From: an uncultured Elusimicrobia bacterium
Lineage (GTDB): Bacteria; Elusimicrobiota; Elusimicrobia; FEN-1173
Length of the DNA: 64,000 nucleotides
Direction: 5' to 3'
Assembly: GCA_964482515.1 (NCBI GenBank)
Contig: CAYZXT010000009.1
Span: 16,251-80,250 of the forward strand
Positions 1 through 64,000 of this stretch are shown in pieces. Positions within the stretch are counted from its first letter, which is position 1. Every line of letters begins with the position of its first letter. The translations under genes were made by a program, and so were the position numbers. Below the pieces are notes generated by a model. The model did not search any database, was not told where the DNA came from, and saw only the letters and a program-made list of their open reading frames with translations.

Positions 1-827
1 TTCTCCGACGGCGTAAAGGGGACTTCCTTGCCGTTCAAGATGGTGGTGGAGACCTGGTCGCGCCGCACGGGCGTGCCGGGGATGGAGAGCACCGTCTTGA
101 TGTGCCTTTTGACGAGGTTGGCCGATTCCGCGGCGATGTCCGCGCGGTCCGCGAAGTCGTCGGCCGTCCGCATCGGGGTCAGCATGTCGTAGGAAAAGAA
201 AGTCTCCGTGGAGATGTTCACGGCGGAGTCGATGTTCAGCCGCTTGCTGGAGGCCCAGACGTATTCCCGGTAATTGTAGCGCCGCAGCTCTTTCTTGGTC
301 CTCTTGTCGCGGCAGACCATCTTGGTGTTGACTTTGTAAAGCTGGACGGTCCGGTTGTTGACCTGGACCAGGGGGCCCGGCCCGTTAATGTCGGTGCGCG
401 ACTGGCACTCGCTCCGCTTCGTGGATTTGGCGGCGCTCTTCGCGGGGACCACCTTCTTCAGCGCCTTCGGGATCGGGCGTTCCGTGAAGGTCTTGGTTTT
501 CGGGTCAAGCCGGAATATCGTTTGCAGGTCGTGGCGGTGGATCTCGATCTGGATCGAGCTGTTCTCCTCAAGTTCGGAAAGGGTCTCGATCCGCTTGTTG
601 CCGCCCTGGAGGCTCCGGGCGATGGTGGTCACGTCGAGCCCGTCCGCGTTGAAGGAGTGCACGCGCGTGATCAGGGAGACGGCCTTGGCCGTGTCCGTGG
701 AGGCGGGGATGTCCGAGAGGTGGACCTGGGCTTCGGCGTCCTGGACGTCGGGGCGTATCCGGGAATGGCAGCCGAGAGCGATAAGAAGCGGCAAAAGGAG
801 CGCGGATGTTCGCGTGAAGAACGGCAT
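1..827 (-). CDS. Lipoprotein of unknown function, 5' part only (runs off the window start)
   Basis: My reverse-strand translation from the ATG at 827 gives MPFFTRTSALLLPLLIALGCHS, a classic signal peptide plus LxxC lipobox. There is no in-frame stop before position 1. The forward ORF 102..1736 is its antisense artefact. Confidence 0.45.
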   Translation of the reverse strand, partial: MPFFTRTSALLLPLLIALGCHSRIRPDVQDAEAQVHLSDIPASTDTAKAVSLITRVHSFNADGLDVTTIARSLQGGNKRIETLSELEENSSIQIEIHRHDLQTIFRLDPKTKTFTERPIPKALKKVVPAKSAAKSTKRSECQSRTDINGPGPLVQVNNRTVQLYKVNTKMVCRDKRTKKELRRYNYREYVWASSKRLNIDSAVNISTETFFSYDMLTPMRTADDFADRADIAAESANLVKRHIKTVLSIPGTPVRRDQVSTTILNGKEVPFTPSE

Positions 828-935
828 GGAACGTTTCTGCATATAGGCAGATTATACAACCTTTTCTTTTTCCGCAAGGCCCGGAGGTCCTTTGAAATGC
901 GTGAAATCTCGACTGAAAAAATAAACAAAAACGCG

Positions 936-1196
936 CTATTTCGTGGAGCTCAGCCATTCGCGCATCAGGCGTTTGATCTGCGTCTGGTAGGGCGTGTCCC
1001 GCAAGCGGCAGCGTTCCCGGAAGGTCCGGAGCAAATCCTCCTCCACCTTGAGGCTGATCAGGCGGGTCTTCGCTTTTCCCGGGGCCGCGTGCAACCGGCG
1101 GAACTCGTCGAGGAAAACGGCCACCTGGAACGGCGTCATCTTCCGGCATTGCTCCAGGTATTCCTTGGAAAAATATTGGACGGGCCGCGTCATAGG
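936..1196 (-). CDS. BrnA/CopG-like antitoxin-type small protein (ribbon-helix-helix-like C-terminus)
   Basis: The C-terminal 86 aa of track ORF 936..1667 reads MTRPVQYFSKEY...KTRLISLKVEEDLLRTFRER...YQTQIKRLMREWL, which matches the BrnA-family motif ISxRxxxDxLxxF...YQTxIxxxLR. It overlaps the upstream nucleotidyltransferase gene by a few nt. Confidence 0.5.
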   Translation of the reverse strand, partial: PMTRPVQYFSKEYLEQCRKMTPFQVAVFLDEFRRLHAAPGKAKTRLISLKVEEDLLRTFRERCRLRDTPYQTQIKRLMREWLSSTK

Positions 1197-1684
1197 CTCT
1201 CCAGCGCCTTGACGTCTTCCAGGTCCTGCGGGCGTCCGGCGGCGCGTTTCATGCGGATCAGATCGGGGACCGACAGCACCGGCAGCGACGCGCCTCCCAA
1301 CGGGAGGCGCATGACGGCCATGGACTTCAGGTCGTGGGTGATGATGACGTCGACCAGCTGCGACGGGTCGCTTGGGTTCACGAAGGACCAGGCGACCATG
1401 TTCCGCCGTTTGACGTACTCCTCGCGGAAATTGAACACGTCGGCGGCGGTCACGGGCAGGCGCGGGCGCAGGTTCAGGGAAGCGAGGGCCTTCTCCGCCG
1501 CCAGGAAGTTGTTCTTCGTCACGAGCAGCACCAGGTCCACGTCCACCGTTCCGCGGACGGCCCCGTGTAGGGCCACGGCGCAGCCGCCGGCGACGGCGTA
1601 TTTGACGCCGAAGCTCTTCAGCGCTTTGTCCAGTTCCAGTAAGAGCATATATACCAGTATATACCACCGGGCCCGGCTTGGCAA
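1190..1684 (-). CDS. Nucleotidyltransferase-fold protein (probable minimal-NTase toxin/antitoxin partner)
   Basis: 164-aa ORF with GGCAVALHGAVRGTVDVDLVLL (Gly-rich loop plus D.D, Pol-beta-like NTase signature). It forms a tight pair with the downstream small RHH-like gene. Confidence 0.5.
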   Translation of the reverse strand: MPSRARWYILVYMLLLELDKALKSFGVKYAVAGGCAVALHGAVRGTVDVDLVLLVTKNNFLAAEKALASLNLRPRLPVTAADVFNFREEYVKRRNMVAWSFVNPSDPSQLVDVIITHDLKSMAVMRLPLGGASLPVLSVPDLIRMKRAAGRPQDLEDVKALESL

Positions 1685-1720
1685 GGGGCTTTGGCCGTCG
1701 TCGGAAAATAGGCTTCTGGA

Positions 1721-1746
1721 CCGGTGCCGGAGTTGACAGTCTGACC
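1721..1746. repeat. Copy 1 of a 28-bp TTGACA-containing element (ccggtgccggagttgacagtctgacc)
   Basis: Near-identical copies at 22008-22036 and 23141-23170. All three sit in short intergenic gaps at gene-cassette boundaries. Confidence 0.6.
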
Positions 1747-1785
1747 TTCTGACATCACATCCGGGTTCTCGCTCCCCGCCCCCGA

Positions 1786-1838
1786 ATTCTTCATCCTCCT
1801 TTCAGCGTTTCTTCAGACCCAAGATGTAGTCTCTTCGC
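1786..1838 (+). promoter_or_regulatory. Conserved ORF6N leader, copy A (ttcttcatcctcctttcagcgtttcttcagac...)
   Basis: Similar ~55-bp sequences precede the other two ORF6N copies at 24243-24305 and 26283-26340, with a shared core cctcccaatcttcatcc..ttcttcaga..aaaagtaa. Confidence 0.5.
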
Positions 1839-2375
1839 ATGACGATCCAATCGATCAACGATATCCACCGGATGATTTACCTGATCCGCGGGCGGAAGGT
1901 GATGCTCGACCGCGACTTGGCCGCGCTCTACGGCGTTCCCGTGAAACGGCTGAATGAGCAGGTCCGGCGGAATCGAAAGCGATTTCCGTCCGATTTCAAG
2001 TTTCAGCTCTCAAGGGAAGAGGCGGGTTTTCTAAGGTCGCAAATTGCGACCTTAGAGCCGGGGCGGGGCAAATACAGTAAATATGTGCCGGATGCATTCA
2101 CCGAACATGGGGCCGTCATGTTGGCCAGCGTTTTAAGCAGCCCGCGCGCCATTCAAATGAGTGTTGATGTTGTCCGGGCCTTCATTGAAATGAGGCGAAT
2201 CATTTCTGCAACCCAAGGGTTGGAGGAGAAAATGGCGGCACATGAGAAGAGCATAATTGGCTTAACGAATGACTGCGAAATTTGTTCGAACTTCTCAAGC
2301 CGTTGCTGGAGGCGCCGCCCAAAACACCGGGCACTGTCGGCTTCCGCTAGTTCGGTGCCGGCGTTGATTTATTAA
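1839..2375 (+). CDS. ORF6N-domain protein (KilA-N/ORF6N antirepressor-like DNA-binding family); C-terminus looks divergent
   Basis: IRGRKVMLDRDLAALYGVPVKRLNEQVRRNRKRFPSDFKFQLSREE...FTEHGAVMLASVL is the ORF6N signature. Paralog of 24387..24914. Confidence 0.7.
   Translation: MTIQSINDIHRMIYLIRGRKVMLDRDLAALYGVPVKRLNEQVRRNRKRFPSDFKFQLSREEAGFLRSQIATLEPGRGKYSKYVPDAFTEHGAVMLASVLSSPRAIQMSVDVVRAFIEMRRIISATQGLEEKMAAHEKSIIGLTNDCEICSNFSSRCWRRRPKHRALSASASSVPALIY
2030..2056. repeat. 27-bp perfect palindrome inside ORF6N-1 (tctaaggtcgcaa-a-ttgcgaccttaga)
   Basis: 13-bp arms around one centre base. It encodes the conserved LRSQIATL region. Its core ggtcgcaaattgcgacc recurs at 24338-24354. Confidence 0.8.
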
Positions 2376-2448
2376 CGGGAATTTTCATGATCTAAGTCAT
2401 CCCCCTTTATTCCCTCAATAGTATGATCCGGCCAAATAGGGGGTTGCC

Positions 2449-3063
2449 ATGAAAAATCGCACGCGGCGGGGCGCTTTAATGGCTTTGTTCCTGTTGGGTT
2501 CCACCGGGTTCTTCCAGGCGGCGTGGGCGGGAGGGGCCGATCCGCGGGTCGCGCTCGCCCTCCTGCTGGGGAAGAAGGATCTAAGCACCGCCGACTGGGG
2601 CGTCGTGCTGGACGAGCATGCTTTAGCCGGTTTCGAGTCGGAGTTCTACCTGCGCCGTTATCCCTTCAACCTGGTGGCGGACTACCGGGTGAGCGACGAC
2701 TCCGCCGTCCTCGGCCTGGGGGTGGAAGCGGACACGCGGGAAATCAGCCTGGGCGTGCGGAAACGCTGGCCGCGGGAGGCGAGCTGGTGGGGCGCGCACC
2801 TTTCCGCGGGGCCGGCCTGGGTGGAGGGCCGCCTGCAAACGGCCCGGTTGAACTTCAGCGGGGCGACAATCAATTCGGTGACCGTGGAAGACAAGGACGC
2901 GGCCCCGGGGGTTTGGCTGGGGAGCGGGGCGGAAGTGTATATCGCCAAGACGGTCTTCCTGGGACTGGATCTGCGGTACAGCTACGCCAAGGTCAAACTG
3001 TTCGGCACGGCCGCGAAAGCCGGCGGAACGAGTTACGCCGTGAAGACGGGGGTCCGGTTCTGA
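2449..3063 (+). CDS. Outer membrane beta-barrel protein (OmpW/opacity-like porin family)
   Basis: Signal peptide MKNRTRRGALMALFLLGSTGFFQAAWA, alternating amphipathic strands, and a C-terminal ...VKTGVRF ending in Phe. Confidence 0.55.
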   Translation: MKNRTRRGALMALFLLGSTGFFQAAWAGGADPRVALALLLGKKDLSTADWGVVLDEHALAGFESEFYLRRYPFNLVADYRVSDDSAVLGLGVEADTREISLGVRKRWPREASWWGAHLSAGPAWVEGRLQTARLNFSGATINSVTVEDKDAAPGVWLGSGAEVYIAKTVFLGLDLRYSYAKVKLFGTAAKAGGTSYAVKTGVRF

Positions 3064-3074
3064 CGCGGTCCGGG

Positions 3075-3115
3075 AAATAAAAAACGGCGGCCGACCGCTC
3101 CGCCGTCTTTTCTTT
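3075..3115. terminator. Bidirectional rho-independent terminator
   Basis: aaaaaACGGCGGccgaccgctCCGCCGTcttttctttg: 7-bp GC stem with an A-run before and a T-run after, between convergent genes. Confidence 0.6.
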
Positions 3116-3132
3116 GTGTGAGCGAGGGGATG

Positions 3133-4569
3133 TTATTTCGACGGGGGAGCCTCCGCCGGGACGCTTGTTCCCGACGGCGATGACCCCGTCTTCGGGGCCG
3201 TGGACAGCGCCGCCAATATCCGTTTCTGCGCCGCGGCCGCTTCCTGGGTGCTCACGCCTTCCAGCCCGACGCGGCATTCCCGCAGCGCCGTTTCGTAATC
3301 GCCCAGCCCCTCGTAGGACAGTCCCTTCTGGAAATGGAAATAGGCGATGTCCTTCCGCAGCTCCTCCACCCGCTTGGCCTTGTCCGCCGAAGATGCGTCT
3401 TTTTCCAGGGCGTCCTGGGCGGCGTTGAAGTCCGCGGTGACGATCTTGATCAGGGAATCGTAGCTGTCGATGGCGGACTGGAAATTCTTGTCGTGGAACT
3501 GCGCCAGCGCCAGTCCCTTCCGCACGTCGAACATGTTGGGGTTCCTCGTCAGGGCCTTCTCGAACTCCACGCTCGCTTCGGTGAAATGCCCGAGCATCAG
3601 GTGGGCATGCCCCAGCTTGGCCTGGAGGGCTTCCTTGTTCAGGAAAGTTTTGGAGATTTCGACCTGGAGGAGCTCGATCGCCTTCGTCGCGTCCTTCTTC
3701 GCCTCCTCGGTCTTTCCGAGGGCGGCGTAGATCTGGGCCTCCTTGAAAAGGATGTCGCTGTTGTTCGGGGCGAGGGCCACGGCCTGTTTGATGCTGTTGA
3801 GCGCCTCGGCGTTGTTCCCCTGCTGCTGATAGATCAGCGTGAGGTCCAGGTGAGCGTCCACGACGACGGGCGATCCGGTGTAGTTGGAGGCGACATCTTT
3901 GTATATAGGTACGGCTTTGTCCGACTGGCCGGAAAGCCGCAGTCCCTTCGCTTGGGCGTAGCGGCACCTGGCCGTGTCGGCGAGGCTCACGGACGCGGAC
4001 CAGGCGAAATCCAGCAGGCGCTGGGCCGCCTCGTATTTCCCCAGGGCGACGCCCTCTTCGCCCGCGGCCAGGAGGTCCGCCGAGAGTTTGGAAAGCATCT
4101 TGTCGATTTCCGCGCCGAGGGATTCGTTGCCCGCGAGAAGCTTCTTCATGTCCTTGGCCTGGGCGATGACATCGCCGTACTTTTTGGCTTCGATCAGGTC
4201 CTGGGACAGCTGCAGCTGGGCCGCCACCATCAGTTTGGCGGCGGGGCCGGCGGAGGGCGTGTCGTGGAATTCGTTCAGGACGGCCTGGGCTTTGTCCCTG
4301 GCGGCGGCGAAATCGCCCGCGTCCAGGGTCAGCTTGGCCTGGGACAGCGTAAGAGCGGCCATGCCTTCGCGCCCTTCCTTGACCAGGGCGGGCTCGCGGG
4401 CGGGGTCCTTCTCCATGAGCTCTTTATAGATTTGTTTGGCGTCCTCCACCTTGCCCGCGGCGGCGAGTTTCTCGGCTTTCTTGGCTTTGGAGCTGAGCTC
4501 CGCCCGGGCGGCGGGGACGATCAAGGCGAACAGCATGACGAGGGCGAGCGACTTTTTCAAACCGGGCAT
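3133..4569 (-). CDS. Secreted TPR-repeat protein
   Basis: Signal peptide MPGLKKSLALVMLFALIVPAARA, followed by multiple TPR-like repeats (A/K/E-rich helical repeats, YxxLG motifs). Confidence 0.7.
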   Translation of the reverse strand: MPGLKKSLALVMLFALIVPAARAELSSKAKKAEKLAAAGKVEDAKQIYKELMEKDPAREPALVKEGREGMAALTLSQAKLTLDAGDFAAARDKAQAVLNEFHDTPSAGPAAKLMVAAQLQLSQDLIEAKKYGDVIAQAKDMKKLLAGNESLGAEIDKMLSKLSADLLAAGEEGVALGKYEAAQRLLDFAWSASVSLADTARCRYAQAKGLRLSGQSDKAVPIYKDVASNYTGSPVVVDAHLDLTLIYQQQGNNAEALNSIKQAVALAPNNSDILFKEAQIYAALGKTEEAKKDATKAIELLQVEISKTFLNKEALQAKLGHAHLMLGHFTEASVEFEKALTRNPNMFDVRKGLALAQFHDKNFQSAIDSYDSLIKIVTADFNAAQDALEKDASSADKAKRVEELRKDIAYFHFQKGLSYEGLGDYETALRECRVGLEGVSTQEAAAAQKRILAALSTAPKTGSSPSGTSVPAEAPPSK

Positions 4570-4772
4570 AGATCCTCCTGAAAATATGTGTGATTATGCC
4601 CAAGGATAACCGCCCATGGCCCAAGATGCAAGGCCAAAAAAGGGGGGTGGCGGGCCTCCACAATAATACCCTTTTTCCGTCTGAAAATGCTATCCTCCTG
4701 CTTCCCCGAAGAGCAACGAACTCAATCTAAAATCCAATTTTCGCAGCGGACTTTCTGAAGGATCGGTGAATT

Positions 4773-5738
4773 ATGAGCGCTTCAATTACGGTCATCATGC
4801 CGACGCACAACAACGCCCCCTATCTGGCCGAAGCCGTCGAATCGGCCGCCAGCCAGGGCGTGCCCGGACTGAAGATCATCATCGTCGACGACGGGTCGAC
4901 GGACGATACGCCCCGGGTCGCGGCCGAACTGGTCAAGAAACACGGGCCGGCGACGGTCCATTACCTCCGCAAGGAACAGGGGGGCGTGGCGGCCGCGCGA
5001 AACAGCGCGAGGGCCTTCTGCGACGGGAAATACGTGGCCTTCCTGGACGGGGACGATGTTTGGCTGCCGGGGTCCCTCCGGGTGCGGATCGATTTTTTGG
5101 AAAAAACCCCCGAGGCCGGGTTGGTTTGCGCGGACGCCGAGACGTTCAACGAGAGAGGGATAATCGACGCCTCTTTCTTTGAATCCCGGAAGAGGTTCCG
5201 GAGTTTCGCGGAAGCGGGATTCAAGATCCTCGACATCTTCAACCACATCGTCAGGGTCTGTTTCGTCCTGACCTCGACCGTCGTGGTCCGCCGGGAATGC
5301 CTGGACGCCGTCGGCTGGTTCGATGAATCGCTCAAGGTGGGGGAAGACAAGGAGATGTATTTCAGGATCGCGCGGAAGTTCCGCATCATGGGCCTGCCGG
5401 AGAAAGTCGTGCGGCGGCGCATCCACGGACATAACCTGACCGCCGACCAGGTGCTGTCGCGCACGACCTATGTCGGACTGGTGGAGATGATCCGGAAGAA
5501 GGACCCTGCTTTCTACGAAGAGAACCGGACAAGGTTCCGCCACTGGCTCGGGGCGTTGCACCACGAGTTGGGCTACCAGATGCTGGGAAAGCGCCGTTTC
5601 GCGGAAGCGGCGTCGCGGCAGATCCAGAGCCTTTATTTCCGCCCGTCGGGCCGCGCCGCCTATTATTTAGGCGTGAGCATGGTGGGCCTCCTCGCCGGCG
5701 GAAACATCCTGGAGCGGTTTAGAGTCAGGCCCAATTGA
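4773..5738 (+). CDS. Family 2 glycosyltransferase
   Basis: VIMPTHNNAPYLAEAVESAASQ...IIVDDGSTDDT...FLDGDD: GT-A fold DxD architecture. Confidence 0.8.
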   Translation: MSASITVIMPTHNNAPYLAEAVESAASQGVPGLKIIIVDDGSTDDTPRVAAELVKKHGPATVHYLRKEQGGVAAARNSARAFCDGKYVAFLDGDDVWLPGSLRVRIDFLEKTPEAGLVCADAETFNERGIIDASFFESRKRFRSFAEAGFKILDIFNHIVRVCFVLTSTVVVRRECLDAVGWFDESLKVGEDKEMYFRIARKFRIMGLPEKVVRRRIHGHNLTADQVLSRTTYVGLVEMIRKKDPAFYEENRTRFRHWLGALHHELGYQMLGKRRFAEAASRQIQSLYFRPSGRAAYYLGVSMVGLLAGGNILERFRVRPN

Positions 5739-5779
5739 TCCGCCCCGCCCGAGACGGCGGAAAACGGCGGCGATTTAAA

Positions 5780-5817
5780 TAAAAAGACGGCGGTCGCGCT
5801 GACCCGCCGTCTTTTTG
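5780..5817. terminator. Bidirectional rho-independent terminator
   Basis: aaaaaGACGGCGGtcgcgctgacCCGCCGTCttttt between the GT2 gene (+) and the LemA gene (-). Confidence 0.6.
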
Positions 5818-5834
5818 TCCGCTCGGAGAATCTT

Positions 5835-6410
5835 TTATTCGAAGCTGACCTTGGGCGCGGCCTTGGCCGTTTCCTCCGCCTCGAAGTAGGCGTCGGATTT
5901 CTCAAAGCCGGCGATGCCGGCGATGACGTTGGTCGGGAAGCGCCGCACCGTCACGTTATAGTCGCGGATGACCTGGTTGTAGCGCCGGCGCTCCACGGCG
6001 ATGCGGTTCTCGGTGCCCGCCAGCTCGTCCTGCAGCCGGAGGAAGTTCTCGTTGGCCTTCAGGTCCGGGTAGCGCTCCACCACGATCATGAGGCGGGACA
6101 GCGCGCCTTCCAGTCCCTGGGCGGCCTGGATCTTCGCCTGGGGGGTCTTGGCTTCGCCCCACTGGCTGCGCAGCCGCGTGACTTCCGTCAGGACTTCCTG
6201 TTCATGCTTCGCGTAGCCCTTCACCGTGTTGACCAGGTTCGGGATCAGGTCGTAGCGCCGCTGCAGGACGTTCTCCATCTGCGCCCAGGACTCGGGCACC
6301 GCTTCGTTGAGCGTCACCAGCCGGTTGTATCCCGAAACGCCGCAGCCTCCCAGCAAAACCAGAACGAACAGAATCGATCCCAGGACGATCCAAGACTTCT
6401 TCATTTTCAT
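5835..6410 (-). CDS. lemA: LemA family lipoprotein
   Basis: MKMKKSWIVLGSILFVLVLLGGCGVSGYNRLVTLNEAVPESWAQMENVLQRRYDLIPNLV... is the typical LemA N-terminus with a lipobox. Confidence 0.8.
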   Translation of the reverse strand: MKMKKSWIVLGSILFVLVLLGGCGVSGYNRLVTLNEAVPESWAQMENVLQRRYDLIPNLVNTVKGYAKHEQEVLTEVTRLRSQWGEAKTPQAKIQAAQGLEGALSRLMIVVERYPDLKANENFLRLQDELAGTENRIAVERRRYNQVIRDYNVTVRRFPTNVIAGIAGFEKSDAYFEAEETAKAAPKVSFE

Positions 6411-6422
6411 TTCCTCCGTAAT

Positions 6423-7139
6423 TTAGTTGGTCCGGCCCACCCAGGCGTCCACCGCGTCAACCACCGTTTCCACGGACTTCAGGTAGCGGGCGAACAGCCC
6501 GAGGGCGTCCAGCCCCTTGTCTTTCTTGCCTTGCCTCATTTCATCAATCAGGCGAAATACTTCGTCGTCGAATTCGACGCGCTTCCTCAGCTCCGCCAGC
6601 GCTTCCAGTTTCTTGGCCGGGGGCGTTCCGCCGTGCAGCCGCAGCGCGGCGCGGAACAGCACCAGGAACGTGGAGAGGGAATTCATCAAAAGTTCGCGGA
6701 CCTTGTCTTCCTTGCCCTCCGTCAGGAGGAAGCGCTCCCGCAGCTGCAGCAGCTTGCCCTTGAGCTCGTGCTCCAGCTCGGCACGGAGATGTGCCGGGTT
6801 GATCACGGTGTCGGCCAGCGGATCTTCGCCGAAGAGAATGCGCCGCGTGTCGCGGATGTCGGCCAGCTCGATGGGGAACACGTCCGCCGACGCCCTGAGC
6901 CGGTCCCGGGTGAAGAGCAGGGGCGGCGGGTTGCCGTCCTTGGCCCAGCGGGCCGCGACCTTGGTGATGGACGTCAGCTCCTCCATGCCGAGCTTGTTGA
7001 GCACCGCGAGGATGTTGAAGTTGGACTTCCCGGCCACGTGGTCGCCCGCGGCCGCCGATCCGTACAACACCACGGACCGCAGATTGTTTCCGGCGGCGGC
7101 CCGCAGTTGCTCTGAAAGTTCTTCCGGCGTAAGCGTCAT
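6423..7139 (-). CDS. Hypothetical protein, possibly a degenerate nucleotidyltransferase-like fold, within the LemA/TPM module
   Basis: 238-aa ORF with VVLYGSAAAGDHVAGKSNFNILAV (GS...G loop but no DxD). It lies between the LemA and TPM genes in the same orientation. Confidence 0.4.
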   Translation of the reverse strand: MTLTPEELSEQLRAAAGNNLRSVVLYGSAAAGDHVAGKSNFNILAVLNKLGMEELTSITKVAARWAKDGNPPPLLFTRDRLRASADVFPIELADIRDTRRILFGEDPLADTVINPAHLRAELEHELKGKLLQLRERFLLTEGKEDKVRELLMNSLSTFLVLFRAALRLHGGTPPAKKLEALAELRKRVEFDDEVFRLIDEMRQGKKDKGLDALGLFARYLKSVETVVDAVDAWVGRTN

Positions 7140-7163
7140 CGTCTATCCTCCATGAATAAAATC

Positions 7164-7919
7164 CTACCAGCCGCGGCCGGCGCCCCCGCCTCCGGAGCCG
7201 CCCCCGCCGAACCCGCCGAAGCCCCCGCCGAACCCGCCGTCGCCGAATCCACCGCGCCCGCCCCGTCCGCCGCTCAGGAGCAGCAACAGCAGGAACGGGT
7301 TGCGGATGATGACCGGCGCCAGCACCAGCAGCAGGGCGATGAACAAAAGGTTGGAGAGCCACCCGCCGCGCTTGGATTGCCGGCCCGCCGGCACGCCGCC
7401 GGTGAGCTCGACGCCCCTGTCCCGCGCCACGATCGACGCCACGGCCGACGCGCCCCGCAGGACGCCGCCGGTGTAATCGCCCTTTCTGAAAAAGGGCACC
7501 ATGTGCTTGTCCAGAATTTCGCCGGCGAGCCCGTCCGGCAGGACGCCCTCCAGGCCGTAGCCGGTTTCAATCCGGGCCCGGCGGTCGTCCACGGACACCA
7601 GGATCAAGGCGCCCCGGTCCGTGGCTTTATTGCCGATGCCCCATTTCTCGTAGAGCCCGGCGGCGTAGCTTTCGGGGTCGCTGCCGCCCAGGTCCTTCAC
7701 CGTGACCACGGCGACCTGCGCGTCCGCCTTGGCTTCCAGTTCGGATAAAAGCCCCGAGAGCGCGGCGGCGGCCCGGCCGTCCAGCACCCCGGCCGCGTCG
7801 GTGACGTAGCCCCGCGGGGCGGGATATTCGTCCGCGCGCGCGCCCTCCGCCGGAAAGAATCCGGCGAGGGCGAGCCCTAATAGCGCGGCCGTGAGTTTTT
7901 TGCGGGGCAGGTCGATTTT
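7164..7919 (-). CDS. TPM-domain protein (YgcG-like) with a Gly-rich C-terminal tail; the N-terminus probably extends upstream of the tracked Met at 7787
   Basis: YPAPRGYVTDAAGVLDGRAAAALSGLLSELE..., one TM segment and a GGRGGRGGFGDGGFGGGFGG tail are typical of TPM/YgcG. The in-frame upstream sequence encodes a signal-like KKLTAALLGLALAGFFPAEGARA but no canonical start codon. That points to a non-canonical start or a sequencing error. Confidence 0.55.
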   Translation of the reverse strand, partial: KIDLPRKKLTAALLGLALAGFFPAEGARADEYPAPRGYVTDAAGVLDGRAAAALSGLLSELEAKADAQVAVVTVKDLGGSDPESYAAGLYEKWGIGNKATDRGALILVSVDDRRARIETGYGLEGVLPDGLAGEILDKHMVPFFRKGDYTGGVLRGASAVASIVARDRGVELTGGVPAGRQSKRGGWLSNLLFIALLLVLAPVIIRNPFLLLLLLSGGRGGRGGFGDGGFGGGFGGFGGGGSGGGGAGRGW

Positions 7920-7931
7920 GCTACCGGCTTT

Positions 7932-8459
7932 CTATCGCGGTTTTCCGGGTTTGTCCGGATGCATGGGCCGTTCCACGTTGGACCGGACGGGTCGTTCCGT
8001 CTTCATCCGCTCGGGGCGCTCCATCTTTTCCATCCGCTCGCGCTTCTCGATCCTTTCGCGCTTCGGATGGTCGACGTTCTTCGCGTTCCGGTCCACGGCG
8101 CGTATTTCCTTGTTCAGCTCGCCGAGGCTGAGATCGTATTTCTTTGCGATCTCACCCCAGCCCATGCCGTCGTTACGCAGGGCCATGATCGTGTCCGTGG
8201 TCTGGCCGGACTTCTGGGAGATCGCCAGCAGGTGCGACGCCTCGCCCCAGCCCATTCCCGACGCGCGAAGGTCCTCCACCGTCTTTTTCTCCACGCCGAA
8301 GCGGGTGGACAGTTTCTCCACCTGCTTTTCGGTGATGGCGGGCTCTTGTTTCAGGGTTTCGTCTTTCACGGCGTCGTCGCTCCGGGCGGGCGCGGTCGAA
8401 AGCATGGTTCCCAACAGCAGGAACGAAAACATCACAGCCCGTTTGGTCTTTGAGATCAT
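7932..8459 (-). CDS. Secreted hypothetical protein with two GMGWGE repeats
   Basis: Signal peptide MISKTKRAVMFSFLLLGTMLSTAPARS. The internal duplication is LRASGMGWGEASHLLAIS / LRNDGMGWGEIAKKYDLS. The C-terminus is charged and rich in K/E/R. Confidence 0.45.
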   Translation of the reverse strand: MISKTKRAVMFSFLLLGTMLSTAPARSDDAVKDETLKQEPAITEKQVEKLSTRFGVEKKTVEDLRASGMGWGEASHLLAISQKSGQTTDTIMALRNDGMGWGEIAKKYDLSLGELNKEIRAVDRNAKNVDHPKRERIEKRERMEKMERPERMKTERPVRSNVERPMHPDKPGKPR

Positions 8460-8563
8460 AGGTCATTCTCCTTTGGTTCGGGCATTCCCGAGAATCTTTA
8501 TCCTAGCTATAAGACACCCGAGACCGCAATAAGGTAATTCATTTGATAGGATAGGAAGTCTCC

Positions 8564-9322
8564 ATGAATCGTAGAACAACCATTTCATCCTGTATTAACG
8601 GTCTTATTTTCGTTGCGGTTTTTTTTAGCCCGCTCCGTGGGGAAGAGATGAAGCTCACGCCCAGCCTGGGCTACGAATACGTCACCGGCCTGCACGGTTA
8701 CTACTCCCACGGCGCTACCGGCGGCCTGGCCTTCGCGCTGCCGAACCGCGACCGTTTCTCGGCCTACTTCTCCGTCCTGAAGGACCGGGACTACAGCCGG
8801 ATGCATTCCTTCAACTTCCAATATAAGAAGCGCATGGACCCGGACTGGAAGATCGGCGCTGGGCTGCTGCGCTCCAGCGGAAAAATAAAAGGGAGCGACG
8901 ACGACGGCGATTCGACCTCGCTCGATCTGAAATCCATCCACGCGCTGACGGACGCGATCGAGGGCACTTTGGGGTACCGCTACACGCGCGGTGTCCTGAC
9001 TGTTTTCCAGATGCGCGAAGTCGCGACCGGCGTGTCGGGGACGCGGATCGAGCCCTTCGAGGACCAAAACAAATTCAAGTCCCACACCTTCTCCGGCATT
9101 CTGGACCATTGGGCGCTTCTGGGGACCCGCAGCCTGTTCAGCGCCGTCACCCTGTCCGCCACCTATCACGGCTACGACGATTCCTGGACGCTGACCGAGG
9201 GGATTGAAGCTTCCTACGAATGGATGAAGGATTTGTTCGGAGGCGTCGCCTACACGCTGGCCCAGAACAAGGAGCGCGAAGAGGGCCGGTACGTCAGCTT
9301 CTCTCTCACGAAATACTTTTAG
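8564..9322 (+). CDS. Outer membrane beta-barrel protein of unknown function
   Basis: N-terminal hydrophobic signal, alternating beta-strand pattern, C-terminal ...VSFSLTKYF. Confidence 0.45.
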   Translation: MNRRTTISSCINGLIFVAVFFSPLRGEEMKLTPSLGYEYVTGLHGYYSHGATGGLAFALPNRDRFSAYFSVLKDRDYSRMHSFNFQYKKRMDPDWKIGAGLLRSSGKIKGSDDDGDSTSLDLKSIHALTDAIEGTLGYRYTRGVLTVFQMREVATGVSGTRIEPFEDQNKFKSHTFSGILDHWALLGTRSLFSAVTLSATYHGYDDSWTLTEGIEASYEWMKDLFGGVAYTLAQNKEREEGRYVSFSLTKYF

Positions 9323-9491
9323 TTCCCGACGGGGTTTTTCCGCAAAAAGCCGATCCGTCTCTTTCGTCCATGAAACCTTCGCGCGTTCGGCCGGAAGACC
9401 GACCTTCTGGATTTGGATTAGGGGTAAGGCGGGCGCCCTACCTTTGAAGCTGCGTTTGAACGTCGCGGAACGGAACGTCCTGCGGCGTTTT

Positions 9492-10979
9492 TTATTTTTG
9501 GGGCTTCTTGAGGATGATGTAGGAAACGGCGCAGCGGTTGCGGCGGCGTCCGGCTTCCGTGTCGTTGCCGGCGAGAGGACGTTTTTCGCCGAAGCCCTTG
9601 GCCACCAGGCGCTTCGGGTCGATCTTGTAGTTGTTGATGAGATATTTCCGCACCACGTTGGCGCGGTGGCGCGAGAGCCTCATGTTGAAGCCGGCGGGAC
9701 CGTCGCTGCTGGCGTGGCCCTCGATGAAGGCCTTCGCCTCCGGGTGGGCCTTGAGGAAGGCTGCGATCTTCTTCAAATGGTCGTGCCACTCCGGCCGGAT
9801 CTTGAACTTGTTCTTTTCGAACTGCACGTAGAGGACGGCCTGCGTGCCGGCCGCCTTGACGGCGGTCCAGCCGGCGGGCGGCGAGAGCGTGGGCTTGGGC
9901 GCCGGTTTTGACGGCGCCGCTCCAGGCGGGGGCGTCGCGGGCGCGGGCGGGGCGAAGCCGGGGATGGTCCGCACGGGCGCGGTGGAAATGGCGGGTTCCT
10001 CTTCGTCTCCCATCGCTTCTTCCAGGGCGGCGGCGCTTGCCGTGGACGTTTCGATCATCTCCATGCCGTTCGCGGCGGCGGTGGATTCCGCGATTTCCTC
10101 CGGCTCGGGTTCCTCCTTGACCTGCTTCTTCCTGTAGCCGAAACGGTGGGCGACGAAAACGCTTGTGGCCAGGGCGTGCCATTCGCTCTTGCCCGCGCCC
10201 GCTTTCGCGAAATAGAAATAATCGCCGGACAGCCCGACGGAAAGGTGCCGCGTGACGAAGGACTCGATCCCCAGTCCGGCGCGCCCGGAAATGTTCTTGA
10301 GCGACTTCGAATCCGGGCCGCTCCCGGTCCCGAGCCCGAAGGACACCAGCGGCGTCCACTTCTCCCAGGGCTGCAGCACGCGCGTCGCCGCGAGGTGCAC
10401 GGCCTTGGCGCGGGCCGAACCTTTCATAGAAAGTTCGGCGTAGGAAACCCCGGCGCGCCAGCGCGGGGCCGTCGCGTAGGTGAACCCGCCCTGCCACTGG
10501 GTCTTGCCGTTGGTCGTGCGCTGGACCGCGCGGGGCCCGACGACGCTGACGGCGCCGCCCCCGATCCAGGTCCGCCACTTCGCGTTCGACGGCGGCTCCC
10601 ACTCCGGTTTTTCTTCCTTCCGCTTTTTCTTCTTCGCTTCCAGCGCGGCTTTCTTCTTGGCCTTCGCCGCGGCTTCCTCTTCCTTGCTGAGCGCGGGTTT
10701 CTCCGGCGCGACCGCTTCCTTCTTCACGGGAACCGCGGTTTGCTCCGGCGCGGGAGCATTGTTTTTCTGGAGATCTTTTTTCGCGGGGACCGGGGTCTTC
10801 TCTTGCACGGCGGGAGCGGCCTGGGCGGGCGCGGGCTCCTCGGGCTGTTCGACATCGTCCACCAGGGGCGCCGCGTCCCCGTCCGACGGGTCGAACCATT
10901 CCTCGCCGGTGATGGGCACGTCGAAGGAATCGGATTCGGCGGCGCGGAGCCCGGCGCAGGCGAAGACCGCCAGCAACAT
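9492..10979 (-). CDS. OmpA-family outer membrane protein (beta-barrel plus C-terminal OmpA peptidoglycan-binding domain, with a K/A/E/P-rich low-complexity linker)
   Basis: The C-terminal FEKNKFKIRPEWHDHLKKIAAFLKAHPEAKAFIEGHASSDGPAGFNMRLSRHRANVVRKYL...RRNRC is the OmpA_C motif. Signal MLLAVFACAGLRA starts at the ATG at 10979; an alternative GTG at 11012 is possible. The longer ORFs 9418..11589 and 9492..11294 are over-extended. Confidence 0.7.
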   Translation of the reverse strand: MLLAVFACAGLRAAESDSFDVPITGEEWFDPSDGDAAPLVDDVEQPEEPAPAQAAPAVQEKTPVPAKKDLQKNNAPAPEQTAVPVKKEAVAPEKPALSKEEEAAAKAKKKAALEAKKKKRKEEKPEWEPPSNAKWRTWIGGGAVSVVGPRAVQRTTNGKTQWQGGFTYATAPRWRAGVSYAELSMKGSARAKAVHLAATRVLQPWEKWTPLVSFGLGTGSGPDSKSLKNISGRAGLGIESFVTRHLSVGLSGDYFYFAKAGAGKSEWHALATSVFVAHRFGYRKKQVKEEPEPEEIAESTAAANGMEMIETSTASAAALEEAMGDEEEPAISTAPVRTIPGFAPPAPATPPPGAAPSKPAPKPTLSPPAGWTAVKAAGTQAVLYVQFEKNKFKIRPEWHDHLKKIAAFLKAHPEAKAFIEGHASSDGPAGFNMRLSRHRANVVRKYLINNYKIDPKRLVAKGFGEKRPLAGNDTEAGRRRNRCAVSYIILKKPQK

Positions 10980-11005
10980 TAAGAGGACCGCGCGGCGGAG
11001 GAGGG

Positions 11006-11932
11006 CTACCACAGGCGCTGCCTCCCGAACCGGAGCGTGAGCGAAAGCCGGTGCGTTTGCCCCGCGTCGAAATCGCCCATGGGCACCCAGGCGTAATCCA
11101 TGTCGAAGGTTTCCCAGCGCCAGCCCCAGCCGGCGCTGATCCCCAAAGTGTTGGAGGTCTTCTCGGTGCGCGTGAGGTAGCCGGCGCGGAGGAAGAAGGC
11201 GCCGCGCACGCTGGAGAAGACCTTGTATTCCGAGCCGAGGCTGAAGGCGTTGCCCGCTTCCTGGGAGACGTCGGCGTCGAGGGCCACGATCCACGGCAGC
11301 TTGGGCCGCCAGGACGATCCGATCCGCAGGCTGCGGGGCAGCGGGCTGGCTTCGCGGTCGAACTGCAGCGCCTGGCCCACGTTGCGCACCGACAGCGCCG
11401 CGCCCCAGCGCAGCCGCTGATAGGAAATCCCCGCGTCCGCGGCCATGGCGGCGGCGGTGTCGACGATCTTGGACTGCACCATCTTCCCGGCCACGCCGAA
11501 GGCCAGCCTTCGCCCGAGCGTGTGGCTCCAGCCCACGGCGTAGGCCGTGTCGACGGGGGAGAAGCGCCCGAGCTCCCGGCCCGTGTCATCGGTCCGGCGG
11601 ATGGACGGATAAATCAGGGTCTGGGCGGAGAGCCCGAAGGTCCCGAGGCCCGTGGGGGCCGCGATGGAAAGGGATTGCTGCTGCAGCGAGGCGACGTATG
11701 CGCCGTACATGAAGGAGGCGGAGGGGCTCTTCATGCGGGCCAGCCCCGCCGGGTTCCAGAACATGGCGTTGGAATCATCGACGACGGCGGCCGCGGTCTG
11801 GCCCATGGCCACGTAGCGCGCGCCGACCCCCATGGTCAGGAATTCGAGGGAGGTGGACCCGGCCCCGCCCGCCGCCCGGACGGAGTCCGCCGCGAAGAGC
11901 AGGACGGCGAGGGCGAGGGAAAGGCGGCGCAT
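11006..11932 (-). CDS. PorV/PorQ-family outer membrane protein (T9SS shuttle-like, FadL-type barrel)
   Basis: Signal peptide, then GARYVAMGQTAAAVVDDSNAMFWNPAGLA, which matches the PorV/PorQ N-terminal signature (GxRxxxMGGAxxAxxDDxxAxFWNPAGLA). The C-terminus is aromatic. Confidence 0.55.
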   Translation of the reverse strand: MRRLSLALAVLLFAADSVRAAGGAGSTSLEFLTMGVGARYVAMGQTAAAVVDDSNAMFWNPAGLARMKSPSASFMYGAYVASLQQQSLSIAAPTGLGTFGLSAQTLIYPSIRRTDDTGRELGRFSPVDTAYAVGWSHTLGRRLAFGVAGKMVQSKIVDTAAAMAADAGISYQRLRWGAALSVRNVGQALQFDREASPLPRSLRIGSSWRPKLPWIVALDADVSQEAGNAFSLGSEYKVFSSVRGAFFLRAGYLTRTEKTSNTLGISAGWGWRWETFDMDYAWVPMGDFDAGQTHRLSLTLRFGRQRLW

Positions 11933-11935
11933 CGG

Positions 11936-12868
11936 TTACCTTTGCACGGCGAGCTGCGTCGTGTGCTTCTCGCCGCCGCTGCGCAGGATCGCCAGGTAGA
12001 TGCCGCTGGCGACGAGGGTGCCTTCGTCGTTCCGCGTGTCCCACACCGCGAGCCCGGACGAGTCCGCGGTGAGCTCGCGCACCGCCCGGCCCGTGATCGT
12101 GTAGATTTCAATCTTGGCGCCGGCCGGGATGTTCGTGATCCGCATGATCGTGTCGCCGTTCTTCGGCATGAAGGGGTTGGGGTAGACGAAGGGATCGCCC
12201 ACGCCCGCGCCCGGCAAAACTTCCAGCGCGCGCAGGATCCCGACGGCGGGGGTCTTGACGGTGATCGTATCCGCCGCGGCGTCCCGCGTCGCGTTGTCGA
12301 AGGCGAGCCAGCGCGTTTCCTCCGGCAGGTAGCGCTGCAGGGACAGCCGCGACTCGTCCGTCACGCCGCCCAGCGCGGAGGCGTTGTAGAAGAACTCGTA
12401 GGTGATGGCGCGGCCCGGCGTGGCGACCGGCACGGTCCGGGTGCGGACGCCGATGGGCGTGCCGATGATCTGGTTCGTCCGTGAGACCGCGTCGGGGTAC
12501 GTCGCGGGGATGTCGGCGAGGAAGGTGACGCTCTGGGAGTAGGTCCCCGCCGGGACCGTGATGCAGACGCGGCCGAAGGTACGCTCCAGGCAGAAATAGT
12601 TGTCGACCGTGTTGTCCAGGTCGATGATGTCCGTCGAAATGGATTCGAAGCCGAGCAGCGCCTGCATGAACCCGACGCCGAGGACGTAGTTCCCGGTGGA
12701 GAGTAGGTTGGCGGAAGCGGGCTGGCTGACGCTCGCCGTCAGGCGGTAGGACGCCGACGCCGCCGCTCCGCCGCCGGCTCCCGCGTTCAGGGCGGGCTTG
12801 TTGTCGGCCGCGAAGGCGGGCCCGAACATCAGGGCCGGGAGAATCAGGATCAGAAATAATTTCTTCAT
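11936..12868 (-). CDS. Secreted protein with a T9SS type-A C-terminal sorting domain (CTD)
   Basis: The C-terminal VYPNPFMPKNGDTIMRITNIPAGAKIEIYTITGRAVRELTADSSGLAVWDTRNDEGTLVASGIYLAILRSGGEKHTTQLAVQR matches the Por-secretion CTD pattern (YPNPF...I.I...GR.V......W.G.N..G..VASGIY...). It has an N-terminal signal peptide. Confidence 0.55.
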   Translation of the reverse strand: MKKLFLILILPALMFGPAFAADNKPALNAGAGGGAAASASYRLTASVSQPASANLLSTGNYVLGVGFMQALLGFESISTDIIDLDNTVDNYFCLERTFGRVCITVPAGTYSQSVTFLADIPATYPDAVSRTNQIIGTPIGVRTRTVPVATPGRAITYEFFYNASALGGVTDESRLSLQRYLPEETRWLAFDNATRDAAADTITVKTPAVGILRALEVLPGAGVGDPFVYPNPFMPKNGDTIMRITNIPAGAKIEIYTITGRAVRELTADSSGLAVWDTRNDEGTLVASGIYLAILRSGGEKHTTQLAVQR

Positions 12869-12890
12869 GAAGATCCTATGAAGCGGTCGT

Positions 12891-14150
12891 TTACTTTCCC
12901 GCCGCTTTTTCCAGTTCCGCGACCCGCGCGGAAAGTGCGTCGTGCTCCGCGCTCAGTTCCTTGATCGCGTTCAGCATGCTCCACAAAATCGGATCGCTCC
13001 CGAGGGTCAGGTAGCCGTTGGACGTGGTGCGCACCGCTTCCGGGATCACCTTCTGCACGTCCTGGGCGATGAACCCCACGTTTTCCGCGTCGCTCGGGAT
13101 GCGCAGGGGGTTGTCCGCCTTGTAGCGGTAGCGGACCGGGTTCAGCTGGAGGACTTCCCGCAGGCCGTAGGTGAAGGGCCCGGTGACGTCTTTCAGCCGC
13201 GCGTCGGAAAAGGTCTGCCAGGTCCCGCCGCCCGCCTTGCTGGCGTCGCCGTTGACGCTCAGCGCGAAGTCGGGCGAGACCGTGCCGATGCCGACCCGCC
13301 GGTTGGTGATGACGAAGGTGTCGTCGCCGATGGTCACGTAGGGGTCCGCGCCGTCGATGATGAACCCGCCGGAGCTGATGTGCAGCTTGGCGGCGGGCGT
13401 TGGCGTGCCGATCCCCACCATGCCGCCGGTCACCACGAAGGTGCTGAGCCCGACGCTCATGGCGCTGCCCTGCACCGTGAGGGTGGAAGCGCCCACGAGC
13501 GTCAATTGGGTCGCGTCCACGGGAGGCAGCAGGACGCCCGGCAAAAGCCGGACGAGCTGGTCGGGGCCGTTGAAGGTGTTGCCCTGCATGGTGAAGGTGT
13601 CCGTGTCGATGTCCACGTCCACGCCGTCGGGGTCCGCGCTGACCACGACCTTGAAGCGGTTGGTGAAGTTGATGAAGCTGACGTCCGGGTGGACGTTGCC
13701 GCCGTTCAGCCGGATCCCCAGGGGGTTCAGGAGCCCGGGCAGCGTGGTGACGGAGGAGGGGATGTCGGCGATCTTGTCCCACCGCACCGACAGGGCGCTG
13801 GGGGCCGACGACAACGGGTAGCGCGGTGAGATCACCTGGCCCTCGATGGCCACCTGCAGCCACTTGTCGTCGGAGAAATCGATGGTGCCGAGGGCCTGGT
13901 TGACGGAGCCGAGGAGCACGCTGTAGACGCCGTTCTCGTCCGGCGTCACGGTCTGGGTCTCGGTGAAAAGGGCCGTTCCGCCCGTGGCCGCGCCCCAGAG
14001 GGTGAAGACCACGGACGTGGGCGCCGTGATCGGAATGCCGTCGCCGTCGACCAGCCGGCCCTGGAAGTTGAAGGTCTCCAGCAGCGCGTGGGCGGGCAGC
14101 GCCGCGGCGAAGAGCAGGGAAAAGAAAAGCAGGGATTTGGATAGTCTCAC
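12891..14150 (-). CDS. Secreted tail-fibre-like protein with a C-terminal peptidase S74 intramolecular chaperone autoprocessing domain (paralog 1)
   Basis: The C-terminal GGTWQTFSDARLKDVTGPF...LNPVRYRYKADNPL...VGFIAQDVQKVIPEAV...GYLTLGSDPILWSMLNAIKELSAEHDALSARVAELE is the endosialidase-type S74 CIMCD motif (SDxRxK). Signal MRLSKSLLFFSLLFAAALPAHA. Confidence 0.65.
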   Translation of the reverse strand: MRLSKSLLFFSLLFAAALPAHALLETFNFQGRLVDGDGIPITAPTSVVFTLWGAATGGTALFTETQTVTPDENGVYSVLLGSVNQALGTIDFSDDKWLQVAIEGQVISPRYPLSSAPSALSVRWDKIADIPSSVTTLPGLLNPLGIRLNGGNVHPDVSFINFTNRFKVVVSADPDGVDVDIDTDTFTMQGNTFNGPDQLVRLLPGVLLPPVDATQLTLVGASTLTVQGSAMSVGLSTFVVTGGMVGIGTPTPAAKLHISSGGFIIDGADPYVTIGDDTFVITNRRVGIGTVSPDFALSVNGDASKAGGGTWQTFSDARLKDVTGPFTYGLREVLQLNPVRYRYKADNPLRIPSDAENVGFIAQDVQKVIPEAVRTTSNGYLTLGSDPILWSMLNAIKELSAEHDALSARVAELEKAAGK

Positions 14151-14164
14151 GAAACGGCCTCCGT

Positions 14165-15475
14165 CTAACGATTTCTCAAAAGTTCAAGTTGCGCGATCCG
14201 GGCCTTCAGAGCCTCGTTGCGCGCGCTCATCTCTTTGATCGCGTTCAGCATGCTCCACAAAATGGGGTCGCTCCCGAGGGAGAGATAACCGTTCGGGGCG
14301 TCGCGCACCGCCTCGGGGACCACGTCCCGCACGTCCTGGGCGATGAACCCGATGTTGTCTTTGTCGGACGGCAGGTTCAGGGGGTTCCCCGCCTTGTAGC
14401 GGTAGCGGACGGGGTTCAATCGGAGGACGTCGTCCAGGGAATGGGAAAATGGCCCCGTGACGTCTTTCAGCCGCGCGTCGGAAAAAGTCTGCCAGGTCCC
14501 GCCGCCCGTCTTGCTCGCGTCCCCGTTGACGGCGAGGGTGACGTCCGGCGACGCGGTGCCCATGCCGACGCGCCGGTTGGTGACCACGAAGGTCTGGTCG
14601 TTGATGTTCACGAAGGGATCGGCGCCGTCCAGGATGAACCCGCCGGAGCTGATGTGCAGTTTCGCCAAGGGCGCGGTTCTCCCGACCCCCACCATGCCGC
14701 CGCGCACCGTGAAGTCGTCCCCCGCCACGCTCATGGCGGCGCCCCGCACCGTGAGGGTGGACGCCAGCAGCGTCAGCGACTGCGCGTTCAGGGAAGGCAG
14801 GGCGCCGGCGCCGTTCAGTTGCAGGAGTTGGTTGGACCCGTTGAACGTGTTTCCCTGCAGGGTCGCCGAGGACGAGTTCATCTCAATGTCGATGGTCCAG
14901 TAGGGCGGCCCGAGCGGAGAGGTCTGCGGCGAGAAGATGGTGGAGAAGTTGAGGAACCCAGGGTCCAGGTGGACGGTGGCGCCGTTCAGCTGGACGTAGA
15001 CGTCCCGCTGCAGTCCCGATCCGTAAAGGTGTTGAGGGGGAACGCCCGAGACGGCCTGCCATTCGGCGGAGAGGGCGTTGGGGACCGACGACAGGGACAG
15101 CCGCGGGGCGAGGACCTCTCCCTCCACGTTCACCTCGAGCCAGGTGTCCGATCCGAAGTAGACGCCCGTCAGCGTTTGGTTGAGGGACCCGATGAGGGCG
15201 GTGTAGACCCCGTTGGCGTCGGGGGCGACGGTGTGGGTCTCCGTGTAGACGGCGAACTCCTCCTTTTGCAGCGAAACCTCCGCCGTCGACGACTTCCAGA
15301 GGCTGAAGATCACGGTCCGCGGGGTCGAGACCGGGTCGCCGGCGCTGTCGGTCAGGCGGCCCTGGAAATTGAAATGGGGCGTAAAGGCGGCGGAGGCGGG
15401 GACGGCGAGGGCGAAAAGCGCGAAGAACAACAGCGATTTGGAAATTTTCAAGACGGTATCTCCGGTGTCGCGCAA
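14165..15475 (-). CDS. Secreted tail-fibre-like protein with a C-terminal S74 chaperone domain (paralog 2); TTG start
   Basis: Same architecture and an FSDARLKDVTGPF...LNPVRYRYKAGNPL... C-terminus as 12891..14150. It shares near-identical nucleotide tracts with paralog 1. Confidence 0.65.
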   Translation of the reverse strand: MRDTGDTVLKISKSLLFFALFALAVPASAAFTPHFNFQGRLTDSAGDPVSTPRTVIFSLWKSSTAEVSLQKEEFAVYTETHTVAPDANGVYTALIGSLNQTLTGVYFGSDTWLEVNVEGEVLAPRLSLSSVPNALSAEWQAVSGVPPQHLYGSGLQRDVYVQLNGATVHLDPGFLNFSTIFSPQTSPLGPPYWTIDIEMNSSSATLQGNTFNGSNQLLQLNGAGALPSLNAQSLTLLASTLTVRGAAMSVAGDDFTVRGGMVGVGRTAPLAKLHISSGGFILDGADPFVNINDQTFVVTNRRVGMGTASPDVTLAVNGDASKTGGGTWQTFSDARLKDVTGPFSHSLDDVLRLNPVRYRYKAGNPLNLPSDKDNIGFIAQDVRDVVPEAVRDAPNGYLSLGSDPILWSMLNAIKEMSARNEALKARIAQLELLRNR

Positions 15476-15622
15476 AGTGTGGTCCCCCGGGAAAGCGCCG
15501 GACGGGCGGTTGCGGGGCGAGCTGTATAAATATGTGCCTAGAAATGAATAAATTCAACGATTTGTTGATTTTGTTTGGGGGAGGGGGGCGGCGGGTTCGT
15601 GAATTCGGGAACGAACGGCGGA

Positions 15623-16669
15623 TTACTTTTTTATGTAGACCTGGATTCCTTCGGAGAGGGCGGAGAAGAGGATTTGGAGGGCGTAGCTGAGCAGGGCGAT
15701 CACCACGATCACGATCAGCGTCATCAACTGTTCCATGCCGGCGTAGTTCGACACGAAGATCAACAGGGAAACGAACCCGGCGATCAGGCCCGTGGCCGCC
15801 GACAGCCGGCTGAGGAACCGCAGCATCTCGCTGACCTGCTGCAGGGTGCCGAAGGGGGAGAGGTTCAGCTTCTCGGGCGGGGCGGATTCCTGCAAAACGC
15901 TGCCGCAGGACGTGCAATACCAGGACGCCAGCCCGTTGTTGGCGTGGCAGCGGTCGCAGGTCTTGTGGTCGAGCTTGCCCACGAAGCGGCGCCGGAAGAT
16001 GAAGAAGCGCTCCGCCGTCGCGATGGCCGACCAGAGCGACAGTCCGATGATCCCGCCCAGCACGGCCTCGCTCAGCCGCCGCAGGACCCAGGAATCCATG
16101 GCCACGGTCTGGATCAAATAAACGTGGAACGAGGACCCGAGGTAGGCGCCGATGCCCCCGCCCAGAAACCCGCTGGCCACGCCCCAGAAGATTTTGTCCG
16201 CCCGCTTCTCCCACCAGGCGCTCACGGTGCCGATGGCCGCGCCCGCGATGGCCCAGTAAAGGAAGATCAGCCAGGGGATGAAGTCCGGCCCCAGGCGCGT
16301 CTGCAACAGTTGGAAGATCAGCCCGCCGGCGAGCCCGCCCAGTCCGCCTACCAGCGCGCCCCGGACGGTCTTCGGCGTGGACTCCTCCACCATGCCGTCC
16401 ACCGAACCCAGGAACGCCCCGCCCATGAGCCCCGTCAACCCGTAGATCGAATAGCCCGAGCCCGTCTGCGACAGGATGCGGGCCACCATGGGGATGAAGA
16501 ACCAGGCGATGACGCCGGCGGTCGAGCCCGCGCAGGCGCGGCGCAGGATCCAGTGCAGGTGGCCGCGGAACTTGGCGGCGGCGAAGGAGACGGGGTTGAA
16601 GGCCATGCGGCAGCGGCCGCAGTAGTTCAGCTGGATCGGGTTTTCATGGTCGCAGGAGGGGCATTTCAT
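15623..16669 (-). CDS. Polytopic membrane protein with two zinc-ribbon-like CxxC...CxxC motifs
   Basis: MKCPSCDHENPIQLNYCGRCRM at the N-terminus and CDRCHANNGLASWYCTSCGS internally. Multiple Gly-rich TM helices. Confidence 0.45.
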   Translation of the reverse strand: MKCPSCDHENPIQLNYCGRCRMAFNPVSFAAAKFRGHLHWILRRACAGSTAGVIAWFFIPMVARILSQTGSGYSIYGLTGLMGGAFLGSVDGMVEESTPKTVRGALVGGLGGLAGGLIFQLLQTRLGPDFIPWLIFLYWAIAGAAIGTVSAWWEKRADKIFWGVASGFLGGGIGAYLGSSFHVYLIQTVAMDSWVLRRLSEAVLGGIIGLSLWSAIATAERFFIFRRRFVGKLDHKTCDRCHANNGLASWYCTSCGSVLQESAPPEKLNLSPFGTLQQVSEMLRFLSRLSAATGLIAGFVSLLIFVSNYAGMEQLMTLIVIVVIALLSYALQILFSALSEGIQVYIKK

Positions 16670-16716
16670 CTCGAAGGATTTTTATCATATGCGTTGCCGC
16701 CAGGCAACGTGCCGGT

Positions 16717-16739
16717 CCTTGTCCGCTAGGCATGGTCCC
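16717..16739. repeat. Left copy of a 23-bp direct repeat (ccttgtccgctaggcatggtccc) flanking the YhcG plus S1/P1 nuclease gene pair
   Basis: The right copy ccttgccgctaggcatggtccc lies at 19005-19026. The two differ by one indel and sit 2.29 kb apart, enclosing exactly two genes. Confidence 0.6.
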
Positions 16740-16788
16740 GGTCTGTCGGATGGGATTGTCGGATGGCACAGGCCACGGGACAATTGGT

Positions 16789-16818
16789 AAAATTGTGCAG
16801 CAAGTTGCTGCACAATTT
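16789..16818. promoter_or_regulatory. 30-bp perfect palindrome (aaaattgtgcagcaa-g-ttgctgcacaattt), a candidate operator ~30 bp upstream of yhcG
   Basis: 14-bp perfect arms. It is preceded by a direct repeat tgtcggatgg-gat-tgtcggatgg at 16743-16768. Confidence 0.4.
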
Positions 16819-16847
16819 AAAACTGCCACAGCTTGCGGCAGAATTAG

Positions 16848-17942
16848 GTGAACATTATGCCGCGTCAGAAAAAATCCCATCCAATAGTGAAACAAGCTGC
16901 TTCATCATTTCCGATGCCCGTTGATTTGTTGTCGGACATTCGAGGGTTTATTGAGACAACCCGTTCCCGGACGGCGCAGGCCGTCAATGCCGCATTGGTC
17001 ATGCTCTATTGGCGCATCGGGCGGCGTATCCAAGACGATGTTCTTAAAAACAAGCGGGCCGGTTATGGGGAAGAGATTGTGCAGACACTGTCGACACAAT
17101 TGGTCCCTGAATTCGGGGAGGGATTTGGCAAGCGGGTTCTTTTTCGGATGATTCGGTTCGCCGAGGCTTTCCCGGACGAACAGATTGTGTCGACGCTGTC
17201 GACACAATTGGGATGGTCTCATTTTGTGGAAATCATTCCCTTGGACGATCCGCTCAAGCGGAATTTCTACGCCGAGATGTGTCGGCTGGAGGGCTGGAGC
17301 GTGCGGAAGTTGCGGGAGAAAATCAGCGGGATGCTTTTTGAGCGGACGGCCCTTTCTAAGAAACCCGCCAAACTCGCTGAGTTGGAGCTGAAGAAGCTTC
17401 GCGAAGAGGACAAGCTCACGCCGGACCTGGTTTTCCGGGACCCTTATTTCCTGGATTTTCTCGGTCTTAAAGGTGTGTATCTGGAAAAGGATTTGGAAGC
17501 CGCGATCTTGCGGGAGATGGAGACGTTCATCCTGGAGTTGGGGGCCGGTTTTTCCTTCGTCTCTCGGCAAAAACGCATCCAGATCGGCGGAGAGGATTTT
17601 TATTTGGACCTTTTGTTCTATCACCGTAAACTGCGCCGCCTCGTCGCCGTGGAATTGAAATTGGGGAAGTTTAAACCCCAGTTCAAAGGCCAGATGGAGC
17701 TTTACCTTCGCTGGCTGGACAAGCACGAACGGCAGTCCGGCGAAGAAGCGCCGCTCGGACTCATCCTTTGCGCGGACAAGTCCGACGAACAGGTGGAGTT
17801 GTTGCAACTTGAAAAGAGCGGCATTCGCGTTGCTCAATATATGACTGCCTTGCCGTCTCGAAAGGTATTGGAAAATAAACTCCACCAAGCCATCCGCCAT
17901 GCGCGGGAACGCTTGGAAACCATAAAAGAATCCGGCGATTAG
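16848..17942 (+). CDS. yhcG: YhcG-family nuclease (DUF1016 N-terminal domain plus PD-(D/E)xK restriction-endonuclease-like domain)
   Basis: YWRIGRRIQDD...GYGEEIVQTLSTQL...FG.GF...LF.M..F...F...LSWSH...L and a C-terminal FLDFLGL...GAGFSFVSRQKRIQIGGEDFYLDLLFYHRKLRRLVAVELKLGKF (D-E-K core). Confidence 0.75.
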   Translation: MNIMPRQKKSHPIVKQAASSFPMPVDLLSDIRGFIETTRSRTAQAVNAALVMLYWRIGRRIQDDVLKNKRAGYGEEIVQTLSTQLVPEFGEGFGKRVLFRMIRFAEAFPDEQIVSTLSTQLGWSHFVEIIPLDDPLKRNFYAEMCRLEGWSVRKLREKISGMLFERTALSKKPAKLAELELKKLREEDKLTPDLVFRDPYFLDFLGLKGVYLEKDLEAAILREMETFILELGAGFSFVSRQKRIQIGGEDFYLDLLFYHRKLRRLVAVELKLGKFKPQFKGQMELYLRWLDKHERQSGEEAPLGLILCADKSDEQVELLQLEKSGIRVAQYMTALPSRKVLENKLHQAIRHARERLETIKESGD

Positions 17943-18011
17943 TGACCCCGTTGGCCCGTTTCTTTGGTTACTTTCTTTCGGGCACGCGAAAGAAAGTGAC
18001 ATAATGTCCGC

Positions 18012-18983
18012 ATGCCACCCCCGTGGAAACCGATATTACTTGTCGGGCTATGCCTGATATCCACCGGCGCGGCGCATCCCTGGTCCCGCGCCGGGCATGA
18101 AGCCTCCGCCCTCATCGCCGAAGGCCGCCTCGACCCCGCCACCCAAGCCAAAATCCGCGCGCTCCTCGGGCCCGGCGTCGGGCTGGACGACATCGCCCTC
18201 TGTTCCGACGCCATCAAGCGCCGCTCCGTGAACTGCGCCGGCGCCTTCTTCGTCAAGCGCGCGCCCCACACCAAGGCCTGGCATTACATCGACATCCCCA
18301 TTTCCGACGAACCCGCCGCCGGCGGCCTGCAGCAGTATTGCCCCAACGACGATTGCGTGACGGACCGCATCGCCGACCAAACCAAGGTCCTCAAAGACCC
18401 CGCCGCCCCGCGGCTGGAGAAGCAGGTCGCGCTCATGCACCTGGTCCATTTCGTGGGCGACCTGCACCAGCCGCTGCACTGCGCCGACGACAGGGACGCC
18501 GGCGGCAACGGCAAGAAGGTCTGGTTCATGGCGGGTCCCCGCGCCCGGAAGCCCGCCACCCTCCACCAGCTCTGGGACAACATGGTGGAGAAGGATTCCG
18601 TGCACGACAGGCTGGACGTCCGCGGCCTGGCCCGGTCCCTGGACGGCGCGATCACGGAGGAGGAAGCCGCGGCCTGGGCCAGGGGCTCCACCCACCAATG
18701 GACGATCGAAAGCCACCGCATCGCCCGGAACACGATCTATCCGCAGTACGCGCGGGACAAGGGGAAGGATTTGGGCAAGGACTACCAGGACGCCATGCGC
18801 CCCATCGCCCATGAACAGGTTCAAAAGGCCGGCGTCCGGCTGGCGGTGCTGCTGGACAAGACCCTGGCCGGCGTCACGGTGGAAGACCTCACCCGCGAAG
18901 CCCCGAAGCGGAAGGCGACGCCCGTTCCCACCGGACAAAAACCGCCCAAAGGCGGCGGCCCCATCCCCCTGCCGGGAAGATAG
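18012..18983 (+). CDS. Secreted S1/P1-family nuclease
   Basis: Signal peptide, then WSRAGHEASALIAE...WHYIDIPI...C...ALMHLVHFVGDLHQPLHCADDRDAGGNGKKV...LHQLWD, which are the Zn-ligand motifs of S1/P1 nucleases. Confidence 0.75.
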   Translation: MPPPWKPILLVGLCLISTGAAHPWSRAGHEASALIAEGRLDPATQAKIRALLGPGVGLDDIALCSDAIKRRSVNCAGAFFVKRAPHTKAWHYIDIPISDEPAAGGLQQYCPNDDCVTDRIADQTKVLKDPAAPRLEKQVALMHLVHFVGDLHQPLHCADDRDAGGNGKKVWFMAGPRARKPATLHQLWDNMVEKDSVHDRLDVRGLARSLDGAITEEEAAAWARGSTHQWTIESHRIARNTIYPQYARDKGKDLGKDYQDAMRPIAHEQVQKAGVRLAVLLDKTLAGVTVEDLTREAPKRKATPVPTGQKPPKGGGPIPLPGR

Positions 18984-19004
18984 GTTTTTGATGTCATTCC
19001 GGCG

Positions 19005-19026
19005 CCTTGCCGCTAGGCATGGTCCC
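19005..19026. repeat. Right copy of the direct repeat flanking the YhcG/S1-P1 pair
   Basis: See 16717-16739. Confidence 0.6.
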
Positions 19027-19190
19027 TCTTTGTAAGAAGGGGGGTAGGGTGAGGGTGGGCATTTATCGTGGCACAGCCCGGCCAAATTTCCTAATATGGC
19101 GAAGTGGTTTTCAGACGGAAACAGCGAGGGCGTCTTGAGGGAATCATGGGGCGCGTGAGGTTTGTTTTGGGAAATGATTAGGAGGATTGT

Positions 19191-21977
19191 TTGCCTTTAA
19201 GTTGGAATGAGATTCGTCATCGAGCTATTGGATTTTCACGCGAATGGGCAACGGCTGTGCGTGAAAGATCGGAATCCCAAACTTTTTGGAATGAATTTTT
19301 CCTGGTCTTTGGCTTCCCGCGGAAGAAAGTCGCCCTCTTTGAGGAACCAGTAAAGAAGTTGTCTGGGGAATATGGGTATATCGATCTCATCTGGCCGGGA
19401 ACGTTGTTGGTTGAACATAAGAGTTTCGGTCAAGACTTAAGCAAGGCTGAGTCTCAAGCTTTCCGCTATGCCAGGAGTTTGAACCAAGAGGATTCTCCCC
19501 GCTACATCATCGTTTCGGATTTCGCCCGCATCTCTCTCCACGATTTGGAAGAGGACAAAAGTATTACCTTTCCACTGACTGACTTTCATAAACACATCCA
19601 CGACTTCGCATTTATGTCCGGGTATCAGCAGCATACCTTTCAAGATCAAGATCCTATCAATATCGAAGCCGTCGAAATCATGGGTAAACTCCATGATGTT
19701 CTTGGGGACGGTGGCTACAGCGGCCATAAACTGGAGCGGTTTCTAGTCCGCATTCTTTTTTGCCTCTTCGCAGAGGATACGGGTATTTTCGAACGTGAGG
19801 AATTTCACTTCTTTATACGGAACAGCACCTCCGAGGATGGCTCAGATTTAGGGAACCATCTTGCCCGACTGTTTGACGTCCTAAACACACCAAAAGAAAA
19901 ACGCCAAAAGAACCTCGATGAATCCCTTGCAGATTTACCTTATGTAAATGGGGAACTGTTCGCGGAGAACCTTGGTTTCGCGGACTTCAATAGCGATATG
20001 CGCAATGCGCTTTTGGCCTGCACGCGGTTTGATTGGTCCAAGATATCTCCAGCCATCTTCGGCTCTCTATTCCAAGCGGTAATGGAACCGAAAGAGCGCC
20101 GCCAAATCGGAGCACACTATACCAGCGAGAGGGATATATTGAAAGTTGTTCGGAGTCTATTTCTTGATGATCTCCGCGTAGAATTTGAGGGTATCAAGAG
20201 ATCCACTGGTCAAAGTCGTAAATCTGGATTGAAACGCTTCCATGAAAAAATCTGCGCTTTACGTTTTCTTGATCCGGCCTGTGGTTGCGGTAATTTTCTT
20301 GTTATTACCTACCGTGAACTCCGTGAATTGGAATTGGAAACATTACGGGAGTTGCATCTTACAGGCACCGGTGAGGCAAAAGGATTCCAGCAGGAATTAA
20401 CGCTTGAGGAAGTAAACAGACTATCACTTGTTGATGTGGACCAACTATACGGCATTGAATTGAAGGAATGGCCCGTAAGAATCGCCGAAGTGGCTCTTTG
20501 GTTAATGGATCATCAAATGAACATCAAGGTTTCCGAGACCTTCGGCCAATTGTATCAAAGGCTTCCTCTGAAGAAACGTCCCAACATCGTGCAAGGTAAC
20601 GCTTTACGAATGGATTGGAAAGAAGTCATTCCCCCAGAGAAATGCAGTTACATCCTTGGGAACCCGCCATTTGTGGGGGCCATGTATATGGAGCCAGAGC
20701 AACGGCACGATATGCTGCTTGCAGCGAATAATTTAAATGGTGTTGGTGTTTTGGATTATGTTTCGGCATGGTATTTTGTCGCTTCGGGCTATGTAACGGG
20801 GACAAAAATAAGAGTTGGTTTTGTTTCAACCAACTCGATTACACAAGGCGAGCAGGCGGGAATTTTATGGTCTGAACTGTTTAATCGGGGAGTGAAGATT
20901 CATTTTGCACATCGGCCATTCGCCTGGGATAGTGAGGCCAGAGGAAAGGCTCATGTTCACGTTGTGATAATAGGATTTGGTGTTTTCGACATCCCGGCAA
21001 AAATAATATTTGATTATGATGCTAATCCCGGGAAACCAATCTTGTCGCAGGTTCGTAATATTAATCCTTATTTAGTTGAGGGCATGGACATTTGCATTCG
21101 TAATCGAAGTGAGCCGATTTGTAATGTTCCCAAAATGGCTTGGGGAAGCCAGCCTCGGGATGGGGGAAATTTCCTGATGAGTTCCGAGGGAAAAAAGGAT
21201 CTATTACGTAAGGAACCTGCTGCAATAAAATGGATTAGACCATTCATGGGGGCTGAAGAGTTTTTAAATGGCGTAGAACGATGGTGCCTTTGGTTGGTGG
21301 GTATTCAGCCGCAAGAACTTAACAGCCTTGTTGAAGTCAAAAATAGAGTTGAAGGTGTAAAGCAAATGCGTCTTTCTAGTAAAGCGGAAGCGACCCGAAA
21401 AAAAGCGAGCACACCAACATTATTTGCCCAAATTGCACAGCCAAACTCTGATTATCTTCTGGTCCCATTGGTAAGTTCTGAACGCCGTTCAATTATTCCA
21501 TTTGGCTTCATGTCCAAAGAGGTTATTGCCAGCAATCTTTGTTGCATAGTTTCGGATGCTACGCCATATCATTTCGGAATACTCTCATCGTCTATGCATA
21601 TGGCCTGGGTTCGTCAGATTTGTGGTAGGCTCGAATCTCGTTACAGGTATTCAAAGGATATCGTCTACAACAATTACCCTTGGCCGCAAAATCCGACGGA
21701 CAAACAGAAAGTCGCGGTGGAAGAGGCGGCGCAAAACGTCTTGGACGTCCGAAAGGAATATTCAAAATCCACGTTGGCCGATCTTTACGATCCACTGTCC
21801 ATGCCGCCGAAGCTTGTCAAGGCTCACGCGAACTTAGACCGGGTTGTTGACCTTTGCTATCGCAAGGAATCGTTCACCAGCGAACGCCAGCGCGTGGAAT
21901 ATCTTTTCAATTTATATGAGCGATTGACCGAACCGTTGGTTGCTATGTCTAGTCGGAAAAAGCGAACCAAGACTTAG
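19191..21977 (+). CDS. MmeI-family Type IIL (IIG) restriction-modification enzyme, single-chain (endonuclease, N6-adenine methyltransferase and specificity)
   Basis: 928 aa, about MmeI size. N-terminal YIDLIWPGTLLVEHKS (D...ExK nuclease motif, as in MmeI IDLFWKGKLLVEMKS). Methyltransferase motif I FLDPACGCGNFL and motif IV LGNPPFVG. TTG start with a taGGAGGa SD. The region is clearly more AT-rich than its surroundings. Confidence 0.75.
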   Translation: MPLSWNEIRHRAIGFSREWATAVRERSESQTFWNEFFLVFGFPRKKVALFEEPVKKLSGEYGYIDLIWPGTLLVEHKSFGQDLSKAESQAFRYARSLNQEDSPRYIIVSDFARISLHDLEEDKSITFPLTDFHKHIHDFAFMSGYQQHTFQDQDPINIEAVEIMGKLHDVLGDGGYSGHKLERFLVRILFCLFAEDTGIFEREEFHFFIRNSTSEDGSDLGNHLARLFDVLNTPKEKRQKNLDESLADLPYVNGELFAENLGFADFNSDMRNALLACTRFDWSKISPAIFGSLFQAVMEPKERRQIGAHYTSERDILKVVRSLFLDDLRVEFEGIKRSTGQSRKSGLKRFHEKICALRFLDPACGCGNFLVITYRELRELELETLRELHLTGTGEAKGFQQELTLEEVNRLSLVDVDQLYGIELKEWPVRIAEVALWLMDHQMNIKVSETFGQLYQRLPLKKRPNIVQGNALRMDWKEVIPPEKCSYILGNPPFVGAMYMEPEQRHDMLLAANNLNGVGVLDYVSAWYFVASGYVTGTKIRVGFVSTNSITQGEQAGILWSELFNRGVKIHFAHRPFAWDSEARGKAHVHVVIIGFGVFDIPAKIIFDYDANPGKPILSQVRNINPYLVEGMDICIRNRSEPICNVPKMAWGSQPRDGGNFLMSSEGKKDLLRKEPAAIKWIRPFMGAEEFLNGVERWCLWLVGIQPQELNSLVEVKNRVEGVKQMRLSSKAEATRKKASTPTLFAQIAQPNSDYLLVPLVSSERRSIIPFGFMSKEVIASNLCCIVSDATPYHFGILSSSMHMAWVRQICGRLESRYRYSKDIVYNNYPWPQNPTDKQKVAVEEAAQNVLDVRKEYSKSTLADLYDPLSMPPKLVKAHANLDRVVDLCYRKESFTSERQRVEYLFNLYERLTEPLVAMSSRKKRTKT

Positions 21978-22007
21978 ATCAAAAAGGTGTTTTTATGAAA
22001 AAGAAAC

Positions 22008-22036
22008 CGGTACCGGAGTTGACAGATTGACAATCA
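22008..22036. repeat. Copy 2 of the TTGACA-containing element (ccggtaccggagttgacagattgacaatc)
   Basis: Sits immediately after the MmeI-like stop codon. See 1721-1746. Confidence 0.6.
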
Positions 22037-22077
22037 GGTTCAGTACTAGATTTGATTTGTTGAAGGAGCCCCCGCAA

Positions 22078-22212
22078 TGAAAACCAAAAAGCCCCTCTGC
22101 CAAGCCATCAACACGAAAGGGAAGAAGTGCATTGTCCCTGCCGTGCCCGGCAGCAAATTCTCACCTTCCTACAGACAGGTGCCACGGCTAGCGCCGACGG
22201 GTTTCCGACATA
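22078..22212 (+). CDS. Hypothetical 44-aa basic peptide (MKTKKPLCQAINTKGKKCIVPAV...)
   Basis: Short ORF not in the track. It contains a copy of the 21-bp repeat acaggtgccacggctagcgcc also found inside 23199..24242. Coding status is uncertain. Confidence 0.2.
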
Positions 22213-22369
22213 AGAAGAAATAACTGTCCTTTTCTCCCGTTATTCCCAGCCCGTTTCCCTAAAACTTCAGATTAAATCCCGCTAAGCTCCAGATTCTTCC
22301 TCTATGATGAGGTGAGATATGGTTCTTGATGGTCGTTCACATATATGTTAACCTTGAGGAGATGGCGGC

Positions 22370-22792
22370 GTGAGCACTCATTCTGAGAAGCGGAATTGCG
22401 TGCTTTATTCCGGCCGGTTCTATTCGGCCGAATGGTATTACAGGGAGGACGGCGGGATGCCGGCTCTCGAATATTATCGGGAACTCCCTATCCATGATCG
22501 AGTGCGGCTATTACAGATCATTAAGCACCTGTGCGACGCTCCCTACGGGACAATCCTTCCCGTGACGCTTTACAGGATCGAAGATCGGGAAAACAAGATT
22601 TACGCGTTTAAGCCGAGGGACGAGCGATTCTTCAGTTTTACGATGGAGGGCGCAAGGGTCATCGTTACGAACGCTTACCGCAAGCATTCACAACAGATGA
22701 CCAAGGCGGATCTGGAGTCCTTGAAAACAGCTGTTCGCTATCGGAACGATTATTTGAGGCGCCTGAAAGAGGGGACATATTATGAAGGCTAA
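22370..22792 (+). CDS. Gp49-like (HigB/RelE superfamily) type II toxin
   Basis: GTG start with a GAGGAG SD. WYYREDGGMPALEYYRELPIHDRVRLLQIIKHL... and C-terminal ARVIVTNAYRKHSQQMTKADLESLKTAV fit the phage Gp49/HigB-type toxin pattern (W.V.YY...; IVLLH.F.KK.QKTP..EI). Confidence 0.6.
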   Translation: MSTHSEKRNCVLYSGRFYSAEWYYREDGGMPALEYYRELPIHDRVRLLQIIKHLCDAPYGTILPVTLYRIEDRENKIYAFKPRDERFFSFTMEGARVIVTNAYRKHSQQMTKADLESLKTAVRYRNDYLRRLKEGTYYEG

Positions 22793-23132
22793 AAAGAAAA
22801 TCAAAAAGGCAAAGAGCACCTTTGATCGGGAAATGGAAAACCCGGAATTCAGGAATCTTTTCGAGGAATCTTGGCCCGCCTTCCAAGTGGAAGTCCAGCT
22901 GCTGAAAGCCTTGGAAGGCAAGCAATGGTCCTATTCCGACCTCGCGAAGGTATTGCACACGCAGAAGAGCGCCATTTCGCGCGACCTGAAAGGCGGCGGC
23001 ATTCGGTCTGCTTCCATCACGCGGATCGCGAAGATGGCGGAAGCCCTGGGAATGAGATTTATCCCGTTCTGCGTCTCCGAGAAGAAGGCGAGGGAAATTC
23101 TTCCCGCTATCAAGAAACTCCTGGCCGCGTAA
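22782..23132 (+). CDS. HTH (XRE-like) antitoxin partner
   Basis: Overlaps the toxin gene by 11 nt. WSYSDLAKVLHTQKSAISRDLKGGGIRSASITRIAKMAEALGMRF is an HTH motif. Confidence 0.6.
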   Translation: MKAKKKIKKAKSTFDREMENPEFRNLFEESWPAFQVEVQLLKALEGKQWSYSDLAKVLHTQKSAISRDLKGGGIRSASITRIAKMAEALGMRFIPFCVSEKKAREILPAIKKLLAA

Positions 23133-23140
23133 TAGGGATT

Positions 23141-23170
23141 CGTGCCGGAGTTGACACGTTGACAATCGAC
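23141..23170. repeat. Copy 3 of the TTGACA-containing element (cgtgccggagttgacacgttgacaatcgacc)
   Basis: Lies between the antitoxin stop and the DUF1016-SNase start. It could also act as a -35 region. Confidence 0.6.
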
Positions 23171-23198
23171 CAGCCTATTCTTTAAGTACAATACCTCC

Positions 23199-24242
23199 AT
23201 GCCGAAAGAATCCATCCCCTCGGTCGCCCATCCCGCCTACGCCAAGCTCCGTTCCGCCGTCCACAAAACCCTCCTCCTCGGTCAGAAACAAATCGAACAA
23301 GCCAAAGTCCGTACCTACTACGAAACCGGAAAACACATCCAAGAACATATCGCCCGCTACGGTTCGCGCTCCGAGCATTACGGCGCTCAAGTGGTGGAGA
23401 AGCTTTCGGTTGATTTGGGGATTAGCACCCGGGTCTTGCGGCAGTGTGTGCAGTTCGCCCGGAACTTCAAGATTGTGAACGCGCGTTCACAATCTTTGCC
23501 GGCCCAATTGCCTTGGACGCATTACCGTCAACTGATGACCATTCCGGATGAGGACGCGCGGATTTCCCTGATGAAAAGGGCCGAGAAGTCCGAATGGAGC
23601 GAACGCCAGCTGGCGGAGAAGATCCGCCTTGAGGTGCGAGAAGCAAAGTCCCCGTCAACCAACGGCGGGCATAGTTCAATGGTAGAAAAGAAGTATCCCA
23701 AGCTCATTCCCAAGCGCGGCGAGCTTTACACGTACCGCCTCATTGCGCCGGAAGCGGTTGATGGCGAAGCGGGTCTGTGGATTGATTTGGGTTTCCAGGT
23801 GCGGCGCACCTTTCCACAAACAGGTGCCATGGCTAGCGCCAAGGGCGGACAGATCGTGGAATCCAAAAAGACGGGGGAAATCTATTCCGCGGTCCCGTCC
23901 AAGCGGACGGAGGCGGACTTGTTCACCTTCCAGGCGCCGGTGGAGCGGGTGGTGGACGGCGACACGCTGATCGTGAACGTCGACCTGGGGTTCGACACGG
24001 GCGTGCGGCAATACCTGCGGTTGCGCGGCATCAATTGCCCGGAGCTGGACACGCCGGAGGGCAAGCGGGCCAAGGCCTTCGTGGAAAAGGAATTGGGGAA
24101 AGCGCGGCGGATCATCCTGACGAGCTCCCGGTCCGACAAGTACGACCGCTACCTGGCGGACGTGTTTATTGAGTCCACCAACGGCGAACGATATCTGAAC
24201 CAGGCGCTGCTGGACGAAGGCCTCGCGGTCCGGATGGAATAG
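23199..24242 (+). CDS. Fusion nuclease: DUF1016 (YhcG N-terminal) domain plus staphylococcal-nuclease-like (SNase/thermonuclease) domain
   Basis: The N-terminal VRTYYETGKHIQEHI...GAQVVEKLSVDLGIS...LRQCVQFARNF...LPWTHYRQLMTIPDEDAR...WSERQL resembles the YhcG N-domain. The C-terminal VERVVDGDTLIVNVDLGFDTGVRQYLRLRGINCPELDTPEGKRAKAFVEKELGKARRIILTS...DKYDRYLADVFIE...NQALLDEGLA resembles SNase. There is an internal partial duplication: AVDGEAGLWIDLGFQVRRTF resembles VVDGDTLIVNVDLGFDTGVRQY. Confidence 0.7.
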   Translation: MPKESIPSVAHPAYAKLRSAVHKTLLLGQKQIEQAKVRTYYETGKHIQEHIARYGSRSEHYGAQVVEKLSVDLGISTRVLRQCVQFARNFKIVNARSQSLPAQLPWTHYRQLMTIPDEDARISLMKRAEKSEWSERQLAEKIRLEVREAKSPSTNGGHSSMVEKKYPKLIPKRGELYTYRLIAPEAVDGEAGLWIDLGFQVRRTFPQTGAMASAKGGQIVESKKTGEIYSAVPSKRTEADLFTFQAPVERVVDGDTLIVNVDLGFDTGVRQYLRLRGINCPELDTPEGKRAKAFVEKELGKARRIILTSSRSDKYDRYLADVFIESTNGERYLNQALLDEGLAVRME

Positions 24243-24305
24243 CCCTCCCAATCTTCATCCCTCCTTCAGTCGTTCTTCAGACTTAAAAAGTAATCTCTCC
24301 TCCAT
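24243..24305 (+). promoter_or_regulatory. Conserved ORF6N leader, copy B
   Basis: agccctcccaatcttcatccctccttcagtcgttcttcagacttaaaaagtaatctctcctcc, about 80% identical to copy C at 26283-26340. Confidence 0.5.
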
Positions 24306-24337
24306 GAATTGTGCATGATGAATGGGAGGACTAGAGG

Positions 24338-24354
24338 TGGTCGCAAATTGCGAC
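24338..24354. repeat. 17-bp palindrome ggtcgcaa-a-ttgcgacc upstream of ORF6N-2 (the same core as the intragenic palindrome of ORF6N-1)
   Basis: Exact match to 2036-2052. It sits ~35 bp upstream of the probable ORF6N-2 start. Confidence 0.7.
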
Positions 24355-24386
24355 CGCCTTCGACCACTCAAATTCTTGGAGGTTTT

Positions 24387-24914
24387 ATGCGAGCTGTAAT
24401 GAAAACCGAACACATTCAATCGATGATATTCCTGATTCGCGGGCGCAAGGTCATGTTGGACCGTGATTTGGCGGCGCTTTATGGCATTGCCACAAAGGTC
24501 CTTAAGCAGGCTGTTAAGCGGAATCATTTGCGATTCCCGGAGGATTTCATGTTTGAACTGTCTGCGGAAGAGCAGTCAAATTGGAGGTCACAATTTGTGA
24601 CCTCCAATTCTTCCCTGAATAAGGGACTCCGGTGGCGTTCAATGGCATTCACTGAGTATGGTGTGGCCATGCTTTCCGGCGTTCTGAAAAGTGAAAGGGC
24701 CGTTCAGGTTAATATCGCCATCGTTCGGGCATTTATCGACATGCGGCGGATGATTTCGGAAACACGAGGGTTGGCGGAGAAATTGGCGGAGCATGAGAAA
24801 AAGATCGGGGGACTGGCGAACGATGTCCGGCATATGTTCGACCTGCTACAGCCGTTGCTGGATGGACCCACTAAAAAACCCGGGAAGATCGGGTTCGGAA
24901 TGCGACAGATTTAG
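24387..24914 (+). CDS. ORF6N-domain protein (full length)
   Basis: MKTEHIQSMIFLIRGRKVMLDRDLAALYGIATKVLKQAVKRNHLRFPEDFMFELSAEEQSNWRSQFVTSNSS...[35 protein letters not shown]. The track ORF starts at 24309; the start was chosen at the ATG four nt after GGAGG. Confidence 0.7.
   Translation: MRAVMKTEHIQSMIFLIRGRKVMLDRDLAALYGIATKVLKQAVKRNHLRFPEDFMFELSAEEQSNWRSQFVTSNSSLNKGLRWRSMAFTEYGVAMLSGVLKSERAVQVNIAIVRAFIDMRRMISETRGLAEKLAEHEKKIGGLANDVRHMFDLLQPLLDGPTKKPGKIGFGMRQI
24579..24609. repeat. 31-bp perfect palindrome inside ORF6N-2 (aattggaggtcacaa-t-ttgtgacctccaatt)
   Basis: 15-bp arms. It sits at the position homologous to the ORF6N-1 palindrome, encoding NWRSQFVTSNS. The core ggtcAcaa/ttgTgacc differs from the ggtcGcaa/ttgCgacc of ORF6N-1 by a compensatory base-pair change. 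Confidence 0.8.
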
Positions 24915-25570
24915 CGGGCGATGAGGGCGTTGTACGCCCGGATGGCGGCGTAGGCGTCGTTGGCGGCGTAGAGGAGTTGCAGTTCGCTGAGGATCGGGAG
25001 CCCCCAGTTGGACGTGCCCTGCTTTTTGGATTTGAGGAAGCGTTGTTTGAAGAGCAGCGCGATGCCCACCTTGGAGCCCACGCCGCGGCCGAAGCCCTTT
25101 TCGGCGAAGAGCGTTTCGAGGTCCACCACGCCGTGGGGCTCGACGCGCAGTTTCTTGCGGATGCGCGACAGGTCGTCCCCCAGGCCGAAACCCACTTTTT
25201 TGAGGCTCTTAAAAGAGATGAGTTCGGCGGCGGCCTGGCGGCATTCCGGCTGGTTCAGCATGAACACGTAGCCGCGCGTGGCGGTGGCGAACTGGACGAC
25301 GTGGGGGCCGGTGGAGACCTGTCCTTTATGGAAGGTGGGTTTGGATTCGGTGTCGAAGCCCACCACGCTTTCGGCCGCGAGCTCCTTGAACGCCCGCTGC
25401 GCGAGGGCCGGCGTGTTCACCGCGAGGATGTCCCCGCGGCGCAGGGCGTGGAACGGCGGAAGGGCCGCCATTTCCTCGCGCGTGGGCCAGTGGGCCGGGC
25501 GCTGGCGGTTCGGGACGCGCGGCGGCGCGGAGGGTTTGAACAGTTTTTTGAGCCAGCGGCGGATGACCAA
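24911..25570 (-). CDS. 3'-5' exonuclease domain protein (RNase D / WRN-exo-like, DEDDy family)
   Basis: VVGFDTESKPTF...VVQFATATRGYVFML...KKVGFGLGDDLSRI...VVDLETL...SNWGLPILSELQLLYAANDAYAA carries the Exo I-III motifs. Confidence 0.65.
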   Translation of the reverse strand: MVIRRWLKKLFKPSAPPRVPNRQRPAHWPTREEMAALPPFHALRRGDILAVNTPALAQRAFKELAAESVVGFDTESKPTFHKGQVSTGPHVVQFATATRGYVFMLNQPECRQAAAELISFKSLKKVGFGLGDDLSRIRKKLRVEPHGVVDLETLFAEKGFGRGVGSKVGIALLFKQRFLKSKKQGTSNWGLPILSELQLLYAANDAYAAIRAYNALIAR

Positions 25571-25576
25571 GGGGGA

Positions 25577-26212
25577 TTACGGTTTCCGGAACAGCGAGGC
25601 GTCCACCGGGCCGGGGGTGAACTCGACGGCTTCCTCGGTCCGCCGGAAGACGGTGGTGTTGGCCTGGGAGGAGTGCAAAACGATTTCGGCCTTCAGGACC
25701 GCGCCCGTCTCGGCGTCCACCCAGGCGTCGACGCTGCGCACGGAGTCCGGCAATTTCACCTTGGCGTGGTAGCGCCGGGCCTTGCGGCCCGCCACTGTTT
25801 CGGTCTCGCCCGCCTCGCCGGTGTAGGCCTTCCGCCAGAAGCGGATCTCGTGGAGCTCCGCCTCCGTGGGTTTGTGGGAATACTCGGAGGGCTCCGTGGC
25901 GTGCGCGCCGTCGGGCGAAGGGGCGTAGACGATCTTTTCGAACAGGGTCTCGCCGTCGAAGAACCGCGTCACCTTGTATTCGGCGGGGGGCGCCATGAAG
26001 CGGTCCTCCCGCGCGTCGGCCTCGGTGCGGAAGCGCTTCCCGTCGGTGTGGATCCTGACGCGCTCCGCGGTTTTCGTGCCGGCCGTTTCGTTCTCCCGGA
26101 TGACCGTCCAGGTGCCGCTGAAGGGCGAGTCCTGGACGCGGCTGGGCGAGCATTTCTTGAGCAGGAAAGCGAAGGCGGCGACGGCGAGGACGGCCAGGAG
26201 CAGGTTCTTCAT
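25577..26212 (-). CDS. Secreted/lipoprotein hypothetical protein
   Basis: Signal MKNLLLAVLAVAAFAFLLKKCS. No recognisable catalytic motif. Confidence 0.4.
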   Translation of the reverse strand: MKNLLLAVLAVAAFAFLLKKCSPSRVQDSPFSGTWTVIRENETAGTKTAERVRIHTDGKRFRTEADAREDRFMAPPAEYKVTRFFDGETLFEKIVYAPSPDGAHATEPSEYSHKPTEAELHEIRFWRKAYTGEAGETETVAGRKARRYHAKVKLPDSVRSVDAWVDAETGAVLKAEIVLHSSQANTTVFRRTEEAVEFTPGPVDASLFRKP

Positions 26213-26282
26213 GGCCTGATTGTAAGAAACAACCGCCGCCGGTTCAAGGGCGGAGATTCACCCGACCCGCTTCCGAGGCCTT

Positions 26283-26340
26283 CCTCCCAATCTTCATCCT
26301 CCCTCCCGCGGTTCTTCAGAATCAAAAAGTAACCTTTCCT
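26283..26340 (+). promoter_or_regulatory. Conserved ORF6N leader, copy C
   Basis: cttcctcccaatcttcatcctccctcccgcggttcttcagaatcaaaaagtaacctttcctgcgg. Confidence 0.5.
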
Positions 26341-26530
26341 GCGGTTCCCGGAAGATTTCGCATTTCGCCTGAATAAAGAGGAATATGAGTCTTTAAGATT
26401 CCAAACTGGAATCTTAAAGAGAGGACAGCACGCCAAGTATCTGCCATTGGTATTCACTGAGCAAGGCGTTGCCATGCTCTCGAGCGTTCTCCGGAGCAAA
26501 CAGGCGGTTCAAGTGAACATCGCCATCATG
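26341..26530 (+). pseudogene. Truncated ORF6N-domain gene fragment (third paralog)
   Basis: My in-frame translation gives [64 protein letters not shown]. It lacks the N-terminal IRG(Q/R)KVMLD half and has no proper start or stop. It contains the 31-bp palindrome 26390-26420 (tctttaagattcca-aac-tggaatcttaaaga). Confidence 0.5.
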
Positions 26531-26577
26531 CGAGTTCCCCTACTCCCTTGATAGTAAGTAGCTTATAAACTACACTT

Positions 26578-26925
26578 ATGGAGGCCGGGTTGGAAATCAA
26601 ACCCCTGAAGATTGAATATTATTACGCGAGGGATGGCCGGGTTCCCTATAGGGAATGGTTTTATTCCTTGAAAGATATGAAAACCCGGCAGATTATCATT
26701 GCACGCTTAACGCGGGTGGAGCGGGGATTGTTGGGAGATTCTAAGTCCATTGGTTCGGGCGTTCATGAACTCCGGATTGATAAAGGACCAGGATATCGTA
26801 TTTATTTTGGACGACAGGGCGATCACGTCATCCTGCTTTTATTAGGCGGCACTAAGAGCAGCCAAAGGAAAGACATTGAAAAAGCCCATGATTATTGGGT
26901 GGATTATTTAAGGAGACAAGGATGA
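26578..26925 (+). CDS. Addiction-module killer protein (RelE/ParE superfamily, TIGR02683-like)
   Basis: YREWFYSL...RLTRVERGLLGDSKSIGSGVHELRIDKGPGYRIYFGRQGDHVILLLLGGTKSSQRKDIEKAHDYWVDY. Confidence 0.7.
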   Translation: MEAGLEIKPLKIEYYYARDGRVPYREWFYSLKDMKTRQIIIARLTRVERGLLGDSKSIGSGVHELRIDKGPGYRIYFGRQGDHVILLLLGGTKSSQRKDIEKAHDYWVDYLRRQG

Positions 26926-27236
26926 AGAAGCCCACGTACCATGAAGATCTCATTGAAAGCTTGAAGGACCCTAAATACGCCTTGGGGTATCTGAACGCCT
27001 GTTTGGAAGATGAGGACGAAGGGGTGTTCCTCCTGGCATTGAAGCATGTGGCCGAAGCCCATGGCGGGTTGAGCGGACTGGCGAAGAAAACGGGATTGAA
27101 CCGGGAACATCTTTTTCGAATGTTGTCCAAGAACGGGAATCCGCGCCTGGAAAACCTGCGGCAGGTGGCCGGCGCGTTCGGGTGGAAGATCCGCTTCGTG
27201 GAGATGAAATCCCCGAAACTGCGCCGCGCCGCTTAA
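26922..27236 (+). CDS. Addiction-module antidote protein (HTH, TIGR02684-like)
   Basis: ATGA overlap with the toxin gene and an AGGAGA SD. LEDEDEGVFLLALKHVAEAHGGLSGLAKKTGLNREHLFRMLSKNGNPRLENLRQVAGAFG. Confidence 0.65.
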   Translation: MKKPTYHEDLIESLKDPKYALGYLNACLEDEDEGVFLLALKHVAEAHGGLSGLAKKTGLNREHLFRMLSKNGNPRLENLRQVAGAFGWKIRFVEMKSPKLRRAA

Positions 27237-27253
27237 GCCCCGCCCGGTTTCCG

Positions 27254-27451
27254 TCAGATTTCGAACTTGTGCCGTCCCACCAGCACGCTCTCCGCGTGCT
27301 CGATCCGGTAGGCCCCCGGGTCCCGCAGGAATTCCGCCTTGCACTCCGGGCTGCAGAAATAAACCGTCCAGCCGCCGGAGAGCGTTTGTTCCGTGTGCAG
27401 CGCGAAATCGAGCTGTCGTCCGCAAACAGGGTCTTTGACCATGGCGATCAC
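27254..27451 (-). CDS. YHS/TRASH-domain small metal-binding protein
   Basis: DPVCGRQLD...TVYFCSPECKAEFLRDPGAY fits the YHS motif (DPVCGM...Y.G..YYFCS..C...F). Confidence 0.55.
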   Translation of the reverse strand: MIAMVKDPVCGRQLDFALHTEQTLSGGWTVYFCSPECKAEFLRDPGAYRIEHAESVLVGRHKFEI

Positions 27452-27604
27452 CTCTGGAAAAAAATCGAAGGGGGGTCCTGTTGATTGGTGGGAAAGCGTG
27501 GGGGCGTCTCTACTTCTAGTTTAGCAAACCCGCCGGGGGATTGGTCGCCTGGACATAAGTTGTTTTCCGGGCAAGACTTATCCGCGAGTTCTATAATACT
27601 CCCC

Positions 27605-28528
27605 ATGCCCTCGAGCCGCACGTTTCAAAGGATGGTTTTGCTGGCCGCTTTCTTCGCGTCCGCGCCCGGATTTGTCTTCGCGGCGCCGGAGGAAGCGTCG
27701 ACCGCCGAACGGCAGCGGCACCACCAGCTGGGCGTCGACGTGGGGTCCGACGTCGATCCCGACATCCTGTCGCCCTCCGCGCCCCAGGGCCTCGACCGCC
27801 GCTTCGAGTGGGACTACCGCTTCGTGATCAGGGAAGATCGGGCGGGCGTCAACGCCCAATACCACAATCCCAAACGCCTTCAAAAACTCAGCTTCAGCTA
27901 CCGCCAACGCATGGACTTCCCCAGTCGCGCGGGGCTGGGCCCGACGCGAAACCGCCTGTACAAATCCCTCGGCCAGAAGACGCGCTCGCGGGACGTGAGC
28001 GGCTACGTGGCGGGATCCGCCTTGGTGTTGAACCCCTATTGGGGGATCAGCCTGGTGCACGACGAATATGTGAAAGACAACGCCAACGAGCTTTTCAACC
28101 AGCACGCCACGACCCTTGGGCTGGGCTACAGTCCCCTGGGCGACAACCGGGGCCGGCCCTGGAGCTACACCATTGATCCTTCCGTGACCTACGCGCGGTT
28201 CCACGGGCTCAAACCGGTGCCCAACCAGCATTGGGAAAGCTTCGGCTATTCCCTCGGATCAAGCTTCTATTACGGCCTCGACTGGGTCCGCGTTCCCCTC
28301 GGGCGGTCGTTCAAATTGGACCGCCTGAAGCTGAGCGTGTCCGTGTCCGACGCCGAGGTTTCGGACTTCGCGATCAACGGGGGCGTCGACCTGACGGCCT
28401 ACGCCACCCGCCACATCAAGCTGAAGCTGGGCGTCGAAAACAGCTACACGCCCGAAACGGGGAAGCATTCCTTCCGCCTGCGCGCGGGGCTGAGCCTGCG
28501 GCTGACCTGGTCCGACCTGAACTTCTGA
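27605..28528 (+). CDS. Outer membrane beta-barrel protein (DUF481-like)
   Basis: Signal MPSSRTFQRMVLLAAFFASAPGFVFAAPE. C-terminal ...LRLTWSDLNF. A TATAAT at 27592-27597 lies only ~7 nt before this ATG, so the mRNA may be leaderless. The track ORF begins at TTG 27485. Confidence 0.5.
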   Translation: MPSSRTFQRMVLLAAFFASAPGFVFAAPEEASTAERQRHHQLGVDVGSDVDPDILSPSAPQGLDRRFEWDYRFVIREDRAGVNAQYHNPKRLQKLSFSYRQRMDFPSRAGLGPTRNRLYKSLGQKTRSRDVSGYVAGSALVLNPYWGISLVHDEYVKDNANELFNQHATTLGLGYSPLGDNRGRPWSYTIDPSVTYARFHGLKPVPNQHWESFGYSLGSSFYYGLDWVRVPLGRSFKLDRLKLSVSVSDAEVSDFAINGGVDLTAYATRHIKLKLGVENSYTPETGKHSFRLRAGLSLRLTWSDLNF

Positions 28529-28539
28529 CGATAAACACT

Positions 28540-28563
28540 GTTGCCGCATCGTGCGGCTTTTGG
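28540..28563 (+). terminator. Rho-independent terminator after the OMP gene
   Basis: GCCGCAtcgTGCGGCttttgg. Confidence 0.45.
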
Positions 28564-28634
28564 TATCTTTCCTCCGTGCCGTCCATCCCCGGCCCGACTC
28601 TCCCCACTCAAAAGAAAATGGAACCCATCTAAAC

Positions 28635-29531
28635 ATGCAAAACCGACACCAAGACGATAACGAACGCCGGTTCTACGCCGGACAAGCCGTCGATCCCTCG
28701 CCCCGCATCCGCCTCGAAGACGGCAGCTCGGAGCTGACCATGCGCGCCATGGACCTGGTGAGCCCCATCGGCATGGGGCAGCGCGGCTACATCGTCGCGC
28801 CGCCGGGTTCCGGCAAGACCACTTTCCTCAAGCACATCTGCAACGCCGTGGCGAAGTCCCACCCGGAGATCAAGCTTTACTGCCTGCTGATCAACGAGCG
28901 GCCGGAGGAAGTGACGGACTTCAAGCGGAGCGTGACGGCCGAAGTGCGGGCGTCGTCCTCCGACGAGAGCTACGAGCACCACGCGCAGATGGCGGACGCG
29001 CTGATGCGGCAGGCCATCCGCGAGGCGGGCGAGGGGAAAAACGTGATGATCGTGATCGATTCGCTGACGCGGCTGGCGCGGGTGCACAACGCGCAGCGGC
29101 ATTCCAGCGGGCGCACCATGTCCGGCGGCCTGGACTCCGGGGCGCTGGAAATCCCGCGGCGGATCTTCGGCGCGGCGCGGAAGATCGAGAACGGCGGTTC
29201 CCTGACGATCCTGGCGACGGTGCTCGTGGAGACCGGCAGCCGAATGGACGACGTGATCTTCGAGGAGTTCAAGGGCACGGGCAACATGGAAATATTTCTG
29301 TCGCGGGAGATGTCCAGCCTGCGGATCTTCCCGGCGGTGGACATCGCCAAGAGCGGCACCCGCAAGGAAGAGCTGCTGTTCGACGCCGACGAGCTCGACG
29401 CGGTGCGGAAACTGCGCCGGGCGCTGTCCCAGATGAAGCCCGTGGACGCGGCGCGGGAGCTCGTCGACCAGTTGAAAAGCTATCCCACCAACAAGGCGTT
29501 CCTCGCCGCGGTCAAAAGCTCCGGGATTTAA
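28635..29531 (+). CDS. rho: Rho-like hexameric ATPase: Rho C-terminal (RecA-type) domain only, lacking the N-terminal RNA-binding domain
   Basis: MDLVSPIGMGQRGYIVAPPGSGKTTFLKHICNAVAKSHPEIKLYCLLINERPEEVTDFKRSV...VMIVIDSLTRLARVHN...ENGGSLTILATVLVETGSRMDDVIFEEFKGTGNMEIFLSREMSSLRIFPAVDIAKSGTRKEELLF aligns almost residue-for-residue with the E. coli Rho Q-loop, P-loop and R-loop region. Only ~45 aa precede the IGxGQRG motif; full-length Rho has ~150. Confidence 0.75.
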   Translation: MQNRHQDDNERRFYAGQAVDPSPRIRLEDGSSELTMRAMDLVSPIGMGQRGYIVAPPGSGKTTFLKHICNAVAKSHPEIKLYCLLINERPEEVTDFKRSVTAEVRASSSDESYEHHAQMADALMRQAIREAGEGKNVMIVIDSLTRLARVHNAQRHSSGRTMSGGLDSGALEIPRRIFGAARKIENGGSLTILATVLVETGSRMDDVIFEEFKGTGNMEIFLSREMSSLRIFPAVDIAKSGTRKEELLFDADELDAVRKLRRALSQMKPVDAARELVDQLKSYPTNKAFLAAVKSSGI

Positions 29532-29554
29532 CCCTCCGAAACGGCAAACCTGCC

Positions 29555-30085
29555 ATGGAACTCAAAAGCGTCGCGGCAACCCTGAAGCGATGGGGGATGA
29601 TCGTCCTCGGCGCGTCGGTCATATTTTCATTTTGCGCGGGCATCGTGACGATGCTCGGCGCGGTCAACGAATTGCGCCTGATGAAGGCGGCCCGCTCCTG
29701 GGAAGGGCGTCCCGGGATCATCCGGGTGTCCTACGCGCGCGAACTCCGGGGCCCCGCCGTCAAGAAACCCCGTTGGAAGGTGGAAGCGGCGGGGGATTAC
29801 GCCGACGGATCGGGGTCCTTCGCCGTCATGCGTTTGGCGTACGGGTTCGGCAACGGCGGCGGCACGCGGAGGCGCGGCGCGGAAGCGGCGGCGAAGCGTT
29901 ATCCTCCGGGGACGGAACTGACGGTCTATCCCGCGCCCGGACGTCCGAAATGGGTTGTCCTGGACAACGACCCGCCCGCGCGGCTCACGTACGCCGGGCT
30001 GTTGGCGGGGTTCGCGGGGGCGCTGCTGCCTTTTATTTTGTTCTTCCTGGGAACTTTCCGGCGCCGGGCCCGTTCTCAGGGATGA
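29555..30085 (+). CDS. Membrane protein (DUF3592-like, two TM helices flanking a beta domain)
   Basis: N- and C-terminal TM helices. The central region is RVSYARELRGPAVKKPRWKVEAAGDY. Confidence 0.4.
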   Translation: MELKSVAATLKRWGMIVLGASVIFSFCAGIVTMLGAVNELRLMKAARSWEGRPGIIRVSYARELRGPAVKKPRWKVEAAGDYADGSGSFAVMRLAYGFGNGGGTRRRGAEAAAKRYPPGTELTVYPAPGRPKWVVLDNDPPARLTYAGLLAGFAGALLPFILFFLGTFRRRARSQG

Positions 30086-30115
30086 TATACCTCACATTCT
30101 AATTTAGGTATTCTC

Positions 30116-30144
30116 TTGACAAGAATAATGTTTCCTGGTATAAA
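30116..30144 (+). promoter_or_regulatory. Sigma70-type promoter of the hspR-hsp20 operon, with an overlapping 11-bp palindrome
   Basis: TTGACA (30116-30121), a 17-nt spacer, then TATAAA(AT) (30139-30146). The palindrome TCTTGaCAAGA overlaps the -35 and is a possible HspR operator. Confidence 0.55.
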
Positions 30145-30168
30145 ATAACCGTCGCCAGGAGGCGGGCC

Positions 30169-30501
30169 ATGGGCAGGGTCGCGGTCTATTCGGTTTCGGT
30201 GGTCAAGCGGGAGAGGAACACTCCGGTCTACAACATCGGCGTGATGTCGCGGCTGACCGGGCTTCCCGTGCACACGCTGCGGTGGATCGAGCAGCAGGGG
30301 CTGATCTCCCCGTTCCGGACCGACGGAAACCAAAGGCTCTTTTCGGAGGAGGATGCGGACTTGATCCAGCGGATCCGCGAGTTGATGGACCAGCACGTCA
30401 ACCTGCCGGGGATTCGGATCATCCTCCAGCTGAAGACGGGAAAAGCCGGGGCTTCCCGGCCGGCGCAGAAAACAAAACGGCCAGCCCGACCGCCCAAGTA
30501 G
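30169..30501 (+). CDS. hspR: MerR-family heat-shock repressor HspR
   Basis: YNIGVMSRLTGLPVHTLRWIEQQGLISPFRTDGNQRLFSEEDADLIQRIRELMDQHVNLPGIRIIL. GGAGG SD 7 nt upstream of the ATG. Confidence 0.65.
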   Translation: MGRVAVYSVSVVKRERNTPVYNIGVMSRLTGLPVHTLRWIEQQGLISPFRTDGNQRLFSEEDADLIQRIRELMDQHVNLPGIRIILQLKTGKAGASRPAQKTKRPARPPK

Positions 30502-30573
30502 GGTCTATATTTTTTTACCGCATAAATGGCACTCGCGTCGCGTGAGTGCCAGAACAAAAAGGAGGTAACCGCC

Positions 30574-31005
30574 ATGCTGTTAGCAGAACTCACCAACAAA
30601 ATCTGGGATCCGCTTGAGGCCGTCAGCCAGATCCGCAACGAGATGAACCGGATGTTCCGGGAGAGGACCGGGTTCCCGGCCTTCCCCGCCTTGAACATTT
30701 GGGCGGGCGAAAACCAGGCCGTCGTCACGGCCGAGATGCCGGGCGTCGATCCCCAGGACATCGACATATCCGTGGAGGAGAACGTCCTCTATTTGTCGGG
30801 CTCCCGGAAATGGGACGAGCCGAAGGCGGAAGACGTCGTCCATCGGGTCGAATGTCCCAACGGTTCTTTCAGCCGCACGCTGAAGCTGCCGTTCCGCGTG
30901 GACGCGGATCGCATCCAGGCGACCTGTTCCAAGGGCGTCCTCACCGTCGTCTTGCCGCGCGCGGAGCAGGACAAGCCGAAAAAAATCCAAGTGAAAGCGG
31001 CCTAA
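30574..31005 (+). CDS. Hsp20/alpha-crystallin small heat-shock protein
   Basis: AGGAGG SD before the ATG at 30574. NIWAGENQAVVTAEMPGVDPQDIDISVEENVLYLSGSRK...FSRTLKLP...GVLTVVLPR. Confidence 0.75.
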   Translation: MLLAELTNKIWDPLEAVSQIRNEMNRMFRERTGFPAFPALNIWAGENQAVVTAEMPGVDPQDIDISVEENVLYLSGSRKWDEPKAEDVVHRVECPNGSFSRTLKLPFRVDADRIQATCSKGVLTVVLPRAEQDKPKKIQVKAA

Positions 31006-31028
31006 AAGCCGGAAGGAGGAGATGAGTT

Positions 31029-31421
31029 ATGTCCAACAATATGACCGTGCAGCAAAGCCAGGAAACCCAGCCCGTCCGGGCGGAGCGGAAGGTGTTCGTG
31101 CCCGCCGTGAACATCTACGAGACGAAGGAAAACATCGTGCTCATGGCGGACATGCCGGGCGTGGATGAAAACAGTGTCGACATCACGCTGGAGAACGACG
31201 TGCTGACCGTGCAGGGACGGTCGTCGGTGGAGGCGCCCCGGGGGCTTGAGCCGGCCTACGCCGAGTATTCCTCGGGCGACTACCGCCGCTCCTTCACGCT
31301 CTCGGCGAACCAGATCAACCGGGACGGCATCGAGGCCGCGCTGAAGAACGGCGTGCTGAAGGTGACGCTGCCCAAGACCGAGGCCGTGAAGCCGAAGAAG
31401 ATCGCGGTGAGGGTGGAATAG
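31029..31421 (+). CDS. Hsp20/alpha-crystallin small heat-shock protein (second copy)
   Basis: VNIYETKENIVLMADMPGVDENSVDITLENDVLTVQG...FTLSANQINRDGIEAALKNGVLKVTLPK. Confidence 0.75.
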   Translation: MSNNMTVQQSQETQPVRAERKVFVPAVNIYETKENIVLMADMPGVDENSVDITLENDVLTVQGRSSVEAPRGLEPAYAEYSSGDYRRSFTLSANQINRDGIEAALKNGVLKVTLPKTEAVKPKKIAVRVE

Positions 31422-31445
31422 GGCCCGCGCGCCGGCGCCAAAAGA

Positions 31446-31482
31446 AAAGACCCCGCTGCCGAGGCACGGGGTCTTTTTTTAT
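31446..31482. terminator. Bidirectional rho-independent terminator
   Basis: aaaagaaaaGACCCCGctgccgaggcaCGGGGTCttttttt. Confidence 0.65.
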
Positions 31483-31527
31483 AAGCGGCGCTTCAACGAA
31501 TCTTTATGGCGACGGGCGGTTTGACGC

Positions 31528-31935
31528 TCAGGGGCCGTAGACGGTCCTGATCCGGCAGCGGAGCTCGAAGCCGCAGGGTTCCTTGGAGCCGTCGAACAGG
31601 GTCTCCATGCAAGTGCCCCGGCTTTCCGAAGAGGTCTCTCCGCCCTCGATGACGGACTTGATCTTGCCGGCGAGGTCGAAGGACCCGTGCCCGCAGCGTC
31701 CGGGGCAGGGGACGGTGAAATCGCACTGGTCCCCGGGAGTGTAGACGCGCGTCTGGTTGTCCATCAAATGTTGCTGCGGCGTGCGGAACTCCAGGTCCAC
31801 GGTCAATTTCTGGACGGAGGGATACCGCTCGCGGAGCGGTCCGATGGAGCGCGCCATCTTCTCGCGCATCACCTTCTGCTCGTTCTTGTTGGGGCCGGCG
31901 GGGGCCCGGCGTTTCTTTTTAAACGGTTGCGCCAT
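31528..31935 (-). CDS. Hypothetical protein with a Cys-rich motif (CDFTVPCPGRCGHGSFD)
   Basis: 135-aa ORF with GC3-rich codons. No family recognised. Confidence 0.35.
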   Translation of the reverse strand: MAQPFKKKRRAPAGPNKNEQKVMREKMARSIGPLRERYPSVQKLTVDLEFRTPQQHLMDNQTRVYTPGDQCDFTVPCPGRCGHGSFDLAGKIKSVIEGGETSSESRGTCMETLFDGSKEPCGFELRCRIRTVYGP

Positions 31936-31962
31936 GTCTCGTGTCTTCCTATCTCTTGAGTT

Positions 31963-33207
31963 TTACTTCCACCGTCGCCGGTGTTGTTGTGGTTTCTGGT
32001 GCTGATGGTGTCCGTGGGAAGAATGCCGGTTGTGGTGCTGCCCCGGGCGGCTGGAGGACGCGTTCACGGGCAGCCTGGGCGGGTTGTTGTACCGGAAGTC
32101 CGGCACCACGGCCCGCGGGAAGACGACCCGGATGAACCGCTCGATGGCCTTCAGGAAACTTTCCTCCGACGGATCGTAGAGCGTGATGGCGTCGCCCACG
32201 CCGTAGGCCCGGGCGGTGCGTCCGACCCGGTGGACGTAGTCCTCGGGGTGGCGGGGCACGTCGAAGTTCACCACGTGGCTGATGTGGCGCACGTCGATGC
32301 CGCGCGCCGCGATGTCGGTGGCCACCAGGATCTGCGTGCGGCCGTGGCGGAAATCCTCCATGGCGGTGACGCGCTGGTTCTGGGACCTGTTGGAGTGCAG
32401 CGTGCCGACGCGGTAGCCCTTTTGCTGGAGCCGCTTCGCCACCTTGTCCGCGCCGTGCTTGGTCCGCATGAACACCAGGACCGATTTCATTTCCGTGGAA
32501 GACAGCAGCGTTTCCAAGAGCTCGAACTTCTGCGATTGGATCACGGGGTAGGCGATCTGGGCGATGCCCTCGGCCACCGTGGTCGGCTTGGAGATCTGGA
32601 TGCGCAGCGGGTTGTGCATGGCGAAGGCCGCGATGCGCTCGATCTCGTCGTGGAGCGTGGCGGAGAAAAGCTGCGTCTGCCGCTGTTTCGGGACGCGGCC
32701 CAGGATGGCCTTGATGTCCGGCAGGAAACCCATGTCGAGCATGCGGTCCGCTTCGTCGAGGATCAGGTGTTCCACGCGGTCCAGGTTGAAACTGCCGCGC
32801 TTCAGGTGATCGAGGAGGCGTCCGGGCGTGGCGACCAGAATGCCGGCGCCGTGCCGAACCGCCGAGACCTGGGGCCCGTATCCCACGCCGCCGATGACCA
32901 CGGCGACTTTCATGTGGGTGAACTTGGCGCATTCCCTCACCGTCTGCTCGACTTGCGCCGCGAGCTCCCGCGTGGGGACCAGGATCAGCGCCCGGAGCCC
33001 GGGCTTCGGGTTCTTGAGGAGATGGTTCAGGAGGGGGAGCGTGAAGGCCGCGGTCTTTCCGCCGCCGGTCTGGGCGCAGCCGAGGATGTCGCGGCCTTCC
33101 AGCGCCGACGGGATCGCCTGCGTTTGGATGGGGGTCGGTTCCTTGAACCCCATGGCGCCGACGGCGCGCACGAGGTCGTGATGAAGTCCTAGTTTTTGAA
33201 ATGGCAT
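31963..33207 (-). CDS. rhlE: DEAD-box ATP-dependent RNA helicase (RhlE-like)
   Basis: Q-motif FKEPTPIQ, motif I AQTGGGKT, PTRELA, DEAD in LILDEADRMLDMGF, SAT, HRVGRTAR. Basic His/Gln-rich C-terminal tail. Confidence 0.85.
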   Translation of the reverse strand: MPFQKLGLHHDLVRAVGAMGFKEPTPIQTQAIPSALEGRDILGCAQTGGGKTAAFTLPLLNHLLKNPKPGLRALILVPTRELAAQVEQTVRECAKFTHMKVAVVIGGVGYGPQVSAVRHGAGILVATPGRLLDHLKRGSFNLDRVEHLILDEADRMLDMGFLPDIKAILGRVPKQRQTQLFSATLHDEIERIAAFAMHNPLRIQISKPTTVAEGIAQIAYPVIQSQKFELLETLLSSTEMKSVLVFMRTKHGADKVAKRLQQKGYRVGTLHSNRSQNQRVTAMEDFRHGRTQILVATDIAARGIDVRHISHVVNFDVPRHPEDYVHRVGRTARAYGVGDAITLYDPSEESFLKAIERFIRVVFPRAVVPDFRYNNPPRLPVNASSSRPGQHHNRHSSHGHHQHQKPQQHRRRWK

Positions 33208-33231
33208 AGTGTCTGTGTGTTGGACCGGGGC

Positions 33232-33723
33232 CTACCAGCGCTCGGATCCACCTCCGTCGTTGCCGCCGCGTCGTCCGCCGTCCCGCCGCCCGCCGCGTCC
33301 GCCTCCGCGTCCACCGCGACCGCCTCCGCGTTCGCCGCCGCCGAACCCGCCGAAGCCACCGCCGCCCTGGCCGCCGCGATCGCCGAAGTCGCCGCCTTGT
33401 CCGCCGCGCCCTCCGCCGAAACCGCCGCCACCACCGCGTCCGCCGCCGAACCCGCCCCCGCCGCCGAAGCTGCGCTTCTCCATGGGACGGGCCTCATTGA
33501 CCACCAGGGTCCGCGATCCCATGGGGCTGCCGTGCATTTTTTGGATGGCCGTCGCCGCGTTTTCGTCCGACGTGATTTCCACGAACCCGAAGCCCTTGGA
33601 GCGCCCGGTCTCACGGTCCATGATCAGCTGTACTTTTCCCAACGGGCCAAATGGTTTAAACATCTCGAGCAGCTGGTCTTCGGTCACGTCGTAGGGCAGG
33701 CTGCCGACAAATAATTTTTTCAT
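33232..33723 (-). CDS. RRM-type RNA-binding protein with a Gly/Arg-rich tail
   Basis: RNP2 KLFVGSL and RNP1 KGFGFVE, then a C-terminal GGGGFGGGRGG repeat. Confidence 0.8.
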   Translation of the reverse strand: MKKLFVGSLPYDVTEDQLLEMFKPFGPLGKVQLIMDRETGRSKGFGFVEITSDENAATAIQKMHGSPMGSRTLVVNEARPMEKRSFGGGGGFGGGRGGGGGFGGGRGGQGGDFGDRGGQGGGGFGGFGGGERGGGRGGRGGGRGGRRDGGRRGGNDGGGSERW

Positions 33724-33869
33724 TTAATTCTCCTTTAAAAACGAAAACCGCAAAGGCCAAGGCCGTCGCGGTTGGTCCAATCCTATTTTTTAATGTGAGC
33801 GGCCAAGGCCGCCTTGTCTTTCACGGGGACATTCTAGCTTTTAAGTCGGAGGTCCGATAGGGGAGCGGA

Positions 33870-35024
33870 TTAATAGGCGAAGGCGATGCCGGCGCCGAGG
33901 TAGCGCACGTCGAGCTGGTAAAACTGTCCGTGTGGGTAATGGCCTTCGTAATATTCCAGCAGCACCTGGAAGGAGCGGGTTTCCTTGTAGGGACTGGTGA
34001 ACATCATCCCGGCCTTGACGCTGAAGTCCTGGTCCCAGCCCGTCTCTTCCCAGGATTGGACGCCGGCGCCGGCGATGAAACGGGCCCGCCGCCAGCCGGC
34101 CGGCGCTCCGCGGTATTCGATCCCGTATTGGTAGCGGTCTCGCCCGAGCGGCGTCTGCGACGAAACGATGCGCGACGGACCGCCGTAGGCGCGCAGGCCT
34201 TTCCAGTCGTAGGAGAGCAGGGTCTCCAGCTCCTCGTAGCTGATGTTGATCCGGGGCCCGACGGAGATGGGCTGGGGCAGGAGGAGGAATTCGTCCCCGA
34301 GGTGTGACGACTGGTGGAAGATCCGCGCGCGGGCGGACCATCCCCGGCGGCGGACGCTGAGCGGGAAGCCGACGATGTAGTCCGCGTTGAGCAGGTCCTT
34401 CGAGTAGGTGTGCATGTTGAAGATCGCGAAGACCGCGGCGCTGACGCCGAACTGCACGCCGTCCCCTTCGTGGCGGCGGCTGCGGAGACGGACCAGGCCG
34501 AAATTCTCGCCGAACCCCACCGCCGCGAAATTGAAGGAGCCGAAACCGGTGCGCAGCCGCTGCATCGTGGTGTGGAAGCGCGGCTGCTTCGGGTCGGCCA
34601 GGGGCGCGAGGAAAACGTCTCCGCGGGGAAAACCGATCCAGCGCTTTCCGGGACGCGCCTCGTTCCAGTCGGCCCAGGAGCTCCATCGGGAATATTTTTT
34701 CGGGTTGACGACAAGGAGGTCGACCACGTCTTCGACGCCGTCGAAGGATTCGATCTCCTTGGCGATCGCGCGGCCGACCTGCTCGGACTCCACGGTGCCC
34801 GTGAGAGTGACCGTGCCGTCGTCCGCCTTCACTTCGATCTGGCCCGGGGCGACGGCGCGGGAATGCCGCAGCCACGATTCGACGTACCCGCGGATGTAGC
34901 CGTCGGAATAATCGACGGATTTATTTTTTTGCGCGGCCGAAGATATGGACGGGAATGTCCCGCAGAGGAGCAAAGACAAAACGATGCTCGCCGAAACGAA
35001 AAGGATTGCTTTGATCCTGTTCAT
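33870..35024 (-). CDS. Secreted BON-domain protein with a C-terminal DUF1207-like beta-rich domain
   Basis: Signal peptide, then a BON-like GYVESWL...IEVKADDGTVTLTGTVESEQVGRAIAKEIESFDGVEDVVDLLVV. C-terminus ...GAGIAFAY. Confidence 0.5.
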   Translation of the reverse strand: MNRIKAILFVSASIVLSLLLCGTFPSISSAAQKNKSVDYSDGYIRGYVESWLRHSRAVAPGQIEVKADDGTVTLTGTVESEQVGRAIAKEIESFDGVEDVVDLLVVNPKKYSRWSSWADWNEARPGKRWIGFPRGDVFLAPLADPKQPRFHTTMQRLRTGFGSFNFAAVGFGENFGLVRLRSRRHEGDGVQFGVSAAVFAIFNMHTYSKDLLNADYIVGFPLSVRRRGWSARARIFHQSSHLGDEFLLLPQPISVGPRINISYEELETLLSYDWKGLRAYGGPSRIVSSQTPLGRDRYQYGIEYRGAPAGWRRARFIAGAGVQSWEETGWDQDFSVKAGMMFTSPYKETRSFQVLLEYYEGHYPHGQFYQLDVRYLGAGIAFAY

Positions 35025-35198
35025 GCGGATCCTCCGATGGAAATCCTAGCTTAATAAAAACCGCTTGGTCGAGGCGTTTTTAATTCCGCAAAATATTTCG
35101 CGCAAAAAATGATTGATGTGGAGTAAAATGTTTTTTTAATGATAAGATCATGTGAGAAGCGAATATTCTCAATGCCGAAAACCAAGGAGGCTCAGTTC

Positions 35199-35258
35199 AT
35201 GGCAAAAAAGAAAGCAAAATCGAAAAAGAAAAAGAAATCCGGAAAAAAACGTAAATAG
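35199..35258 (+). CDS. Candidate 19-aa lysine-rich micro-ORF (MAKKKAKSKKKKKSGKKRK)
   Basis: AAGGAGG (35184-35190) lies 8 nt upstream of the ATG. It is followed by a GC hairpin at 35268-35312. Not in the track (below 60 aa). Coding status is speculative. Confidence 0.25.
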   Translation: MAKKKAKSKKKKKSGKKRK

Positions 35259-35680
35259 CTATTTTCTTCTCCGTCGGGGACGGGCCGGAGCGGCGGCGTT
35301 CGTCGCTCCGCCCGTCCTTGGACGGAAGTTTTGATCCCGCCCCGTTCATTCTTCGCTCGATATAGTCCCGAACCGATTTCCATGAAATGATTTCCCCTTT
35401 CGCCTTTATGCCGGCGCGCCCGTCCCATTTTATCGGCGATGAGCCCGGTCGCGAATGACACCGAGGGGCGCCGTGAACCGGGACATCACTCAGGGTCGCT
35501 GGAAACGGCGGATGCGAGATGGGGAAAACCGCCGATCATGAAAGCCGTTCCGCCTCGGCGCGGAGTGGTTTTTTGACTTGGAACCAATCCGCTCCTCTCG
35601 CTGTTACCTATATAAGGACCACTTCAGATGGGGGAATTCAGCGGCCCTTTCCTGATATCTCAAAATAGAAGGAGAACACA

Positions 35681-36334
35681 ATGTCCCAAGCCTTGCAGAA
35701 TGCCTACGCCTCCTATAAAGTCCGGCAGGACCTTAAGCCGAAAGGGTTGGATGGATTGTCGGAAAAACTGATCGACCAGCATTGGAAACTCTATGAGGGG
35801 TACGTGACCAACACGAACCTTCTCAATAAATTGATATGGGATGCGGCGGACGCGAACGAGGAATTGAACAACGCGAAGCACGCCGAGATCCAAAGGCGCC
35901 TCGGGTTCGAATACAACGGGATGGTCCTGCATGAATATTATTTCGGCGCGCTGAAGAAAGGCGCCGGGGAGAGGCCCTCCTCTTCCGCGGCGTCGAAGTT
36001 CGCGGAGGATTTCGGCGGGTTCGACCGCTGGAAGAAGCAGTTCACCGAGATCGGCAAAATGAGGGGCGTGGGTTGGGCCGTCTTGAATTACGACCCGTCC
36101 CTGGGCCGGCTGAACAATTTCTGGATAACGGACCATGAGGTGGGAAACATCGCAGGGTTCGTTCCCATCCTGGTCATGGACGTGTGGGAACACGCCTACG
36201 TGCTGGATTACGGAGCGTCCGCCGCGCCGGGAGCGGGAAGGGCGGCGTATTTGGAGGCGTACTTCAGGAACATAGACTGGGAGACGGTCGCGGCCCGGCT
36301 CGAGGCCGCTCGCGCGCAAAAGCCGTCGCGATAG
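35681..36334 (+). CDS. Fe/Mn superoxide dismutase family protein (N-terminal His ligand apparently replaced)
   Basis: C-terminal GWAVLNYDP...VMDVWEHAYVLDYG is the SOD D/H ligand motif. The N-terminal LIDQHWKLYEGYV appears where IHHTKHHQTYV is expected. Confidence 0.65.
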   Translation: MSQALQNAYASYKVRQDLKPKGLDGLSEKLIDQHWKLYEGYVTNTNLLNKLIWDAADANEELNNAKHAEIQRRLGFEYNGMVLHEYYFGALKKGAGERPSSSAASKFAEDFGGFDRWKKQFTEIGKMRGVGWAVLNYDPSLGRLNNFWITDHEVGNIAGFVPILVMDVWEHAYVLDYGASAAPGAGRAAYLEAYFRNIDWETVAARLEAARAQKPSR

Positions 36335-36480
36335 AGATAGGGCCCCGCGCCGGCGGAAAGTTTCATCCAGGCCGTGGAATCCCTGGACCCCGCGAAGGAT
36401 TCGGCGATCGCCAGATGAAGGTTCTCCCGCCCGGCGCGTCGTTCCGCGAGGGATGTCCGCCAATAAGTTAAAATAACCGC

Positions 36481-37581
36481 ATGGATCCCAATCCCGCCGG
36501 ATCGAAGTGGAAAATCATCCAGCTGCTGCGCCGCTATCACAACGTCGCGCTGTTCCTCGGCGGGTTCATCTTCGACGCCGTGACGATCGTGCGCATCGAC
36601 TCCTGGCTGGACATCATGCTGCAGTTCGTGTATCTGCTGGCCTTGACGATAATCCTCGTCCTTCAATACCGTGAAAGCAAAGACGCCTGGCGTCCCAAGC
36701 GCTTCTTCTCGCGGATCTGGCGGTACAACGTCGAGGTACTGCATTTTCTGTACGGCGGTTTGCTGAGCGCCTACACGATCCTCTACTTCAAGAGCAGTTC
36801 CGGCTCTCGCCCCATCGTCTTCTTCCTGCTGATCGTCATCCTGCTCATCGTCAACGAAATGCCCCAGATCCGGAAATACGGCCACCGGCTGCGGCTGGGG
36901 CTTTACGCCTTTTGCCTGGCCTCTTACATGATCTACCTGGTGCCGATCCTGGTCGGCAGCATGGGCCCCTTCGTTTTTGTTTTGTCCCTGGCCCTGGCGG
37001 GGATCATGGTCTGGATCGTGGCCGGGATCCTGGCGCGGGGAACGGAAGACGCCCATCAAACGCGGGGACGGCTCTTCGCGCCCGCCGGCGCGGTCCTGGT
37101 CCTCATCGCCTTGTTTTACATGTTCCGGTTGATTCCGCCCGTGCCCCTCTCCGTCCAGTTCGCCGGGATTTACCACGCGGTGGAAAAGTCGCCGGAAGGA
37201 TACGTGCTTAAGACGCCCCGTCCGCCCTGGTACCGGTTCTGGCGGAAGCAGTCGCGGCCGTTCCTGGCGAGGCCGGGGGATTCGATCATGTACTTCGTGA
37301 GGATCTACGCGCCCTCGCGCTTCCGCCACAACGTGCGGATCCGCTGGCTGTACCGGCAGAACGGGAAGTACGTCACGAGCGACGTCATGCCGCTGTCCGT
37401 CATCGGAGGGCGGATGGCGGGCTTTCGCGGCTACGCGGGCAAGGCGAATTACAGTCCGGGGAAATGGCGCGTGGTGGCCGAAACCGACGACGGCCGCGCC
37501 ATCGGTTCGGTGTCGTTCCTGGTGGAGCCGGACGGGAGCGTCCACGAGAGGGAGTGGCTCGTCCTTCGGGACAGGAGCTGA
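36481..37581 (+). CDS. Polytopic membrane protein with a C-terminal soluble domain (DUF2914-like)
   Basis: 6-7 TM helices, then RFRHNVRIRWLYRQNGKYVTSDVM.... Confidence 0.45.
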   Translation: MDPNPAGSKWKIIQLLRRYHNVALFLGGFIFDAVTIVRIDSWLDIMLQFVYLLALTIILVLQYRESKDAWRPKRFFSRIWRYNVEVLHFLYGGLLSAYTILYFKSSSGSRPIVFFLLIVILLIVNEMPQIRKYGHRLRLGLYAFCLASYMIYLVPILVGSMGPFVFVLSLALAGIMVWIVAGILARGTEDAHQTRGRLFAPAGAVLVLIALFYMFRLIPPVPLSVQFAGIYHAVEKSPEGYVLKTPRPPWYRFWRKQSRPFLARPGDSIMYFVRIYAPSRFRHNVRIRWLYRQNGKYVTSDVMPLSVIGGRMAGFRGYAGKANYSPGKWRVVAETDDGRAIGSVSFLVEPDGSVHEREWLVLRDRS

Positions 37582-37755
37582 TTATTTTATTTCGAAGGTG
37601 ACGTAGGCCCAGCGAAAGGCGAGGACGGCGAGGCCGAGCATGAAGGCCGCCAGTAGGACCGAGAGGAAAGACATCCAGGCGCGGCAGCGGGAGCAGTAGG
37701 GCAGGGACAATTCCTGCCAGAGCCACATCCCCGCGTGGAACGGCCCCAGCGCCAT
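37582..37755 (-). CDS. Candidate 57-aa membrane peptide (MALGPFHAGMWLWQELSLPYCSRCRAWMSFLSVLLAAFMLGLAVLAFRWAYVTFEIK)
   Basis: Reverse-strand ORF found manually. It has strong GC3 bias and one TM segment, and abuts the stop of the convergent gene. Not in the track (below 60 aa). Confidence 0.25.
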   Translation of the reverse strand: MALGPFHAGMWLWQELSLPYCSRCRAWMSFLSVLLAAFMLGLAVLAFRWAYVTFEIK

Positions 37756-37786
37756 GGCGCCGGGAAGTTTAATAAAAACAGGGACC

Positions 37787-37813
37787 CTGCGATCCTCGCC
37801 TGCGGCGAGGATT
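37787..37813. terminator. Hairpin plus T-run terminator
   Basis: CCTCGCCtgcgGCGAGGattttttt. Confidence 0.45.
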
Positions 37814-37859
37814 TTTTTACAGCGTCCGCATATGTTTATGGCATGGGCCTCGGTCGTTG

Positions 37860-38219
37860 TCAGGCCTCGACGATGGTGGAAAATCCGCCGTAGGTCATGC
37901 GGTTCACGTCGAAGGGCATTTCCTTCATGTCCCCCATTTTCTCCATCTCCTTCATCACTTTGGCGTTGACGCGGTCGCGGTGTGCCCGCGATTTGTAAAC
38001 GATGTAGGCGAAGATCACGGTTTCACCGGGCTTGGCCTTCGCCAGGCGGGGGAACGGAAGACCGCACCCCGGCTGCACCCTAAAGTCTTCGCCGACGCAC
38101 TCCTTGTAATCCAGCGCGCCGTGTTTCATCCACGCTTTTTTACCAAACTCTGCCATGCGCTTGTAGGCTTTCAGGTTTTTCCTGGGAATGGGAATGACGA
38201 ATCCATCGACGTATGACAT
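37860..38219 (-). CDS. DUF1428-family protein
   Basis: MSYVDGFVIPIPRKNLKAYKRMAEFGKKAWMKHGALDYKECVGED.... Confidence 0.55.
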   Translation of the reverse strand: MSYVDGFVIPIPRKNLKAYKRMAEFGKKAWMKHGALDYKECVGEDFRVQPGCGLPFPRLAKAKPGETVIFAYIVYKSRAHRDRVNAKVMKEMEKMGDMKEMPFDVNRMTYGGFSTIVEA

Positions 38220-38255
38220 GGGAATCCCTCCGATCAGTTAATTGAGGCCAATTCT

Positions 38256-38663
38256 CTAATTGGTTGCTTTCTTCCGCCGCATCAACGCGTCGAGGCTCCA
38301 GGCGCCGCCGCCGTGGGCCGCGTAGAGGAGGAATATGAAGCAGAACAGGACCGCCGGTTCGCCCTGGTTCTGGATCGGCCAGAAGCCGCTGGGCTGGTGG
38401 AACTGGAAATAGGCGACGGCCATTTCGCCGGAGATGATGAAGGCGACGGGCCGCGTGAAGAGCCCGAGAAGCAACATTGCGCCGCCGACCAGCTCCAACA
38501 GTCCGCCGATCCCCATCTGGGACATCAGCGCGGGCTTTCCCCCGAACTGCGCGGGGACGCCGCCGAACCAGTTGAGGACCTTCATGCCGCCCGCCTGCAT
38601 GAACAAAAGCCCGGAAACGAAGCGCAGCAGGAAGAACGTGATTTTATTCGCTTTTTCCATCAT
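38256..38663 (-). CDS. DoxX-family membrane protein
   Basis: FFLLRFVSGLLFMQAGGMKV...GGLLELVGGAMLLLGLFTRP. Confidence 0.7.
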   Translation of the reverse strand: MMEKANKITFFLLRFVSGLLFMQAGGMKVLNWFGGVPAQFGGKPALMSQMGIGGLLELVGGAMLLLGLFTRPVAFIISGEMAVAYFQFHQPSGFWPIQNQGEPAVLFCFIFLLYAAHGGGAWSLDALMRRKKATN

Positions 38664-38719
38664 GATTGACTTCTCCTTGTGGGGATGGTATTTACCGCCG
38701 TTCGTGGGAACGCTGCGGC

Positions 38720-39262
38720 TTACGACCGCTCTGCGCCGGATTCCACCAGCGTTTTCATCTGGGCCAGGCCCTTATCGAAATCGCCGCCGACCATCTTGTC
38801 CATGTCCATGACCAGGTGGACGGCCTTCGCCATGAAGTTGTTTTTTCCGGACATGGCCCAGGTCACGACGGTTTGGTTGCCCTCGGGGACGAAGGTGAAT
38901 TCCGTTTCGTTGCTGGCGGAGAAGGGCTTCAGAAATACGAGCCGGATGCGGACGAGCTCGGGCGCGCGGCTTTCCGTGATCGTCATGCTCCCTTCTCCGA
39001 CCTTTTTGTTGCCGGCCCAGGCGTAGGACGCGCCCACGCCGGACTCCGGGCCGGTGAAGGTTTTCTTCATGCCCGGGTCCAGCTTCTCCCAGGGCGACCA
39101 GCCGGCCCAATTCCGAAAATCGTTCACTTGTTCGAACACCGCTTCCGGCGGGGCGGATATCGTCGTGGCGCGCGCGACCCGGAACTCGTCGGGCTGCAGC
39201 CTTACGATTATGGTGATGATGGCGGCGATCACCAGGAGGGCGATCACTATTTTTTTAAACAT
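38720..39262 (-). CDS. SRPBCC (polyketide cyclase/START-like) protein with an N-terminal TM anchor
   Basis: Start taken at the ATG at 39262 (MFKKIVIALLVIAAIITIIV) with GGAGG upstream. APPEAVFEQVNDFRNWAGWSPW.... The 337-aa track ORF is over-extended. Confidence 0.55.
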   Translation of the reverse strand: MFKKIVIALLVIAAIITIIVRLQPDEFRVARATTISAPPEAVFEQVNDFRNWAGWSPWEKLDPGMKKTFTGPESGVGASYAWAGNKKVGEGSMTITESRAPELVRIRLVFLKPFSASNETEFTFVPEGNQTVVTWAMSGKNNFMAKAVHLVMDMDKMVGGDFDKGLAQMKTLVESGAERS

Positions 39263-39392
39263 GGAGCCTCCATATTTTATGGATGAGATTTTTGCGCAAA
39301 TTATCAGCCCGGACCCATTGACGTGGCCAACCTCGACTATGATACTCAAGAATTGCGGGGGGCCGAAAGAGGGAATTAGGTAGAATGCTGCC

Positions 39393-40253
39393 ATGCCTTC
39401 GTTTCCGGGAATGAGATATGTTTTTCGATGGACGCTTTTAGGCGCATTGGTCGTTTTTGCGGCGGCCGGTTTGGCCGGAGGCGGAGAGCTGAGCGTGGCG
39501 TTCATCGATTGCGGCCGCGGCGACGCGATCCTCATCCGGACGCCGGCGGGGGAGAATGTTTTGCTGGATGCCGGCCCGTCTCCCCAACAGGCCCGCCGCG
39601 AGGGCCGTCCCGGGGCGGTGCGGAAGTATCTCCGCAAAGCGGGCGTCAGGCGTTTGGACGCGGCCATCCTTTCGCACGGACACCCCGACCACGCCGGCGG
39701 ATTTTCCTCCGTCATCCGGTCCTTTCCCGTCAAAAACTTCTACGAGTCCGGGCGCGCGGACGTTTCTCCCGAGTATCGAGGCCTTCAGCGTACTCTGCGG
39801 CGAAAAGAGATCCGGCGCGTCCTGGTCAAAGCGGGCGACGTCGTCAATTTGGACACATCCGTCGACATCCAGGTGCTTTGGCCGGACGAGACGCCTCCGG
39901 GCGGCGACCTGAACGACAATTCCCTCGTGATCAGGCTGACCTACGGGGAGACGTCCGTCCTTTTTCCGGGGGACGTGGGCGCTGGAGCGGAGGAAGCGTT
40001 GGTCCGGCGGTACGGCGAATCTTTGGAAAGCGGGGTCCTGAAAGTCCCCCATCACGGGCTGGGTTCCTCCGCCTCGGCCGGTTTCCTCCTGAGCGTCAAA
40101 CCGGAAATCGCGGTCATCTGCATCGGCGGCGGAGTCCAGCCGGACGCGGCGATTCTGGAACGTTTGAGTGAATCCGGCGCGCGGGTTTATCGGACGGACC
40201 AGGCAGGGACGGTCCGGGTCGTCTCCGACGGAAAAACTTGGGAGGTCCGGTGA
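39393..40253 (+). CDS. MBL-fold metallo-hydrolase, ComEC C-terminal-domain-like, secreted
   Basis: FIDCGRGDAILIRTP...LLDAG...LSHGHPDHAGG...VPHHG. Confidence 0.7.
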   Translation: MPSFPGMRYVFRWTLLGALVVFAAAGLAGGGELSVAFIDCGRGDAILIRTPAGENVLLDAGPSPQQARREGRPGAVRKYLRKAGVRRLDAAILSHGHPDHAGGFSSVIRSFPVKNFYESGRADVSPEYRGLQRTLRRKEIRRVLVKAGDVVNLDTSVDIQVLWPDETPPGGDLNDNSLVIRLTYGETSVLFPGDVGAGAEEALVRRYGESLESGVLKVPHHGLGSSASAGFLLSVKPEIAVICIGGGVQPDAAILERLSESGARVYRTDQAGTVRVVSDGKTWEVR

Positions 40254-40777
40254 CGCCGGAGCGCCGTTCGCTTTTTTTCGCCTGGGCGGCGGCCGGTTAC
40301 CTCGCCCTGATTTATTCGACGCTGGGCGCGATGCGGGATATTCAGCTGGTTTTTCAGAAAACGGCCGGCGCGCTGGCGTCTTCGATCATCAACGCCGCGA
40401 TCCTTTTGTGCGGAGGGATCCTGTTGTGGGGGCGGCGCGTGGTTCTCCGGTCTCAACGGCGGTGGATCTGGGCGCTGCTGGTGGGGGCGGGTTATATCGC
40501 CGCGTCGCGATGGCTCCCCGTTTCGGAGGAGAAGTTTCACTTGGTCCAGTACGGTTTTTTGTCGTTCCTCGTCACGGAGTCCCTTCGGGGACGCGCCGCG
40601 CCCTGGGCCCGGCACGCGATGTCCTTTGCGATCGTATGCCTCGCCGGGACCCTGGACGAAGCTATCCAGTATTTCCTTCCGAACCGCGTCGGCGACGTCC
40701 GCGATGTGATCATTAATTTCGTGTCCGCCGGGCTGGCCCAGGGGGCCCTGGCGATTTTGGATTCCGATAAAAAATAA
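40250..40777 (+). CDS. VanZ-family membrane protein
   Basis: GTG start overlapping the upstream TGA. ...GTLDEAIQYFLPNRVGDVRDVIINFVSAGLAQG. Confidence 0.5.
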   Translation: MTPERRSLFFAWAAAGYLALIYSTLGAMRDIQLVFQKTAGALASSIINAAILLCGGILLWGRRVVLRSQRRWIWALLVGAGYIAASRWLPVSEEKFHLVQYGFLSFLVTESLRGRAAPWARHAMSFAIVCLAGTLDEAIQYFLPNRVGDVRDVIINFVSAGLAQGALAILDSDKK

Positions 40778-40872
40778 TTTAGCGACACGGTTTTACCGAC
40801 GGAAAACAGGGTATAATACCTGTTCTTTGTGCAGAATAAATCCGATGTAACGGGAATCCTCAAAGAGGCGTC

Positions 40873-41940
40873 ATGCTAATGAAGGCGGATCAAACCAATC
40901 CTTCCGTTGACCTTGAGTGGGAACAGGCCATAGAAAACTGTTCCTACGCGACATTTTTCCATACCCGCGCCTGGGCGCGCATTTTGGTGGCTGGTTTCGG
41001 CCGGTTGTTCCACCCCTCGCCGAAAATCATTCCGCTGGGGCAGGGGAAGCGCGGCATTCTTCCGTTGATGGAGACCGAGTATCAAGGGAAAGGTTTTTTC
41101 CGGGCTCTTCACGCCGGCGCCCTGGGTGTGTATGGCGGACCCCTTTTGCCTGACGGCGGTGCTCCGAGGGTCGTAAAAGAAATACTCTCCGGGTTACATT
41201 CCGCACAAACGTCAAACGTGTTTATTTTTGGAAACCCATACGCGCCCAGTGAATTTCAAAATCTCTGGGAAGATCCGCGCCGAGTTGTCCAATTCACGCA
41301 GATTGTCGATTTTCAAGGCATGCGAGACGAAAATGACCTCTTTTCCATCTATTCCAAGAGCGTGAGGAAGAGGATCCGGGCGGTTCCTGAGACCCGCTAC
41401 GTGGTGCGCCCGGCGGCGTCAATCGAAGACGTGCGCTCCGTGGAACGAATATATCGAGAGAGGTTGGCTCAATGGGGCGATCGCGCCACGAATTCTCATC
41501 CACTCAGCCTATTCGAAGCTATTTATAATTTGGGCGGGGAAGCCGCCAGGATTTGGATCGTTGAGAGCGGCGGTGAAATCGTGGCCGGCAATGTCAATTT
41601 TTATTTCCGAAACACCTGCGTCGATTGGCTTCATATTTGCAATAAAGATCACCTCCCGATGGGCTTAAGTCATTATTTTACCCATTGGTTGGTCCGGGAC
41701 GCCTGGTCCCGCGGTTATTCTGTTTATGATTTCAATCCCAGCGGTGGCCATGAGGGCGTGGTTGCTTTCAAGCGCAGCTTCGGTGCTGTTGAAAAACCGT
41801 TCAGCGGATATTCGTGGGGGGGAAGTTACTTGTACCAAATGTTTAATAAGATGTCGTTTCTGCGGACTCGCTACCTGGCCTCGGCGATTCCCTACGTCGG
41901 TGAAGATTTAGGGGTCTTTCAGTTGCTCACAATGGGATAA
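40873..41940 (+). CDS. FemAB-like / GNAT-fold acyltransferase (Acetyltransf_6-type)
   Basis: 355 aa. The C-terminal GGEIVAGNVNFYFRNTCVDWLHICNKDHLPMGLSHYFTHWLVRDAWSRGYSVYDFNPSG matches the FemX/BioF2-like pattern. Confidence 0.5.
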   Translation: MLMKADQTNPSVDLEWEQAIENCSYATFFHTRAWARILVAGFGRLFHPSPKIIPLGQGKRGILPLMETEYQGKGFFRALHAGALGVYGGPLLPDGGAPRVVKEILSGLHSAQTSNVFIFGNPYAPSEFQNLWEDPRRVVQFTQIVDFQGMRDENDLFSIYSKSVRKRIRAVPETRYVVRPAASIEDVRSVERIYRERLAQWGDRATNSHPLSLFEAIYNLGGEAARIWIVESGGEIVAGNVNFYFRNTCVDWLHICNKDHLPMGLSHYFTHWLVRDAWSRGYSVYDFNPSGGHEGVVAFKRSFGAVEKPFSGYSWGGSYLYQMFNKMSFLRTRYLASAIPYVGEDLGVFQLLTMG

Positions 41941-41959
41941 AAGATTCAAGCGACCGTAA

Positions 41960-42000
41960 AACAAAAGGCGTCCCCCGCGAGGAGGACGCCTTTTGTTTTA
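41960..42000. terminator. Bidirectional rho-independent terminator
   Basis: aaacaaaaGGCGTCCcccgcgaggaGGACGCCttttgtttt. Confidence 0.65.
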
Positions 42001-42011
42001 ATACGCTTGTG

Positions 42012-42521
42012 TTAAGCCGGCTGTTTGAGCGCGTTCAGTGCGGCGTCGTAGTTGGGCTCCTGGGTGATTTCCGGGACCTGTTCGGTGTAGACGACTTTGC
42101 CGCTCTCGTTGAGTATGACCACGGCACGGGACAGGAGCCCCGCCATGGGGCCGTCGGCGATGCGCGCGCCGTAGGCCGTTCCAAAGGAAGAATCGCGCAG
42201 CTCGGACGTCGTGATCACGTTGTTAATGCCTTCGGCGCCGCAGAACCGCTTCAGCGCGAAGGGAAGGTCGCGGGAGACCCCGAGGATGACGGTGTTGTTC
42301 AGCTTCGCGGCCTCCTGGTTGAACTTGCGCACGGACGCGGCGCAGACGCCGGTGTCGATGCTGGGGAATATGTTCAGGATGACCTTCTTGCCGGCGAAGT
42401 CCTTCAAGCTGACGTCGGACAGGTCGGCCTTGGTGAGTCTAAAGTCGGGCGCCGCGGATCCGGTCGCGGGAAGGTTCCCGGCGGTGTTGATCATGTTTCC
42501 TTTGAGTTTGATCTGGGCCAT
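42012..42521 (-). CDS. tpx: Thiol peroxidase Tpx (atypical 2-Cys peroxiredoxin)
   Basis: [45 protein letters not shown]...[15 protein letters not shown]. Confidence 0.85.
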
Positions 42522-42616
42522 ATTTTCTCCTTGGGGATGAGGTAACTTTACCTGAATTATATACTTTGCGGACCGGCGGCGTAAGCGGCTTTGGAAAGTG
42601 TTTTTTTATATATGAT

Positions 42617-43171
42617 ATGCCCATGGACGTACTAATATTTTCTTCGGAAAGCGGCATGCGGACGCTGGGCGTCTTGCCGCTGCTTTTTTTTGCGGCCATG
42701 GTATGGACCCATTGGCGAAAGGGAAAGATCTCGGAGTGTCTGTGGATGTGCCACGTCTCGAACCTCCTCCTGGCCGCGGGGATGCTGTTCGATCAGCCGG
42801 TTTTGATCCAGGCGGCCACGCCGTGGCTCATCCTGGGCGTCCCTCTCTGGATTTTGGACATGCTCTTTTCCCGCTCCCTGATCCCCGCTTCGGTCGTGTC
42901 CCACGCCGGCGGGACGGCGGTGGGCCTGTTCGCCCTCAGCCACGCCGGCGCCCGTCCTTCCATGTGGCTGTCCTCTTTTGTTTTTTATCTCGCCATGCAG
43001 CTTGTTTCCCGCTGGCTGACCCCGCACCACCTCAACGTCAATCTCTCGCAGCGGACCTATGATGAAGTCCGGGGATATTTCCCGAATTACGGCGTTTTTT
43101 GGGTTTCCGCCACCGGCCTGACGGCGGTCGTCCTTTGGGGCCTTTCCTATGTATTGAACCGTTGTTTCTGA
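42617..43171 (+). CDS. Hypothetical polytopic membrane protein
   Basis: Start MPMDVLIF chosen over the track's 42566. 5-6 TM helices. Confidence 0.4.
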   Translation: MPMDVLIFSSESGMRTLGVLPLLFFAAMVWTHWRKGKISECLWMCHVSNLLLAAGMLFDQPVLIQAATPWLILGVPLWILDMLFSRSLIPASVVSHAGGTAVGLFALSHAGARPSMWLSSFVFYLAMQLVSRWLTPHHLNVNLSQRTYDEVRGYFPNYGVFWVSATGLTAVVLWGLSYVLNRCF

Positions 43172-43184
43172 TGGGGAAAGTTCG

Positions 43185-43640
43185 GTGACCCGGAACCCCT
43201 ATAAACGCGACCCCGGCGAGACGCCCTATACCCCGCCGGGCGGGCTCCCCTCCGTGACCCCGCCTTCCGCCGACATCTACGCGGCCATGGGGGAGGACAA
43301 CATCTTCCGCTTGTGCGAGGATTTCTATTCCGCCCTCGAAAAGACCGAGATCCGCCCCATGTTCCCGGAGGACATGAAGGAAGCGTCGAAGAGGCTGGCG
43401 GCGTTCCTGGTTTTCCGTTTGGGCGGGCCGCCCCTCTACCAACAACGCCACGGCCAGCCCATGCTCCGGGGGCGGCACATGCCCTTCCGGATAGATGAAA
43501 AATCCCGCCTGATCTGGCTGACGGCTTTTCGGGAGATATTGGTCGTCGCACAGGAAAAATATAAATTCCCCAAGGAACACCTGCCCGGATTCCTGGATTT
43601 CCTGGAGAAATTTTCCTTCTGGATGGTGAACGCCGCCTAG
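43185..43640 (+). CDS. Bacterial truncated-hemoglobin-like globin (Bac_globin family)
   Basis: IYAAMGEDNIFRLCEDFYSALEKTEIRPMFPEDM...RLAAFLVFRLGGPPLYQQRHGQPMLRGRHMPFRIDEKSRLIWLTAF. Confidence 0.5.
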   Translation: MTRNPYKRDPGETPYTPPGGLPSVTPPSADIYAAMGEDNIFRLCEDFYSALEKTEIRPMFPEDMKEASKRLAAFLVFRLGGPPLYQQRHGQPMLRGRHMPFRIDEKSRLIWLTAFREILVVAQEKYKFPKEHLPGFLDFLEKFSFWMVNAA

Positions 43641-43667
43641 CTGAAAACGGTGTAGGATTTCTCGAAT

Positions 43668-43706
43668 AAAAAAAGGCTGTGCCGCCCGAAGCGACACAGC
43701 CTTTTA
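43668..43706. terminator. Bidirectional rho-independent terminator
   Basis: aaaaaaaGGCTGTGccgcccgaagcgaCACAGCCttttat. Confidence 0.55.
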
Positions 43707-43728
43707 TATTGAACGGCGGCTTGTTGAA

Positions 43729-45651
43729 TTAGAAGGACGCCCTGACGCCGAGGGTGACGGTGCGGCCCGCGGTTCCGTAGCTGAACACCTGCTGATATTC
43801 TTTGTCGGCCAGGTTTTCGACGCGCCCGAACAGCCGGAGATAGGGAAGGACTTGATAGGACGTCCCCAGGTTTATGAGGGTGTAGGAACCGAGCACGACC
43901 CTTTGGGACGGGAAGCCGGTGAAGTCCGTATCGAAACGGCGTCCCACGAAGACGCCATCGAGGTGGACGTTCCCTTTGGTGGAAAAATCATAATCCACGG
44001 AAGCGCCGGACTGGTTCCGCGGGCGGCGGATCAGCCGGTCGCCCGTGGAGACGTCCTCCGCGTGGGTGATGGTGTGGTTGGCCCGCAGCGTGAGCCCGTC
44101 CATGGGGCGGCAGCGTGCCGTGAACTCCCATCCGCGGGTCATGGCCCTGTCCCGGTTCGCGTATTGGCCCAAACCGCCCAGAGCCGCGGCGTCGAAGTCG
44201 ATGAGGTCTTCGAAGTCATTGCGGAAGAACGTCGCGCCGATGGAGCTACGCCCGCCGTAGAATTCCTGCTCTACGCCGGCGTCCCATCCTTTGCTTCTCT
44301 CCGGATCCAGGTTTGCGTTCCCGTAGAGAGAAAACAACTGGTAGAGGGACGGCGCTTTGAAGCCCGTTCCGTAGGTGCCCTTCACTTTCGTGTATTGAAG
44401 GGGCCAGTAAGCCGCGGTGGCGCGATAGGTCCCGACGGAACCGAAGCGGCTGTGTTTGTCCACGCGGCCCCCCACCGTGCCGAAGAAGGAATCGCCCACT
44501 TTGAGCTGGTCCTGTGCGTAGAAGCCGTTGGTGTACGCCGTTTCCCGGTCGAAGCTGCTGACGAAGGGGCCGAAGAAACTGGTGGAGACGGAATCGAACC
44601 GGCCGATCTCCTGTTCGAGGTCCGCGCCCAGGGTCAGCGTGTTGAACTTCACGAAGCGGAAGTCGTGCTGCCAATCCTGCTTGATGATGCTGCTTTTGTA
44701 GGCGGCGTGGAGCGAGTCCAGCGGGTGCGCCGCGTCGGTGAAGTCGTCATAGTTCCGGTCGTGGTGCGTGATGGAAAACCCGATCTTCTGGTCCCAGATG
44801 TCATCGAACAGAGACAGTTGTCCCTGGCCGCGGGCAAAGATCTCGCGCACGTCGGCGACATAGTTGGGATCGTCCTGCCCGGAGCTGTCGTCAAGATTAT
44901 TGTGAGACGCGTTGTAGCGCGACGTGAAGTCGATGGATGAGTTTTTCGTAGGGACGAAGCCGAGCCGCGCTGAGGCCGACGTGTTGCCGTAGCGGTCCGT
45001 CTCGCTGTTGCCGCGGGAGTCGTCGGCTTGGGAAAAACCGGCGGTATCGAAGCGGGACGCCTGCACGGCGTAGTTCACTTTCTCGGTGCCGCCTCTGATG
45101 CCTGCCTGCTCGCGGGAGGTCTGGTAGGTCCCGCCCTCATACTGGACGAACCCCTGCGGAGCGCCCACGCCTTTCTTGGTGATGATGTTGATCACGCCGC
45201 CCATGGCGTCGGAGCCGTACAGGGTGCTCTGGGGGCCGCGAATGATTTCGATCCTCTCGATGTTGTCCACGCTCAGGTGCGCGAGGTCGAAGAAGCGGCT
45301 GGTGGTGCTGGGGTCGCCGGTTTCGATGCCGTCGATCATGATCAGTGTGTGGCCCGAGTCGGCGCCGCGGATGAAGACGGAAGAGGGGCTGCCCACTCCG
45401 CCTGACTGGACCGTGTTGAGGGCGGGTTGAATGCGGAGCAGGTCGAGGACGTGGGTCTTCTGGCTGTTCTGGATGTCTTTTTGGTCGATGACGCTTACGG
45501 CGCTGGCGATATCCCGTTCCGAGGTCTCCAGCCGCGTGGCGGAGACGAGCAGGGCCGCGCTGACGATCGTGGGATCGAAGGCGTGGCTGGGAGCGGATAG
45601 GGCGAGAGTGATGGCTACGGATAGGATGGCGGAAAGTCTTTGACGGCGCAT
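43729..45651 (-). CDS. TonB-dependent outer membrane receptor (BtuB-like)
   Basis: Start MRRQRLSAILSVAITLALSAPSHA at 45651. The TonB box region is DPTIVSAAL. Plug motifs IRGADSGHTLIMIDGIETGDP and IEIIRGPQSTLYGSDAMGGVINIITKKG. C-terminal ...TLGVRASF. Confidence 0.8.
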   Translation of the reverse strand: MRRQRLSAILSVAITLALSAPSHAFDPTIVSAALLVSATRLETSERDIASAVSVIDQKDIQNSQKTHVLDLLRIQPALNTVQSGGVGSPSSVFIRGADSGHTLIMIDGIETGDPSTTSRFFDLAHLSVDNIERIEIIRGPQSTLYGSDAMGGVINIITKKGVGAPQGFVQYEGGTYQTSREQAGIRGGTEKVNYAVQASRFDTAGFSQADDSRGNSETDRYGNTSASARLGFVPTKNSSIDFTSRYNASHNNLDDSSGQDDPNYVADVREIFARGQGQLSLFDDIWDQKIGFSITHHDRNYDDFTDAAHPLDSLHAAYKSSIIKQDWQHDFRFVKFNTLTLGADLEQEIGRFDSVSTSFFGPFVSSFDRETAYTNGFYAQDQLKVGDSFFGTVGGRVDKHSRFGSVGTYRATAAYWPLQYTKVKGTYGTGFKAPSLYQLFSLYGNANLDPERSKGWDAGVEQEFYGGRSSIGATFFRNDFEDLIDFDAAALGGLGQYANRDRAMTRGWEFTARCRPMDGLTLRANHTITHAEDVSTGDRLIRRPRNQSGASVDYDFSTKGNVHLDGVFVGRRFDTDFTGFPSQRVVLGSYTLINLGTSYQVLPYLRLFGRVENLADKEYQQVFSYGTAGRTVTLGVRASF

Positions 45652-45689
45652 TGGAATTCTCCTTGTTCCCCCCGAGGGGATATGAAATA

Positions 45690-45915
45690 AAAAACCCACT
45701 TCCAACGCGGAAATGGGTAACGGAGAATCAAACGCCGTAGATGCCGGCGGCCTCCCTATAAATAGGAACAACGCTACCGGCGAGCCCTTCCCGCGAAGGA
45801 AAATCTACCTTTTAGTCGACCGGACTTAGACGCGTTTGCGCGCGCCCATTACCGTTGCGGGGCAGTCCCGGAATCACACCGGGTTCCTCTAAAAGGGAGT
45901 GAGCGAAAGAACTGG
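45690..45915 (-). ncRNA. Candidate cobalamin (AdoCbl) riboswitch in the 5' leader of the TonB-dependent receptor gene
   Basis: Reverse-strand RNA reads AGAGGAACCCGGUGUGAUUCCGGGACUGCCCCGCAACGGUAAUGGG (forward 45845-45890). This resembles the conserved Cbl-riboswitch core (GGAA.CCGGUG.GAAUCCGG.ACGGCCCCGC.ACUGUAA). It sits in a ~440-nt leader with AAGGAG 5 nt before the AUG. Confidence 0.5.
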
Positions 45916-46001
45916 CCTGAGTATGAGAAATTAATCGGCGGGTGTAAAGTAAAAATAATTGGAACTGTTTTGTGGATAGGGGCGTTCCCTTAATTTCAAG
46001 C

Positions 46002-46031
46002 TTGACAGGTGGCGCGGCTGACTTCTATAGT
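46002..46031 (+). promoter_or_regulatory. Candidate sigma70 promoter for the tolC-RND operon
   Basis: TTGACA (46002-46007), an 18-nt spacer, then TATAGT (46026-46031). Confidence 0.4.
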
Positions 46032-46088
46032 AGTGTTTCGTTTCTTCCACTGAATGAGACGCTAAAACCCGTTCACTCATAACAACAC

Positions 46089-47408
46089 ATGAAGCAATCC
46101 CCCATGGCGCACGCGCGTACAATATATGGATTCGTCATTTTACTTGCCCTTTTGGGAGCGGCGTCCTTTGGGTTCGGGGCTGCTCCGGCGGGTCCGTCCC
46201 CGGTCACGCTCCGCCAATGTTACGAATGGGCGAAGGCGCGGAACGAGGACCTCAAGATCCGGCAGGAAGACATCGTCCAGTCCAAGGCCCGCGCCCGCGC
46301 GGCCCTGGGCGGCGCCTATCCCAGCGTGGACTGGAAATGGACGGACACCTGGCAGGACCCCAAGGGCGTGGACAAGCTCGAGTCCCGGGGGTTCAGCGGG
46401 TTCGTGGAAAAGAGCCAAATCGATTCCCGGTTTTCCGTCAACCAGCCGATTTTCTCCGGGTTGAGGGAATTTTCCGCCTACAAGGGGTTCAAGCGGGAAA
46501 GCGCCAAGAACGCGCTGCTGCTGGAAAGGGCCGACAAAGAACTTTTCGCCAGGACGGCCGACGTTTTCTACACGGTGGTGCTGCATGAGACCGACCGGGA
46601 AAACACCGAGGCCTCGCTCCGCCTGGCCCAGGACCGCGTCAAGGACCTGGGCCGGTTCAAGCGCCTGGGCAAGGCCCGGGACAGCGAAGTGTTCACGGCC
46701 GAGGCCCACGCCGCCGCGCTCAAGGCCCGCCTGCAGCAGATCCAGTCCCGCCTCGGCTCCGCCCGCGAGGAGCTTTCCTATTTAACCGGCCAGGACCTCT
46801 CCACCCTTCCGATTTTGGACGAAATCCCCAACCCGCCGGACGTCAGCGACCTGGACGCATTCCTGGTCCAGGGGAAGAACCGCACGGACCTGCAGGCCCA
46901 GCGGGAAGACGTCGCCGCGCGCCGGCTCCGGATCCGGTACGAGAAGGGGTCCTATTGGCCGAGCGTGGACGTGACCGGGAATTATTACACGCAGCGGGCC
47001 ACCTTCCTCGAAGACATTCAGTGGGACGTGATCCTGGCGCTGGAGGTCCCGCTTTTCCAGGGGGGAGCGGTTTCGGCCCGCGTGAAGGAAGCCACCGCCG
47101 CCTATCGCCAGTCGATCCTCACGCTGCAGGCCATGGAGCGCGAAGTCTATCACTCCATCCGGCAGACCCACGGCGAACTCCTTGCCGCCATGCGGGAAAC
47201 CCAATCCTTGGAAGAGGCCTCCGCGGCCGCGCAAAAAAGTTATGACGCGCTGCTGGACGAATACAAGCTGGGCCTGGTCACGAACCTGGACGTCCTGCAG
47301 GCCCTCGACCTGTTGCAGGCCCAGAACAGCGCCCGCGACGCGGCCCGCGTCAACATGAAGATGTTGTTCATCCGGCTCAACGTCACCGTGGAGAAAATGG
47401 CGTCATGA
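46089..47408 (+). CDS. TolC-family outer membrane efflux protein
   Basis: Signal peptide, then the two-repeat OEP architecture (LTLRQCYEWAKARNEDLK...). 439 aa. Confidence 0.8.
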   Translation: MKQSPMAHARTIYGFVILLALLGAASFGFGAAPAGPSPVTLRQCYEWAKARNEDLKIRQEDIVQSKARARAALGGAYPSVDWKWTDTWQDPKGVDKLESRGFSGFVEKSQIDSRFSVNQPIFSGLREFSAYKGFKRESAKNALLLERADKELFARTADVFYTVVLHETDRENTEASLRLAQDRVKDLGRFKRLGKARDSEVFTAEAHAAALKARLQQIQSRLGSAREELSYLTGQDLSTLPILDEIPNPPDVSDLDAFLVQGKNRTDLQAQREDVAARRLRIRYEKGSYWPSVDVTGNYYTQRATFLEDIQWDVILALEVPLFQGGAVSARVKEATAAYRQSILTLQAMEREVYHSIRQTHGELLAAMRETQSLEEASAAAQKSYDALLDEYKLGLVTNLDVLQALDLLQAQNSARDAARVNMKMLFIRLNVTVEKMAS

Positions 47409-50400
47409 GACTTTCCGACATATCCATCAAGAACCCCGTCTTCGCCTGGATGCTGATGATCGGCATGATCCTGTTCGGGATCATCGGCTTCACGCAGATC
47501 GGCAAGAGCATGCTGCCGGACGTGGATTTCCCGGTGCTCACCATCTCCACGAAATGGGAAGGCGCCTCGCCCGAGGTGATGGAGACGGAAGTGGTGGACA
47601 CGATCGAAGACTCCATGACGTCGGTGAAGGGCGTCAAGAAGATTTCGTCCGTCACCCGCCAGGGCCAGGCCATGATCACCATCGAGTTCGAGCTCAAGAC
47701 CGACGTGGACGTGGCGCTCCAGGAAGTGCAGAGCAAGATCTCCCAGACCCAGTACGAGCTTCCCAAGGACATGGACCCGCCGATCATCAGCAAGATCAAC
47801 CCCGACGACCAGCCGTTCATGTGGATCTCCCTCTCCGGCGACCGCCCGGTGCGGGACATGATGGAGTACGTCAACGACGACCTGAAGGACAAGTTCACCA
47901 CCATCCCGGGCGTGGGCGACATCTTCCTGGGCGGGTTCATCGAACCGTCCGTCCGCGTCTGGCTCGATCCGGAAAAGATGCGCCAGCGCGAGATCACCGT
48001 GGACGACGTCCTCGCCGCTCTGCGCAACGAGCACACCGAGCTTCCGGCGGGATATCTGGCCACCCAGGAAAAAGAATGGAACCTGCGGGTCATGGGCGAA
48101 GCCCAGAGCCTCGAAGATTTGGAGAACCTCATCATTTCGGACCGGAGCGGCCGGCCCATCTACACGCCGTTCCGCTTGAAGGACGTCGCGGAGATCGAGG
48201 ACGGGCTGTCCGATCCCCGCGGCATGTCGCGTGTCAACGCGCGCCCGGCGGTCGGGCTCGGGATCCTGAAACAGCGCAACGCGAACATGGTGGACGTGGG
48301 CACGCGGGTCAAGGCGCGGGTCGAGGAACTGCAAAGCACCCTGCCCAAGGGGATGATCCTGGCCGTCAACTACGACGGGACCAAGTTCGTCGAAGACTCG
48401 ACCGAGGAACTGAACTTCAACCTCATCCTGGCCGCGGTCCTCACGTCCCTCATCTGCTGGCTGTTCCTCGGGTCCTGGAGCTCGGCGGTCAACATCATCC
48501 TGGCGATCCCCACGTCGATCCTGGCGACCTTCATCGTCCTCTATTTCCTCGGCTACACGCAGAACACCTTCACGCTGCTCGGGCTGACGCTCGTCATCGG
48601 CATCGTGGTGGACGACGCCATCATGGTGCTGGAGAACATCGTGCGCCACCGCGAGGAGGGGGAGTCCCAGGTCCACGCCGCCCTCCTGGGCGCGCGGGAG
48701 ATCTATTTCCCGGCCATGGCCGCGTCCGTGGCCATCCTGGCGATCTTCGTGCCGGTGCTGTTCGTCAAAGGCGTGATCGGCAAATACTTCATGCAGTTCG
48801 GCGTCACGATCTCGGCGGCCGTCATGTTCTCGCTGCTGGAGGCGCTGACGCTGGCGCCCATGCGCTGCGCGCAGTTCCTGAAGGTCGGCGAGCACCGCGG
48901 GCCGTCGAAATGGGTGGACAACGCCGTGGAGTGGATGACCGTGAAGTACAAGCAGGTCCTGTCCTGGATATTCGATCCGGCCGCCGCCGGCCACGGGCCC
49001 CGGAACGTCCCGACGAAGACGTATTCGTTCTTCATGACGCTCGTCCTGGCCGCCATCGCCCTCGGCGCCGGTCTGGCGTTGAACGCCGGGATCTTCATGG
49101 CCGGGCTGAAACTTTTCCACGTCGAAAAACCGATGCCGTGGGCCGTGGGCCTGGCCGTGGCACACATGATGTTCTGGCCGGTCTTCGTTTCCTGGAGGCA
49201 CCATCGCTTCAGCCTCTGGAAGCCCTACTGGGGTTTCTTCACCGCGATCTATCGCCACATGACGGACCGCCCAGTCGTGATCGTGACCGCGGCATCGTTC
49301 ATCTTCCTCGCGTCGCTGTCGCTCTTCGGGGTCATTAAAAAGGAACTGATGCCGTCCCAGGACCAGAGCATGCTCCTGGTCTCGCTCGAAACGCCCGTGG
49401 GGTCGTCCCTCCAATTCACCGACGATACCTTCAAGAAAGCCGAGGACTACATCCTGAAGCGCGGCGAGGTGGAGCGCTACTACACGGCGGTGGGCGGTTT
49501 TGAGGGCGGAGAGATCAACTCCGGCATGATCTTCGTCACTTTGAAGCAGCCGAAGGAACGCCCGGTCCCGCAGGGGCGCAAGAAGCCGTTTTCCCAGTCG
49601 GAACTGATGGCCGAGTTCCGGCGCGACCTGGGCGCGATCCAGGGCGTTTCGAAGGCGTTGTTGATCGACCTTTCGCAGGGCGGCAATGACGCGGGCAGCG
49701 GTTTCCCCGTCGAGTTCACCCTTCAGGGGCGCGACTGGGGCCAGCTGGCCGACCTCAGCGAAAAGTTGCAGGAAAAGATGAAGGCGTCGGGCATGATGGT
49801 GGACGTGAACTCGAACTACAAGCTCGGCATGCCGGAGGTGCAGATCTGGCCCGACCGGCAGGAAGCCGCGCTCCGCGGCGTGAGCGTCGCCTCCATCGGC
49901 AACGCGGTGAACGCGACCCTGGGCGGCGTCCGCGCCGGAAAGTTTTCCAAGGGCGGCCACCGCAACGACATCCGCGTGCGCTTCAAGCCCGTCGACCGGA
50001 CGAAGAAGGAAGACATCGGCAAGATTTTGGTCCGGAACAACCGCGGCCAGGTCGTGCCGCTGCCTCAGGTCGTGAACGTGACCGAGAAGCAGAGCCTGCT
50101 CAGCATCACGCGGCAGAACCGTTCCCGCGCCATCACGCTCTACGCCAACGTCGCCCCGGGGAAATCCCAGGCCGAGGCACTGGCGGCGGTGAAGCAGATG
50201 GGGAAGGAGCTTCCCGAGGGCGTCCGGCTCGTCCCGTCGGGCGCGGCCGAGACGTTCCAGGAGGCCTTCGTGGGCCTCGTGTTCGCGCTGGTCCTGGGGG
50301 TCATCGTGGCCTACATGGTCCTGGGCGCGCAGTTCAACAGTTTCATCCACCCCGTTTTGGTTTTGATCGCCCTGCCCTTCAGCGTCACGGGCGCGGTTCT

Positions 50401-50821
50401 GGCCCTGGTGATCGGGAACCAGTCCCTCAACATGTTCAGCATGATCGGCCTCGTGCTTTTGATGGGCATCGTGAAGAAGAACTCCATTTTGCTGGTGGAC
50501 TTCACCAACGAGCGGCGGAAGAAAGGCCTTTCCGTCACGGACGCTTTGGTCGACGCCTGCCCGATCCGGCTGCGGCCCATCGTCATGACCTCCGTCGCGA
50601 CGATCTCCGCCGCCATACCGCCCGCCCTGGCGCTCGGCCCCGGCGCCGAGACCCGCGTGCCCATGGCGCTGGTGATCATCGGGGGCGTGGCCGTCTCCGC
50701 GTTCCTCACTCTCTTCGTCGTCCCCTGCGCCTACAGCCTCATGGCCCACCTGGAATCGCACAAACACGACAAGCAGCTGAAGGAAGCCCTACGCGAACTG
50801 GGCGAGCTCCCGCCCGCCTAG
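47405..50821 (+). CDS. RND-family efflux transporter (AcrB/HAE1-type inner membrane pump)
   Basis: 1138 aa with 12 TM helices and two large periplasmic loops. ATGA overlap with the upstream gene. GLVLLMGIVKKNSILLVDF is the conserved TM motif. Confidence 0.9.
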   Translation: MRLSDISIKNPVFAWMLMIGMILFGIIGFTQIGKSMLPDVDFPVLTISTKWEGASPEVMETEVVDTIEDSMTSVKGVKKISSVTRQGQAMITIEFELKTDVDVALQEVQSKISQTQYELPKDMDPPIISKINPDDQPFMWISLSGDRPVRDMMEYVNDDLKDKFTTIPGVGDIFLGGFIEPSVRVWLDPEKMRQREITVDDVLAALRNEHTELPAGYLATQEKEWNLRVMGEAQSLEDLENLIISDRSGRPIYTPFRLKDVAEIEDGLSDPRGMSRVNARPAVGLGILKQRNANMVDVGTRVKARVEELQSTLPKGMILAVNYDGTKFVEDSTEELNFNLILAAVLTSLICWLFLGSWSSAVNIILAIPTSILATFIVLYFLGYTQNTFTLLGLTLVIGIVVDDAIMVLENIVRHREEGESQVHAALLGAREIYFPAMAASVAILAIFVPVLFVKGVIGKYFMQFGVTISAAVMFSLLEALTLAPMRCAQFLKVGEHRGPSKWVDNAVEWMTVKYKQVLSWIFDPAAAGHGPRNVPTKTYSFFMTLVLAAIALGAGLALNAGIFMAGLKLFHVEKPMPWAVGLAVAHMMFWPVFVSWRHHRFSLWKPYWGFFTAIYRHMTDRPVVIVTAASFIFLASLSLFGVIKKELMPSQDQSMLLVSLETPVGSSLQFTDDTFKKAEDYILKRGEVERYYTAVGGFEGGEINSGMIFVTLKQPKERPVPQGRKKPFSQSELMAEFRRDLGAIQGVSKALLIDLSQGGNDAGSGFPVEFTLQGRDWGQLADLSEKLQEKMKASGMMVDVNSNYKLGMPEVQIWPDRQEAALRGVSVASIGNAVNATLGGVRAGKFSKGGHRNDIRVRFKPVDRTKKEDIGKILVRNNRGQVVPLPQVVNVTEKQSLLSITRQNRSRAITLYANVAPGKSQAEALAAVKQMGKELPEGVRLVPSGAAETFQEAFVGLVFALVLGVIVAYMVLGAQFNSFIHPVLVLIALPFSVTGAVLALVIGNQSLNMFSMIGLVLLMGIVKKNSILLVDFTNERRKKGLSVTDALVDACPIRLRPIVMTSVATISAAIPPALALGPGAETRVPMALVIIGGVAVSAFLTLFVVPCAYSLMAHLESHKHDKQLKEALRELGELPPA

Positions 50822-50934
50822 CCGGCTTCCCATCCATTACGGGCCGCGACGCCTTTCCGACGGAGGTTTGACATCGTCGACGGAAAGCTGTCTAATGTAC
50901 TGGACAAAGGTTCGACCTATTCGCCGACAAGAAC

Positions 50935-50971
50935 GCCCAGGGAGGTGGTTTGTCCTGGGTTTGTTTTATTT
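50935..50971 (+). terminator. Rho-independent terminator after the RND gene
   Basis: CCCAGGgaggtggtttgtCCTGGGtttgttttatttt. Confidence 0.55.
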
Positions 50972-51005
50972 TCAGGCGGCGGAACAATTTGATGCGGAGG
51001 AATGA

Positions 51006-52400
51006 ATGCGTCCCTTTCGGATGAGAAGTCTGCTCGACAGCCTGTTGTTTCTGGGGATCGCCACCGCCCTCAATTACGCCTGGCTGATCAACAACCCCGC
51101 TTTCCGCGATTGGCCCTGGCACCCGTACCTGATGATCATCGCCCTCATCGGTTTGTTCTACGGCTTCTGGGAAAGCCTCGCCTGTCTCTGCCTCTGCGCC
51201 CTGTTCTATACCACGCAGTTGACGGTCCTGGGCATGCCTCTGGAGGCGATCTTCGCCGGCCAGGACGCCCGGAACCTTTTCGCTTTCCTTCTGGCTTCTC
51301 TTTTCTTCGGCGAAACGGGCGAGCTTTACAGACGGAACATCGAAATGTCCCGCGAACGCGCCCTCGCGGCCGAGGCCGCGAAGAACAAAACCGCCGACGA
51401 GAACCAAAGCCTTTGGGAAGTCAACCGCGAGCTGCAGGAGCGCGTGCGTTTCATGGAGTCCCACCTGACCACGCTGCGGGAGACGTCGGACCGGCTTCAG
51501 TCGCTTGACGAGCGGAATGTCCTGGACGGCGCGCTGGAATTCCTGATGAAGATGACCGGGGCCGAGGGCGTGTCCCTGTATCTGCTGGACGGGAAGAACA
51601 ACGCTTTCTGGCGGCAGGCATCTATCGGCAAATCCCCTGAGCCGGCGAACCCGGTTTCCGTCCCCGCCGATGCGTTCCCGTTCAACCGGCTCATGCAGAA
51701 GCCGGCCGTCTATTCCGTGCGCGAAAAACCGGACCGCGCGGGCGGCGGGTCCGCATTGAGGTGGATGGCCGCCATGCCGCTGCTGCGGCGGGGCATGCCG
51801 GAAGGCGTCTTCTTCGTGGAGACCATGCCGCTCCTCCGTTTGACCGAGCAGCTTTTACAGGACATGGAAGCCGTTTCCGAGGTCGTCAACCGCTGCGTGG
51901 CCAACGCGCAGGTCTTCCAGGCTAAGACCGAGTCCGCCCCGGCGGGCGGCGTGCTTGTGTCCGGGGACCTGTTCCGCGATCTCGTCGATAAGGAACTGAT
52001 GCGGACCCGCCGCCATAAATCCGCGGCCAGCCTTTTGAGTTTCCGGATCAACGGTTACGAAGGCCTGCGCGAAAGGATGGGCGAGGACGTGGCGCGCTTC
52101 ATCCTCGACCGCGTCATTCAGATCGCCGGCAGGAACAAACGACAGACCGATGTGCTTTGCCACCTCGGCGCGGGACAATTTTCCATGCTCATGCCACACA
52201 CATCGCCGGACCAGATCCATCCCTTCATTTACCGGACGCGGGAAGAAACGGCCCAGCTCCCCCTGGACGGTTCATCCGAAGAGCGCGTCGGCCTTTCCTT
52301 CGGCGTCTACGGCCTGGACGAAAAAACCAGCGACGCCGTGGACGTCATCCAGGGCGCGGAGCGCATGCTGAAGGAATCCTTCGAAGGCGGGAACAACTAG
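51006..52400 (+). CDS. pelD: PelD-like membrane c-di-GMP receptor (TM, GAF, degenerate GGDEF)
   Basis: Four N-terminal TM helices, a coiled-coil, a GAF-like region, and a C-terminal GGDEF-like fold with GAGQF in place of GGDEF. It heads a cluster with PelF/PelG homologs. Confidence 0.5.
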   Translation: MRPFRMRSLLDSLLFLGIATALNYAWLINNPAFRDWPWHPYLMIIALIGLFYGFWESLACLCLCALFYTTQLTVLGMPLEAIFAGQDARNLFAFLLASLFFGETGELYRRNIEMSRERALAAEAAKNKTADENQSLWEVNRELQERVRFMESHLTTLRETSDRLQSLDERNVLDGALEFLMKMTGAEGVSLYLLDGKNNAFWRQASIGKSPEPANPVSVPADAFPFNRLMQKPAVYSVREKPDRAGGGSALRWMAAMPLLRRGMPEGVFFVETMPLLRLTEQLLQDMEAVSEVVNRCVANAQVFQAKTESAPAGGVLVSGDLFRDLVDKELMRTRRHKSAASLLSFRINGYEGLRERMGEDVARFILDRVIQIAGRNKRQTDVLCHLGAGQFSMLMPHTSPDQIHPFIYRTREETAQLPLDGSSEERVGLSFGVYGLDEKTSDAVDVIQGAERMLKESFEGGNN

Positions 52401-52415
52401 AAGGCCAATTCATCC

Positions 52416-53081
52416 ATGACGGCCCAAACCCCCACCCTTAAAACCCATAAAAAGATGGGATTGGACATCCTGCCCTACCGGATCCTCGTGCGGCACTGGA
52501 GCCCGAAAGAGCGCATGCGTTTGAACCAGGCGCTTTACGACAGCGGCCACGCCGAGGCGAGTCGGATCCTGCACGAATCCCTGGGCGCGCGGGAAGAGCC
52601 GGTCCGTCTGTTCGCGGCCCAGGCCCTGGAGTTCATCTCGACGCGGCGCTTCGCGGCCATCGAGTCCCTGCGCGCGGCGCTGCGCAAGACGCCGAACGAC
52701 GCGTCCCTTCGCCTGGAGATCGCCGACCGGTTGAAAGAGTACGCGGAGGAAGGCGTTTTCGTGGATTCGATCCGCCACCATTTTTTCCGCGAAGCCGCGG
52801 AGCATTTGTCTTTGGCCCTGGCGAAATCGCCGGAGGCGCCGGCTTTCCTGTTCCGGCTCGGAGAGCTCCATTTCCTTTTGGGCGAGAACGCGGCGGCCGC
52901 GGAACCGCTGGAAAAAATCCTCCCCGACGCCGATGAATATCCCCGGGCCCGCTGGCTGTTGGCGGAGATCGCGTTTAAAGAGGGTCGGATCGATGCTGTC
53001 CGGGCCGAATGCGCGCGGCTGTCCGGTTTCGCGATGCCGCCGGAGATCCATCGGGCGGTTCAGCATTGGAAGGCCCAATGA
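52416..53081 (+). CDS. TPR-repeat protein (PelE-like, or a PelB TPR part)
   Basis: 221 aa of TPR-like helical repeats. ATGA overlap with the next gene. Confidence 0.5.
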   Translation: MTAQTPTLKTHKKMGLDILPYRILVRHWSPKERMRLNQALYDSGHAEASRILHESLGAREEPVRLFAAQALEFISTRRFAAIESLRAALRKTPNDASLRLEIADRLKEYAEEGVFVDSIRHHFFREAAEHLSLALAKSPEAPAFLFRLGELHFLLGENAAAAEPLEKILPDADEYPRARWLLAEIAFKEGRIDAVRAECARLSGFAMPPEIHRAVQHWKAQ

Positions 53082-54298
53082 GCGGCTCCTTCGCCCGCCA
53101 ACGCCGCTGGATCGGTTTTTCCGCGTTCTTCGCCGCGAGCCTGCTGCTTCCCTGGTCCCTGCGCACGCTTTTCTCCCAGCCGTCCGGTCCGCTCGCGGAG
53201 CGGCGGGAATTCCCGCCCGAGCAACCCGTCTGGGGCGATCCTTCCGGCGACGCCGAATCCGTCCGCGCGCGAAATTTCGAAAACAATCTGGCCTGGGTCC
53301 GCGGCGGCACGACCGAGGTCCCGTACGATGGGATCATCGGTCCGCCGGGCGATGGGGCGGAGGATGGATCCGCCGATGCGTCCGGGGCGGCGGACCCCGC
53401 CGTCGCGGAAGTCCTCTCCCCGGGGATATACGCCGCCTACATGCGATCCTGGGACAGCCTGGACATCGTCCGCCGGCGCGACGAGCTGGGGATCTATATT
53501 TATCCGTCTCCCCGGACGCGCCTGGAAGCTTACGTCAGCCGCCACCGTTTCACCGACGACGCCGACGCGATCGAAGGGCACGGCGGCGGGCTGCGGGCGG
53601 CGCAGATCGTCGGCGACCGCGTCTTCCTGGAAGAGGGGATCGGCGTCAACGGCTACGACGGGATCCGCCGGTCGGTCGAAGGGTACGCGCGGGCCGGCTA
53701 TTCGCCGCGGGAAAACCTTTTCCTCAGTTTGGACGCGCGGGTGGAGGACGTGTGGGAGCGCCTGCCCAATATCCGCGACGGGCTCCGTTTGTGGAGCGTC
53801 TCTCCCTATCTGTATTTCTCCTTCCTGACGAACTATTGGGTTTCCGGCTATTGGTCCCTGGGGTATTTCAGCGACCACAACTTCCGCCAGGTGCTCGAGG
53901 GCGAGCTGGGGCGTTTCCTTTCGCGCAAGATCGGGCTCAGCGTTTCGGGCGGCGTGCAGACCTACCAGTTCCGCGAGCCGCGCGGCACCTATTGGACGCC
54001 GTCCTATTACCAATATCTTTTCGGCCGCGTGCGCCTGTCGAAGAATTTCGAAAGCGACATCTGGGAACGCCGCGCGCGGGAGAACTTCCCTCGCCGGATC
54101 GGCTACCTGGCCGAGTACACCGCGGGCACGACCGAAAACCGCGACTTCGACCAGACCCTCCGCGGCGGCCTCTCCTTCCGCCTGTTCGACCGTTGGATCC
54201 TGCGGGCCGAGGCCTACCATCTGAACGCCAACGCGCGGTTCACGTCGGACAACTATTATGAGAACCGCATCGACGGGAGGATCGATTTTGAGTTTTAG
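53078..54298 (+). CDS. Outer membrane beta-barrel protein (candidate PelB-porin-like exporter)
   Basis: Signal MSGSFARQRRWIGFSAFFAASLLLPWS. The C-terminal half is rich in Y/W/F and ends ...GRIDFEF. Confidence 0.45.
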   Translation: MSGSFARQRRWIGFSAFFAASLLLPWSLRTLFSQPSGPLAERREFPPEQPVWGDPSGDAESVRARNFENNLAWVRGGTTEVPYDGIIGPPGDGAEDGSADASGAADPAVAEVLSPGIYAAYMRSWDSLDIVRRRDELGIYIYPSPRTRLEAYVSRHRFTDDADAIEGHGGGLRAAQIVGDRVFLEEGIGVNGYDGIRRSVEGYARAGYSPRENLFLSLDARVEDVWERLPNIRDGLRLWSVSPYLYFSFLTNYWVSGYWSLGYFSDHNFRQVLEGELGRFLSRKIGLSVSGGVQTYQFREPRGTYWTPSYYQYLFGRVRLSKNFESDIWERRARENFPRRIGYLAEYTAGTTENRDFDQTLRGGLSFRLFDRWILRAEAYHLNANARFTSDNYYENRIDGRIDFEF

Positions 54299-54362
54299 AA
54301 ATCAGGGACTAAGAGAATTTTATCCGCTCCTGCTCCCTCTCCCTGGAGGGGAGAGGGTCGGG

Positions 54363-56531
54363 GTGAGGGGAGTCTTACGGGCGGTCCTTGGTATCGTATT
54401 GCTTGTCTCATTCTTAACCGCACGTGTCGACGCTTTTCCCTCCTCCCCCGACGGATGGCAGGAGATCAAGCGCCGCGTGCTCGTCCTCTACAAAAGCTCC
54501 GAAGGCGATCGTCCGGACTTCAACCGCGCCGCCGGATTGCTGGAGCAGCCCCTCGACAGCCTGGGCCTCGTGGCGGATTATTACGATATCGACGCCGGGT
54601 TCCCGTCGGAGGAAGCGATGTCGCCCTACCGCGGCGTGGTGACCTTCTTCAACGGTCCGTCGATGAAAAATCCGGAAGCCTACGCGGACTGGTTCGCCGG
54701 GCAGGTCCGCGCCGGCCGGCGCATGGTCGTCTTCGGCGATTACGGCGCGTTCACGGACCGCGGGACGGACCGCTTCATCGCGCACAAGGACGTCAACCGG
54801 GCCTTCGGCGCCCTCGGGCTGGAGTATGACGGCTTCTGGGAAGAGCGGACGGGGAACCTCGTGCTGCGGAGCGTCGACAACGAATTCATGGCCTTCGAAG
54901 AGCCCGTCCACGAGAAGGAGCTGAACGAATACATCCTGGTCCGTTCCCGGAACCCGGCCAACCGCGTTTTTCTCTCGGTCGCCCGCGCCGACATGGACGA
55001 CAGCGACAGCGCCTTGGCCGTGGCCACGCCCTGGGGCGGTTATGCCTTTTCGCCGCTCATGCTTTATGACTACCGTCAGGGCGACGTCGCCAAGCAGCGC
55101 TGGCATCTGGACCCCTACAAATTCCTCGCGGAAGCGCTCGGCCTCGGGGACGAGCCGCGGATGGACGCGGCGAGCCTGAACGGCCGCCGGCTGTGGATGG
55201 CGCAGGCGGACGGGGACGGGTTCACGACCTCCGCGCCGGCCAACCGGTTGGCGTCGGAGAACATTCTGGCGGTCCTGAAAAAATATTCGCTGCCCGTCAC
55301 GGCTTCCGTCATCACGGGCGAGCTGGAGGACAATCCCAGGGCCAGGGACGTGGCCCGCGCCGTGTTCGCGCTGCCGAACGCGGAACCGGCGAGCCATTCC
55401 GAGACGCACCCCGTGGATTGGCTGGCCGAGGGCGTCGATCTGAAAAAGGAAATCACGGGTTCCGTCGAAAAGATCGAGACGGACCTTTTGCCAGAGGAGA
55501 AAGAAGTCCGCGTCTTCGCTTGGACCGGCTGGTGTAATCCGGGGATTGAAGCCATGAAAACGGCCCAGGCCGCGGGTCTGGTCACCATGAACGGCCTGCA
55601 AACCACCAACGGGTTCGTGAACCGCTTCGACGCGCTTTATCCGTCCCGCACCTACCTTTCCCCGCTCGTCCGCCGGGTGGGGGATTTCATTCAGTTGAAC
55701 CACCGCGCCGTGAATGATTACGACCTTGCACGGGAATGGAAGAGCCCGGGCGAATACCGGCACATCATCGAGACTTTCCAGGGGACCGTCCGCAACCCGG
55801 AGATCCCCGTCCACGTTTATTTCCACTGGTACAGCGGGGCCGACGTCGCGTCGCTCGCCGCCTTGGACCGGGTATTCCGCTGGAGCGCTTCCCAGGAGAT
55901 CAGCCCCGTCTTCGTCTCGGACTATGCCGACATCGTGACGGACTTCCGTGGCGCGCGGATTTGGCGTTCCGGCCCGGGGCGGTTCATCGTCCGCAACAAC
56001 GGCCATTGCCGCACCGTGGTGTTTTCATCCACGACCTCCGCTGTCGACATGGAACGGTCCAGAGGCGTCCTGGGTTATGCGCCGCGCTTCGGCCAGCTGT
56101 ATGTTTTCCTGGACGAAGGCCGCGAGCATGAGATCGTTCTGACGGAAGAGGAAACGTCCGCTCCGCGCGTGGTATCGGCCTCGGGCTGGCTGGAGAATTG
56201 GAAAGTCGACGGCAGCCGTTATTCTTTCGACATGAGGGCCTACGGTCCGGCGACCGTGACGCTTGCAGGCTTGAACGGTTATTATACGGTGAGCGTCCGT
56301 CCCGAAAAGCGGGCCAAGTCCGTTTCCTATCAAAGGTTCACGCGTAAGACGGAGGACGGCCTTCTCGTTTTGGAATTTTCCGCCGCCGGGCTTTCGCACA
56401 TGACGGTGGAACCGACGGGCGCCGTTTATGCCATGGCGCAGGTGGCGAGCGTCCCCCTGGTGGCGGGGTTCACGTCGATCTACGCGTTTTGGTTTTTATG
56501 GCTGGCGAAGAAACGGCGGAGGGGCCTGTGA
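54363..56531 (+). CDS. Large secreted polysaccharide-deacetylase-like protein (CE4 / NodB-type motifs; PelA deacetylase-domain analog)
   Basis: GTG start with GGAGG upstream and signal VRGVLRAVLGIVLLVSFLTARVDA. QADGDGFTT resembles CE4 motif 1 (TFDDG). ASHSETHP matches CE4 motif 2 (H-S/T-x-x-H-P). The track ORF start at 54258 overlaps the previous gene. Confidence 0.45.
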   Translation: MRGVLRAVLGIVLLVSFLTARVDAFPSSPDGWQEIKRRVLVLYKSSEGDRPDFNRAAGLLEQPLDSLGLVADYYDIDAGFPSEEAMSPYRGVVTFFNGPSMKNPEAYADWFAGQVRAGRRMVVFGDYGAFTDRGTDRFIAHKDVNRAFGALGLEYDGFWEERTGNLVLRSVDNEFMAFEEPVHEKELNEYILVRSRNPANRVFLSVARADMDDSDSALAVATPWGGYAFSPLMLYDYRQGDVAKQRWHLDPYKFLAEALGLGDEPRMDAASLNGRRLWMAQADGDGFTTSAPANRLASENILAVLKKYSLPVTASVITGELEDNPRARDVARAVFALPNAEPASHSETHPVDWLAEGVDLKKEITGSVEKIETDLLPEEKEVRVFAWTGWCNPGIEAMKTAQAAGLVTMNGLQTTNGFVNRFDALYPSRTYLSPLVRRVGDFIQLNHRAVNDYDLAREWKSPGEYRHIIETFQGTVRNPEIPVHVYFHWYSGADVASLAALDRVFRWSASQEISPVFVSDYADIVTDFRGARIWRSGPGRFIVRNNGHCRTVVFSSTTSAVDMERSRGVLGYAPRFGQLYVFLDEGREHEIVLTEEETSAPRVVSASGWLENWKVDGSRYSFDMRAYGPATVTLAGLNGYYTVSVRPEKRAKSVSYQRFTRKTEDGLLVLEFSAAGLSHMTVEPTGAVYAMAQVASVPLVAGFTSIYAFWFLWLAKKRRRGL

Positions 56532-57943
56532 GGAAAAAGATTTGCTTGATCCTGGAGGGGACCTATCCCTACGTGCGCGGCGGCGTGGGCATGTGGGCCC
56601 ACGACCTGATCCGCCGCTCGCCGCAGCATGACTTCACGGTCGTGGCCGTGACGGATTCGCCCAAGGGTCCGCGGGATGTCCTCTACGAGCTTCCGCCCTA
56701 CGTGCTTGACGTCGTCACAGTGAACCTGAACAAAAAGCTGCCTTCGACCTTGACGGCGACGGCCGCCCCGCGCACTTCCGACAGCGGGCGCTTGGCCCTC
56801 GGCATCGTGGAGACGCTCAAGGAAATGGAAGCGGGCGATTTCAGCGGGCTGGAACGCCTCGTCCAGGAGTGCGACCGGACGACCTTCGCGTTCGCGGACC
56901 TCCTTTTCAACGAAGCGCTCTGGAAGCAATTCGTCGGATACGCTTCACGGCTGGACGGGGAAAACCCCTTCGCGGGATTGTTCTGGACCTGGCAGGTCCT
57001 CTTCGAGACCACGGCGCGGCTGCTGCGCGCGCCCATTCCGGAGGCGGACGTCTACCACAGTGCGTCGACGGGCTACGCGGGGCTGCTCGCCTGCCTGGCG
57101 AAGGTCCGGACCGGCAAGCCCTTCGTCCTTTCCGAGCACGGGCTCTATCTCCAGGAGCGCCAGATGGAACTGGCTTTCCACGGCGTCCTGCGCGGCGCCC
57201 AACGGGAGTTCGTCGAAGGATTTTTCTCCGGCGTGAGCCGCTGGTGCTACGGGCTGGCGGACGAGATCACCTCGCTCTGCGGACCGATCCGCGAGCACCA
57301 GATTTCCCTCGGCGCGGCCCCCGCGAAGACGTTCATCGTCCCCAACGGGATCAACGTGCAGCGCTTCGCTTCCCTGCCGCGCGTCGCGCACGAAGGTTTC
57401 CACATCGGCTTGGTGGGCCGGGTGGCGCCGGTGAAGGACGTGAAGCTGCTCATCTTCGCGGCCAAGGAGCTTTTGTCGCGGATCCCGGAGCTGCGCGTTT
57501 CCATCGCGGGCCCCTCCGCGGACCCCGGCTATTTCCGCGAATGCCAGGAACTGGTTGCGCGGCTCGGCTTGGAGCGCGTGGTGCGCTTCCTGGGTTTCGT
57601 CGACGCGGCGCGGCTCTATCCGGAGCTGGACATGCTGGTGCTCTGCAGCCTGAAGGAAGTGCAGCCCCTGGCCGTTTTGGAAGCCATGGCCGCGCGCATC
57701 CCGGTGGTGGCGACCCAGAGCGGCGGCATTCCGGAGATCCTGGGCGGCATCGGCGCGCTCGTGCCGCCCCGGAACCTGGACGCGCTGGTGAAAACCATCC
57801 GGCGCGTGTACGAGGACAAGGCGATGCGCGAGGTGATGGTGCGCCTGGGCTTCGAGCGGGTCTCCTCGACCTACGCGCACGAAAAAAGTTTGGACCAGTT
57901 CCACCGTTTCTACGCGGCGACGGAACCCGTGGTCCGGGGATAA
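56528..57943 (+). CDS. pelF: PelF-like GT4 glycosyltransferase (N-terminal DUF3492 domain)
   Basis: KKICLILEGTYPYVRGGVGMWAHDLIRRSP resembles the PelF/DUF3492 N-terminus. The C-terminal GT4 region is GFVDAARLYPELDMLVLCSLKEVQPLAVLEAMAARIPVVATQSGGIPEIL. GTG start overlapping the upstream TGA. Confidence 0.7.
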   Translation: MRKKICLILEGTYPYVRGGVGMWAHDLIRRSPQHDFTVVAVTDSPKGPRDVLYELPPYVLDVVTVNLNKKLPSTLTATAAPRTSDSGRLALGIVETLKEMEAGDFSGLERLVQECDRTTFAFADLLFNEALWKQFVGYASRLDGENPFAGLFWTWQVLFETTARLLRAPIPEADVYHSASTGYAGLLACLAKVRTGKPFVLSEHGLYLQERQMELAFHGVLRGAQREFVEGFFSGVSRWCYGLADEITSLCGPIREHQISLGAAPAKTFIVPNGINVQRFASLPRVAHEGFHIGLVGRVAPVKDVKLLIFAAKELLSRIPELRVSIAGPSADPGYFRECQELVARLGLERVVRFLGFVDAARLYPELDMLVLCSLKEVQPLAVLEAMAARIPVVATQSGGIPEILGGIGALVPPRNLDALVKTIRRVYEDKAMREVMVRLGFERVSSTYAHEKSLDQFHRFYAATEPVVRG

Positions 57944-57952
57944 GGGGACACC

Positions 57953-59383
57953 ATGGCGGGCGTCGGCATCGAACTGCAGGCATCGTTCCTGAAGCGGCGG
58001 AGTTATCTCCGACTCCTGAAAATTTTCGGCTACGCCACCTCTCTGGCCGGCGGGCCGTGGCTGGTGGCCAGCATCACGGTGGCGCTGCTCTGCGTCTTCG
58101 GGATCAAGCAATATTCCTGGCATGAGATGACGCTCTTCGCCGTGGTCGTGATGTACGCCTTCGCGGGCTCGGTCCTCTTCGTCAGTCCCTTCGCCCTTTC
58201 CTTCGGGCGCTACCTGGCGGACCAGACCTTCGTCGGGCGGCTGAACCAGCGGCGGATGTTCCTGCTGCTCGAGGCCGTGATCGTGCCGCTCGCGGCGGTG
58301 ACGGGGTACTTCGCGGCGCGGCATTTCCTGCCGGACAGCGTGGTCCACGCCAGCGCTTACCGCCTCCTGGCCGCGGCGCTCTTCACGTTTCTCGCGGGGC
58401 TTTGGCCGGTGATGACCTACCTTGATTTCCGGCGTCGGCTGTCGCATCCGATGATCGCCTTCGTGGCCGGATCGCTTGCCGCCCTGGCGAGCTCCTGGTG
58501 GTTCCGGCGATACCTCGACTCCACCGGCTACATGGCCGGGTTCACGTTGGGCATGGGCCTGATCTACGCCGCGCTTTTCTTTTCCGCGCTTCACCGCCCG
58601 GTGGGAGCCGCCCGCGATCTGAAAGCCGAAAAACCTTATCTCGAGGCGGCGCGGCCCAAGTTCGCGGCCCTGATCCTCATCGGCGTCTTCTACAACCTCG
58701 GCATCTGGATGGATAAGTTCGTGATCTGGTCCACGCGCGGGACCGTCGTGTGGCCCGAGAGCCCGCTGCGCGTCCTGCACGTCTACGACATCGCCACCTT
58801 CATGGCCTACCTGCTCCTGATCCCGGGCATCGCCTATTTCCTCCTGGTGGTGGAATCTTCCTTCTACGAAAAATTCCGCGAATACCTCGCCGGCCTGGAG
58901 AGCGATCCCTATCATGAGGTCGAGGAAAAGCGGGCCGGCCTGGTGCGCGGCTTGTTCCGCCAGGCGGCGTACCTCGCCGAACTGCAGGCCATCCTAACGG
59001 TGATCGCGTTTTTCATCGGGCCCGCGCTCTTCCGCACGCTCGGATTACCCGCGGAGGGCGTCCCGATCTACCGCGTGCTCATCTGGGCCGCGTCGTTCCA
59101 GGTGATGTTGTGGATGGGGATCCTCCTGTTGCTTTATTTCGAGTTCCGGCGCGAGGCGTTGCTCGCGGCGGTCGGTTTTTGTTTCGCCAACACCGTTTTG
59201 ACATATGCCAGTCTGAATTCTCCCGGCTGGGTTTTAGGCTGGGGGTACGCGTTGTCTGCGCTGGCCGCCGGCGTCTTCAGCCTATGGGCGCTGCACGTAC
59301 GTCTTAAGGACCTCCACCGGCATATTTTCCGGCTGCACTTCGTGGAGCCCCCGCCGGTCCTCGATGAGAGCGCGCAAGGCTAA
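57953..59383 (+). CDS. pelG: PelG-like polysaccharide exporter (PST/MATE-like, 12 TM)
   Basis: MAGVGIELQASFLKRRSYLRLLKIFGYATSLAGGPWLVAS closely parallels the PelG N-terminus. 476 aa, polytopic. Confidence 0.65.
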   Translation: MAGVGIELQASFLKRRSYLRLLKIFGYATSLAGGPWLVASITVALLCVFGIKQYSWHEMTLFAVVVMYAFAGSVLFVSPFALSFGRYLADQTFVGRLNQRRMFLLLEAVIVPLAAVTGYFAARHFLPDSVVHASAYRLLAAALFTFLAGLWPVMTYLDFRRRLSHPMIAFVAGSLAALASSWWFRRYLDSTGYMAGFTLGMGLIYAALFFSALHRPVGAARDLKAEKPYLEAARPKFAALILIGVFYNLGIWMDKFVIWSTRGTVVWPESPLRVLHVYDIATFMAYLLLIPGIAYFLLVVESSFYEKFREYLAGLESDPYHEVEEKRAGLVRGLFRQAAYLAELQAILTVIAFFIGPALFRTLGLPAEGVPIYRVLIWAASFQVMLWMGILLLLYFEFRREALLAAVGFCFANTVLTYASLNSPGWVLGWGYALSALAAGVFSLWALHVRLKDLHRHIFRLHFVEPPPVLDESAQG

Positions 59384-60314
59384 ACTCGCCGCGGCGTTCC
59401 TGTTTTGCGCTTCGCACCTCGCGGCGGCGCATCCGGCCGCCTCAACTCCTACCCAAAACGCCCCGTCCGACAAACCGGGACCACGACTAGCGTCGACGGC
59501 CTTCGCCTGTTATTACGGCTACGGCCGCCTCGAGGAACTGAAAAATTACCGCCTCGTCGTCCTCCAGCCCTCCGCCTATAATCCGTCCGATATCGCCGCG
59601 CTCAAAGAAGCGGGCGTCACCGTGCTCGCGTACATTTCCCTCGGCGAGGACGAGGAGCTGCGCCGCGGCAACGGGCGCGGCCCCGGCGGCTGGGCGGATT
59701 GGTATCTGGACGAGTTCAAGGGGGCCGGGTTCGCGTACCCGGGCCCGGACGGACAGCCGGACAAGCACGCCGCCTGGGGCTCCTACTACGTGGACCCATC
59801 CCGTTCCGGTTGGAGGAAGCGCGCGCTTCAATCGGCCGAACGATTTAAATCCGTATTTGGGTTCGACGGTCTTTTCTTGGACACGATGCTTCTCCCGCGG
59901 GACGCCTTCCGCGAAAAGACCGAGCGGCGGATGGACAAGGGAATGAAGCGCCTGCTGGCGGAGCTGCGGCGGGATTGGCCCGGCGGATACTTTTTGGGGA
60001 ACAATGCCTGGGAGTTTTTAGAACAGGAGAAGTTGCTCAACGGCGTCATGCTGGAGAGCGCCCTGGGGGAAGACCCCTCCGGCTTCCAAAAGATCGGCCG
60101 TCTGGTCAAAGAGGTTCAGCAATTGAGGCCCTTGGACGCGTTCCTCCTGGAAACAATTTCTCCCGGAGCGGGGGCGAAGGCGGACGCCGTCTGCGCGACT
60201 GCCGATCTCCTGGGTTTTTCGGCCGCCCTCTACTCAGACGACGAGGCAGGCCGGTCGCTGACTGTTTTTCCGTGGAAGACGTGCGGCCCGGGTCCATCCG
60301 CGTTAAAGCGGTGA
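59364..60314 (+). CDS. GH114-like glycoside hydrolase (PelA hydrolase-domain analog), secreted
   Basis: Signal peptide, then FACYYGYGRLEELKNYRLVVLQP...DIAALKEAGVTVLAYISLGEDEE, a TIM-barrel GH114-type pattern. Overlaps the pelG end by 20 nt. Confidence 0.5.
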   Translation: MRARKAKLAAAFLFCASHLAAAHPAASTPTQNAPSDKPGPRLASTAFACYYGYGRLEELKNYRLVVLQPSAYNPSDIAALKEAGVTVLAYISLGEDEELRRGNGRGPGGWADWYLDEFKGAGFAYPGPDGQPDKHAAWGSYYVDPSRSGWRKRALQSAERFKSVFGFDGLFLDTMLLPRDAFREKTERRMDKGMKRLLAELRRDWPGGYFLGNNAWEFLEQEKLLNGVMLESALGEDPSGFQKIGRLVKEVQQLRPLDAFLLETISPGAGAKADAVCATADLLGFSAALYSDDEAGRSLTVFPWKTCGPGPSALKR

Positions 60315-60434
60315 CGCTATCTCATTCACTGTAACCGGTCGGCTTTACGAGGGTCATATCACTGTATAATAAAAGGATCGAGAAAGTTTTTTTCGAACAC
60401 TAAACCTTGTGCGGTTCACCCGTTCAAGCGTTTT

Positions 60435-61088
60435 GTGTTGTTTCCTATGAGAGGAATTGTGGACATTTCTGACATAAAAGACGTCTCCGATAAGCAGTTA
60501 GTGGCCGAGGCTCAAAACGGCCAAGAGAGAGCTTTTAGCCGTTTGCAGCAAAGATATCAGGCATCGCTCTTCATTATGGTTTTTCGCCATCTCGGACATC
60601 GGGAAGAGGCGGAAGACGTCGTACAACAGTCCTTCTTGAAAGCCTATCAGCACATCAACGATTTCCGCGGCGAATCTAAATTTTATACATGGCTGTACAC
60701 CATCGCGTTGAACCTTAGCCGCAACCACATACGCCAGCGCCACAGCCGCCGGACGGTTTCTTTGGACGATATGAGTTCCCAGTATGACGGTCCTCCGCCT
60801 CAGTGGATCGAAAAAGGGCCTACTCCGGAAGAGGAAGCCGACCGCCATGCCGACCTTGAAGCCATCCGGGATTCCTTGGAGTGTTTGGGGGAGGAGCAAA
60901 GGACGATCTTCGTTTGGCATTATTTCCAGCAGCTTTCGTTGGATGAGGTCGCCCGGCGCCTCGGCCGTCCCGTGGGGACCGTCAAGGTCTATCTCCATCG
61001 GGCCCGTAAGACAATTTATAAGGCCTTGACCGGCAATGGAGGGAACAAGAAATTTAAAAGCATTCTGTTTGTTGAAAGGACATCTTAG
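60435..61088 (+). CDS. ECF-type sigma-70 family sigma factor
   Basis: Region 2 FLKAYQHINDFRGESKFYTWLYTIALNLSRNHIR. Region 4 EEQRTIFVWHYFQQLSLDEVARRLGRPVGTVKVYLHRARKTIY. Confidence 0.8.
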   Translation: MLFPMRGIVDISDIKDVSDKQLVAEAQNGQERAFSRLQQRYQASLFIMVFRHLGHREEAEDVVQQSFLKAYQHINDFRGESKFYTWLYTIALNLSRNHIRQRHSRRTVSLDDMSSQYDGPPPQWIEKGPTPEEEADRHADLEAIRDSLECLGEEQRTIFVWHYFQQLSLDEVARRLGRPVGTVKVYLHRARKTIYKALTGNGGNKKFKSILFVERTS

Positions 61089-61153
61089 TCCCATAGATGT
61101 AATTTTATCGTCGCAGGCGTGTCGAATAAACGGGTTTCAAGGAGCGTATTCGG

Positions 61154-61306
61154 ATGAGTCGAGTCTGGATCATAAGTTTCCTCGCCCTGATCGCCGTCTT
61201 TTTGCCGGTATGGTCGTACAGCCAGAATTGGGGTTATCAGGCCAGCGCCGGTATCGGAGCAATTTTTCTTATCTTCCTGCTCTTGAACAAGTTTCACGTT
61301 ATATGA
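61154..61306 (+). CDS. DUF3309-family small membrane protein (50 aa)
   Basis: MSRVWIISFLALIAVFLPVWSYSQNWGYQASAGIGAIFLIFLLLNKFHVI matches the DUF3309 pattern (P.W.YS..WGY...G..G). AAGGAG SD. Not in the track. Confidence 0.5.
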   Translation: MSRVWIISFLALIAVFLPVWSYSQNWGYQASAGIGAIFLIFLLLNKFHVI

Positions 61307-61326
61307 CGCTATTTTAGGACGATATC

Positions 61327-63306
61327 ATGAATGGACTTTCTCCCCTAACCGAACGGCCAAGCAACCCGATCTCCTCCCCGCTGCTTCAAAAAAGCCTTTC
61401 CGGGTTTTTATTGAAGCCCATCCTGCGATCCGCGGCGCTGTCGAACCGTTTGACCACGACCGGAAGCTCTCTGGCCGTGGGCGTGAGCGTCGCTGTTCTG
61501 ATCGGGCATGCTTTGCCGACGTATTGGCAAACGTTCATCTGGTGGATAGGCCGGCCGACGGTTTTGTCCTCGATAGCTTTCATCCTTCTTGGCTTAACGC
61601 TTATTCTTGAGAATAAGCGGTTGGTTCGGCGTGATTTTTTGCTCGTCGGCGTGGGGACCTTCGTCAGCGGTTTTGTTTTTCTGCATCCATGGCTCAGGAC
61701 GTTGGCTCAAAACGGGTCGCTGCCGGGCTGGGAAAAATATTTTTACCCTGGAGCGTTGACCTACAAACTCGCTGAAAGCTATTTTTCCGTCGCGGCCCTT
61801 TTCCTGTTCGGCCTTTGTCTGGCGCTTTGCCGCATGGTCACGCGTCGCCATACCCGGTTGGGGGACTACATGGGCGCGGTGCTTGTGTGCCTCGGCATGA
61901 TCCATACCCTTTTCTTCCTTGGGTATTTATACGGAAAGCCGTCCTTCATCGGGGGGAATTTAGTGGCGCCGCCTTTTCCAAGCGTGTTATCGACGGGCTT
62001 CTTGACTTTGGCCCTCTTGGGGCGGCTCGGCCCGGGCTATTTCCCCATGCGGCCTATGGTGGGCCCCACCATCCCCGCCGTTCTTCTCCGTAAGTTTCTT
62101 CCCGTCACGCTGGCCGCGGTCCTCATATACTCGTTTTCCCGGGAAAGCCTTTTGGTGTTTCTGTCTCCCGCTGTCGCCACGTTCATCACTCTGCTTCTTT
62201 CCCTGATGATCGTTGTTTTCCTCGTGATGAAGTCTTCCGCCGTTCTAAGCGCCGAGCTTGGGGACGCGTTGAAGGAAACGGAGCAAAGGTTCAGGCATTT
62301 GGTCAGCAGCCTGAAAGATCACGGCATGTCGTTGACGGACCAGTACGGGCAGATCCTTTTGTGGAACGTCGGAGCGGAGCGATTGACGGGATACGACGCT
62401 TCCGAAGTCGTGGGGGAACAGCTTACCCGCCTGTTGCGGAGCCCGGGCCACGCGCTGGAAAGCGCGCTGGCGCGCGCCCGGGAAAATAAAAGCTCGATGA
62501 TCCAAAGCTGGATCGAACGGAACGACGGAACGTTGTTTTGGGCGGAAATCATGATCAGCGCCTTGCCAGACGAGGAGGGGCAAACGCAGGCGTACTCCGT
62601 GGTGATCCGTGATTTTACGGAGCGGAAAAAAGCGGACGAGAAGCTTCAGGCGTCGTTGCGCGAGAAAGAAGCCATGCTCAAGGAAATACACCACCGCGTC
62701 AAAAACAACCTGCAGGTGATCTCCAGCCTGCTGCGCCTGCAGTCGGAAAAAGCCCACGATAAGGAAACATTGGCGCTTTTCCAGGACAGCCAGGAGCGCG
62801 TCCGGTCCATGGCCATGGTCCACGAATATCTCTATCAGTCCAACGATCTGGCCAGGATCGATTTTCGGGGATATGTCACCAGTTTGGTCCGAAATCTGTG
62901 CCGCTCCTACGGGTATACAACGGTCGATGATAGGTTTCAGATCCATGTCGATGAGGCGCTATTGAATTTGGACATCGCGGTTCCCTGCGGACTCATTTTG
63001 ACTGAATTGGTTTCCAACGCTTTGAAGTATGCGTATTCAAGCGATAAGCAAGGCCCGATCCGTGTGAGCTTCCGCAACATATCGGACAACGCCTATGAGT
63101 TGACGGTGGCGGACGAAGGCGTTGGTTTGCCGAAAGAATTCGACATGGAAAACGCTTCATCCCTGGGCTTGCGGTTGGTCCACATCCTGACGGAGCAGTT
63201 GCATGGCCAGATACGGCTGGGAACCGGCAATGGGACGAAATTTATCATCTCGTTCAAGAGACCTGAGGAAAACATTGAGAGTCTTGGAGGAAATAAAAAT
63301 GCCTGA
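61327..63306 (+). CDS. Membrane sensor histidine kinase (TM region, PAS, HisKA_2/HWE-type dimerisation domain, HATPase)
   Basis: 8 or more TM helices, a PAS region, an H-box EIHHRVKNNLQVISSLLRLQ, and an ATPase region with the ELVSNALKYA N-box and GLGL G-box. Confidence 0.75.
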   Translation: MNGLSPLTERPSNPISSPLLQKSLSGFLLKPILRSAALSNRLTTTGSSLAVGVSVAVLIGHALPTYWQTFIWWIGRPTVLSSIAFILLGLTLILENKRLVRRDFLLVGVGTFVSGFVFLHPWLRTLAQNGSLPGWEKYFYPGALTYKLAESYFSVAALFLFGLCLALCRMVTRRHTRLGDYMGAVLVCLGMIHTLFFLGYLYGKPSFIGGNLVAPPFPSVLSTGFLTLALLGRLGPGYFPMRPMVGPTIPAVLLRKFLPVTLAAVLIYSFSRESLLVFLSPAVATFITLLLSLMIVVFLVMKSSAVLSAELGDALKETEQRFRHLVSSLKDHGMSLTDQYGQILLWNVGAERLTGYDASEVVGEQLTRLLRSPGHALESALARARENKSSMIQSWIERNDGTLFWAEIMISALPDEEGQTQAYSVVIRDFTERKKADEKLQASLREKEAMLKEIHHRVKNNLQVISSLLRLQSEKAHDKETLALFQDSQERVRSMAMVHEYLYQSNDLARIDFRGYVTSLVRNLCRSYGYTTVDDRFQIHVDEALLNLDIAVPCGLILTELVSNALKYAYSSDKQGPIRVSFRNISDNAYELTVADEGVGLPKEFDMENASSLGLRLVHILTEQLHGQIRLGTGNGTKFIISFKRPEENIESLGGNKNA

Positions 63307-64000
63307 TGAAAAAATATTTATCGTGGAAGATGAAAGGATAGTCGCGGAGGATTTAAAAAGAATGCTCGAGCGGCTCGGGTATAAAGTGGTCGGCAGCGCG
63401 GTCAATGGGGCGGACGCCATTCGTCAGGTTGAAGCGAGCAGGCCGGATCTGGTCCTCATGGATATCCGGATCCAGGGCGCCATGGACGGTATTGAAGTGG
63501 CCGAACACATCTACACGCATTTCGATATCCCCGTAAGCTATCTAACCGCTTACGCTGACGAAACGACGCTGGAGCGCGCCAAAGCCACCATGCCCTTTGG
63601 ATATATATTAAAGCCGTTCGAAGAGCGGAATCTAAAAACAACCATCGAGCTGGCCCTGTATAGGCACCAGATGGACTCGATGTTGAAAGGGCTGGAGAAT
63701 TGGCACGCGGCCGCCTTGCAGGACTTGAGTGAAGCCGTTGTTGCGGCGGATACTCAGGGGCGAATAATGTTTATAAACAGGGAGGCGGAAACCTTGATGG
63801 GGCGTTCGCTGGATCAGGTGTACGGAAAATTTTTAGACCAGTTCGTGACATTCCGCGGGACCGGCGGGGCAGAATCGGAAGCTTTGGTTGAGCGGTCGGG
63901 CCGGAAGATCGTTTTGCGGGCCACTTGCACAACGATCAAAGCCGCCAACGGGCGCGCGACAGGTTCTGCCTGGGTTATTAAGGAAGCGGCCCCGTCCGTT
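63299..64000 (+). CDS. Response regulator receiver with a C-terminal PAS domain, partial (runs off the window end)
   Basis: IFIVEDERIVAEDL...DLVLMDIRIQGAMDGIEVA...YLTAY. The phospho-acceptor Asp lies in LMDI. 8-nt overlap with the kinase gene. Confidence 0.75.
   Translation, partial: MPDEKIFIVEDERIVAEDLKRMLERLGYKVVGSAVNGADAIRQVEASRPDLVLMDIRIQGAMDGIEVAEHIYTHFDIPVSYLTAYADETTLERAKATMPFGYILKPFEERNLKTTIELALYRHQMDSMLKGLENWHAAALQDLSEAVVAADTQGRIMFINREAETLMGRSLDQVYGKFLDQFVTFRGTGGAESEALVERSGRKIVLRATCTTIKAANGRATGSAWVIKEAAPSV

Follow-up and report, generated by a model that had tools for sequence, protein, structure and literature searches.

Auxiliary operators inside coding regions include lac O2 in lacZ, gal OI in galE, and purR O2 in purR, which act via looping or roadblock. 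The palindromes that we describe here inside ORF6N genes (ORF6N boxes) are likewise dyads past the start codon, and the purR operator also sits in its regulator's own gene; however, these operators are single-species, imperfect palindromes that are neither conserved across a family nor shape a peptide motif. Crossover sites also occur within genes, as with the Hin/Gin gix sites, the R64 shufflon, and phase-variable hsdS. Like ORF6N boxes, they are short dyad sites whose position is fixed among paralogous coding sequences, but they come with a dedicated recombinase and alternative arrangements, neither of which was found for ORF6N or DUF1016 genes (118 neighbours and approximately 58 DUF1016 genes, respectively).

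A parS site reportedly lies inside the parB/spo0J gene, a finding said to be that of Lin and Grossman in 1998, and is, as an ORF6N box would be, a palindromic site within the coding sequence of its own binding protein. It differs in being one of several dispersed sites, with no codon fixed family-wide and no specificity classes, and in serving segregation with ParA; ORF6N boxes lie at one shared codon in almost every member, fall into at least five helix-matched classes, and have no partner ATPase consistently nearby. C proteins with their C-boxes (restriction-modification) and phage repressor-operator sets comprise small dimeric HTH regulators, encoded on mobile or defence DNA, that have palindromic operators; in the C-box and immunity systems, distinct specificity groups insulate co-resident systems, as the ORF6N classes may. 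Whereas C-boxes and immunity operators are intergenic, the ORF6N box is inside the ORF, so that gene and site are inseparable by recombination. Perfect inverted repeats in functional coding sequence, with both arms coding, occur in Nematomorpha mitochondria; however, they reach 284 bp, are lineage-specific and scattered over many genes, and have no proposed cognate binding protein (PMC6649704). Template switching at quasipalindromes yields one-step symmetric double changes like those in the box arms (PMC8794818, PMC7202029), but it is a mutational mechanism and not a function, and it does not predict coupled helix changes 25-35 codons upstream. The initial annotation knew of no described intragenic ORF6N palindrome, and our literature searches agree.

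Palindromes in the window

The window (the whole 64-kb stretch of DNA analysed) contains only seven perfect palindromes with arms of at least 10 and a loop of at most 5, of which three are ORF6N boxes and three more lie in or adjoin DUF1016 genes (Table 1). A chance origin was rejected because, by our own arithmetic, approximately 0.006 palindromes with arms of at least 13 are expected in the window. An assembly artefact was also rejected: the feature occurs in more than 100 independent assemblies, finished plasmids among them.

Our palindrome scan recovered the three perfect intragenic palindromes at the coordinates first assigned to them, and they do share one intragenic site, each being centred on codon base 1 directly after a CAA glutamine codon. 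The further copy of the ORF6N-1 core that had been placed upstream of ORF6N-2 exists, although its coordinates were off by one. Two other descriptions in the initial annotation required revision. The third palindrome, called unrelated, is a TTCCAA variant of the box family that is also found in L011, L014, L030, L046, L056, L061, and L271 of our locus set, and copies 1 and 2, said to encode nearly the same peptide, have only an R-S-Q-x-x-T core in common. Box 1 codes for L-R-S-Q-I-A-T-L and box 2 for N-W-R-S-Q-F-V-T-S-N (DNA hairpin z = -5.0 and -6.8, respectively); in an AF2 model of ORF6N-2, the latter peptide forms the end of helix 60-69 and part of a low-confidence loop. The non-coding box lies 32 nt before the ORF6N-2 ATG and 247 bp from intragenic box 2, and its class is CG (ORF6N-1 type), unlike that of the gene downstream.

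Alignment with ORF6N-2 revealed a 1-nt deletion in ORF6N-1 after approximately position 2273, the ancestral frame running on to a TAG at 2348-2350; ORF6N-1 may be a pseudogene or the frameshift a sequencing error. The ORF6N-3 fragment has neither the recognition helix nor an intact 3' end. The boxes of both are still perfect. A conserved 62-nt upstream element, present three times in the window and absent from the other loci in nhmmer searches, is a candidate lineage-specific 5' region or promoter.

Table 1. Positions of ORF6N and DUF1016 features in the window
Feature	Position	Strand	Details
Conserved 62-nt upstream element, copy 1	1778..1841	+	nhmmer E=5e-17
ORF6N-1 gene	1839..2375	+	class CG; PF10543 E=3.5e-30
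ORF6N-1 predicted recognition helix codons	1941..1973	+	VKRLNEQVRRN; placed from ORF6N-2 AF2 model
ORF6N box 1, TCTAAGGTCGCAA-A-TTGCGACCTTAGA	2030..2056, centre 2043		intragenic; perfect 13+1+13; class CG
Palindrome just upstream of DUF1016/YhcG gene	16790..16818		perfect 14+1+14
DUF1016 intragenic box 1	17076..17100		motif EIVQTLSTQL; 10/12 pairs
DUF1016 intragenic box 2	17184..17208		motif QIVSTLSTQL; perfect 11+3+11; 108 nt from box 1
Palindrome in DUF1016_N+SNase gene (23199-24242)	23469..23496		perfect 14+0+14; gene immediately upstream of ORF6N-2
Conserved upstream element, copy 2	24242..24304	+	alignment, nhmmer
Non-coding box upstream of ORF6N-2, GGTCGCAAATTGCGACC	24339..24355, centre 24347
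ORF6N-2 gene, intact	24387..24914	+	class CA; PF10543 E=6.7e-29; PADLOC PDC-S05 E=6e-52
ORF6N-2 predicted recognition helix T36-N46	24492..24524	+	TKVLKQAVKRN, with V38, Q41, R45
ORF6N box 2, AATTGGAGGTCACAA-T-TTGTGACCTCCAATT	24579..24609, centre 24594		intragenic; perfect 15+1+15
Conserved upstream element, copy 3	26283..26344	+	joined directly to mid-gene codons
ORF6N-3 fragment	26345..26548	+	PF10543 E=6.9e-14; profile positions 39-86 only
ORF6N box 3, TCTTTAAGATTCCA-AAC-TGGAATCTTAAAGA	26390..26420, centre 26405		intragenic; perfect 14+3+14; class TC

Conservation of the box at the DNA level

A family-wide nucleotide alignment, as the initial annotation had suggested, revealed excess dyad symmetry in 111 distinct boxes from ORF6N genes of many bacterial phyla, one archaeon, plasmids, and viral contigs. 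Over 15 mirror positions, 89.5% of the cells paired, compared with 73.2% in shuffles, and none of 500 shuffles reached the observed value. The covariation score was 0.435 (at most 0.106 for slid controls), and in 73 genes a mean of 13.4 of the 15 pairs were complementary, against 6.8 in synonymous-codon controls encoding the same peptide. The consensus was TTGAGGTCACAA-W-TTGTGACCTCAA, with the 17-bp core GGTC[A/G][C/A]AA-W-TT[G/T][T/C]GACC. Position ±6 was T·A in 102 of the 111 boxes. The outer positions ±7 to ±13 covaried too, their only partner being a weak one (K37 with -7, 0.58 bit). Most genes have codon base 1 at the centre and some subfamilies codon base 2; amino-acid-determining bases consequently pair with wobble bases.

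Codon usage at the box centre was strongly biased: the ratio of CAA to the other glutamine codon was 65:5 there and 306:311 elsewhere in the same genes, phenylalanine was always TTT (42:0), and isoleucine always ATT (23:0). An unchanged DNA core also persists in two reading frames, since GTCGCAAATTGCGAC codes for SQIAT in window copy 1 and for VANCD in L283 and L291, and GGTCGAAAATTTCGACC codes for RSKIST in L285 and for VENFD in L161. Pairing was strictly Watson-Crick, with G·U in only 25 of 1500 cells and A·C mismatches in 47; at ±4, 59 A·T pairs were found against 2 G·T pairs, tcG being a synonymous codon. Given the near absence of G·U, the retention of the core in two frames, and the far lower values of the same-peptide controls, we consider that the conserved object is the DNA and not the peptide or the mRNA. 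Paired changes alone do not prove selection on the dyad, because template switching can make such pairs in one step (PMC8794818), a caveat absent from the initial annotation; nevertheless, the original proposal of such selection is strongly supported by the family-wide symmetry, the biased synonymous codons, and survival of a frame shift.

These patterns also bear on an mRNA hairpin, which might attenuate transcription or translation or provide an RNase III site. Its stem is very stable, and in phage intergenic regions the same sequence, flanked by A and T tracts, resembles an intrinsic terminator. However, G·U pairs are nearly nil though often synonymous and are exceeded by A·C mismatches, complementarity is selected up to the innermost bases, intragenic boxes have no U-tract, an Rfam search gave no matches, and the upstream box of L049 and L055 precedes the likely transcription start. 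The RNA role suggested initially is thus disfavoured, and we regard it as barely plausible.

Covariation of the box with the predicted recognition helix

The AF2 model of ORF6N-2 (mean pLDDT 74), on which the helix assignment rests, places a long C-terminal helix after a beta-beta-alpha-alpha winged-helix-like domain. The best PDB matches of the domain were to the Ski/Dachshund DNA-binding domain, although weak (Foldseek E about 0.1), and helix 103-158 matched coiled coils.

Residue 45 was arginine with C·G at ±3 in 124 of 124 genes and asparagine or histidine with A·T in 8 of 8; each state was seen in both reading frames. Residue 41 tracked bases -5 and -4 (Q with CA, 61; E with CG, 20; R with GC, 7, or AC, 3; K with TC, 7, or GG, 1); only L075 was discordant, and its upstream box is of the class predicted by its helix. 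All 20 genes of the R38/E41 class had TCGCAA boxes, and in the ORF6N-1 helix an R and an E align with ORF6N-2 residues 38 and 41. Of the 1.70 bits possible for the variable box bases, V38 and Q41 supplied 1.44 and 1.50, respectively, and all other residues outside the box (approximately 95 scanned) were within 0.3 bit of their own shuffles; that these two alone were informative speaks against an origin in phylogeny or linkage. The pairings agree with the textbook contacts of Arg/Lys with G, Gln/Asn with A, and Glu with C. Helix residues and box bases are therefore coupled one-to-one in a box conserved at the DNA level; site and helix vary together across more than 100 genomes, in at least five specificity classes matched to helix residues. 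The classes are intermixed on the rest-of-protein tree (33-34 changes, compared with 35 for shuffled labels), as expected under diversifying selection.

This covariation now backs the early suggestion of an operator for the ORF6N DNA-binding domain, and it suggests actual binding; judging from sequence, the box is very probably the cognate double-stranded DNA site of the protein encoded by the same gene. An ORF6N dimer, built from the winged-helix-like domain and the coiled-coil helix, would set helix 36-46 of each monomer on one half-site. Residue 45 would read ±3, with Arg specifying C·G and Asn or His specifying A·T, and residues 41 and 38 would read ±4 and ±5, with Gln specifying CA, Glu plus Arg38 CG, Arg GC or AC, and Lys TC. 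Both arms would change together, in the pattern that looked compensatory, because both half-sites must fit one protein. The box would be housed in the stretch encoding a helix end and flexible loop. If the cognate-site reading is true, the ORF6N-2 dimer should bind the GGTCACAATTTGTGACC duplex, and if the code is true, a Q41E/V38R swap should retarget it to GGTCGCAAATTGCGACC.

A DNA hairpin or cruciform read by its shape instead of by the ORF6N helix, whether as a roadblock that depends on supercoiling or as a signal at the single-strand stage of mobile DNA, would account for symmetry that is perfect where the sequence varies. The classical ColE1 cruciform has similar arms and an A/T-rich centre. 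The boxes have arms of 13-15 bp, an A/T-rich centre, and DNA folding z-scores of -4 to -7; a non-coding copy in L049 extends to 24-nt arms, and the two boxes of a DUF1016 gene each have a private symmetry. However, a cruciform does not predict that residues 38, 41, and 45 track box bases, positions ±1 to ±3 are selected as complementary yet could not pair in a hairpin loop, and several positions, such as ±6, are base-specific and not pairing-only. We consider this explanation quite improbable.

A functionless, self-perpetuating palindrome is scarcely credible as a full account. Template switching can copy the changes of one arm onto the other, making and maintaining perfect stems and compensatory pairs in a single event (PMC8794818), quasipalindrome hotspots are known in E. 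coli (PMC7202029), and the boxes remain perfect in the frameshifted copy and the fragment. Left unexplained are the helix-box code, the base-specific invariant positions, the non-coding boxes kept beside genes without an intragenic box, and why only two predicted DNA-binding families in the window carry such palindromes. Template switching may contribute as the mutational route for two-arm changes.

Upstream boxes, paralogs, and genomic context

Position by position, non-coding boxes match the profile of the coding copies, and at least 17 loci have one 40-100 nt before the start codon. They conserve T-12, A-9, T-6, and C-3, a period of three that fits derivation from coding boxes as well as protein contacts. 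In L049 and L055, the intragenic box has been lost and upstream boxes of the class that their helix predicts remain; the central TTTG of these boxes is 19 nt upstream of a TAnnTTTG-like element, which resembles the Bacteroidota promoter consensus. A promoter-proximal box was detectable in only approximately one-fifth of ORF6N genes, and about half of these boxes were of another class than the gene's own helix, so simple promoter autorepression is not general. Paralogs in one locus differed in class at six loci with two or three classifiable copies (the window, L011, L014, L021, L067, and L271), the exception being L032 with two CG-class copies.

Autogenous control could operate through an intragenic roadblock or, in that fifth of genes, a loop with the promoter-proximal copy; autorepression as the specific role is conceivable, at somewhat less than even odds. 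Co-resident paralogs appear to keep different specificity classes, and mismatched upstream boxes, such as the ORF6N-1 type before ORF6N-2, would wire them into cross-regulation. As a whole, the best explanation is that the box is the own protein's site, recognised by a dimer for autogenous control (probability about 0.6). Points against it include the covarying outer positions, the box 21-mer in phage stretches that contain no ORF6N gene, and the differing box pairs of DUF1016 genes. An ORF6N gene with its own operator looks like a portable, self-addressed regulator, for which the literature searches found no prior description.

The box may instead be a cognate site that does not serve autoregulation. 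It might promote nucleation or pairing, in a centromere-like or handcuffing manner (compare parS in parB), or it might act as a "self" decoy for, or titrate, an anti-phage DNA-binding effector, the true targets of which are similar palindromes in invading DNA. We consider such a role rather unlikely. ORF6N matches the PADLOC candidate defence family PDC-S05, a representative of which cut T7 and T5 plating about 1000-fold (bioRxiv 10.1101/2024.09.26.614923), but the tested protein is described with a RhuM domain and may not be a close relative. The intermixed classes also favour such a role, as do Segatella plasmids of 2955 and 4140 bp that hold only rep and ORF6N genes. In phage contigs, the box 21-mer recurs between genes as a hairpin resembling a terminator, in stretches without an ORF6N gene, and two composition-matched control palindromes gave no matches; however, these occurrences resemble ordinary bidirectional terminators. 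A further point against this reading is that our neighbour survey found no partition ATPase consistently near ORF6N.

Site-specific recombination at the box, by which the N-terminal half of the gene would be inverted or exchanged as a cassette, would fit the integrase or recombinase gene adjoining ORF6N in 5 of 10 plasmid loci. In L055 and L292, integrase genes lie directly upstream with the box at or between them; in L014, an N-terminal ORF6N fragment stops just past its box and is followed by a full gene; and in the window copy 2 is preceded by a degraded box and copy 3 is truncated. The invertase or crossover role raised in the initial annotation is nevertheless very improbable: only 2 integrases, and no conserved partner gene, were found among 118 neighbours of chromosomal ORF6N genes, the inter-box segment was inverted in none of approximately 58 DUF1016 genes, and the centre base (A/T) of upstream-intragenic pairs follows no orientation rule (by our tally, approximately 7 pairs inverted and 7 direct). 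The helix-box code would also be left unexplained.

A second gene family

DUF1016/YhcG genes, which are unrelated to ORF6N, show the same phenomenon. Since the two boxes of one gene usually differ in the variable triplet, one helix cannot explain both. The genes concerned include yhcG of E. coli K-12.

Palindromes and ORF6N genes in the window

The initial annotation had described three perfect palindromes within the ORF6N genes of the window, and all three were present and perfect at the positions claimed (see table). In each gene copy (ORF6N-1, ORF6N-2, and the fragment ORF6N-3), the centre of the palindrome, hereafter the ORF6N box, was the first base of the codon directly following a CAA glutamine codon. 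The three host ORFs matched the Pfam profile PF10543 at 104.6, 100.5, and 52.3 bits, respectively, against a gathering cut-off of 27.8. Seven perfect palindromes with arms of at least 10 nt and a loop of at most 5 nt were found in 64 kb, namely the three ORF6N boxes, three in or beside DUF1016/YhcG genes, and one in a sensor kinase gene; by our own arithmetic, about 0.006 palindromes with arms of at least 13 nt would be expected in the window by chance. Dispersed mobile palindromes (REP, MITE, or RPE-like) were rejected as a source, since box-type palindromes were confined to the three ORF6N loci within 64 kb.

A further copy of the ORF6N-1 core had been reported upstream of ORF6N-2; it exists, but its coordinates had been off by one. 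ORF6N-1 has a 1-nt deletion near position 2273, which puts its C-terminal coiled-coil region out of frame; the ancestral frame stops at a TAG at 2348-2350, and the box has stayed perfect despite the frameshift. Copy 3 is a fragment that covers profile positions 39-86 only.

Palindromes and accompanying features of the window
Feature	Position	Remark
ORF6N box 1	2030-2056	13+1+13, perfect
ORF6N box 2	24579-24609	15+1+15, perfect
ORF6N box 3	26390-26420	14+3+14, perfect
Copy of ORF6N-1 core	24339-24355	upstream of ORF6N-2
DUF1016/YhcG palindromes	16790-16818, 17076-17100, 17184-17208, 23469-23496	intragenic, one just upstream of gene
S1-P1 nuclease and MmeI-like genes	18012-18983 and downstream	follow a DUF1016 gene
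62-nt element	1778-1841, 24242-24304, 26283-26344	precedes ORF6N copies
Toxin-antitoxin-like pairs	1190-1684, 22370-23132, 26578-27236	beside ORF6N copies
Palindrome in sensor kinase gene	61598-61619	10+2+10, perfect
Cobalamin riboswitch	45762-45922	minus strand; RF00174, 32.7 bits

Family-wide conservation of the box

ORF6N loci were gathered by peptide patterns lying outside the box: 80 from one-genome-per-species contigs (Bacteroidota, Planctomycetota, Omnitrophota, Verrucomicrobiota, CPR, Acidobacteriota, Campylobacterota, and one Woesearchaeote), 80 from viral contigs, and 14 from plasmids. Nearly all of these loci have a palindrome at the homologous position. Cultured phage records gave only four ORF6N matches, indicating that this ORF6N subfamily is not a typical phage gene.

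In our pairing analysis of 73 genes, 13.4 of the 15 mirror positions were complementary on average, compared with 6.8 in controls in which each peptide was kept and synonymous codons were resampled by local usage; p was below 0.001 in 57 of these genes. Among 111 distinct boxes, 89.5% of the cells paired, compared with 73.2% in column shuffles, and none of 500 shuffles reached the observed value. Changes on both sides were found in 258 cells (75 expected), and the covariation score was 0.435, compared with at most 0.106 when the partners were slid by 1-3 columns. Glutamine at the box centre was encoded by CAA at a ratio of 65:5, versus 306:311 elsewhere in the same genes, and phenylalanine and isoleucine at the centre were always TTT (42:0) and ATT (23:0), respectively. 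Beyond ±15 from the centre, complementarity was at background level. Replication template switching is a possible mutational route to the arm changes (PMC8794818); the idea that the palindrome is functionless and maintains itself, like that of a purely structural cruciform, is contradicted by at least one of our tests.

Five loci (L031, L041, L157, L291, and L292) have two boxes per ORF6N gene, either through a duplicate RSQ motif at a distance of 45-75 nt or through a further copy within an N-terminal extension. In a subfamily with the motif L-x-S-Q/H-x-x-I-P-S-K (L286, L288, L290, and the second gene of L032), the intragenic palindrome is lost or degraded; in L290, a box lies instead 14 nt past the stop codon.

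Conservation of DNA rather than peptide or RNA

In more distant ORF6N subfamilies, the box is retained but offset from the reading frame by 2 nt, so that it encodes a different peptide. The core GTCGCAAATTGCGAC encodes S-Q-I-A-T in copy 1 of the window and V-A-N-C-D in plasmids of Legionella fallonii and Segatella hominis, and GGTCGAAAATTTCGACC encodes R-S-K-I-S-T in a Treponema type I restriction-modification (RM) operon and V-E-N-F-D on 2955-bp and 60-kb plasmids; a search of viral contigs for further members of the VENFD subfamily gave only two. In an AlphaFold model of ORF6N-2 (mean pLDDT of 74), the segment encoded by the box comprises the last residues of helix 60-69 and a portion of a loop whose pLDDT is below 50, and is not a structured core element. 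The retention of the DNA core in two frames, together with this position at a helix end and loop, ruled out a protein-level cause of the motif. The most conserved ORF6N stretch, RSQFVTS, is largely dictated by the DNA site and not by protein structure, which bears on the reading of conserved motifs, dN/dS values, and covariation.

A hairpin in the transcript, attenuating translation or transcription, had been among the roles initially proposed, and our pairing data argue against it. Of 1500 cells in 100 distinct boxes, 1319 were Watson-Crick pairs, whereas only 25 were G·U on the coding strand and 47 were A·C. At ±4, we counted 59 A·T pairs versus 2 G·T, although tcG is synonymous with tcA. 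Positions ±2 and ±3, both unable to pair in a hairpin loop, were complementary in 99-100% of cases, so that complementarity extends up to the box centre. The intragenic boxes were not followed by a U-tract and had no Rfam match. On these grounds, an RNA hairpin, a structured cis-regulatory RNA, and an intrinsic terminator were all rejected.

Protein model and helix-to-box code

A sequence search found no solved structure for the ORF6N domain. The ORF6N-2 model has a beta-beta-alpha-alpha winged-helix-like domain, for which the best PDB matches were Ski/Dachshund DNA-binding domains (probability of about 0.9, with weak E-values). It contains a putative recognition helix, T36-N46, and a helix (residues 103-158) that matched designed coiled coils. 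Perfect dyads of 27-31 bp would fit a dimeric protein with such a DNA-binding domain and coiled-coil helix.

Residue 45 of the putative recognition helix (numbered on ORF6N-2) corresponded to the base pair at ±3 in all 132 genes: Arg with C·G in 124/124, and Asn or His with A·T in 8/8. Both states occur in both reading-frame phases. Residue 41, with residue 38, corresponded to bases -5 and -4, by which we define the box class: Q with CA (TCACAA; 61 genes), E accompanied by R38 with CG (TCGCAA; 20), R with GC (7) or AC (3), and K with TC (TTCCAA; 7) or GG (1). In the one discordant gene (L075), an upstream non-coding box is of the class predicted by the helix.

Among about 95 alignment positions outside the box, only V38 (1.44 bits) and Q41 (1.50 bits) were informative, of a possible 1.70 bits; all others, including equally variable residues between the helix and the box, were within about 0.3 bit of the shuffled expectation. 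Shared ancestry or physical linkage is therefore not the cause, since either would have made many positions informative. When a neighbour-joining tree was computed with the helix and box residues left out, the joint label changed 34 times on it, close to the number of changes of the helix class (33) and of the box class (34), indicating that the two switch together. Contacts within the protein are ruled out, because the same helix-to-base rules hold in both frames, where the box codes for different amino acids. In DNA-binding proteins, Arg and Lys prefer G, Gln and Asn prefer A, and Glu prefers C, and the ORF6N pairings fit these preferences.

The paired G/C versus A/T difference between copies 1 and 2, in which the initial annotation had seen a sign of selection on the dyad, is accordingly a change of specificity class, and the two helices differ correspondingly (VKRLNEQVRRN with TCGCAA in ORF6N-1, and TKVLKQAVKRN with TCACAA in ORF6N-2).

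Non-coding boxes and co-resident paralogs

Boxes outside ORF6N coding sequence, which share the position profile of the coding boxes, were found in the window and in at least 17 loci. Most of them are 40-100 nt 5' of a start codon, at a distance of 227-329 bp from the intragenic box. An upstream copy is present in about 17-20% of loci, whereas the intragenic position is universal. Butyrivibrio plasmid pCY186 carries two nearly identical boxes, one within the gene and the other 15 nt ahead of its start codon. Two Chitinophagaceae genes (L049 and L055) have lost the intragenic box and kept upstream boxes of the class predicted by their helices. In these boxes, the central TTTG lies 19 nt upstream of a TAtaTTTa element, an arrangement that we take to resemble the -33/-7 promoter of Bacteroidota; the upstream boxes of both genes plausibly overlap a promoter.

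By our own tally, about half of the upstream boxes differ in class from the downstream gene; the one preceding ORF6N-2 is of the ORF6N-1 type. Upstream and intragenic boxes of the same locus were alike at 9.33 of 13 positions, compared with 8.66 for random pairs. This small difference at first spoke against operator specificity and was later explained by the class analysis, since many upstream boxes belong to other classes and that of L075 matches its helix. Co-resident paralogs were of different classes in six loci that hold two or three copies of assignable class (CG, CA, and TC in the window; TC, CA, and CG in L014; two different classes each in L011, L021, L067, and L271); the exception was L032, in which both copies are CG. 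This pattern suggests insulation between most co-resident copies together with cross-regulation, rather than simple autorepression at a promoter.

DUF1016/YhcG, a second family with intragenic palindromes

The DUF1016/YhcG genes of the window matched the PF17761 and PF06250 profiles (E=3.3e-46 and 4.9e-48) and the PADLOC profile PDC-S02 (E=4e-130). The palindromes of this family are 25-27 bp long, with the form ATTGTnnnGACA-N-TGTCnnnACAAT, and have their centre at the first position of the Leu codon within IV-x-TLS-x-QL. In metagenome loci, they were found family-wide: at least 10 of 12 pairs were kept in 34 of 38 distinct genes. They are accompanied by amino-acid pairs such as S..R, V..R, A..R, Q..A, G..Q, and P..G. 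About 58 genes have a second box exactly 108 nt upstream, and in Escherichia coli K-12 yhcG three boxes lie in tandem, at codons 106, 119, and 132.

Residues 89, 92, and 93 of an HTH-like helix share 0.8-1.0 bit of covariation with box 2; N93, for instance, accompanies TGCAC, and H93 accompanies TGAAC. This covariation is no more than suggestive. No homology between ORF6N and DUF1016_N was detected by hhalign with full or trimmed alignments. Downstream of the DUF1016 gene, both in the window and in L269, come an S1-P1 nuclease gene and one for MmeI-like type IIL restriction-modification, which place it in a defence-island context.

Genomic context and recombination

Some ORF6N genes lie between housekeeping genes, others within BREX or type I RM operons or on small plasmids. 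No conserved neighbour of the chromosomal genes was found among 118 neighbours, which included seven ORF6N genes and two integrase genes. Integrases were common only in plasmid loci, and adjacency to recombinases was limited to plasmids and one Chitinophagaceae contig; in L055, L283, L284, L290, L291, and L292, ORF6N is the immediate neighbour of a tyrosine or serine recombinase gene, and in some cases a box lies where the two genes meet. The crossover or invertase site proposed in the initial annotation is contradicted by the two integrases among 118 chromosomal neighbours and by the inter-box segments of DUF1016, of which none in about 58 genes was inverted; an invertible segment or shufflon was rejected on the same grounds, and recombination-site function in general is contradicted by at least one test. 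Our own tally of the A/T centre base gave no orientation rule (seven pairs inverted and seven direct).

ORF6N and DUF1016 correspond to the PADLOC phage-defence candidates PDC-S05 and PDC-S02, respectively, and the PDC-S05 profile matched ORF6N-2 (E=6e-52) and a Segatella plasmid protein (E=2.5e-71). Both candidate sets come from a 'guilt-by-embedding' approach applied to RM and BREX systems (bioRxiv 10.1101/2024.01.29.577857), and in a single report one PDC-S05 representative, described as a RhuM-domain protein, lowered T7 and T5 plating about 1000-fold (bioRxiv 10.1101/2024.09.26.614923). Two Segatella copri plasmids of 2955 and 4140 bp (L161 and L162) have only a replication initiator and a box-carrying ORF6N gene annotated, which hints at a role of ORF6N in plasmid maintenance or control.

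The exact box 21-mer GAGGTCACAAWTTGTGACCTC was found in 25 viral loci, whereas two composition-matched control palindromes had no match in viral contigs. In about seven distinct loci, it forms an intergenic A-tract, hairpin, and T-tract, with no ORF6N gene in the stretch examined; the contigs with this terminator-like arrangement are L165, L167-L172, L176, L179, and L186.

Interpretation and significance

The ORF6N box is best explained, from sequence covariation and the structural model, as the probable double-stranded DNA site of a dimeric protein encoded by the same gene. Such a protein would have to fit both half-sites, so that changes in the two arms would be symmetric and appear 'compensatory'. 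As the purpose of binding, we favour autogenous control by roadblock or looping, which would work even under read-through transcription inside a foreign operon. The main alternative is that the box serves nucleation, as a decoy, or in defence targeting.

It is possible, although less likely than not at a probability of about 0.3, that ORF6N and, independently, DUF1016/YhcG are 'self-addressed' genes, in which the protein's cognate palindrome lies in the gene's own frame and co-evolves with the recognition helix through a simple amino-acid-to-base code. As recombination cannot part the site from its reader, such a gene would amount to a wholly portable unit of regulation or defence that could function in any operon it lands in, which would account for both families being the archetypal genes embedded in RM and BREX systems. 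Its fast-switching classes would mark identity or immunity between co-resident copies and incoming DNA. An operator within the ORF would give feedback despite read-through from a foreign promoter, which may explain how single genes can persist inside RM and BREX operons.

No description of an intragenic palindrome in ORF6N or DUF1016 was found in the literature searched. The nearest precedents are parS inside spo0J/parB, the intragenic auxiliary operators lac O2, gal OI, and purR O2, and C-protein/C-box pairs. Coding palindromes have also been described in Nematomorpha mitochondria (PMC6649704). However, none of these unites a family-wide fixed intragenic position, several classes, and a readable helix-to-base code. 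For ORF6N (PDC-S05), which is very abundant and essentially uncharacterised, our analysis provides a predicted DNA target, recognition helix, and residue-to-base code. The natural helix-site pairs (Q:CA, E/R:CG, R:GC or AC, K:TC, and N:A at ±3) could be developed into a small set of orthogonal repressors. That DUF1016, an unrelated family, has the same design, also in yhcG of E. coli K-12, suggests a general principle and offers a tractable system.

Other features of the window

A 62-nt element precedes all three ORF6N copies, is more conserved than the coding sequence, and at copy 3 is joined directly to mid-gene codons. It was absent elsewhere in the window and from about 290 other loci, and may represent either the boundary of a duplication or a promoter or 5' region specific to this lineage. 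Toxin-antitoxin-like pairs (DUF6036/AbiEii-like, Gp49-like with HTH, and Gp49 with HI1420 antidote) flank the ORF6N copies. The sole Rfam match in the window was a cobalamin riboswitch, and the palindrome in the membrane sensor kinase gene is unrelated to the box families.

Follow-up and report, generated by a model that had tools for sequence, protein, structure and literature searches.

Enzymes of the MmeI family are single polypeptides that methylate one strand of their site and cut unmodified incoming DNA about 20 bp away. DUF1016 genes typically lie inside or beside type I and type IIG restriction-modification (RM) loci (PMC9881135). PDC-S02 and PDC-S05 are candidates found through "guilt by embedding"; a representative of PDC-S02 failed to protect E. 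coli against T4, T5, or T7, and one PDC-S05 representative, which had a Virulence_RhuM domain, lowered the plating of T5 and T7 approximately 1000-fold (10.1101/2024.09.26.614923). Palindromic DNA that is read through in frame within genes is known from the protein-coding palindromic elements of Rickettsia (cited in PMC4316617).

We analyzed a window of 64,000 nucleotides, the whole stretch of DNA presented here, from the chromosome of an uncultured bacterium of approximately 62% GC whose closest protein relatives were from Elusimicrobiota and Omnitrophota MAGs. Gene identities were assigned by HMM searches with Pfam, PADLOC, and NCBIfam models, and the features are as follows.

1190-1684, minus: DUF6036 nucleotidyltransferase, adjoining the next gene
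1839-2375, plus: third ORF6N paralogue, beyond the region reported, with low GC3 and a palindrome at 2030-2056
16712-16754: junction repeat, copy 1, left boundary of low-GC patch 1; 17-nt exact core CCGCTAGGCATGGTCCC
16790-16818, plus: putative palindrome-bearing relic of an older DUF1016 gene (sequence and peptide matches)
16914-17942, plus: YhcG-type nuclease, DUF1016_N with PD-(D/E)XK YhcG_C, PADLOC PDC-S02 (HMM; GC3 0.64); alternative GTG start at 16848
17076-17100, plus: first intragenic quasi-palindrome of the YhcG gene, coding IVQTLSTQ
17184-17208, plus: second intragenic palindrome of the YhcG gene, ATTGTGTCGAC gct GTCGACACAAT
18012-18983, plus: S1/P1 nuclease with N-terminal signal peptide, native composition (HMM)
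18999-19041: junction repeat, copy 2
19191-21977, plus: intact MmeI-family type IIL/IIG RM enzyme (HMM, alignment; GC 46%)
22010-22035, plus: 26-nt repeat, copy 1, TTGACA-NN-TTGACAATC, directly past the MmeI stop codon
22162-22200, plus: relic of DUF1016_N-SNase coding sequence, TFLQTGATASADG versus TFPQTGAMASAKG
22370-22792, plus: probable HigB/Gp49-like toxin (TA1; weak Pfam match), overlapping the next gene by 11 nt
22782-23132, plus: HTH (HTH_3/HTH_37) antitoxin-like partner (TA1; HMM)
23142-23167, plus: 26-nt repeat, copy 2, promoter-like, 32 nt upstream of the DUF1016_N-SNase start
23199-24242, plus: DUF1016_N-SNase nuclease (HMM, homologues, structure model)
23469-23496, plus: intragenic palindrome of the DUF1016_N-SNase gene, perfect, 14+14, no loop
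24244-24301, plus: 58-nt upstream element of the ORF6N cassette, copy 1
24387-24914, plus: ORF6N-domain protein, PADLOC PDC-S05 (HMM); longest ORF from TTG 24309
24579-24609, plus: intragenic palindrome of the ORF6N gene, perfect, 15-nt arms, coding NWRSQFVTSN
24911-25570, minus: DEDDy 3'-5' exonuclease, RNase D-like, single domain, native composition (HMM)
25577-26212, minus: exported protein of unknown function, native composition (HMM; signal/TM segment)
26283-26340, plus: 58-nt upstream element of the ORF6N cassette, copy 2, 83% identical
26339-26536, plus: ORF6N relic, N-terminus deleted and C-terminus cut by the TA2 cassette
26578-26925, plus: RelE/ParE-family toxin, TIGR02683, upstrm_HI1419 (TA2; NCBIfam)
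26922-27236, plus: HI1420-type antidote protein, TIGR02684 (TA2; NCBIfam), a 104-aa call; longest ORF from 26895
27254-27451, minus: YHS-domain protein, near-native composition (HMM)

The preliminary description had placed all of these genes, except those at the far left, in one contiguous defence island of lower GC. The listed genes were present, apart from the number of ORF6N genes and a lipoprotein label, and the accumulation of defence-type, horizontally acquired genes was real, but it was not a single compositional island. When foreign and native genes were separated by per-gene GC3 (background median 0.838) and codon index, the shift in composition was seen in three low-GC, same-strand patches within 16.7-27.3 kb. 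Patch 1 contained the DUF1016 relic and the YhcG nuclease; patch 2 the MmeI-family enzyme, the DUF1016-SNase relic, the HigBA-like pair, the DUF1016_N-SNase nuclease, and the ORF6N gene; and patch 3 the ORF6N relic and the RelE/ParE-HI1419/HI1420 pair. Atypical GC3 was found for YhcG (z = -3.0), MmeI (-5.8), ORF6N (-4.0), TA1 (-3.3/-2.2), and TA2 (-5.5/-2.2), and DUF1016-SNase was only weakly atypical (-1.4). The genes between the patches were native-like: S1/P1 nuclease (+0.5), exonuclease (+0.5), exported protein (+1.3), and YHS protein (-0.8). No tRNA gene was found, and no integrase or transposase among approximately 50 predicted proteins scanned with Pfam. The exact proteins of the region occurred in a single population, with identical gene order. 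A search for a close sister genome found none; therefore, the presence or absence of each patch was inferred from composition and one distant relative.

We consider it probable that the region is a patchwork hotspot of defence genes, in which foreign patches alternate with native backbone and the palindromes are putative self-bound cis sites. The 16.7-27.3 kb segment would be a chromosomal variable region where, piece by piece, small cassettes of one or two genes were acquired, duplicated, and degraded among native genes, not an island that arrived as one. The earlier proposal, that a contiguous island was acquired whole and that its uncharacterized members (DUF1016-SNase, ORF6N, exonuclease, and exported protein) make up a multi-gene defence system not yet described, is highly improbable and has already been largely refuted. 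It can draw on the plus-strand placement of nine of the 13 genes with short gaps, the adjacency of DUF1016-SNase and ORF6N in the window, the ORF6N genes 5-8 kb from a DUF1016-SNase homologue at loci L090 and L091, and the intragenic palindrome common to both families. Against it stand the mosaic composition, the opposite strand and native composition of the exonuclease and exported protein, and the 84 related loci described below, where the exonuclease lacks the exported protein and other island genes alongside. Moreover, ORF6N did not adjoin DUF1016-SNase at L089, L090, L091, L301, or L303, it stood alone at 1839-2375, and ORF6N and DUF1016 were each found singly beside integrases in cultured bacteria. 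Nothing joins the uncharacterized members in a common multi-gene system; each was found singly elsewhere. PADLOC models placed pieces of the region in known or candidate single-gene systems (type IIG RM, PDC-S02, and PDC-S05).

Repeats at the junctions had also been noticed, and three pairs were confirmed. The 17-nt core of the first pair had two exact copies in the window, where 0.22 matches were expected at three or fewer mismatches. At least two of the three pairs are parts of duplicated, decayed gene copies. YhcG and the native-looking S1/P1 gene both lie between the 43-nt repeats, an observation that we counted against the patchwork.

The S1/P1 nuclease is a host backbone gene whose product is probably secreted or periplasmic; it was correctly recognized, and its signal peptide and native composition speak against membership of a defence island. 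The DEDDy exonuclease was likewise present, and we read it as a conserved backbone gene instead of a candidate for undescribed defence: its homologues numbered more than 8000, many of them 50-76% identical, and in 84 related loci no other island gene lay alongside, except one ORF6N approximately 10 kb away. At L093 a 65%-identical exonuclease lay 159 bp from, and divergent to, a short-Rho gene (73% identical), versus a distance of 3 kb in the window. The exported protein is encoded on the exonuclease strand, just upstream of that gene across a 6-nt gap; it had been called a lipoprotein, and its N-terminal signal/TM segment has no canonical lipobox. Because no relative of it was found beside the exonuclease in any of the 84 other loci, it could be an old, ameliorated acquisition. 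The YHS protein was found as predicted, and the foreign DNA probably ends before its gene.

The MmeI-like enzyme bore out its first description as AT-rich with a TTG start (6 nt after an AGGAGG SD), and it is intact. It aligned over its full length from MmeI residue 1 and was colinear with MmeI (PDB 5HR4) over 920 residues (E = 1e-302), with all five MmeI Pfam domains in order, the nuclease motif D...EHK (D-X-EXK), and the methyltransferase motif NPPF. Like MmeI, it consists of one polypeptide; no separate gene for a methylase lies close by, and the enzyme would perform restriction-modification of unmodified incoming DNA, as is established for the family. E751, A774, E806, R808, and R810 are presumably specificity determinants of MmeI; the window enzyme keeps the last three, whereas E751 and A774 are both replaced by L, and its recognition sequence is therefore probably not TCCRAC.

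The YhcG-type nuclease matched PDLC04807 of PDC-S02 end to end (E = 4e-130). The DUF1016-SNase fusion, confirmed by HMM, shares only the N-domain with PDC-S02 (positions 17-153 of the 351 in the profile); after the helical N-domain, a beta middle domain and a C-terminal staphylococcal-nuclease fold replace the PD-(D/E)XK domain. It had 1053 homologues, more than 100 of which contained both domains. This variant, in which the nuclease domain has been exchanged, is widespread but unstudied, and PADLOC 2.0.0 contains no model of its architecture. In the AF2 model (pLDDT 88.8) the C-terminal domain matched SNase structures; the catalytic equivalents D255, R274, E282, and R317 were invariant, and N279 stands in place of the Ca-ligand Asp of most relatives. 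The N-domain model gave a consistent series of HTH matches to ParB, Noc, Spo0J, SopB, and KorB, and also to VirB. The fold match was weak (E = 0.04-0.3, TM approximately 0.5), and there was no CTPase/ParB N-domain.

The single intact ORF6N gene and one relic in the region, with a third copy outside it, revise an initial count of three. The intact protein scored 100 bits for the ORF6N domain and matched three PDC-S05 models (E = 1e-37 to 1e-52), only over the first half of the 306-position model; it has ORF6N with a short C-terminal tail, whereas the tested representative had the Virulence_RhuM domain. Both toxin-antitoxin pairs were found. TA1 (22370-23132) resembles HigB/HigA-type pairs in its toxin-first order, overlap, and HTH partner, with weak Pfam scores at or under the curated cut-offs (the 140-aa toxin scored 18.2 bits for Gp49 against a cut-off of 23.9). 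TA2 (26578-27236), whose two genes share 4 nt, was above both NCBIfam cut-offs for RelE/ParE-HI1419 with HI1420 antidote.

Seven strong palindromes were found in the window against 0.37 expected; six lay within ORF6N or DUF1016 sequence, and none in MmeI, the toxin-antitoxin genes, or 50 kb of flanking genes. The palindrome at 16790-16818 is perfect with 14-nt arms (AAATTGTGCAGCAA g TTGCTGCACAATTT) and, because it reads KIVQQVAAQF, the DUF1016_N motif, was interpreted as the remnant of an older DUF1016 gene; its sequence and peptide match intragenic palindromes of other DUF1016 genes (e.g., at L288 and L292). The right arm of the first YhcG site recurs as an exact 13-mer in the second, which is centred 18 nt 5' of the codon for W in the WxH motif; most YhcG genes have a single copy of the site. 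The DUF1016_N-SNase palindrome codes KIVNARSQS, which the model shows as a low-confidence loop, and the ORF6N relic keeps a perfect palindrome with 14-nt arms (26390-26420). In homologues from other organisms, including E. coli yhcG, the corresponding codons also form a palindrome, and the arms have changed in a compensatory manner. Among 21 distinct ORF6N sequences, 89.5% of cells were paired versus 74.5% in shuffles, and 10 of 15 pairs were altered on both sides (0/500 shuffles as high); summed pairing was 278 versus 143.7 ± 7.9 on synonymous-codon resampling. With the centre set by protein homology, 20 YhcG sequences gave 95% versus 68.8%, with 10 of 13 pairs altered on both sides (0/500). 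Six DUF1016-SNase genes had 12-13 of 13 pairs with a different sequence in each.

The palindromes might be functionless, either quasi-palindromes maintained by template switching or selfish in-frame inserts like those of Rickettsia, which we regard as quite unlikely. In the quasi-palindrome correction model, intramolecular template switching copies changes from arm to arm and could match the arms without selection; the perfect palindrome in the pseudogene relic at 26390-26420 and the 39-nt palindromic unit repeated three times in tandem in E. coli yhcG agree with this, as does the Rickettsia precedent. However, the Rickettsia elements are 100-150 nt long at many unrelated insertion sites, whereas here a 25-31-nt palindrome occupies one homologous position family-wide. 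That codon position was constant among homologues only 30-65% identical from several phyla, each gene's palindrome was its sole strong one (second best 10 of 13 or fewer), L090 retained it despite a different local reading frame, and it is shared by two unrelated DNA-binding families and absent from the other genes surveyed above.

Alternatively, DUF1016 and ORF6N may be housekeeping or regulatory genes of mobile elements (e.g., recombination-directionality, partition-like, or addiction functions) instead of immune effectors, with palindromes as recombination or cassette-exchange sites and the hotspot reflecting mobile DNA that accumulates there. ORF6N directly followed integrase genes on a plasmid of Legionella and on a conjugative transposon of Bacteroides, and it adjoined a Tn3 transposase in Sulfuricurvum; a Klebsiella plasmid YhcG gene overlapped an integrase gene, one in Singulisphaera neighbored a tyrosine recombinase, and DUF1016 genes are reported from ICEs and RAGE elements (PMC4316617). 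The palindrome remains intact in two of three window relics (16790-16818 and 26390-26420), the tandem unit of E. coli yhcG fits this reading too, and the PDC-S02 representative did not protect against phage (10.1101/2024.09.26.614923). We nevertheless hold this to be unlikely: there was no recombinase nearby in the window or at L089, L090, L091, L301, and L303, where the neighbors were RM, Abi, Hachiman, and TIR genes (within 5 kb of DUF1016_N-SNase homologues in five of five other contexts); the intact nuclease active sites favor DNA cleavage; the arms are 0-3 nt apart versus the 6-8 bp spacers of tyrosine-recombinase core sites; and the PDC-S05 representative protected approximately 1000-fold (10.1101/2024.09.26.614923).

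Under the patchwork reading, the two DUF1016 proteins may be stand-alone DNA-targeting modules that combine a helical, ParB-HTH-like DNA-binding N-domain with a nuclease effector, PD-(D/E)XK or SNase, and ORF6N may be a dimeric DNA-binding protein. The toxin-antitoxin pairs would serve patch stabilization or abortive infection. The palindrome would most likely be a cis site for the encoded protein, acting in autoregulation or loading. The parS site lies within spo0J (parS within parB), and the DUF1016_N-SNase gene likewise holds a palindrome of approximately 26 bp in its own coding sequence; unlike parS, the palindrome sequence is gene-specific and not shared, and binding is putative. DUF1016 nucleases and ORF6N proteins are the least understood members of the hotspot, and the conserved intragenic palindrome offers a lead to their mode of action that can be tested.

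The genes named in the preliminary description of the region at 16.7-27.3 kb (YhcG, S1/P1, MmeI-type, Gp49-like/HTH, DUF1016_N plus SNase, ORF6N, exonuclease, exported protein, RelE/ParE, and YHS) were all recovered by HMM searches. They are listed below with the deviation of their GC3 (z) from a background of 42 genes outside the region (median 0.838, robust standard deviation 0.066).

Genes of the region and related copies (window coordinates; minus strand where stated)
16914-17942: YhcG nuclease (z -3.0)
18012-18983: S1/P1 nuclease (z +0.5)
19191-21977: MmeI-like enzyme (z -5.8)
22370-23132: TA1, HigB/Gp49-like and HTH pair (toxin z -3.3, antitoxin z -2.2)
23199-24242: DUF1016_N-SNase nuclease (z -1.4)
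24387-24914: ORF6N (z -4.0)
24911-25570, minus: exonuclease (z +0.5)
25577-26212, minus: exported protein (z +1.3)
26339-26536: ORF6N relic
26578-27236: TA2, RelE/ParE-HI1419 and HI1420 pair (toxin z -5.5, antitoxin z -2.2)
following TA2: YHS protein (z -0.8)
1839-2375: third ORF6N, outside the region

The mean GC content of the window was approximately 62%. It was 44-48% at 19-22 kb and intermediate up to 27 kb in a 1-kb profile, and a 300-nt profile revealed that the low-GC signal was interrupted by three stretches of 63-71% GC at 18.0-19.0, 24.9-26.2, and 27.1-27.4 kb. The per-gene GC3 values and the GC profiles thus resolved the island into three separate foreign patches, at approximately 16.70-17.95, 19.05-24.91, and 26.28-27.24 kb, with native-looking genes between them. 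A single low-GC block had been proposed; low GC was confirmed for YhcG, the MmeI-like enzyme, TA1, ORF6N, and TA2, but the native-GC genes broke the contiguity. The label of defence island was likewise only partly retained. Known and candidate single-gene systems, with two toxin-antitoxin pairs, make up a mosaic hotspot, to which none of the S1/P1 nuclease, the exonuclease, and the exported protein belongs. The region did not have the form of an integrative island: there was neither an integrase nor a transposase among approximately 50 predicted window proteins scanned, nor a tRNA gene in the window, and direct repeats flanked only sub-segments, not the whole block.

Low GC3 was also found elsewhere in the window, in an Acetyltransf_6 (FemAB-like) gene (40873-41940, z -3.8) and at 60435-63306, where an ECF sigma factor (z -3.5) was followed by a PAS/HisKA_2 kinase (z -2.2). 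Another small accessory spot, at 1190-2375, consisted of a native-GC DUF6036 nucleotidyltransferase divergent from the low-GC third ORF6N; a DUF6036 homologue adjoined the exonuclease in L099, one of the comparison loci from other genomes (L numbers). Two tandem paralogues on the minus strand (12891-14150 and 14165-15475, 56% identity) each had a C-terminal Peptidase_S74 domain, which is an intramolecular chaperone of fibre proteins; a faint match was to the N-domain of a Bdellovibrio mosaic adhesive trimer. A cobalamin riboswitch (45762-45922, minus; 32.7 bits, barely over the gathering score) lay at the 5' end of a 680-aa ORF (43729-45771).

The MmeI-like gene had a TTG start 6 nt past AGGAGG, and alignment of its product with MmeI started at residue 1. 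The polypeptide contained MmeI_N, helicase spacer, Mtase, TRD, and C-terminal domains (all five in Pfam, E 1e-26 to 1e-88), matched positions 3-910 of 912 of PADLOC REase_MTase_IIG, and aligned with MmeI (PDB ID: 5HR4) across 920 residues (E 1e-302). Both the PD-ExK nuclease motif (GYIDLIWPGTLLVEHKS vs GFVDLFWPGILLIEMKS) and motif IV (NPPF/Y; LGNPPFVG identical) were intact. MmeI-family type IIL/IIG enzymes methylate a single strand of an asymmetric site and cleave about 20/18 nt away. The TA2 genes, which adjoined with a 4-nt overlap when the 104-aa start was used, scored 114.5 bits (cut-off 62.85) and 63.3 bits (cut-off 53.7) against NCBIfam. The Pfam matches of TA1, whose genes overlapped by 11 nt, were weak (Gp49, 18.2 bits vs a cut-off of 23.9; HTH_3, 23.4 vs 23).

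YhcG consisted of DUF1016_N and a YhcG_C PD-(D/E)XK domain (157 and 163 bits) and matched PADLOC PDC-S02 from end to end. The ORF6N gene scored 100 bits against a Pfam cut-off of 27.8 and matched PDC-S05 (E 7e-52), and its paralogue at 1839-2375 likewise matched both. Sequence searches found no solved structure of YhcG or ORF6N. DUF1016/YhcG and ORF6N rank with the commonest unexplained genes embedded in RM/BREX loci. PDC systems are candidates put forward by "guilt by embedding" (10.1101/2024.01.29.577857), and DUF1016 genes are enriched near type I and IIG RM genes (PMC9881135). In one study, plating of T5 and T7 fell about 1000-fold with a PDC-S05 representative that contained a RhuM domain, whereas the PDC-S02 representative assayed there, in the only such test found in the literature, did not protect (10.1101/2024.09.26.614923).

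The DUF1016_N-SNase nuclease shared only the N-domain with PDC-S02, its C-terminus being an SNase fold, and is best described as a variant of PDC-S02 and not a member, that is, a relative with a swapped nuclease effector. It had 1053 homologues, most of them in uncultured Omnitrophota or Elusimicrobiota; both Pfam domains were present in more than 100 of the 120 best. In the AlphaFold model (pLDDT 88.8), a six-helix N-domain was joined through a disordered linker to a beta middle domain, followed by an OB-type SNase fold (domain pLDDT >90; target-normalised TM 0.67 and rmsd about 2.4 A vs SNase structures). A 40-sequence alignment covered the SNase catalytic and Ca-binding residues D21, R35, D40, E43, and R87. 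Four of them (D21, R35, E43, and R87) had invariant equivalents (D255, R274, E282, and R317); at the D40 position the window protein had N279, and most relatives had D, with N in the minority. Defence genes lay within 5 kb in all five independent contexts examined: Vsr, a C5 methylase, and Eco29kI in L089; AbiEii and an EcoRI-type methylase with GmrSD in L090; a IIG-like methylase in L091; HamA and a helicase in L301; and type I hsdS/hsdM, Abi_2, and ThsB-TIR in L303. A search of IMG/VR found no full-length homologue, and the idea of a phage gene was dropped because the matches there were SNase-only. The family, with more than 100 sequence clusters, is without an entry in PADLOC 2.0.0, and its DUF1016 N-domain is a portable module able to carry different nuclease effectors.

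Among the native-looking genes, the S1/P1 protein had an N-terminal signal peptide, and the nuclease therefore probably acts outside the cytoplasm; a search of metagenomes with this protein gave no match. The exonuclease carried DNA_pol_A_exo1 (Pfam) and had more than 8000 homologues, many of them 50-76% identical and named ribonuclease D in their sources. A 65%-identical exonuclease in L093 lay 159 bp from a divergent short-form Rho gene (73% identical); in the window the corresponding distance was 3 kb, occupied by the exported protein, the ORF6N relic, TA2, YHS, and an outer-membrane-like protein. The neighbours of the exonuclease in L092 and L094 included homologues of genes at 38-40 kb of the window. 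None of 84 exonuclease loci contained the exported protein, S1/P1, YhcG, MmeI, TA genes, or DUF1016-SNase, which ruled out a conserved pair of exonuclease and exported protein (0/84 loci). From the contexts in L092-L094 and this lack of co-occurrence, the exonuclease is host backbone. The short-form Rho paralogue itself (28635-29531), immediately right of the hotspot, had only the ATPase domain and scored 330 bits against NF041509 ("Rho, short form"), under the model cut-off. Searching genome contigs with this protein returned only distant Rho genes and no close sister genome. Exact-protein matches were confined to Logan SRR14787577, SRR14787578, and SRR14787580 and one 91-kb NCBI contig, with constant gene order, and the source of the identical proteins is one metagenomic population.

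Three repeat pairs were present in the region, in agreement with the repeats at junctions noted in the preliminary description. The 58-nt pair (24244-24301 and 26283-26340), together with an 88-nt coding match, represented a second ORF6N copy that had lost its N-terminus and was truncated by TA2. The 26-nt pair (22010-22035 and 23142-23167) looked promoter-like (TTGACA-NN-TTGACAATC), and a 39-nt relic of the DUF1016-SNase coding sequence lay downstream of its first copy. A 43-nt direct repeat (16712-16754 and 18999-19041; 17-nt exact core) flanked the low-GC YhcG and the native-GC S1/P1 gene. Just outside YhcG, a perfect palindrome at 16790-16818 coded KIVQQVAAQF, a DUF1016_N motif, and was taken to be a remnant of an earlier DUF1016 gene. 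These repeats and relics point to small cassettes that were gained, duplicated, and eroded repeatedly. The region itself is ordinary; it is a useful case of a hotspot formed by turnover of cassettes with no recombinase. New here are the SNase-effector DUF1016 variant and, of more interest, conserved covarying palindromes within the DUF1016 and ORF6N genes.

The 64-kb window contained seven perfect palindromes (arms of at least 10 nt, loop of at most 5 nt) vs 0.37 expected, and six of the seven fell within ORF6N or DUF1016 sequence. Palindromes of both types are listed below.

Palindromes within ORF6N and DUF1016 sequence
ORF6N, window: 24579-24609; 2030-2056; 26390-26420
ORF6N, comparison loci: L090 271-295; L091 14028-14054; L098 20343-20369; L182-L261; L262 about 6199; L264 about 6205 and 6256
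DUF1016, window: 16790-16818; 17076-17100; 17184-17208; 23469-23496
DUF1016, comparison loci: L089 8263-8288; L090 8263-8288; L091 8281-8306; L265-L299; L301; L303

In ORF6N, a perfect or near-perfect palindrome with 12-15-nt arms lay over the (L/W)RSQ(I/F)xT codons in all copies examined (three in the window, L090, L091, L098, 15 distinct viral-contig genes, Bacteroides ovatus, and Sulfuricurvum). It was 25-31 nt long with the centre CAA-W-TTG, and the arm sequences varied among copies with compensatory changes. Among 21 distinct sequences, 89.5% of cells were paired vs 74.5% after shuffling, and both sides had changed in 10/15 pairs. The covariation score was 0.365 vs 0.131; none of 500 shuffles reached the observed value, and slid controls gave at most 0.10. 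When synonymous codons were resampled with the peptides kept, summed pairing was 143.7 +/- 7.9 against 278 observed; codon choice favours symmetry far past the needs of the peptide. In the L090 gene (75-599) the palindrome was in another reading frame (QVVAICDHL) than in all other copies and still perfect, which suggests that the DNA was conserved and not the peptide. Some ORF6N proteins repeated the palindrome-encoded motif in tandem (L264 6010-6561 and L091 13807-14340), and that of B. ovatus contained LRSQIATLEK and then LRSQTVTSRW, with palindromes of 11/15 and 13/15.

In DUF1016_N genes, both YhcG-type and SNase-fused, a covarying palindrome with the outer bases ATT...AAT lay right 5' of the WxH motif. 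For YhcG, in 20 distinct genes from plasmids and viral contigs, protein homology alone served to place the centre, 18 nt 5' of the WxH W codon (L282 and L294, with the strongest palindrome elsewhere, were excluded). Pairing was 95% of cells vs 68.8% shuffled, both sides had changed in 10/13 pairs, and the covariation score was 0.689 vs 0.21, with 0/500 shuffles reaching the observed score. The six DUF1016-SNase genes each had a loopless palindrome of 12-13/13, in six different sequences, over a poorly conserved, low-pLDDT loop; the second-best palindrome per gene was at most 10/13. The palindrome was single-copy in most genes, and an operator pair with a second gene-specific copy was dropped because only the window and L268 had such a copy. 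E. coli K-12 yhcG (b3220; L300 10130-10234) contained three tandem 39-nt units at about 3368129-3368233 of NC_000913.3, with centres at 3368142, 3368181, and 3368220; they were quasi-palindromes of 11-12/13 (AATTnnnCAGACnnGTCTGnnnAATT) encoding a 13-residue peptide repeated three times.

The symmetry was kept by compensatory change, protein constraint aside, and this points to selection acting on the DNA or the RNA. One alternative is that template switching maintains the palindromes neutrally. A regulatory hairpin is another. The ORF6N hairpins would be stable, at a predicted -17 to -23.5 kcal/mol. The strand-specific G-U wobble of an RNA hairpin showed no consistent bias: ORF6N palindromes had 4 GT vs 11 AC, and YhcG palindromes 18 GT vs 3 AC, 14 of the 18 GT being at the two end pairs. 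The data thus give no reason to prefer an RNA hairpin to a DNA site. CRP-like, Xer/dif-like, and attC-like readings were dropped, as spacing and arm arrangement did not fit, and a literature search found no paper linking DUF1016, YhcG, or ORF6N to a palindrome.

The leading reading, by analogy, is a cis site for the gene's own product: the dimeric protein encoded by each gene would bind the intragenic palindrome, and binding in cis would serve autoregulation or loading. A parS site occurs inside parB/spo0J. The DUF1016_N model (pLDDT 89.3) matched almost exclusively ParB, Noc, Spo0J, SopB, or KorB HTH domains among its top 30 structures, with weak scores (E 0.04-1, TM about 0.5), and this hint of a ParB-like fold is consistent with the parS-in-parB precedent. 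Alternatively, the palindrome may be a recombination or cassette-exchange site, a reading supported by ORF6N and YhcG genes directly beside integrases in cultured bacteria, by retention of the palindrome in two of the three window relics, and by the triplicated unit of E. coli yhcG. The loci of cultured bacteria with ORF6N/YhcG adjoining integrase or transposase genes were L263 4674-6897, L264 4118-6561, L262 2936-6564, L266 1760-4026, and L265 2941-5256; in the Klebsiella plasmid (NZ_CP099744.1) the genes overlapped, in the Legionella plasmid (NZ_CP004007.1) an integrase was again adjacent, and in a B. ovatus conjugative transposon ORF6N was followed by JAB and ArdA genes.

Tentatively, and with confidence somewhat short of even, we propose that DUF1016_N genes (YhcG/PDC-S02 and SNase-fused) and ORF6N genes (PDC-S05), which represent two widespread and uncharacterised DNA-binding families known from defence islands and mobile elements, may be built around a conserved cis-acting 25-31-bp palindrome. 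It lies within the sequence that encodes the DNA-binding domain and sometimes outlasts a frame shift or gene decay. Should the protein product bind or cut this site, or should the site mediate cassette exchange, the result would be an undescribed self-referential arrangement of gene and site. The palindromes yield a concrete cis-site hypothesis testable in E. coli K-12 yhcG, whose triple unit offers a model-organism handle, and, if true, it would explain the control or movement of these orphan "embedded" genes.

Follow-up and report, generated by a model that had tools for sequence, protein, structure and literature searches.

A minimal Rho paralog without the N-terminal RNA-binding domains, from a divergent clade of Omnitrophota and Elusimicrobiota, as a candidate accessory motor

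Introduction

Can a Rho protein deprived of its entire N-terminal domain (NTD) still be a motor and, if so, how would it engage RNA? The question is raised by a short rho gene found in a 64-kb stretch (hereafter, the window) of a 91-kb contig from an uncultured Elusimicrobia bacterium. Hexamer cohesion, ATPase activity and translocation depend on motifs within the C-terminal domain (CTD) of Rho, and rut recognition is supplied by the NTD crown (PMC12360218). How Rho reaches RNA polymerase is debated: either it binds rut via the N-terminal crown and then tracks, or it rides on RNA polymerase (PMC12360218). A preliminary description of the locus proposed that the protein consists of the C-terminal ATPase domain of Rho only, and that it is either a paralog with altered RNA loading or one part of a split Rho.

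Domain content and predicted fold

The gene runs on the + strand from an ATG at 28635 to a TAA at 29529-29531; its features are listed in Table 1. Pfam assigned PF00006 alone to the product, i.e. the generic RecA-type nucleotide-binding domain; no match in the protein was obtained for PF07497 (Rho_RNA_bind, the OB-fold primary RNA-binding site) or PF07498 (Rho_N, the N-terminal helix bundle). The NCBIfam Rho model NF006886 scored 383 bits (cut-off 315), residues 11-292 corresponding to positions 131-412 of the 413 in the model; since the alignment opens at model position 131, the protein starts at the NTD/CTD boundary. The best PDB matches were Rho chains (up to E=7.5e-90), with residues 17-293 aligned to chain residues 148-425. 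An AlphaFold2 model computed from a 70-sequence alignment (pLDDT 93.7, pTM 0.91) superposed on Rho chains with an rmsd of 1.2-1.9 Å and TM-scores of 0.90-0.93 (query-normalised) and about 0.66 (target-normalised); a high query value combined with a lower target value means that the protein spans the CTD part of Rho only. Probing the window by tblastn with the 419-aa E. coli Rho sequence aligned residues 116-419 to positions 28629-29522 at 47% identity; nothing resembling the E. coli NTD was detected in any frame of the 64 kb, and no further rho was found there. On these sequence and model grounds, the open reading frame is a complete Rho C-terminal ATPase/translocase domain devoid of helix bundle and OB fold, and the domain content proposed in the preliminary description is borne out by Pfam, NF006886, PDB and the AlphaFold2 model. 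One detail has to be corrected: the IG(K/M)GQRG segment taken there for the P-loop is IGMGQRG (residues 45-51), which precedes it, Walker A being APPGSGKT (residues 55-62).

Judging from the alignments and the model, the site that hydrolyses ATP between subunits is complete, with Walker A, Walker B, catalytic Glu, Arg valve and Arg finger all kept, and so are the elements predicted to grip RNA in the central channel (Q-loop and R-loop); the whole primary RNA-binding site, OB fold plus helix bundle, is lost. The base composition is that of a resident gene: in a window of 60% GC, the GC3 of rho is 0.87, similar to that of the adjacent host genes.

Table 1. Positions in the window of the short rho gene, of its conserved segments and of the hairpin that precedes it
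Feature	Position	Strand	Details	Evidence
Terminator-like hairpin ending the upstream 347-aa gene	28543..28561	+	GCCGCA-TCG-TGCGGC followed by TTTT	
CDS of the NTD-less ('A-type', minimal) Rho paralog	28635..29531	+	298 aa; linker and RecA-type ATPase/translocase domain	ORF call, profile, PDB, model
N-terminal tail	28635..28664	+	MQNRHQDDNE; very short, not basic	
Family-conserved connector motif	28665..28724	+	RRFYAGQAVDPSPRIRLEDG; matches E. coli Rho linker ~129-151	alignment
Walker A / P-loop	28797..28820	+	APPGSGKT, residues 55-62; GSGKT invariant in 120/120	
Catalytic Glu and Arg valve	28896..28901	+	E88 R89 = E. coli E211 R212; invariant	
Walker B region	29046..29072	+	MIVIDSLTR; D142 = E. 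coli D265; Asp invariant	
Q-loop, secondary (central-channel) RNA-binding site	29097..29144	+	RHSSGRTMSGGLDSGA	
R-loop, secondary RNA-binding site	29229..29252	+	ETGSRMDD; E. coli K326 replaced by Arg in 117/120 members	
Arg-finger segment	29352..29369	+	SGTRKE; R243 = E. coli R366; invariant	

Upstream region and start codon

The upstream gene had been described as ending at 28528 with its own terminator, which leaves no space for an N-domain, and this stands. That gene (27485-28528, 347 aa, no Pfam match) stops with a TGA at 28526-28528, the hairpin and its T-run follow, and the gap between the stop and the rho ATG is 106 nt. A possible earlier start, an in-frame GTG at 28551 which would add 28 aa, was rejected as spurious: it sits inside the terminator-like hairpin, and the 28-aa extension has no counterpart in any homolog, the homolog N-termini coinciding with the ATG at 28635.

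Size and conservation of the family

The protein was searched against a collection of 5.8 billion proteins and the best 120 matches were taken. All are 285-376 aa long, 71-100% identical to the query and display PF00006 only: the conservation of the short form in relatives, which the preliminary description had asked about, is real. Where given, their name is 'transcription termination factor Rho' and their source a metagenome-assembled genome (MAG) of Elusimicrobia/Elusimicrobiota or Omnitrophica/Omnitrophota, MAG taxonomy labels being possibly unreliable; the two nearest relatives that bear a name (86% and 84% identity) have the label Elusimicrobia, which points to that phylum as the probable source of the window. 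Invariant in the 120 relatives are GSGKT, E88 R89, the Walker B Asp, the Q-loop, the R-loop (with Arg for K326 in 117 of them) and the Arg finger. The secondary RNA-binding loops lining the central channel are conserved as SGRTMSGGLD and TGSRMDD, and the motor motifs, also inspected in the broader 70-sequence alignment, proved invariant there as well.

Conservation extends to the N-terminus, where the family pattern (D/E)E.E.RF[YF]AG.A[VI]DPSPRIRLE matches the E. coli NTD-CTD connector. What precedes it varies: the tail does not exceed 12 aa in 58 of 116 members, as in the window protein (MQNRHQD), and reaches 25-84 aa in 46 of the 116 (about 40%), being then rich in Arg, Pro, Ser, His and Asn, and basic (net charge +2 to +8). 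In an exhaustive library clustered at 50%, one representative or two remain of the A-type family, at 384 and 382 bits; the next matches are at about 320 bits, and from there down they are Rho proteins of all lengths.

A wider clade of short Rho proteins

Further Rho relatives without an OB fold came to light in Elusimicrobiota through a scan of GTDB genomes and another protein search. The B-type proteins are 365-408 aa long, start with MMNEE and, for the best 120 matches, all carry PF00006 only. Their tail, joined straight onto the connector, has a median length of 99 aa, a composition dominated by Gly (31%), Gln (19%) and Arg (12%), an RRRRRR core and a net charge of about +9. In the C-type (L008, L010) the tail is shorter and basic. 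Across the clade, the place of the NTD is occupied by nothing, by a short basic tail or by a Gly/Gln/Arg-rich tail of about 100 aa; the clade signatures RPEEVTDFKRS, ASSSD.SY and DSLTRLARV[HY]N are all present in the window protein.

In a CTD tree, built by neighbour-joining (NJ) only on 277 columns and 53 sequences with 200 bootstraps, 183 of the 200 replicates unite types A, B and C and one short Sericytochromatia sequence in a clade; support was 184/200 for the A core, 200/200 for B and 187/200 for B+C. The CTD of the A-type shares 52% identity with that of the canonical Rho of Omnitrophota and Elusimicrobiota and 48% with that of E. coli Rho; the canonical proteins of the two phyla share 72% with one another and 67-68% with E. 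coli Rho. To judge from these comparisons, the NTD-less clade is an ancient line of paralogs that evolves on its own, and it did not arise by a recent shortening of the resident rho; it is divergent, found mainly in Omnitrophota and Elusimicrobiota, and distinct from their canonical Rho. Its nearest tree neighbours are forms of 365-447 aa in which the OB fold is weak or undetectable, which suggests a stepwise erosion of the NTD within a 'Group B'-like lineage. The Elusimicrobiota A-type group nests, in the NJ tree, inside an A clade that is otherwise made of Omnitrophota and unlabelled sequences.

Relation to known Rho types

With canonical Rho (E. coli; PDB 1PV4, 3ICE and 8Q3P; TIGR00767) the window protein shares the RecA-type CTD (47-48% identity, TM 0.90-0.93), all the ATPase motifs, the Q-loop, the R-loop, the Arg finger and the NTD-CTD connector. 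It differs by the lack of the entire NTD, by a TIGR00767 score of 367 bits against a cut-off of 509, and by its membership of a separate paralog clade. Moreira et al. (2024) distinguish Rho Types 1-4; Type 4, like the earlier 'Group B' (D'Heygere 2013), lacks the helix bundle only and keeps the OB domain (PMC11347177). Type 4 proteins, such as Fusobacterium nucleatum Rho, resemble the window protein in being shorter, often a second copy and conserved in their catalytic residues, and the nearest NJ neighbours of the NTD-less clade are in the same length class; the window protein, however, also lacks the OB domain and so falls outside the Type 4 definition. Where it fits is among the 'Rho-like' proteins, since only one of the three Rho domains (the ATPase) is detectable: this category of single-Rho-domain proteins, set apart from 'functional Rho', is descriptive and not analysed in the main text of the same survey (PMC11347177).

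A short Rho paralog is already recognised by the 360-aa model NF041509 ('paralog_Rho2, transcription termination factor Rho, short form'), the CTD of the window protein matching model positions 78-359. Its score is nevertheless 329.8 bits for a cut-off of 628, with the first ~77 model positions uncovered, and none of the A, B and other short forms tested reaches the cut-off. The tails of the clade relatives, Arg/Pro/His-rich or Gly/Gln/Arg-rich with the RRRRRR core, recall in composition the disordered RNA-affinity regions of Type 2 Rho (M. tuberculosis, Bacteroides, Micrococcus). In Type 2, though, the NTD is intact and the disordered region comes on top of it, whereas in the NTD-less clade such a region takes the place of the NTD; the window protein itself is nearly tail-less. 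More distant relatives within the RecA-type fold family (PF00006) are FliI and the other type III secretion ATPases and the F1 ATPase beta subunit: the cut-offs of these families are near 600, of which the window protein reaches about 89 bits, and those proteins do not have the Rho-specific Q-loop and R-loop. As for novelty, annotation pipelines (PGAP) already name such proteins 'Rho' and one survey mentions the single-domain 'Rho-like' category; as a clade, they are uncharacterised in the literature found, where nothing specific on Rho in Omnitrophota or Elusimicrobia, or on NTD-less Rho, was encountered.

Genomic contexts

No conserved neighbour of A-type rho emerged from the comparison of the window with L001/L002, L003/L004, L186, L190, L006 and L085, the neighbourhoods being completely different; for the two genes that flank rho in the window, of 347 and 176 aa, no homolog was met in the other loci compared. 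For the B-type, synteny is conserved (RNase E/G, amidase, murI, DUF5677, rho, ridA), and the DUF5677 gene abuts the rho start in at least four genomes. In Elusimicrobiota the B-type gene belongs to an mreCD-pbp2-rodA-...-murI-DUF5677-rho-ridA array, which a closed 3.8-Mb genome shows as well. A DEAD-box helicase gene, convergent to the short rho of Gilvimarinus and located 2.4 kb downstream in the window, was considered as a partner and dismissed as a coincidence, since the identity is just 42% and every other locus lacks it. Searches with the A-type protein for anti-phage defence systems (PADLOC) gave nothing meaningful, only a 32-bit match of P-loop level to mad8, and no match was found among phage protein families (PHROGs).

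Canonical full-length Rho exists in both phyla (L015, L034 and L062 for Elusimicrobiota, L050 for Omnitrophota), and in the canonical Omnitrophota family the best 120 matches all combine PF07497, PF07498 and PF00006. Co-occurrence with the short form could be assessed in one case. Two Omnitrophota proteins, P0069 (a 334-aa short form with 75% identity to the window protein) and P0383 (472 aa, with Rho_N, Rho_RNA_bind and ATPase domains), both from NCBI, JGI and ENA sources, list a longest contig of the same size, 521,238 bp; no other large contig is matched in length between the A-type and the canonical list, of 120 members each. Both genes are very probably carried by one Omnitrophota contig, on the strength of the identical 521,238-bp figure and not of one record bearing both, a chance match over six digits being very unlikely. 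P0383 lies in the classical rho locus (polA-coaE-rho-rpmE-prfA-prmC-aroA), and its metagenome relatives stand at 62-79% among the matches listed; P0069 lies in an unrelated housekeeping run with metK, ahcY, pyk, an ABC-F gene and DUF981. Two length coincidences at 7123 and 3270 bp, between the A-type and B-type lists, were checked and are due to chance. In Elusimicrobiota, where A with B was the sole pairing tried, the NCBI accession of the A-type P0002 (MBI4396390) was compared for proximity with those of B-type proteins, and no assembly common to both turned up.

The A-type also occurs in two gammaproteobacteria, both of them cultured. In Gilvimarinus polysaccharolyticus (318 aa, 67% identical) the gene is on a chromosome scaffold, 4-6 kb from two transposases. 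In Spartinivicinus ruber (319 aa, 70% identical, WP_163836858.1) it is carried by plasmid pB, within a lambda-like phage-plasmid, as a lone opposite-strand gene adjoining the holin genes, at the border with small early/regulatory genes. The 2.9 million viral contigs of IMG/VR yielded one A-type match, which is this same Spartinivicinus element. In a 2730-genome survey, no Pseudomonadota lacks a functional Rho (PMC11347177); because all those surveyed had one, the short rho of the gammaproteobacterial hosts is very probably an extra, horizontally acquired copy.

Weighing the explanations

A decaying pseudogene, or a full-length rho cut short by an assembly, sequencing or frameshift error, which the preliminary description had named as ways in which its reading could fail, would account for the short length of the protein and for nothing else. 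Such an origin is excluded for practical purposes: the same architecture recurs in hundreds of independent assemblies, with a conserved N-terminus and with every motif intact and invariant in the 120 relatives, the upstream gene has its own stop and hairpin, and no NTD remnant is found in any frame. As read from its sequence, the window gene is an intact, selectively maintained gene. Of the two readings proposed in the preliminary description, the paralog gains from the distinct NTD-less clade, from the co-occurrence with canonical Rho and from the A-type copies of gammaproteobacteria, and the split Rho, in which the N-terminal RNA-binding domain would be a separate polypeptide docking onto the CTD, finds no support in the loci examined. 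[quoted passage not shown] (PMC11347177). Still, no NTD-like sequence or open reading frame is present within the 64 kb of the window, no adjacent gene is conserved in the loci examined, the age and divergence of the clade do not fit a recent fission, and the many relatives with basic or Gly/Gln/Arg-rich disordered tails fused at the place of the NTD speak for its replacement; a split Rho is therefore highly improbable. A regulatory or 'poison' subunit would co-assemble with, or cap, canonical Rho and, by lowering the number of primary binding sites (PBS) per ring, tune or block termination, with an outcome like that of phage Psu or host Rof. The co-occurrence with canonical Rho in Omnitrophota is in keeping with it, as is the location of the Spartinivicinus copy, typical of morons carrying host-manipulating genes, and hetero-hexamers are raised for pairs of Rho paralogs by Moreira et al. 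(PMC11347177). However, a pure poison would not require an invariant Q-loop, R-loop, catalytic Glu and Arg finger; with about 50% CTD identity to canonical Rho the interfaces are possibly incompatible; and neither the PADLOC and PHROGs searches nor the single phage-borne copy among 2.9 million viral contigs point that way. A purely inert subunit is disfavoured because the motor residues are invariant, and we regard the poison explanation as quite unlikely, although the phage-plasmid copy suggests that a Rho-modulating role is still in play.

The short protein might also be the sole Rho of its host, the canonical factor having been replaced by a PBS-less motor that would terminate transcription genome-wide independently of rut, presumably after recruitment by RNA polymerase or NusG. 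Consistent with this are the 71-86% identity across many MAGs, the native composition of the window gene, the lack of another rho within the 64-kb window, the contexts of L001, L003 and L186, which resemble housekeeping regions, and the conserved Elusimicrobiota array of the related B-type, reminiscent of a vertically inherited core gene. On the other side, the one genome in which linkage could be assessed also has a canonical rho, canonical Rho families are present in both phyla, A-type genes occur in gammaproteobacteria and in a phage-plasmid as well, and the nesting of the Elusimicrobiota A-type in the Omnitrophota/unlabelled A clade hints at horizontal transfer more than at inheritance as a core gene. 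We consider a sole Rho unlikely and grant it about one-fifth of our credence; roughly two-thirds goes to an accessory paralog, counting together the explanation that we prefer and the poison subunit. The explanation that we prefer, and that we hold to be probable, is an intact minimal Rho-family motor, made of the connector and the RecA-type CTD, accessory to another Rho and loading RNA independently of the PBS. For the window gene itself, a second, accessory Rho motor that loads RNA without the primary binding site is the most likely identity; the other rho of this organism is inferred, the sequence inspected being 64 kb of a 91-kb contig.

A possible mechanism

Such an accessory motor would form a hexameric ring held together by the CTD, work beside another Rho in its host and translocate 5' to 3' on RNA as Rho does. 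Selection of rut sites would be impossible without the crown. Loading would be PBS-independent, the window variant having neither a rut-recognising crown nor a basic tail, and the most plausible route would be a cofactor acting on the CTD. The precedent for it is the NusG KOW domain, which binds the translocase domain of Rho and drives ring closure without a rut ligand, even on RNAs that contain no C residues (Lawson 2018, as reported in PMC7819879). Co-assembly with canonical Rho subunits would be an alternative route and, in the tail-bearing relatives, the basic or RGG-like tail may give a non-specific capture of RNA. A broader proposal, which we advance tentatively and with some doubt, is that the clade represents a naturally PBS-free Rho: a ring translocase that would terminate transcription or clear RNA and R-loops, recruited by a CTD-binding cofactor (NusG-KOW or RNA polymerase) or, in the sister forms, by the fused RGG-like disordered tail. 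A tail-bearing form may be the only Rho in some Elusimicrobiota.

Significance

Whatever its exact role, this headless family offers natural material for the debate on how Rho reaches RNA polymerase: the motor and the central-channel residues are kept and the crown is dropped. Its graded N-termini (nothing, a short basic tail, a Gly/Gln/Arg tail of about 100 aa) allow one to test for what a primary site is required and in which ways ring loading can be outsourced. The family also bears on whether paralogous Rho motors share labour or regulate each other. If the PBS-free reading is true, RNA recognition by the primary site is not obligatory for Rho-dependent termination. The importance of the gene is limited by its probable status of accessory copy, its motor function being predicted from sequence. 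There is also a practical side to the finding: CTD-only proteins pass the NF006886 cut-off and can thereby receive the name 'transcription termination factor Rho', so that the counts of 'Rho present' in genome surveys can be misled.

B-type Rho and its gene neighbourhood

In the B-type Rho proteins of Elusimicrobiota, the place of the NTD (helix bundle plus OB fold) is taken by a tail of about 100 residues, rich in Gly, Gln and Arg, which begins MMNEE..., has RRRRRR as its core and is joined straight to the connector and the CTD (the RecA-type ATPase domain). The gene lies in a conserved array, mreCD-pbp2-rodA-RNase E/G-amidase-murI-DUF5677-rho-ridA, which was also found, B-type rho included, in a closed 3.8-Mb genome. 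The B-type protein may be the main Rho of the Elusimicrobiota lineages carrying it. In at least four genomes the DUF5677 gene either adjoins rho at its start or overlaps it there, which makes the DUF5677 product a candidate partner of B-type Rho; no such gene was found in the window or at the A-type loci.

Coordinates of rho genes and neighbouring features (L numbers are fetched loci, in their own coordinates)
Feature	Location	Strand	Remark
B-type rho	L009:9755-10855
B-type rho	L011:9755-10861
B-type rho	L012 and L013
B-type rho	L187:10001-11200		CP096137.1
B-type rho	L189:733-1902
DUF5677 gene next to B-type rho	L011:9177-9722
DUF5677 gene next to B-type rho	L013:3977-4522
DUF5677 gene next to B-type rho	L187:9400-9999
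DUF5677 gene next to B-type rho	L189:132-731
A-type short rho	L006:9935-10891		Gilvimarinus polysaccharolyticus YN3, NZ_LFIJ01000002.1
A-type short rho	L085:11920-12879		NZ_CP048880.1 54176-55135, Spartinivicinus ruber plasmid pB; also L086
DUF1016/YhcG-type nuclease, first of two	window 16848-17942
S1/P1 nuclease	window 18012-18983
MmeI-family type IIL restriction-modification enzyme	window 19191-21977		within low-GC segment
HTH protein	window 22782-23132
DUF1016/YhcG-type nuclease, second	window 23199-24242		SNase domain; PADLOC PDC-S02 matches
Gp49/HigB-HigA-like toxin-antitoxin pair	window 26578-27236
MerR-family regulator, then two Hsp20 genes	window 30169-31421		heat-shock-type module
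DEAD-box RNA helicase	window 31963-33207	-	convergent to rho
TonB-dependent receptor	window 43729-45771	-	cobalamin riboswitch directly upstream
Cobalamin riboswitch	window 45762-45922	-	Rfam RF00174, 32.7 bits, barely over gathering
RND efflux operon	window 46089-50821	opposite to receptor gene	comes next

A-type Rho and its gene neighbourhood

A cultured gammaproteobacterium, G. polysaccharolyticus YN3, has an A-type short Rho, with IS110-family and DDE transposases 4-6 kb upstream of the gene and a convergent DEAD-box helicase gene immediately downstream. The pB element of S. ruber is a lambda-like phage-plasmid: there, the A-type rho adjoins holin genes and is the sole opposite-strand gene, bordering small early and regulatory genes. 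This moron-like position suggests that a headless Rho can be of use to a phage.

In the window, the MerR-Hsp20 module is followed by a gene of 135 aa without known identity and then by the helicase; among the other A-type loci, only Gilvimarinus repeats the helicase linkage. Just upstream of rho, the genes from 16848 to 27236 form an island of defence or mobile appearance, which includes a low-GC segment (44-50% GC).

Annotation and distribution of NTD-less Rho

When the NCBIfam Rho models NF006886 and TIGR00767 were compared, all CTD-only proteins tested passed the NF006886 cut-off of 315 bits (333-419 bits) and are therefore named 'transcription termination factor Rho' by pipelines: 'Rho present' calls in genome surveys can be inflated accordingly.

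An NTD-less Rho of 301 aa (MEZ0371657.1, on a 4.2-kb contig) groups with the NTD-less clade; its source is labelled as a MAG of Candidatus Sericytochromatia, a non-photosynthetic cyanobacterial class. Rho is otherwise reported absent from the labelled phylum.
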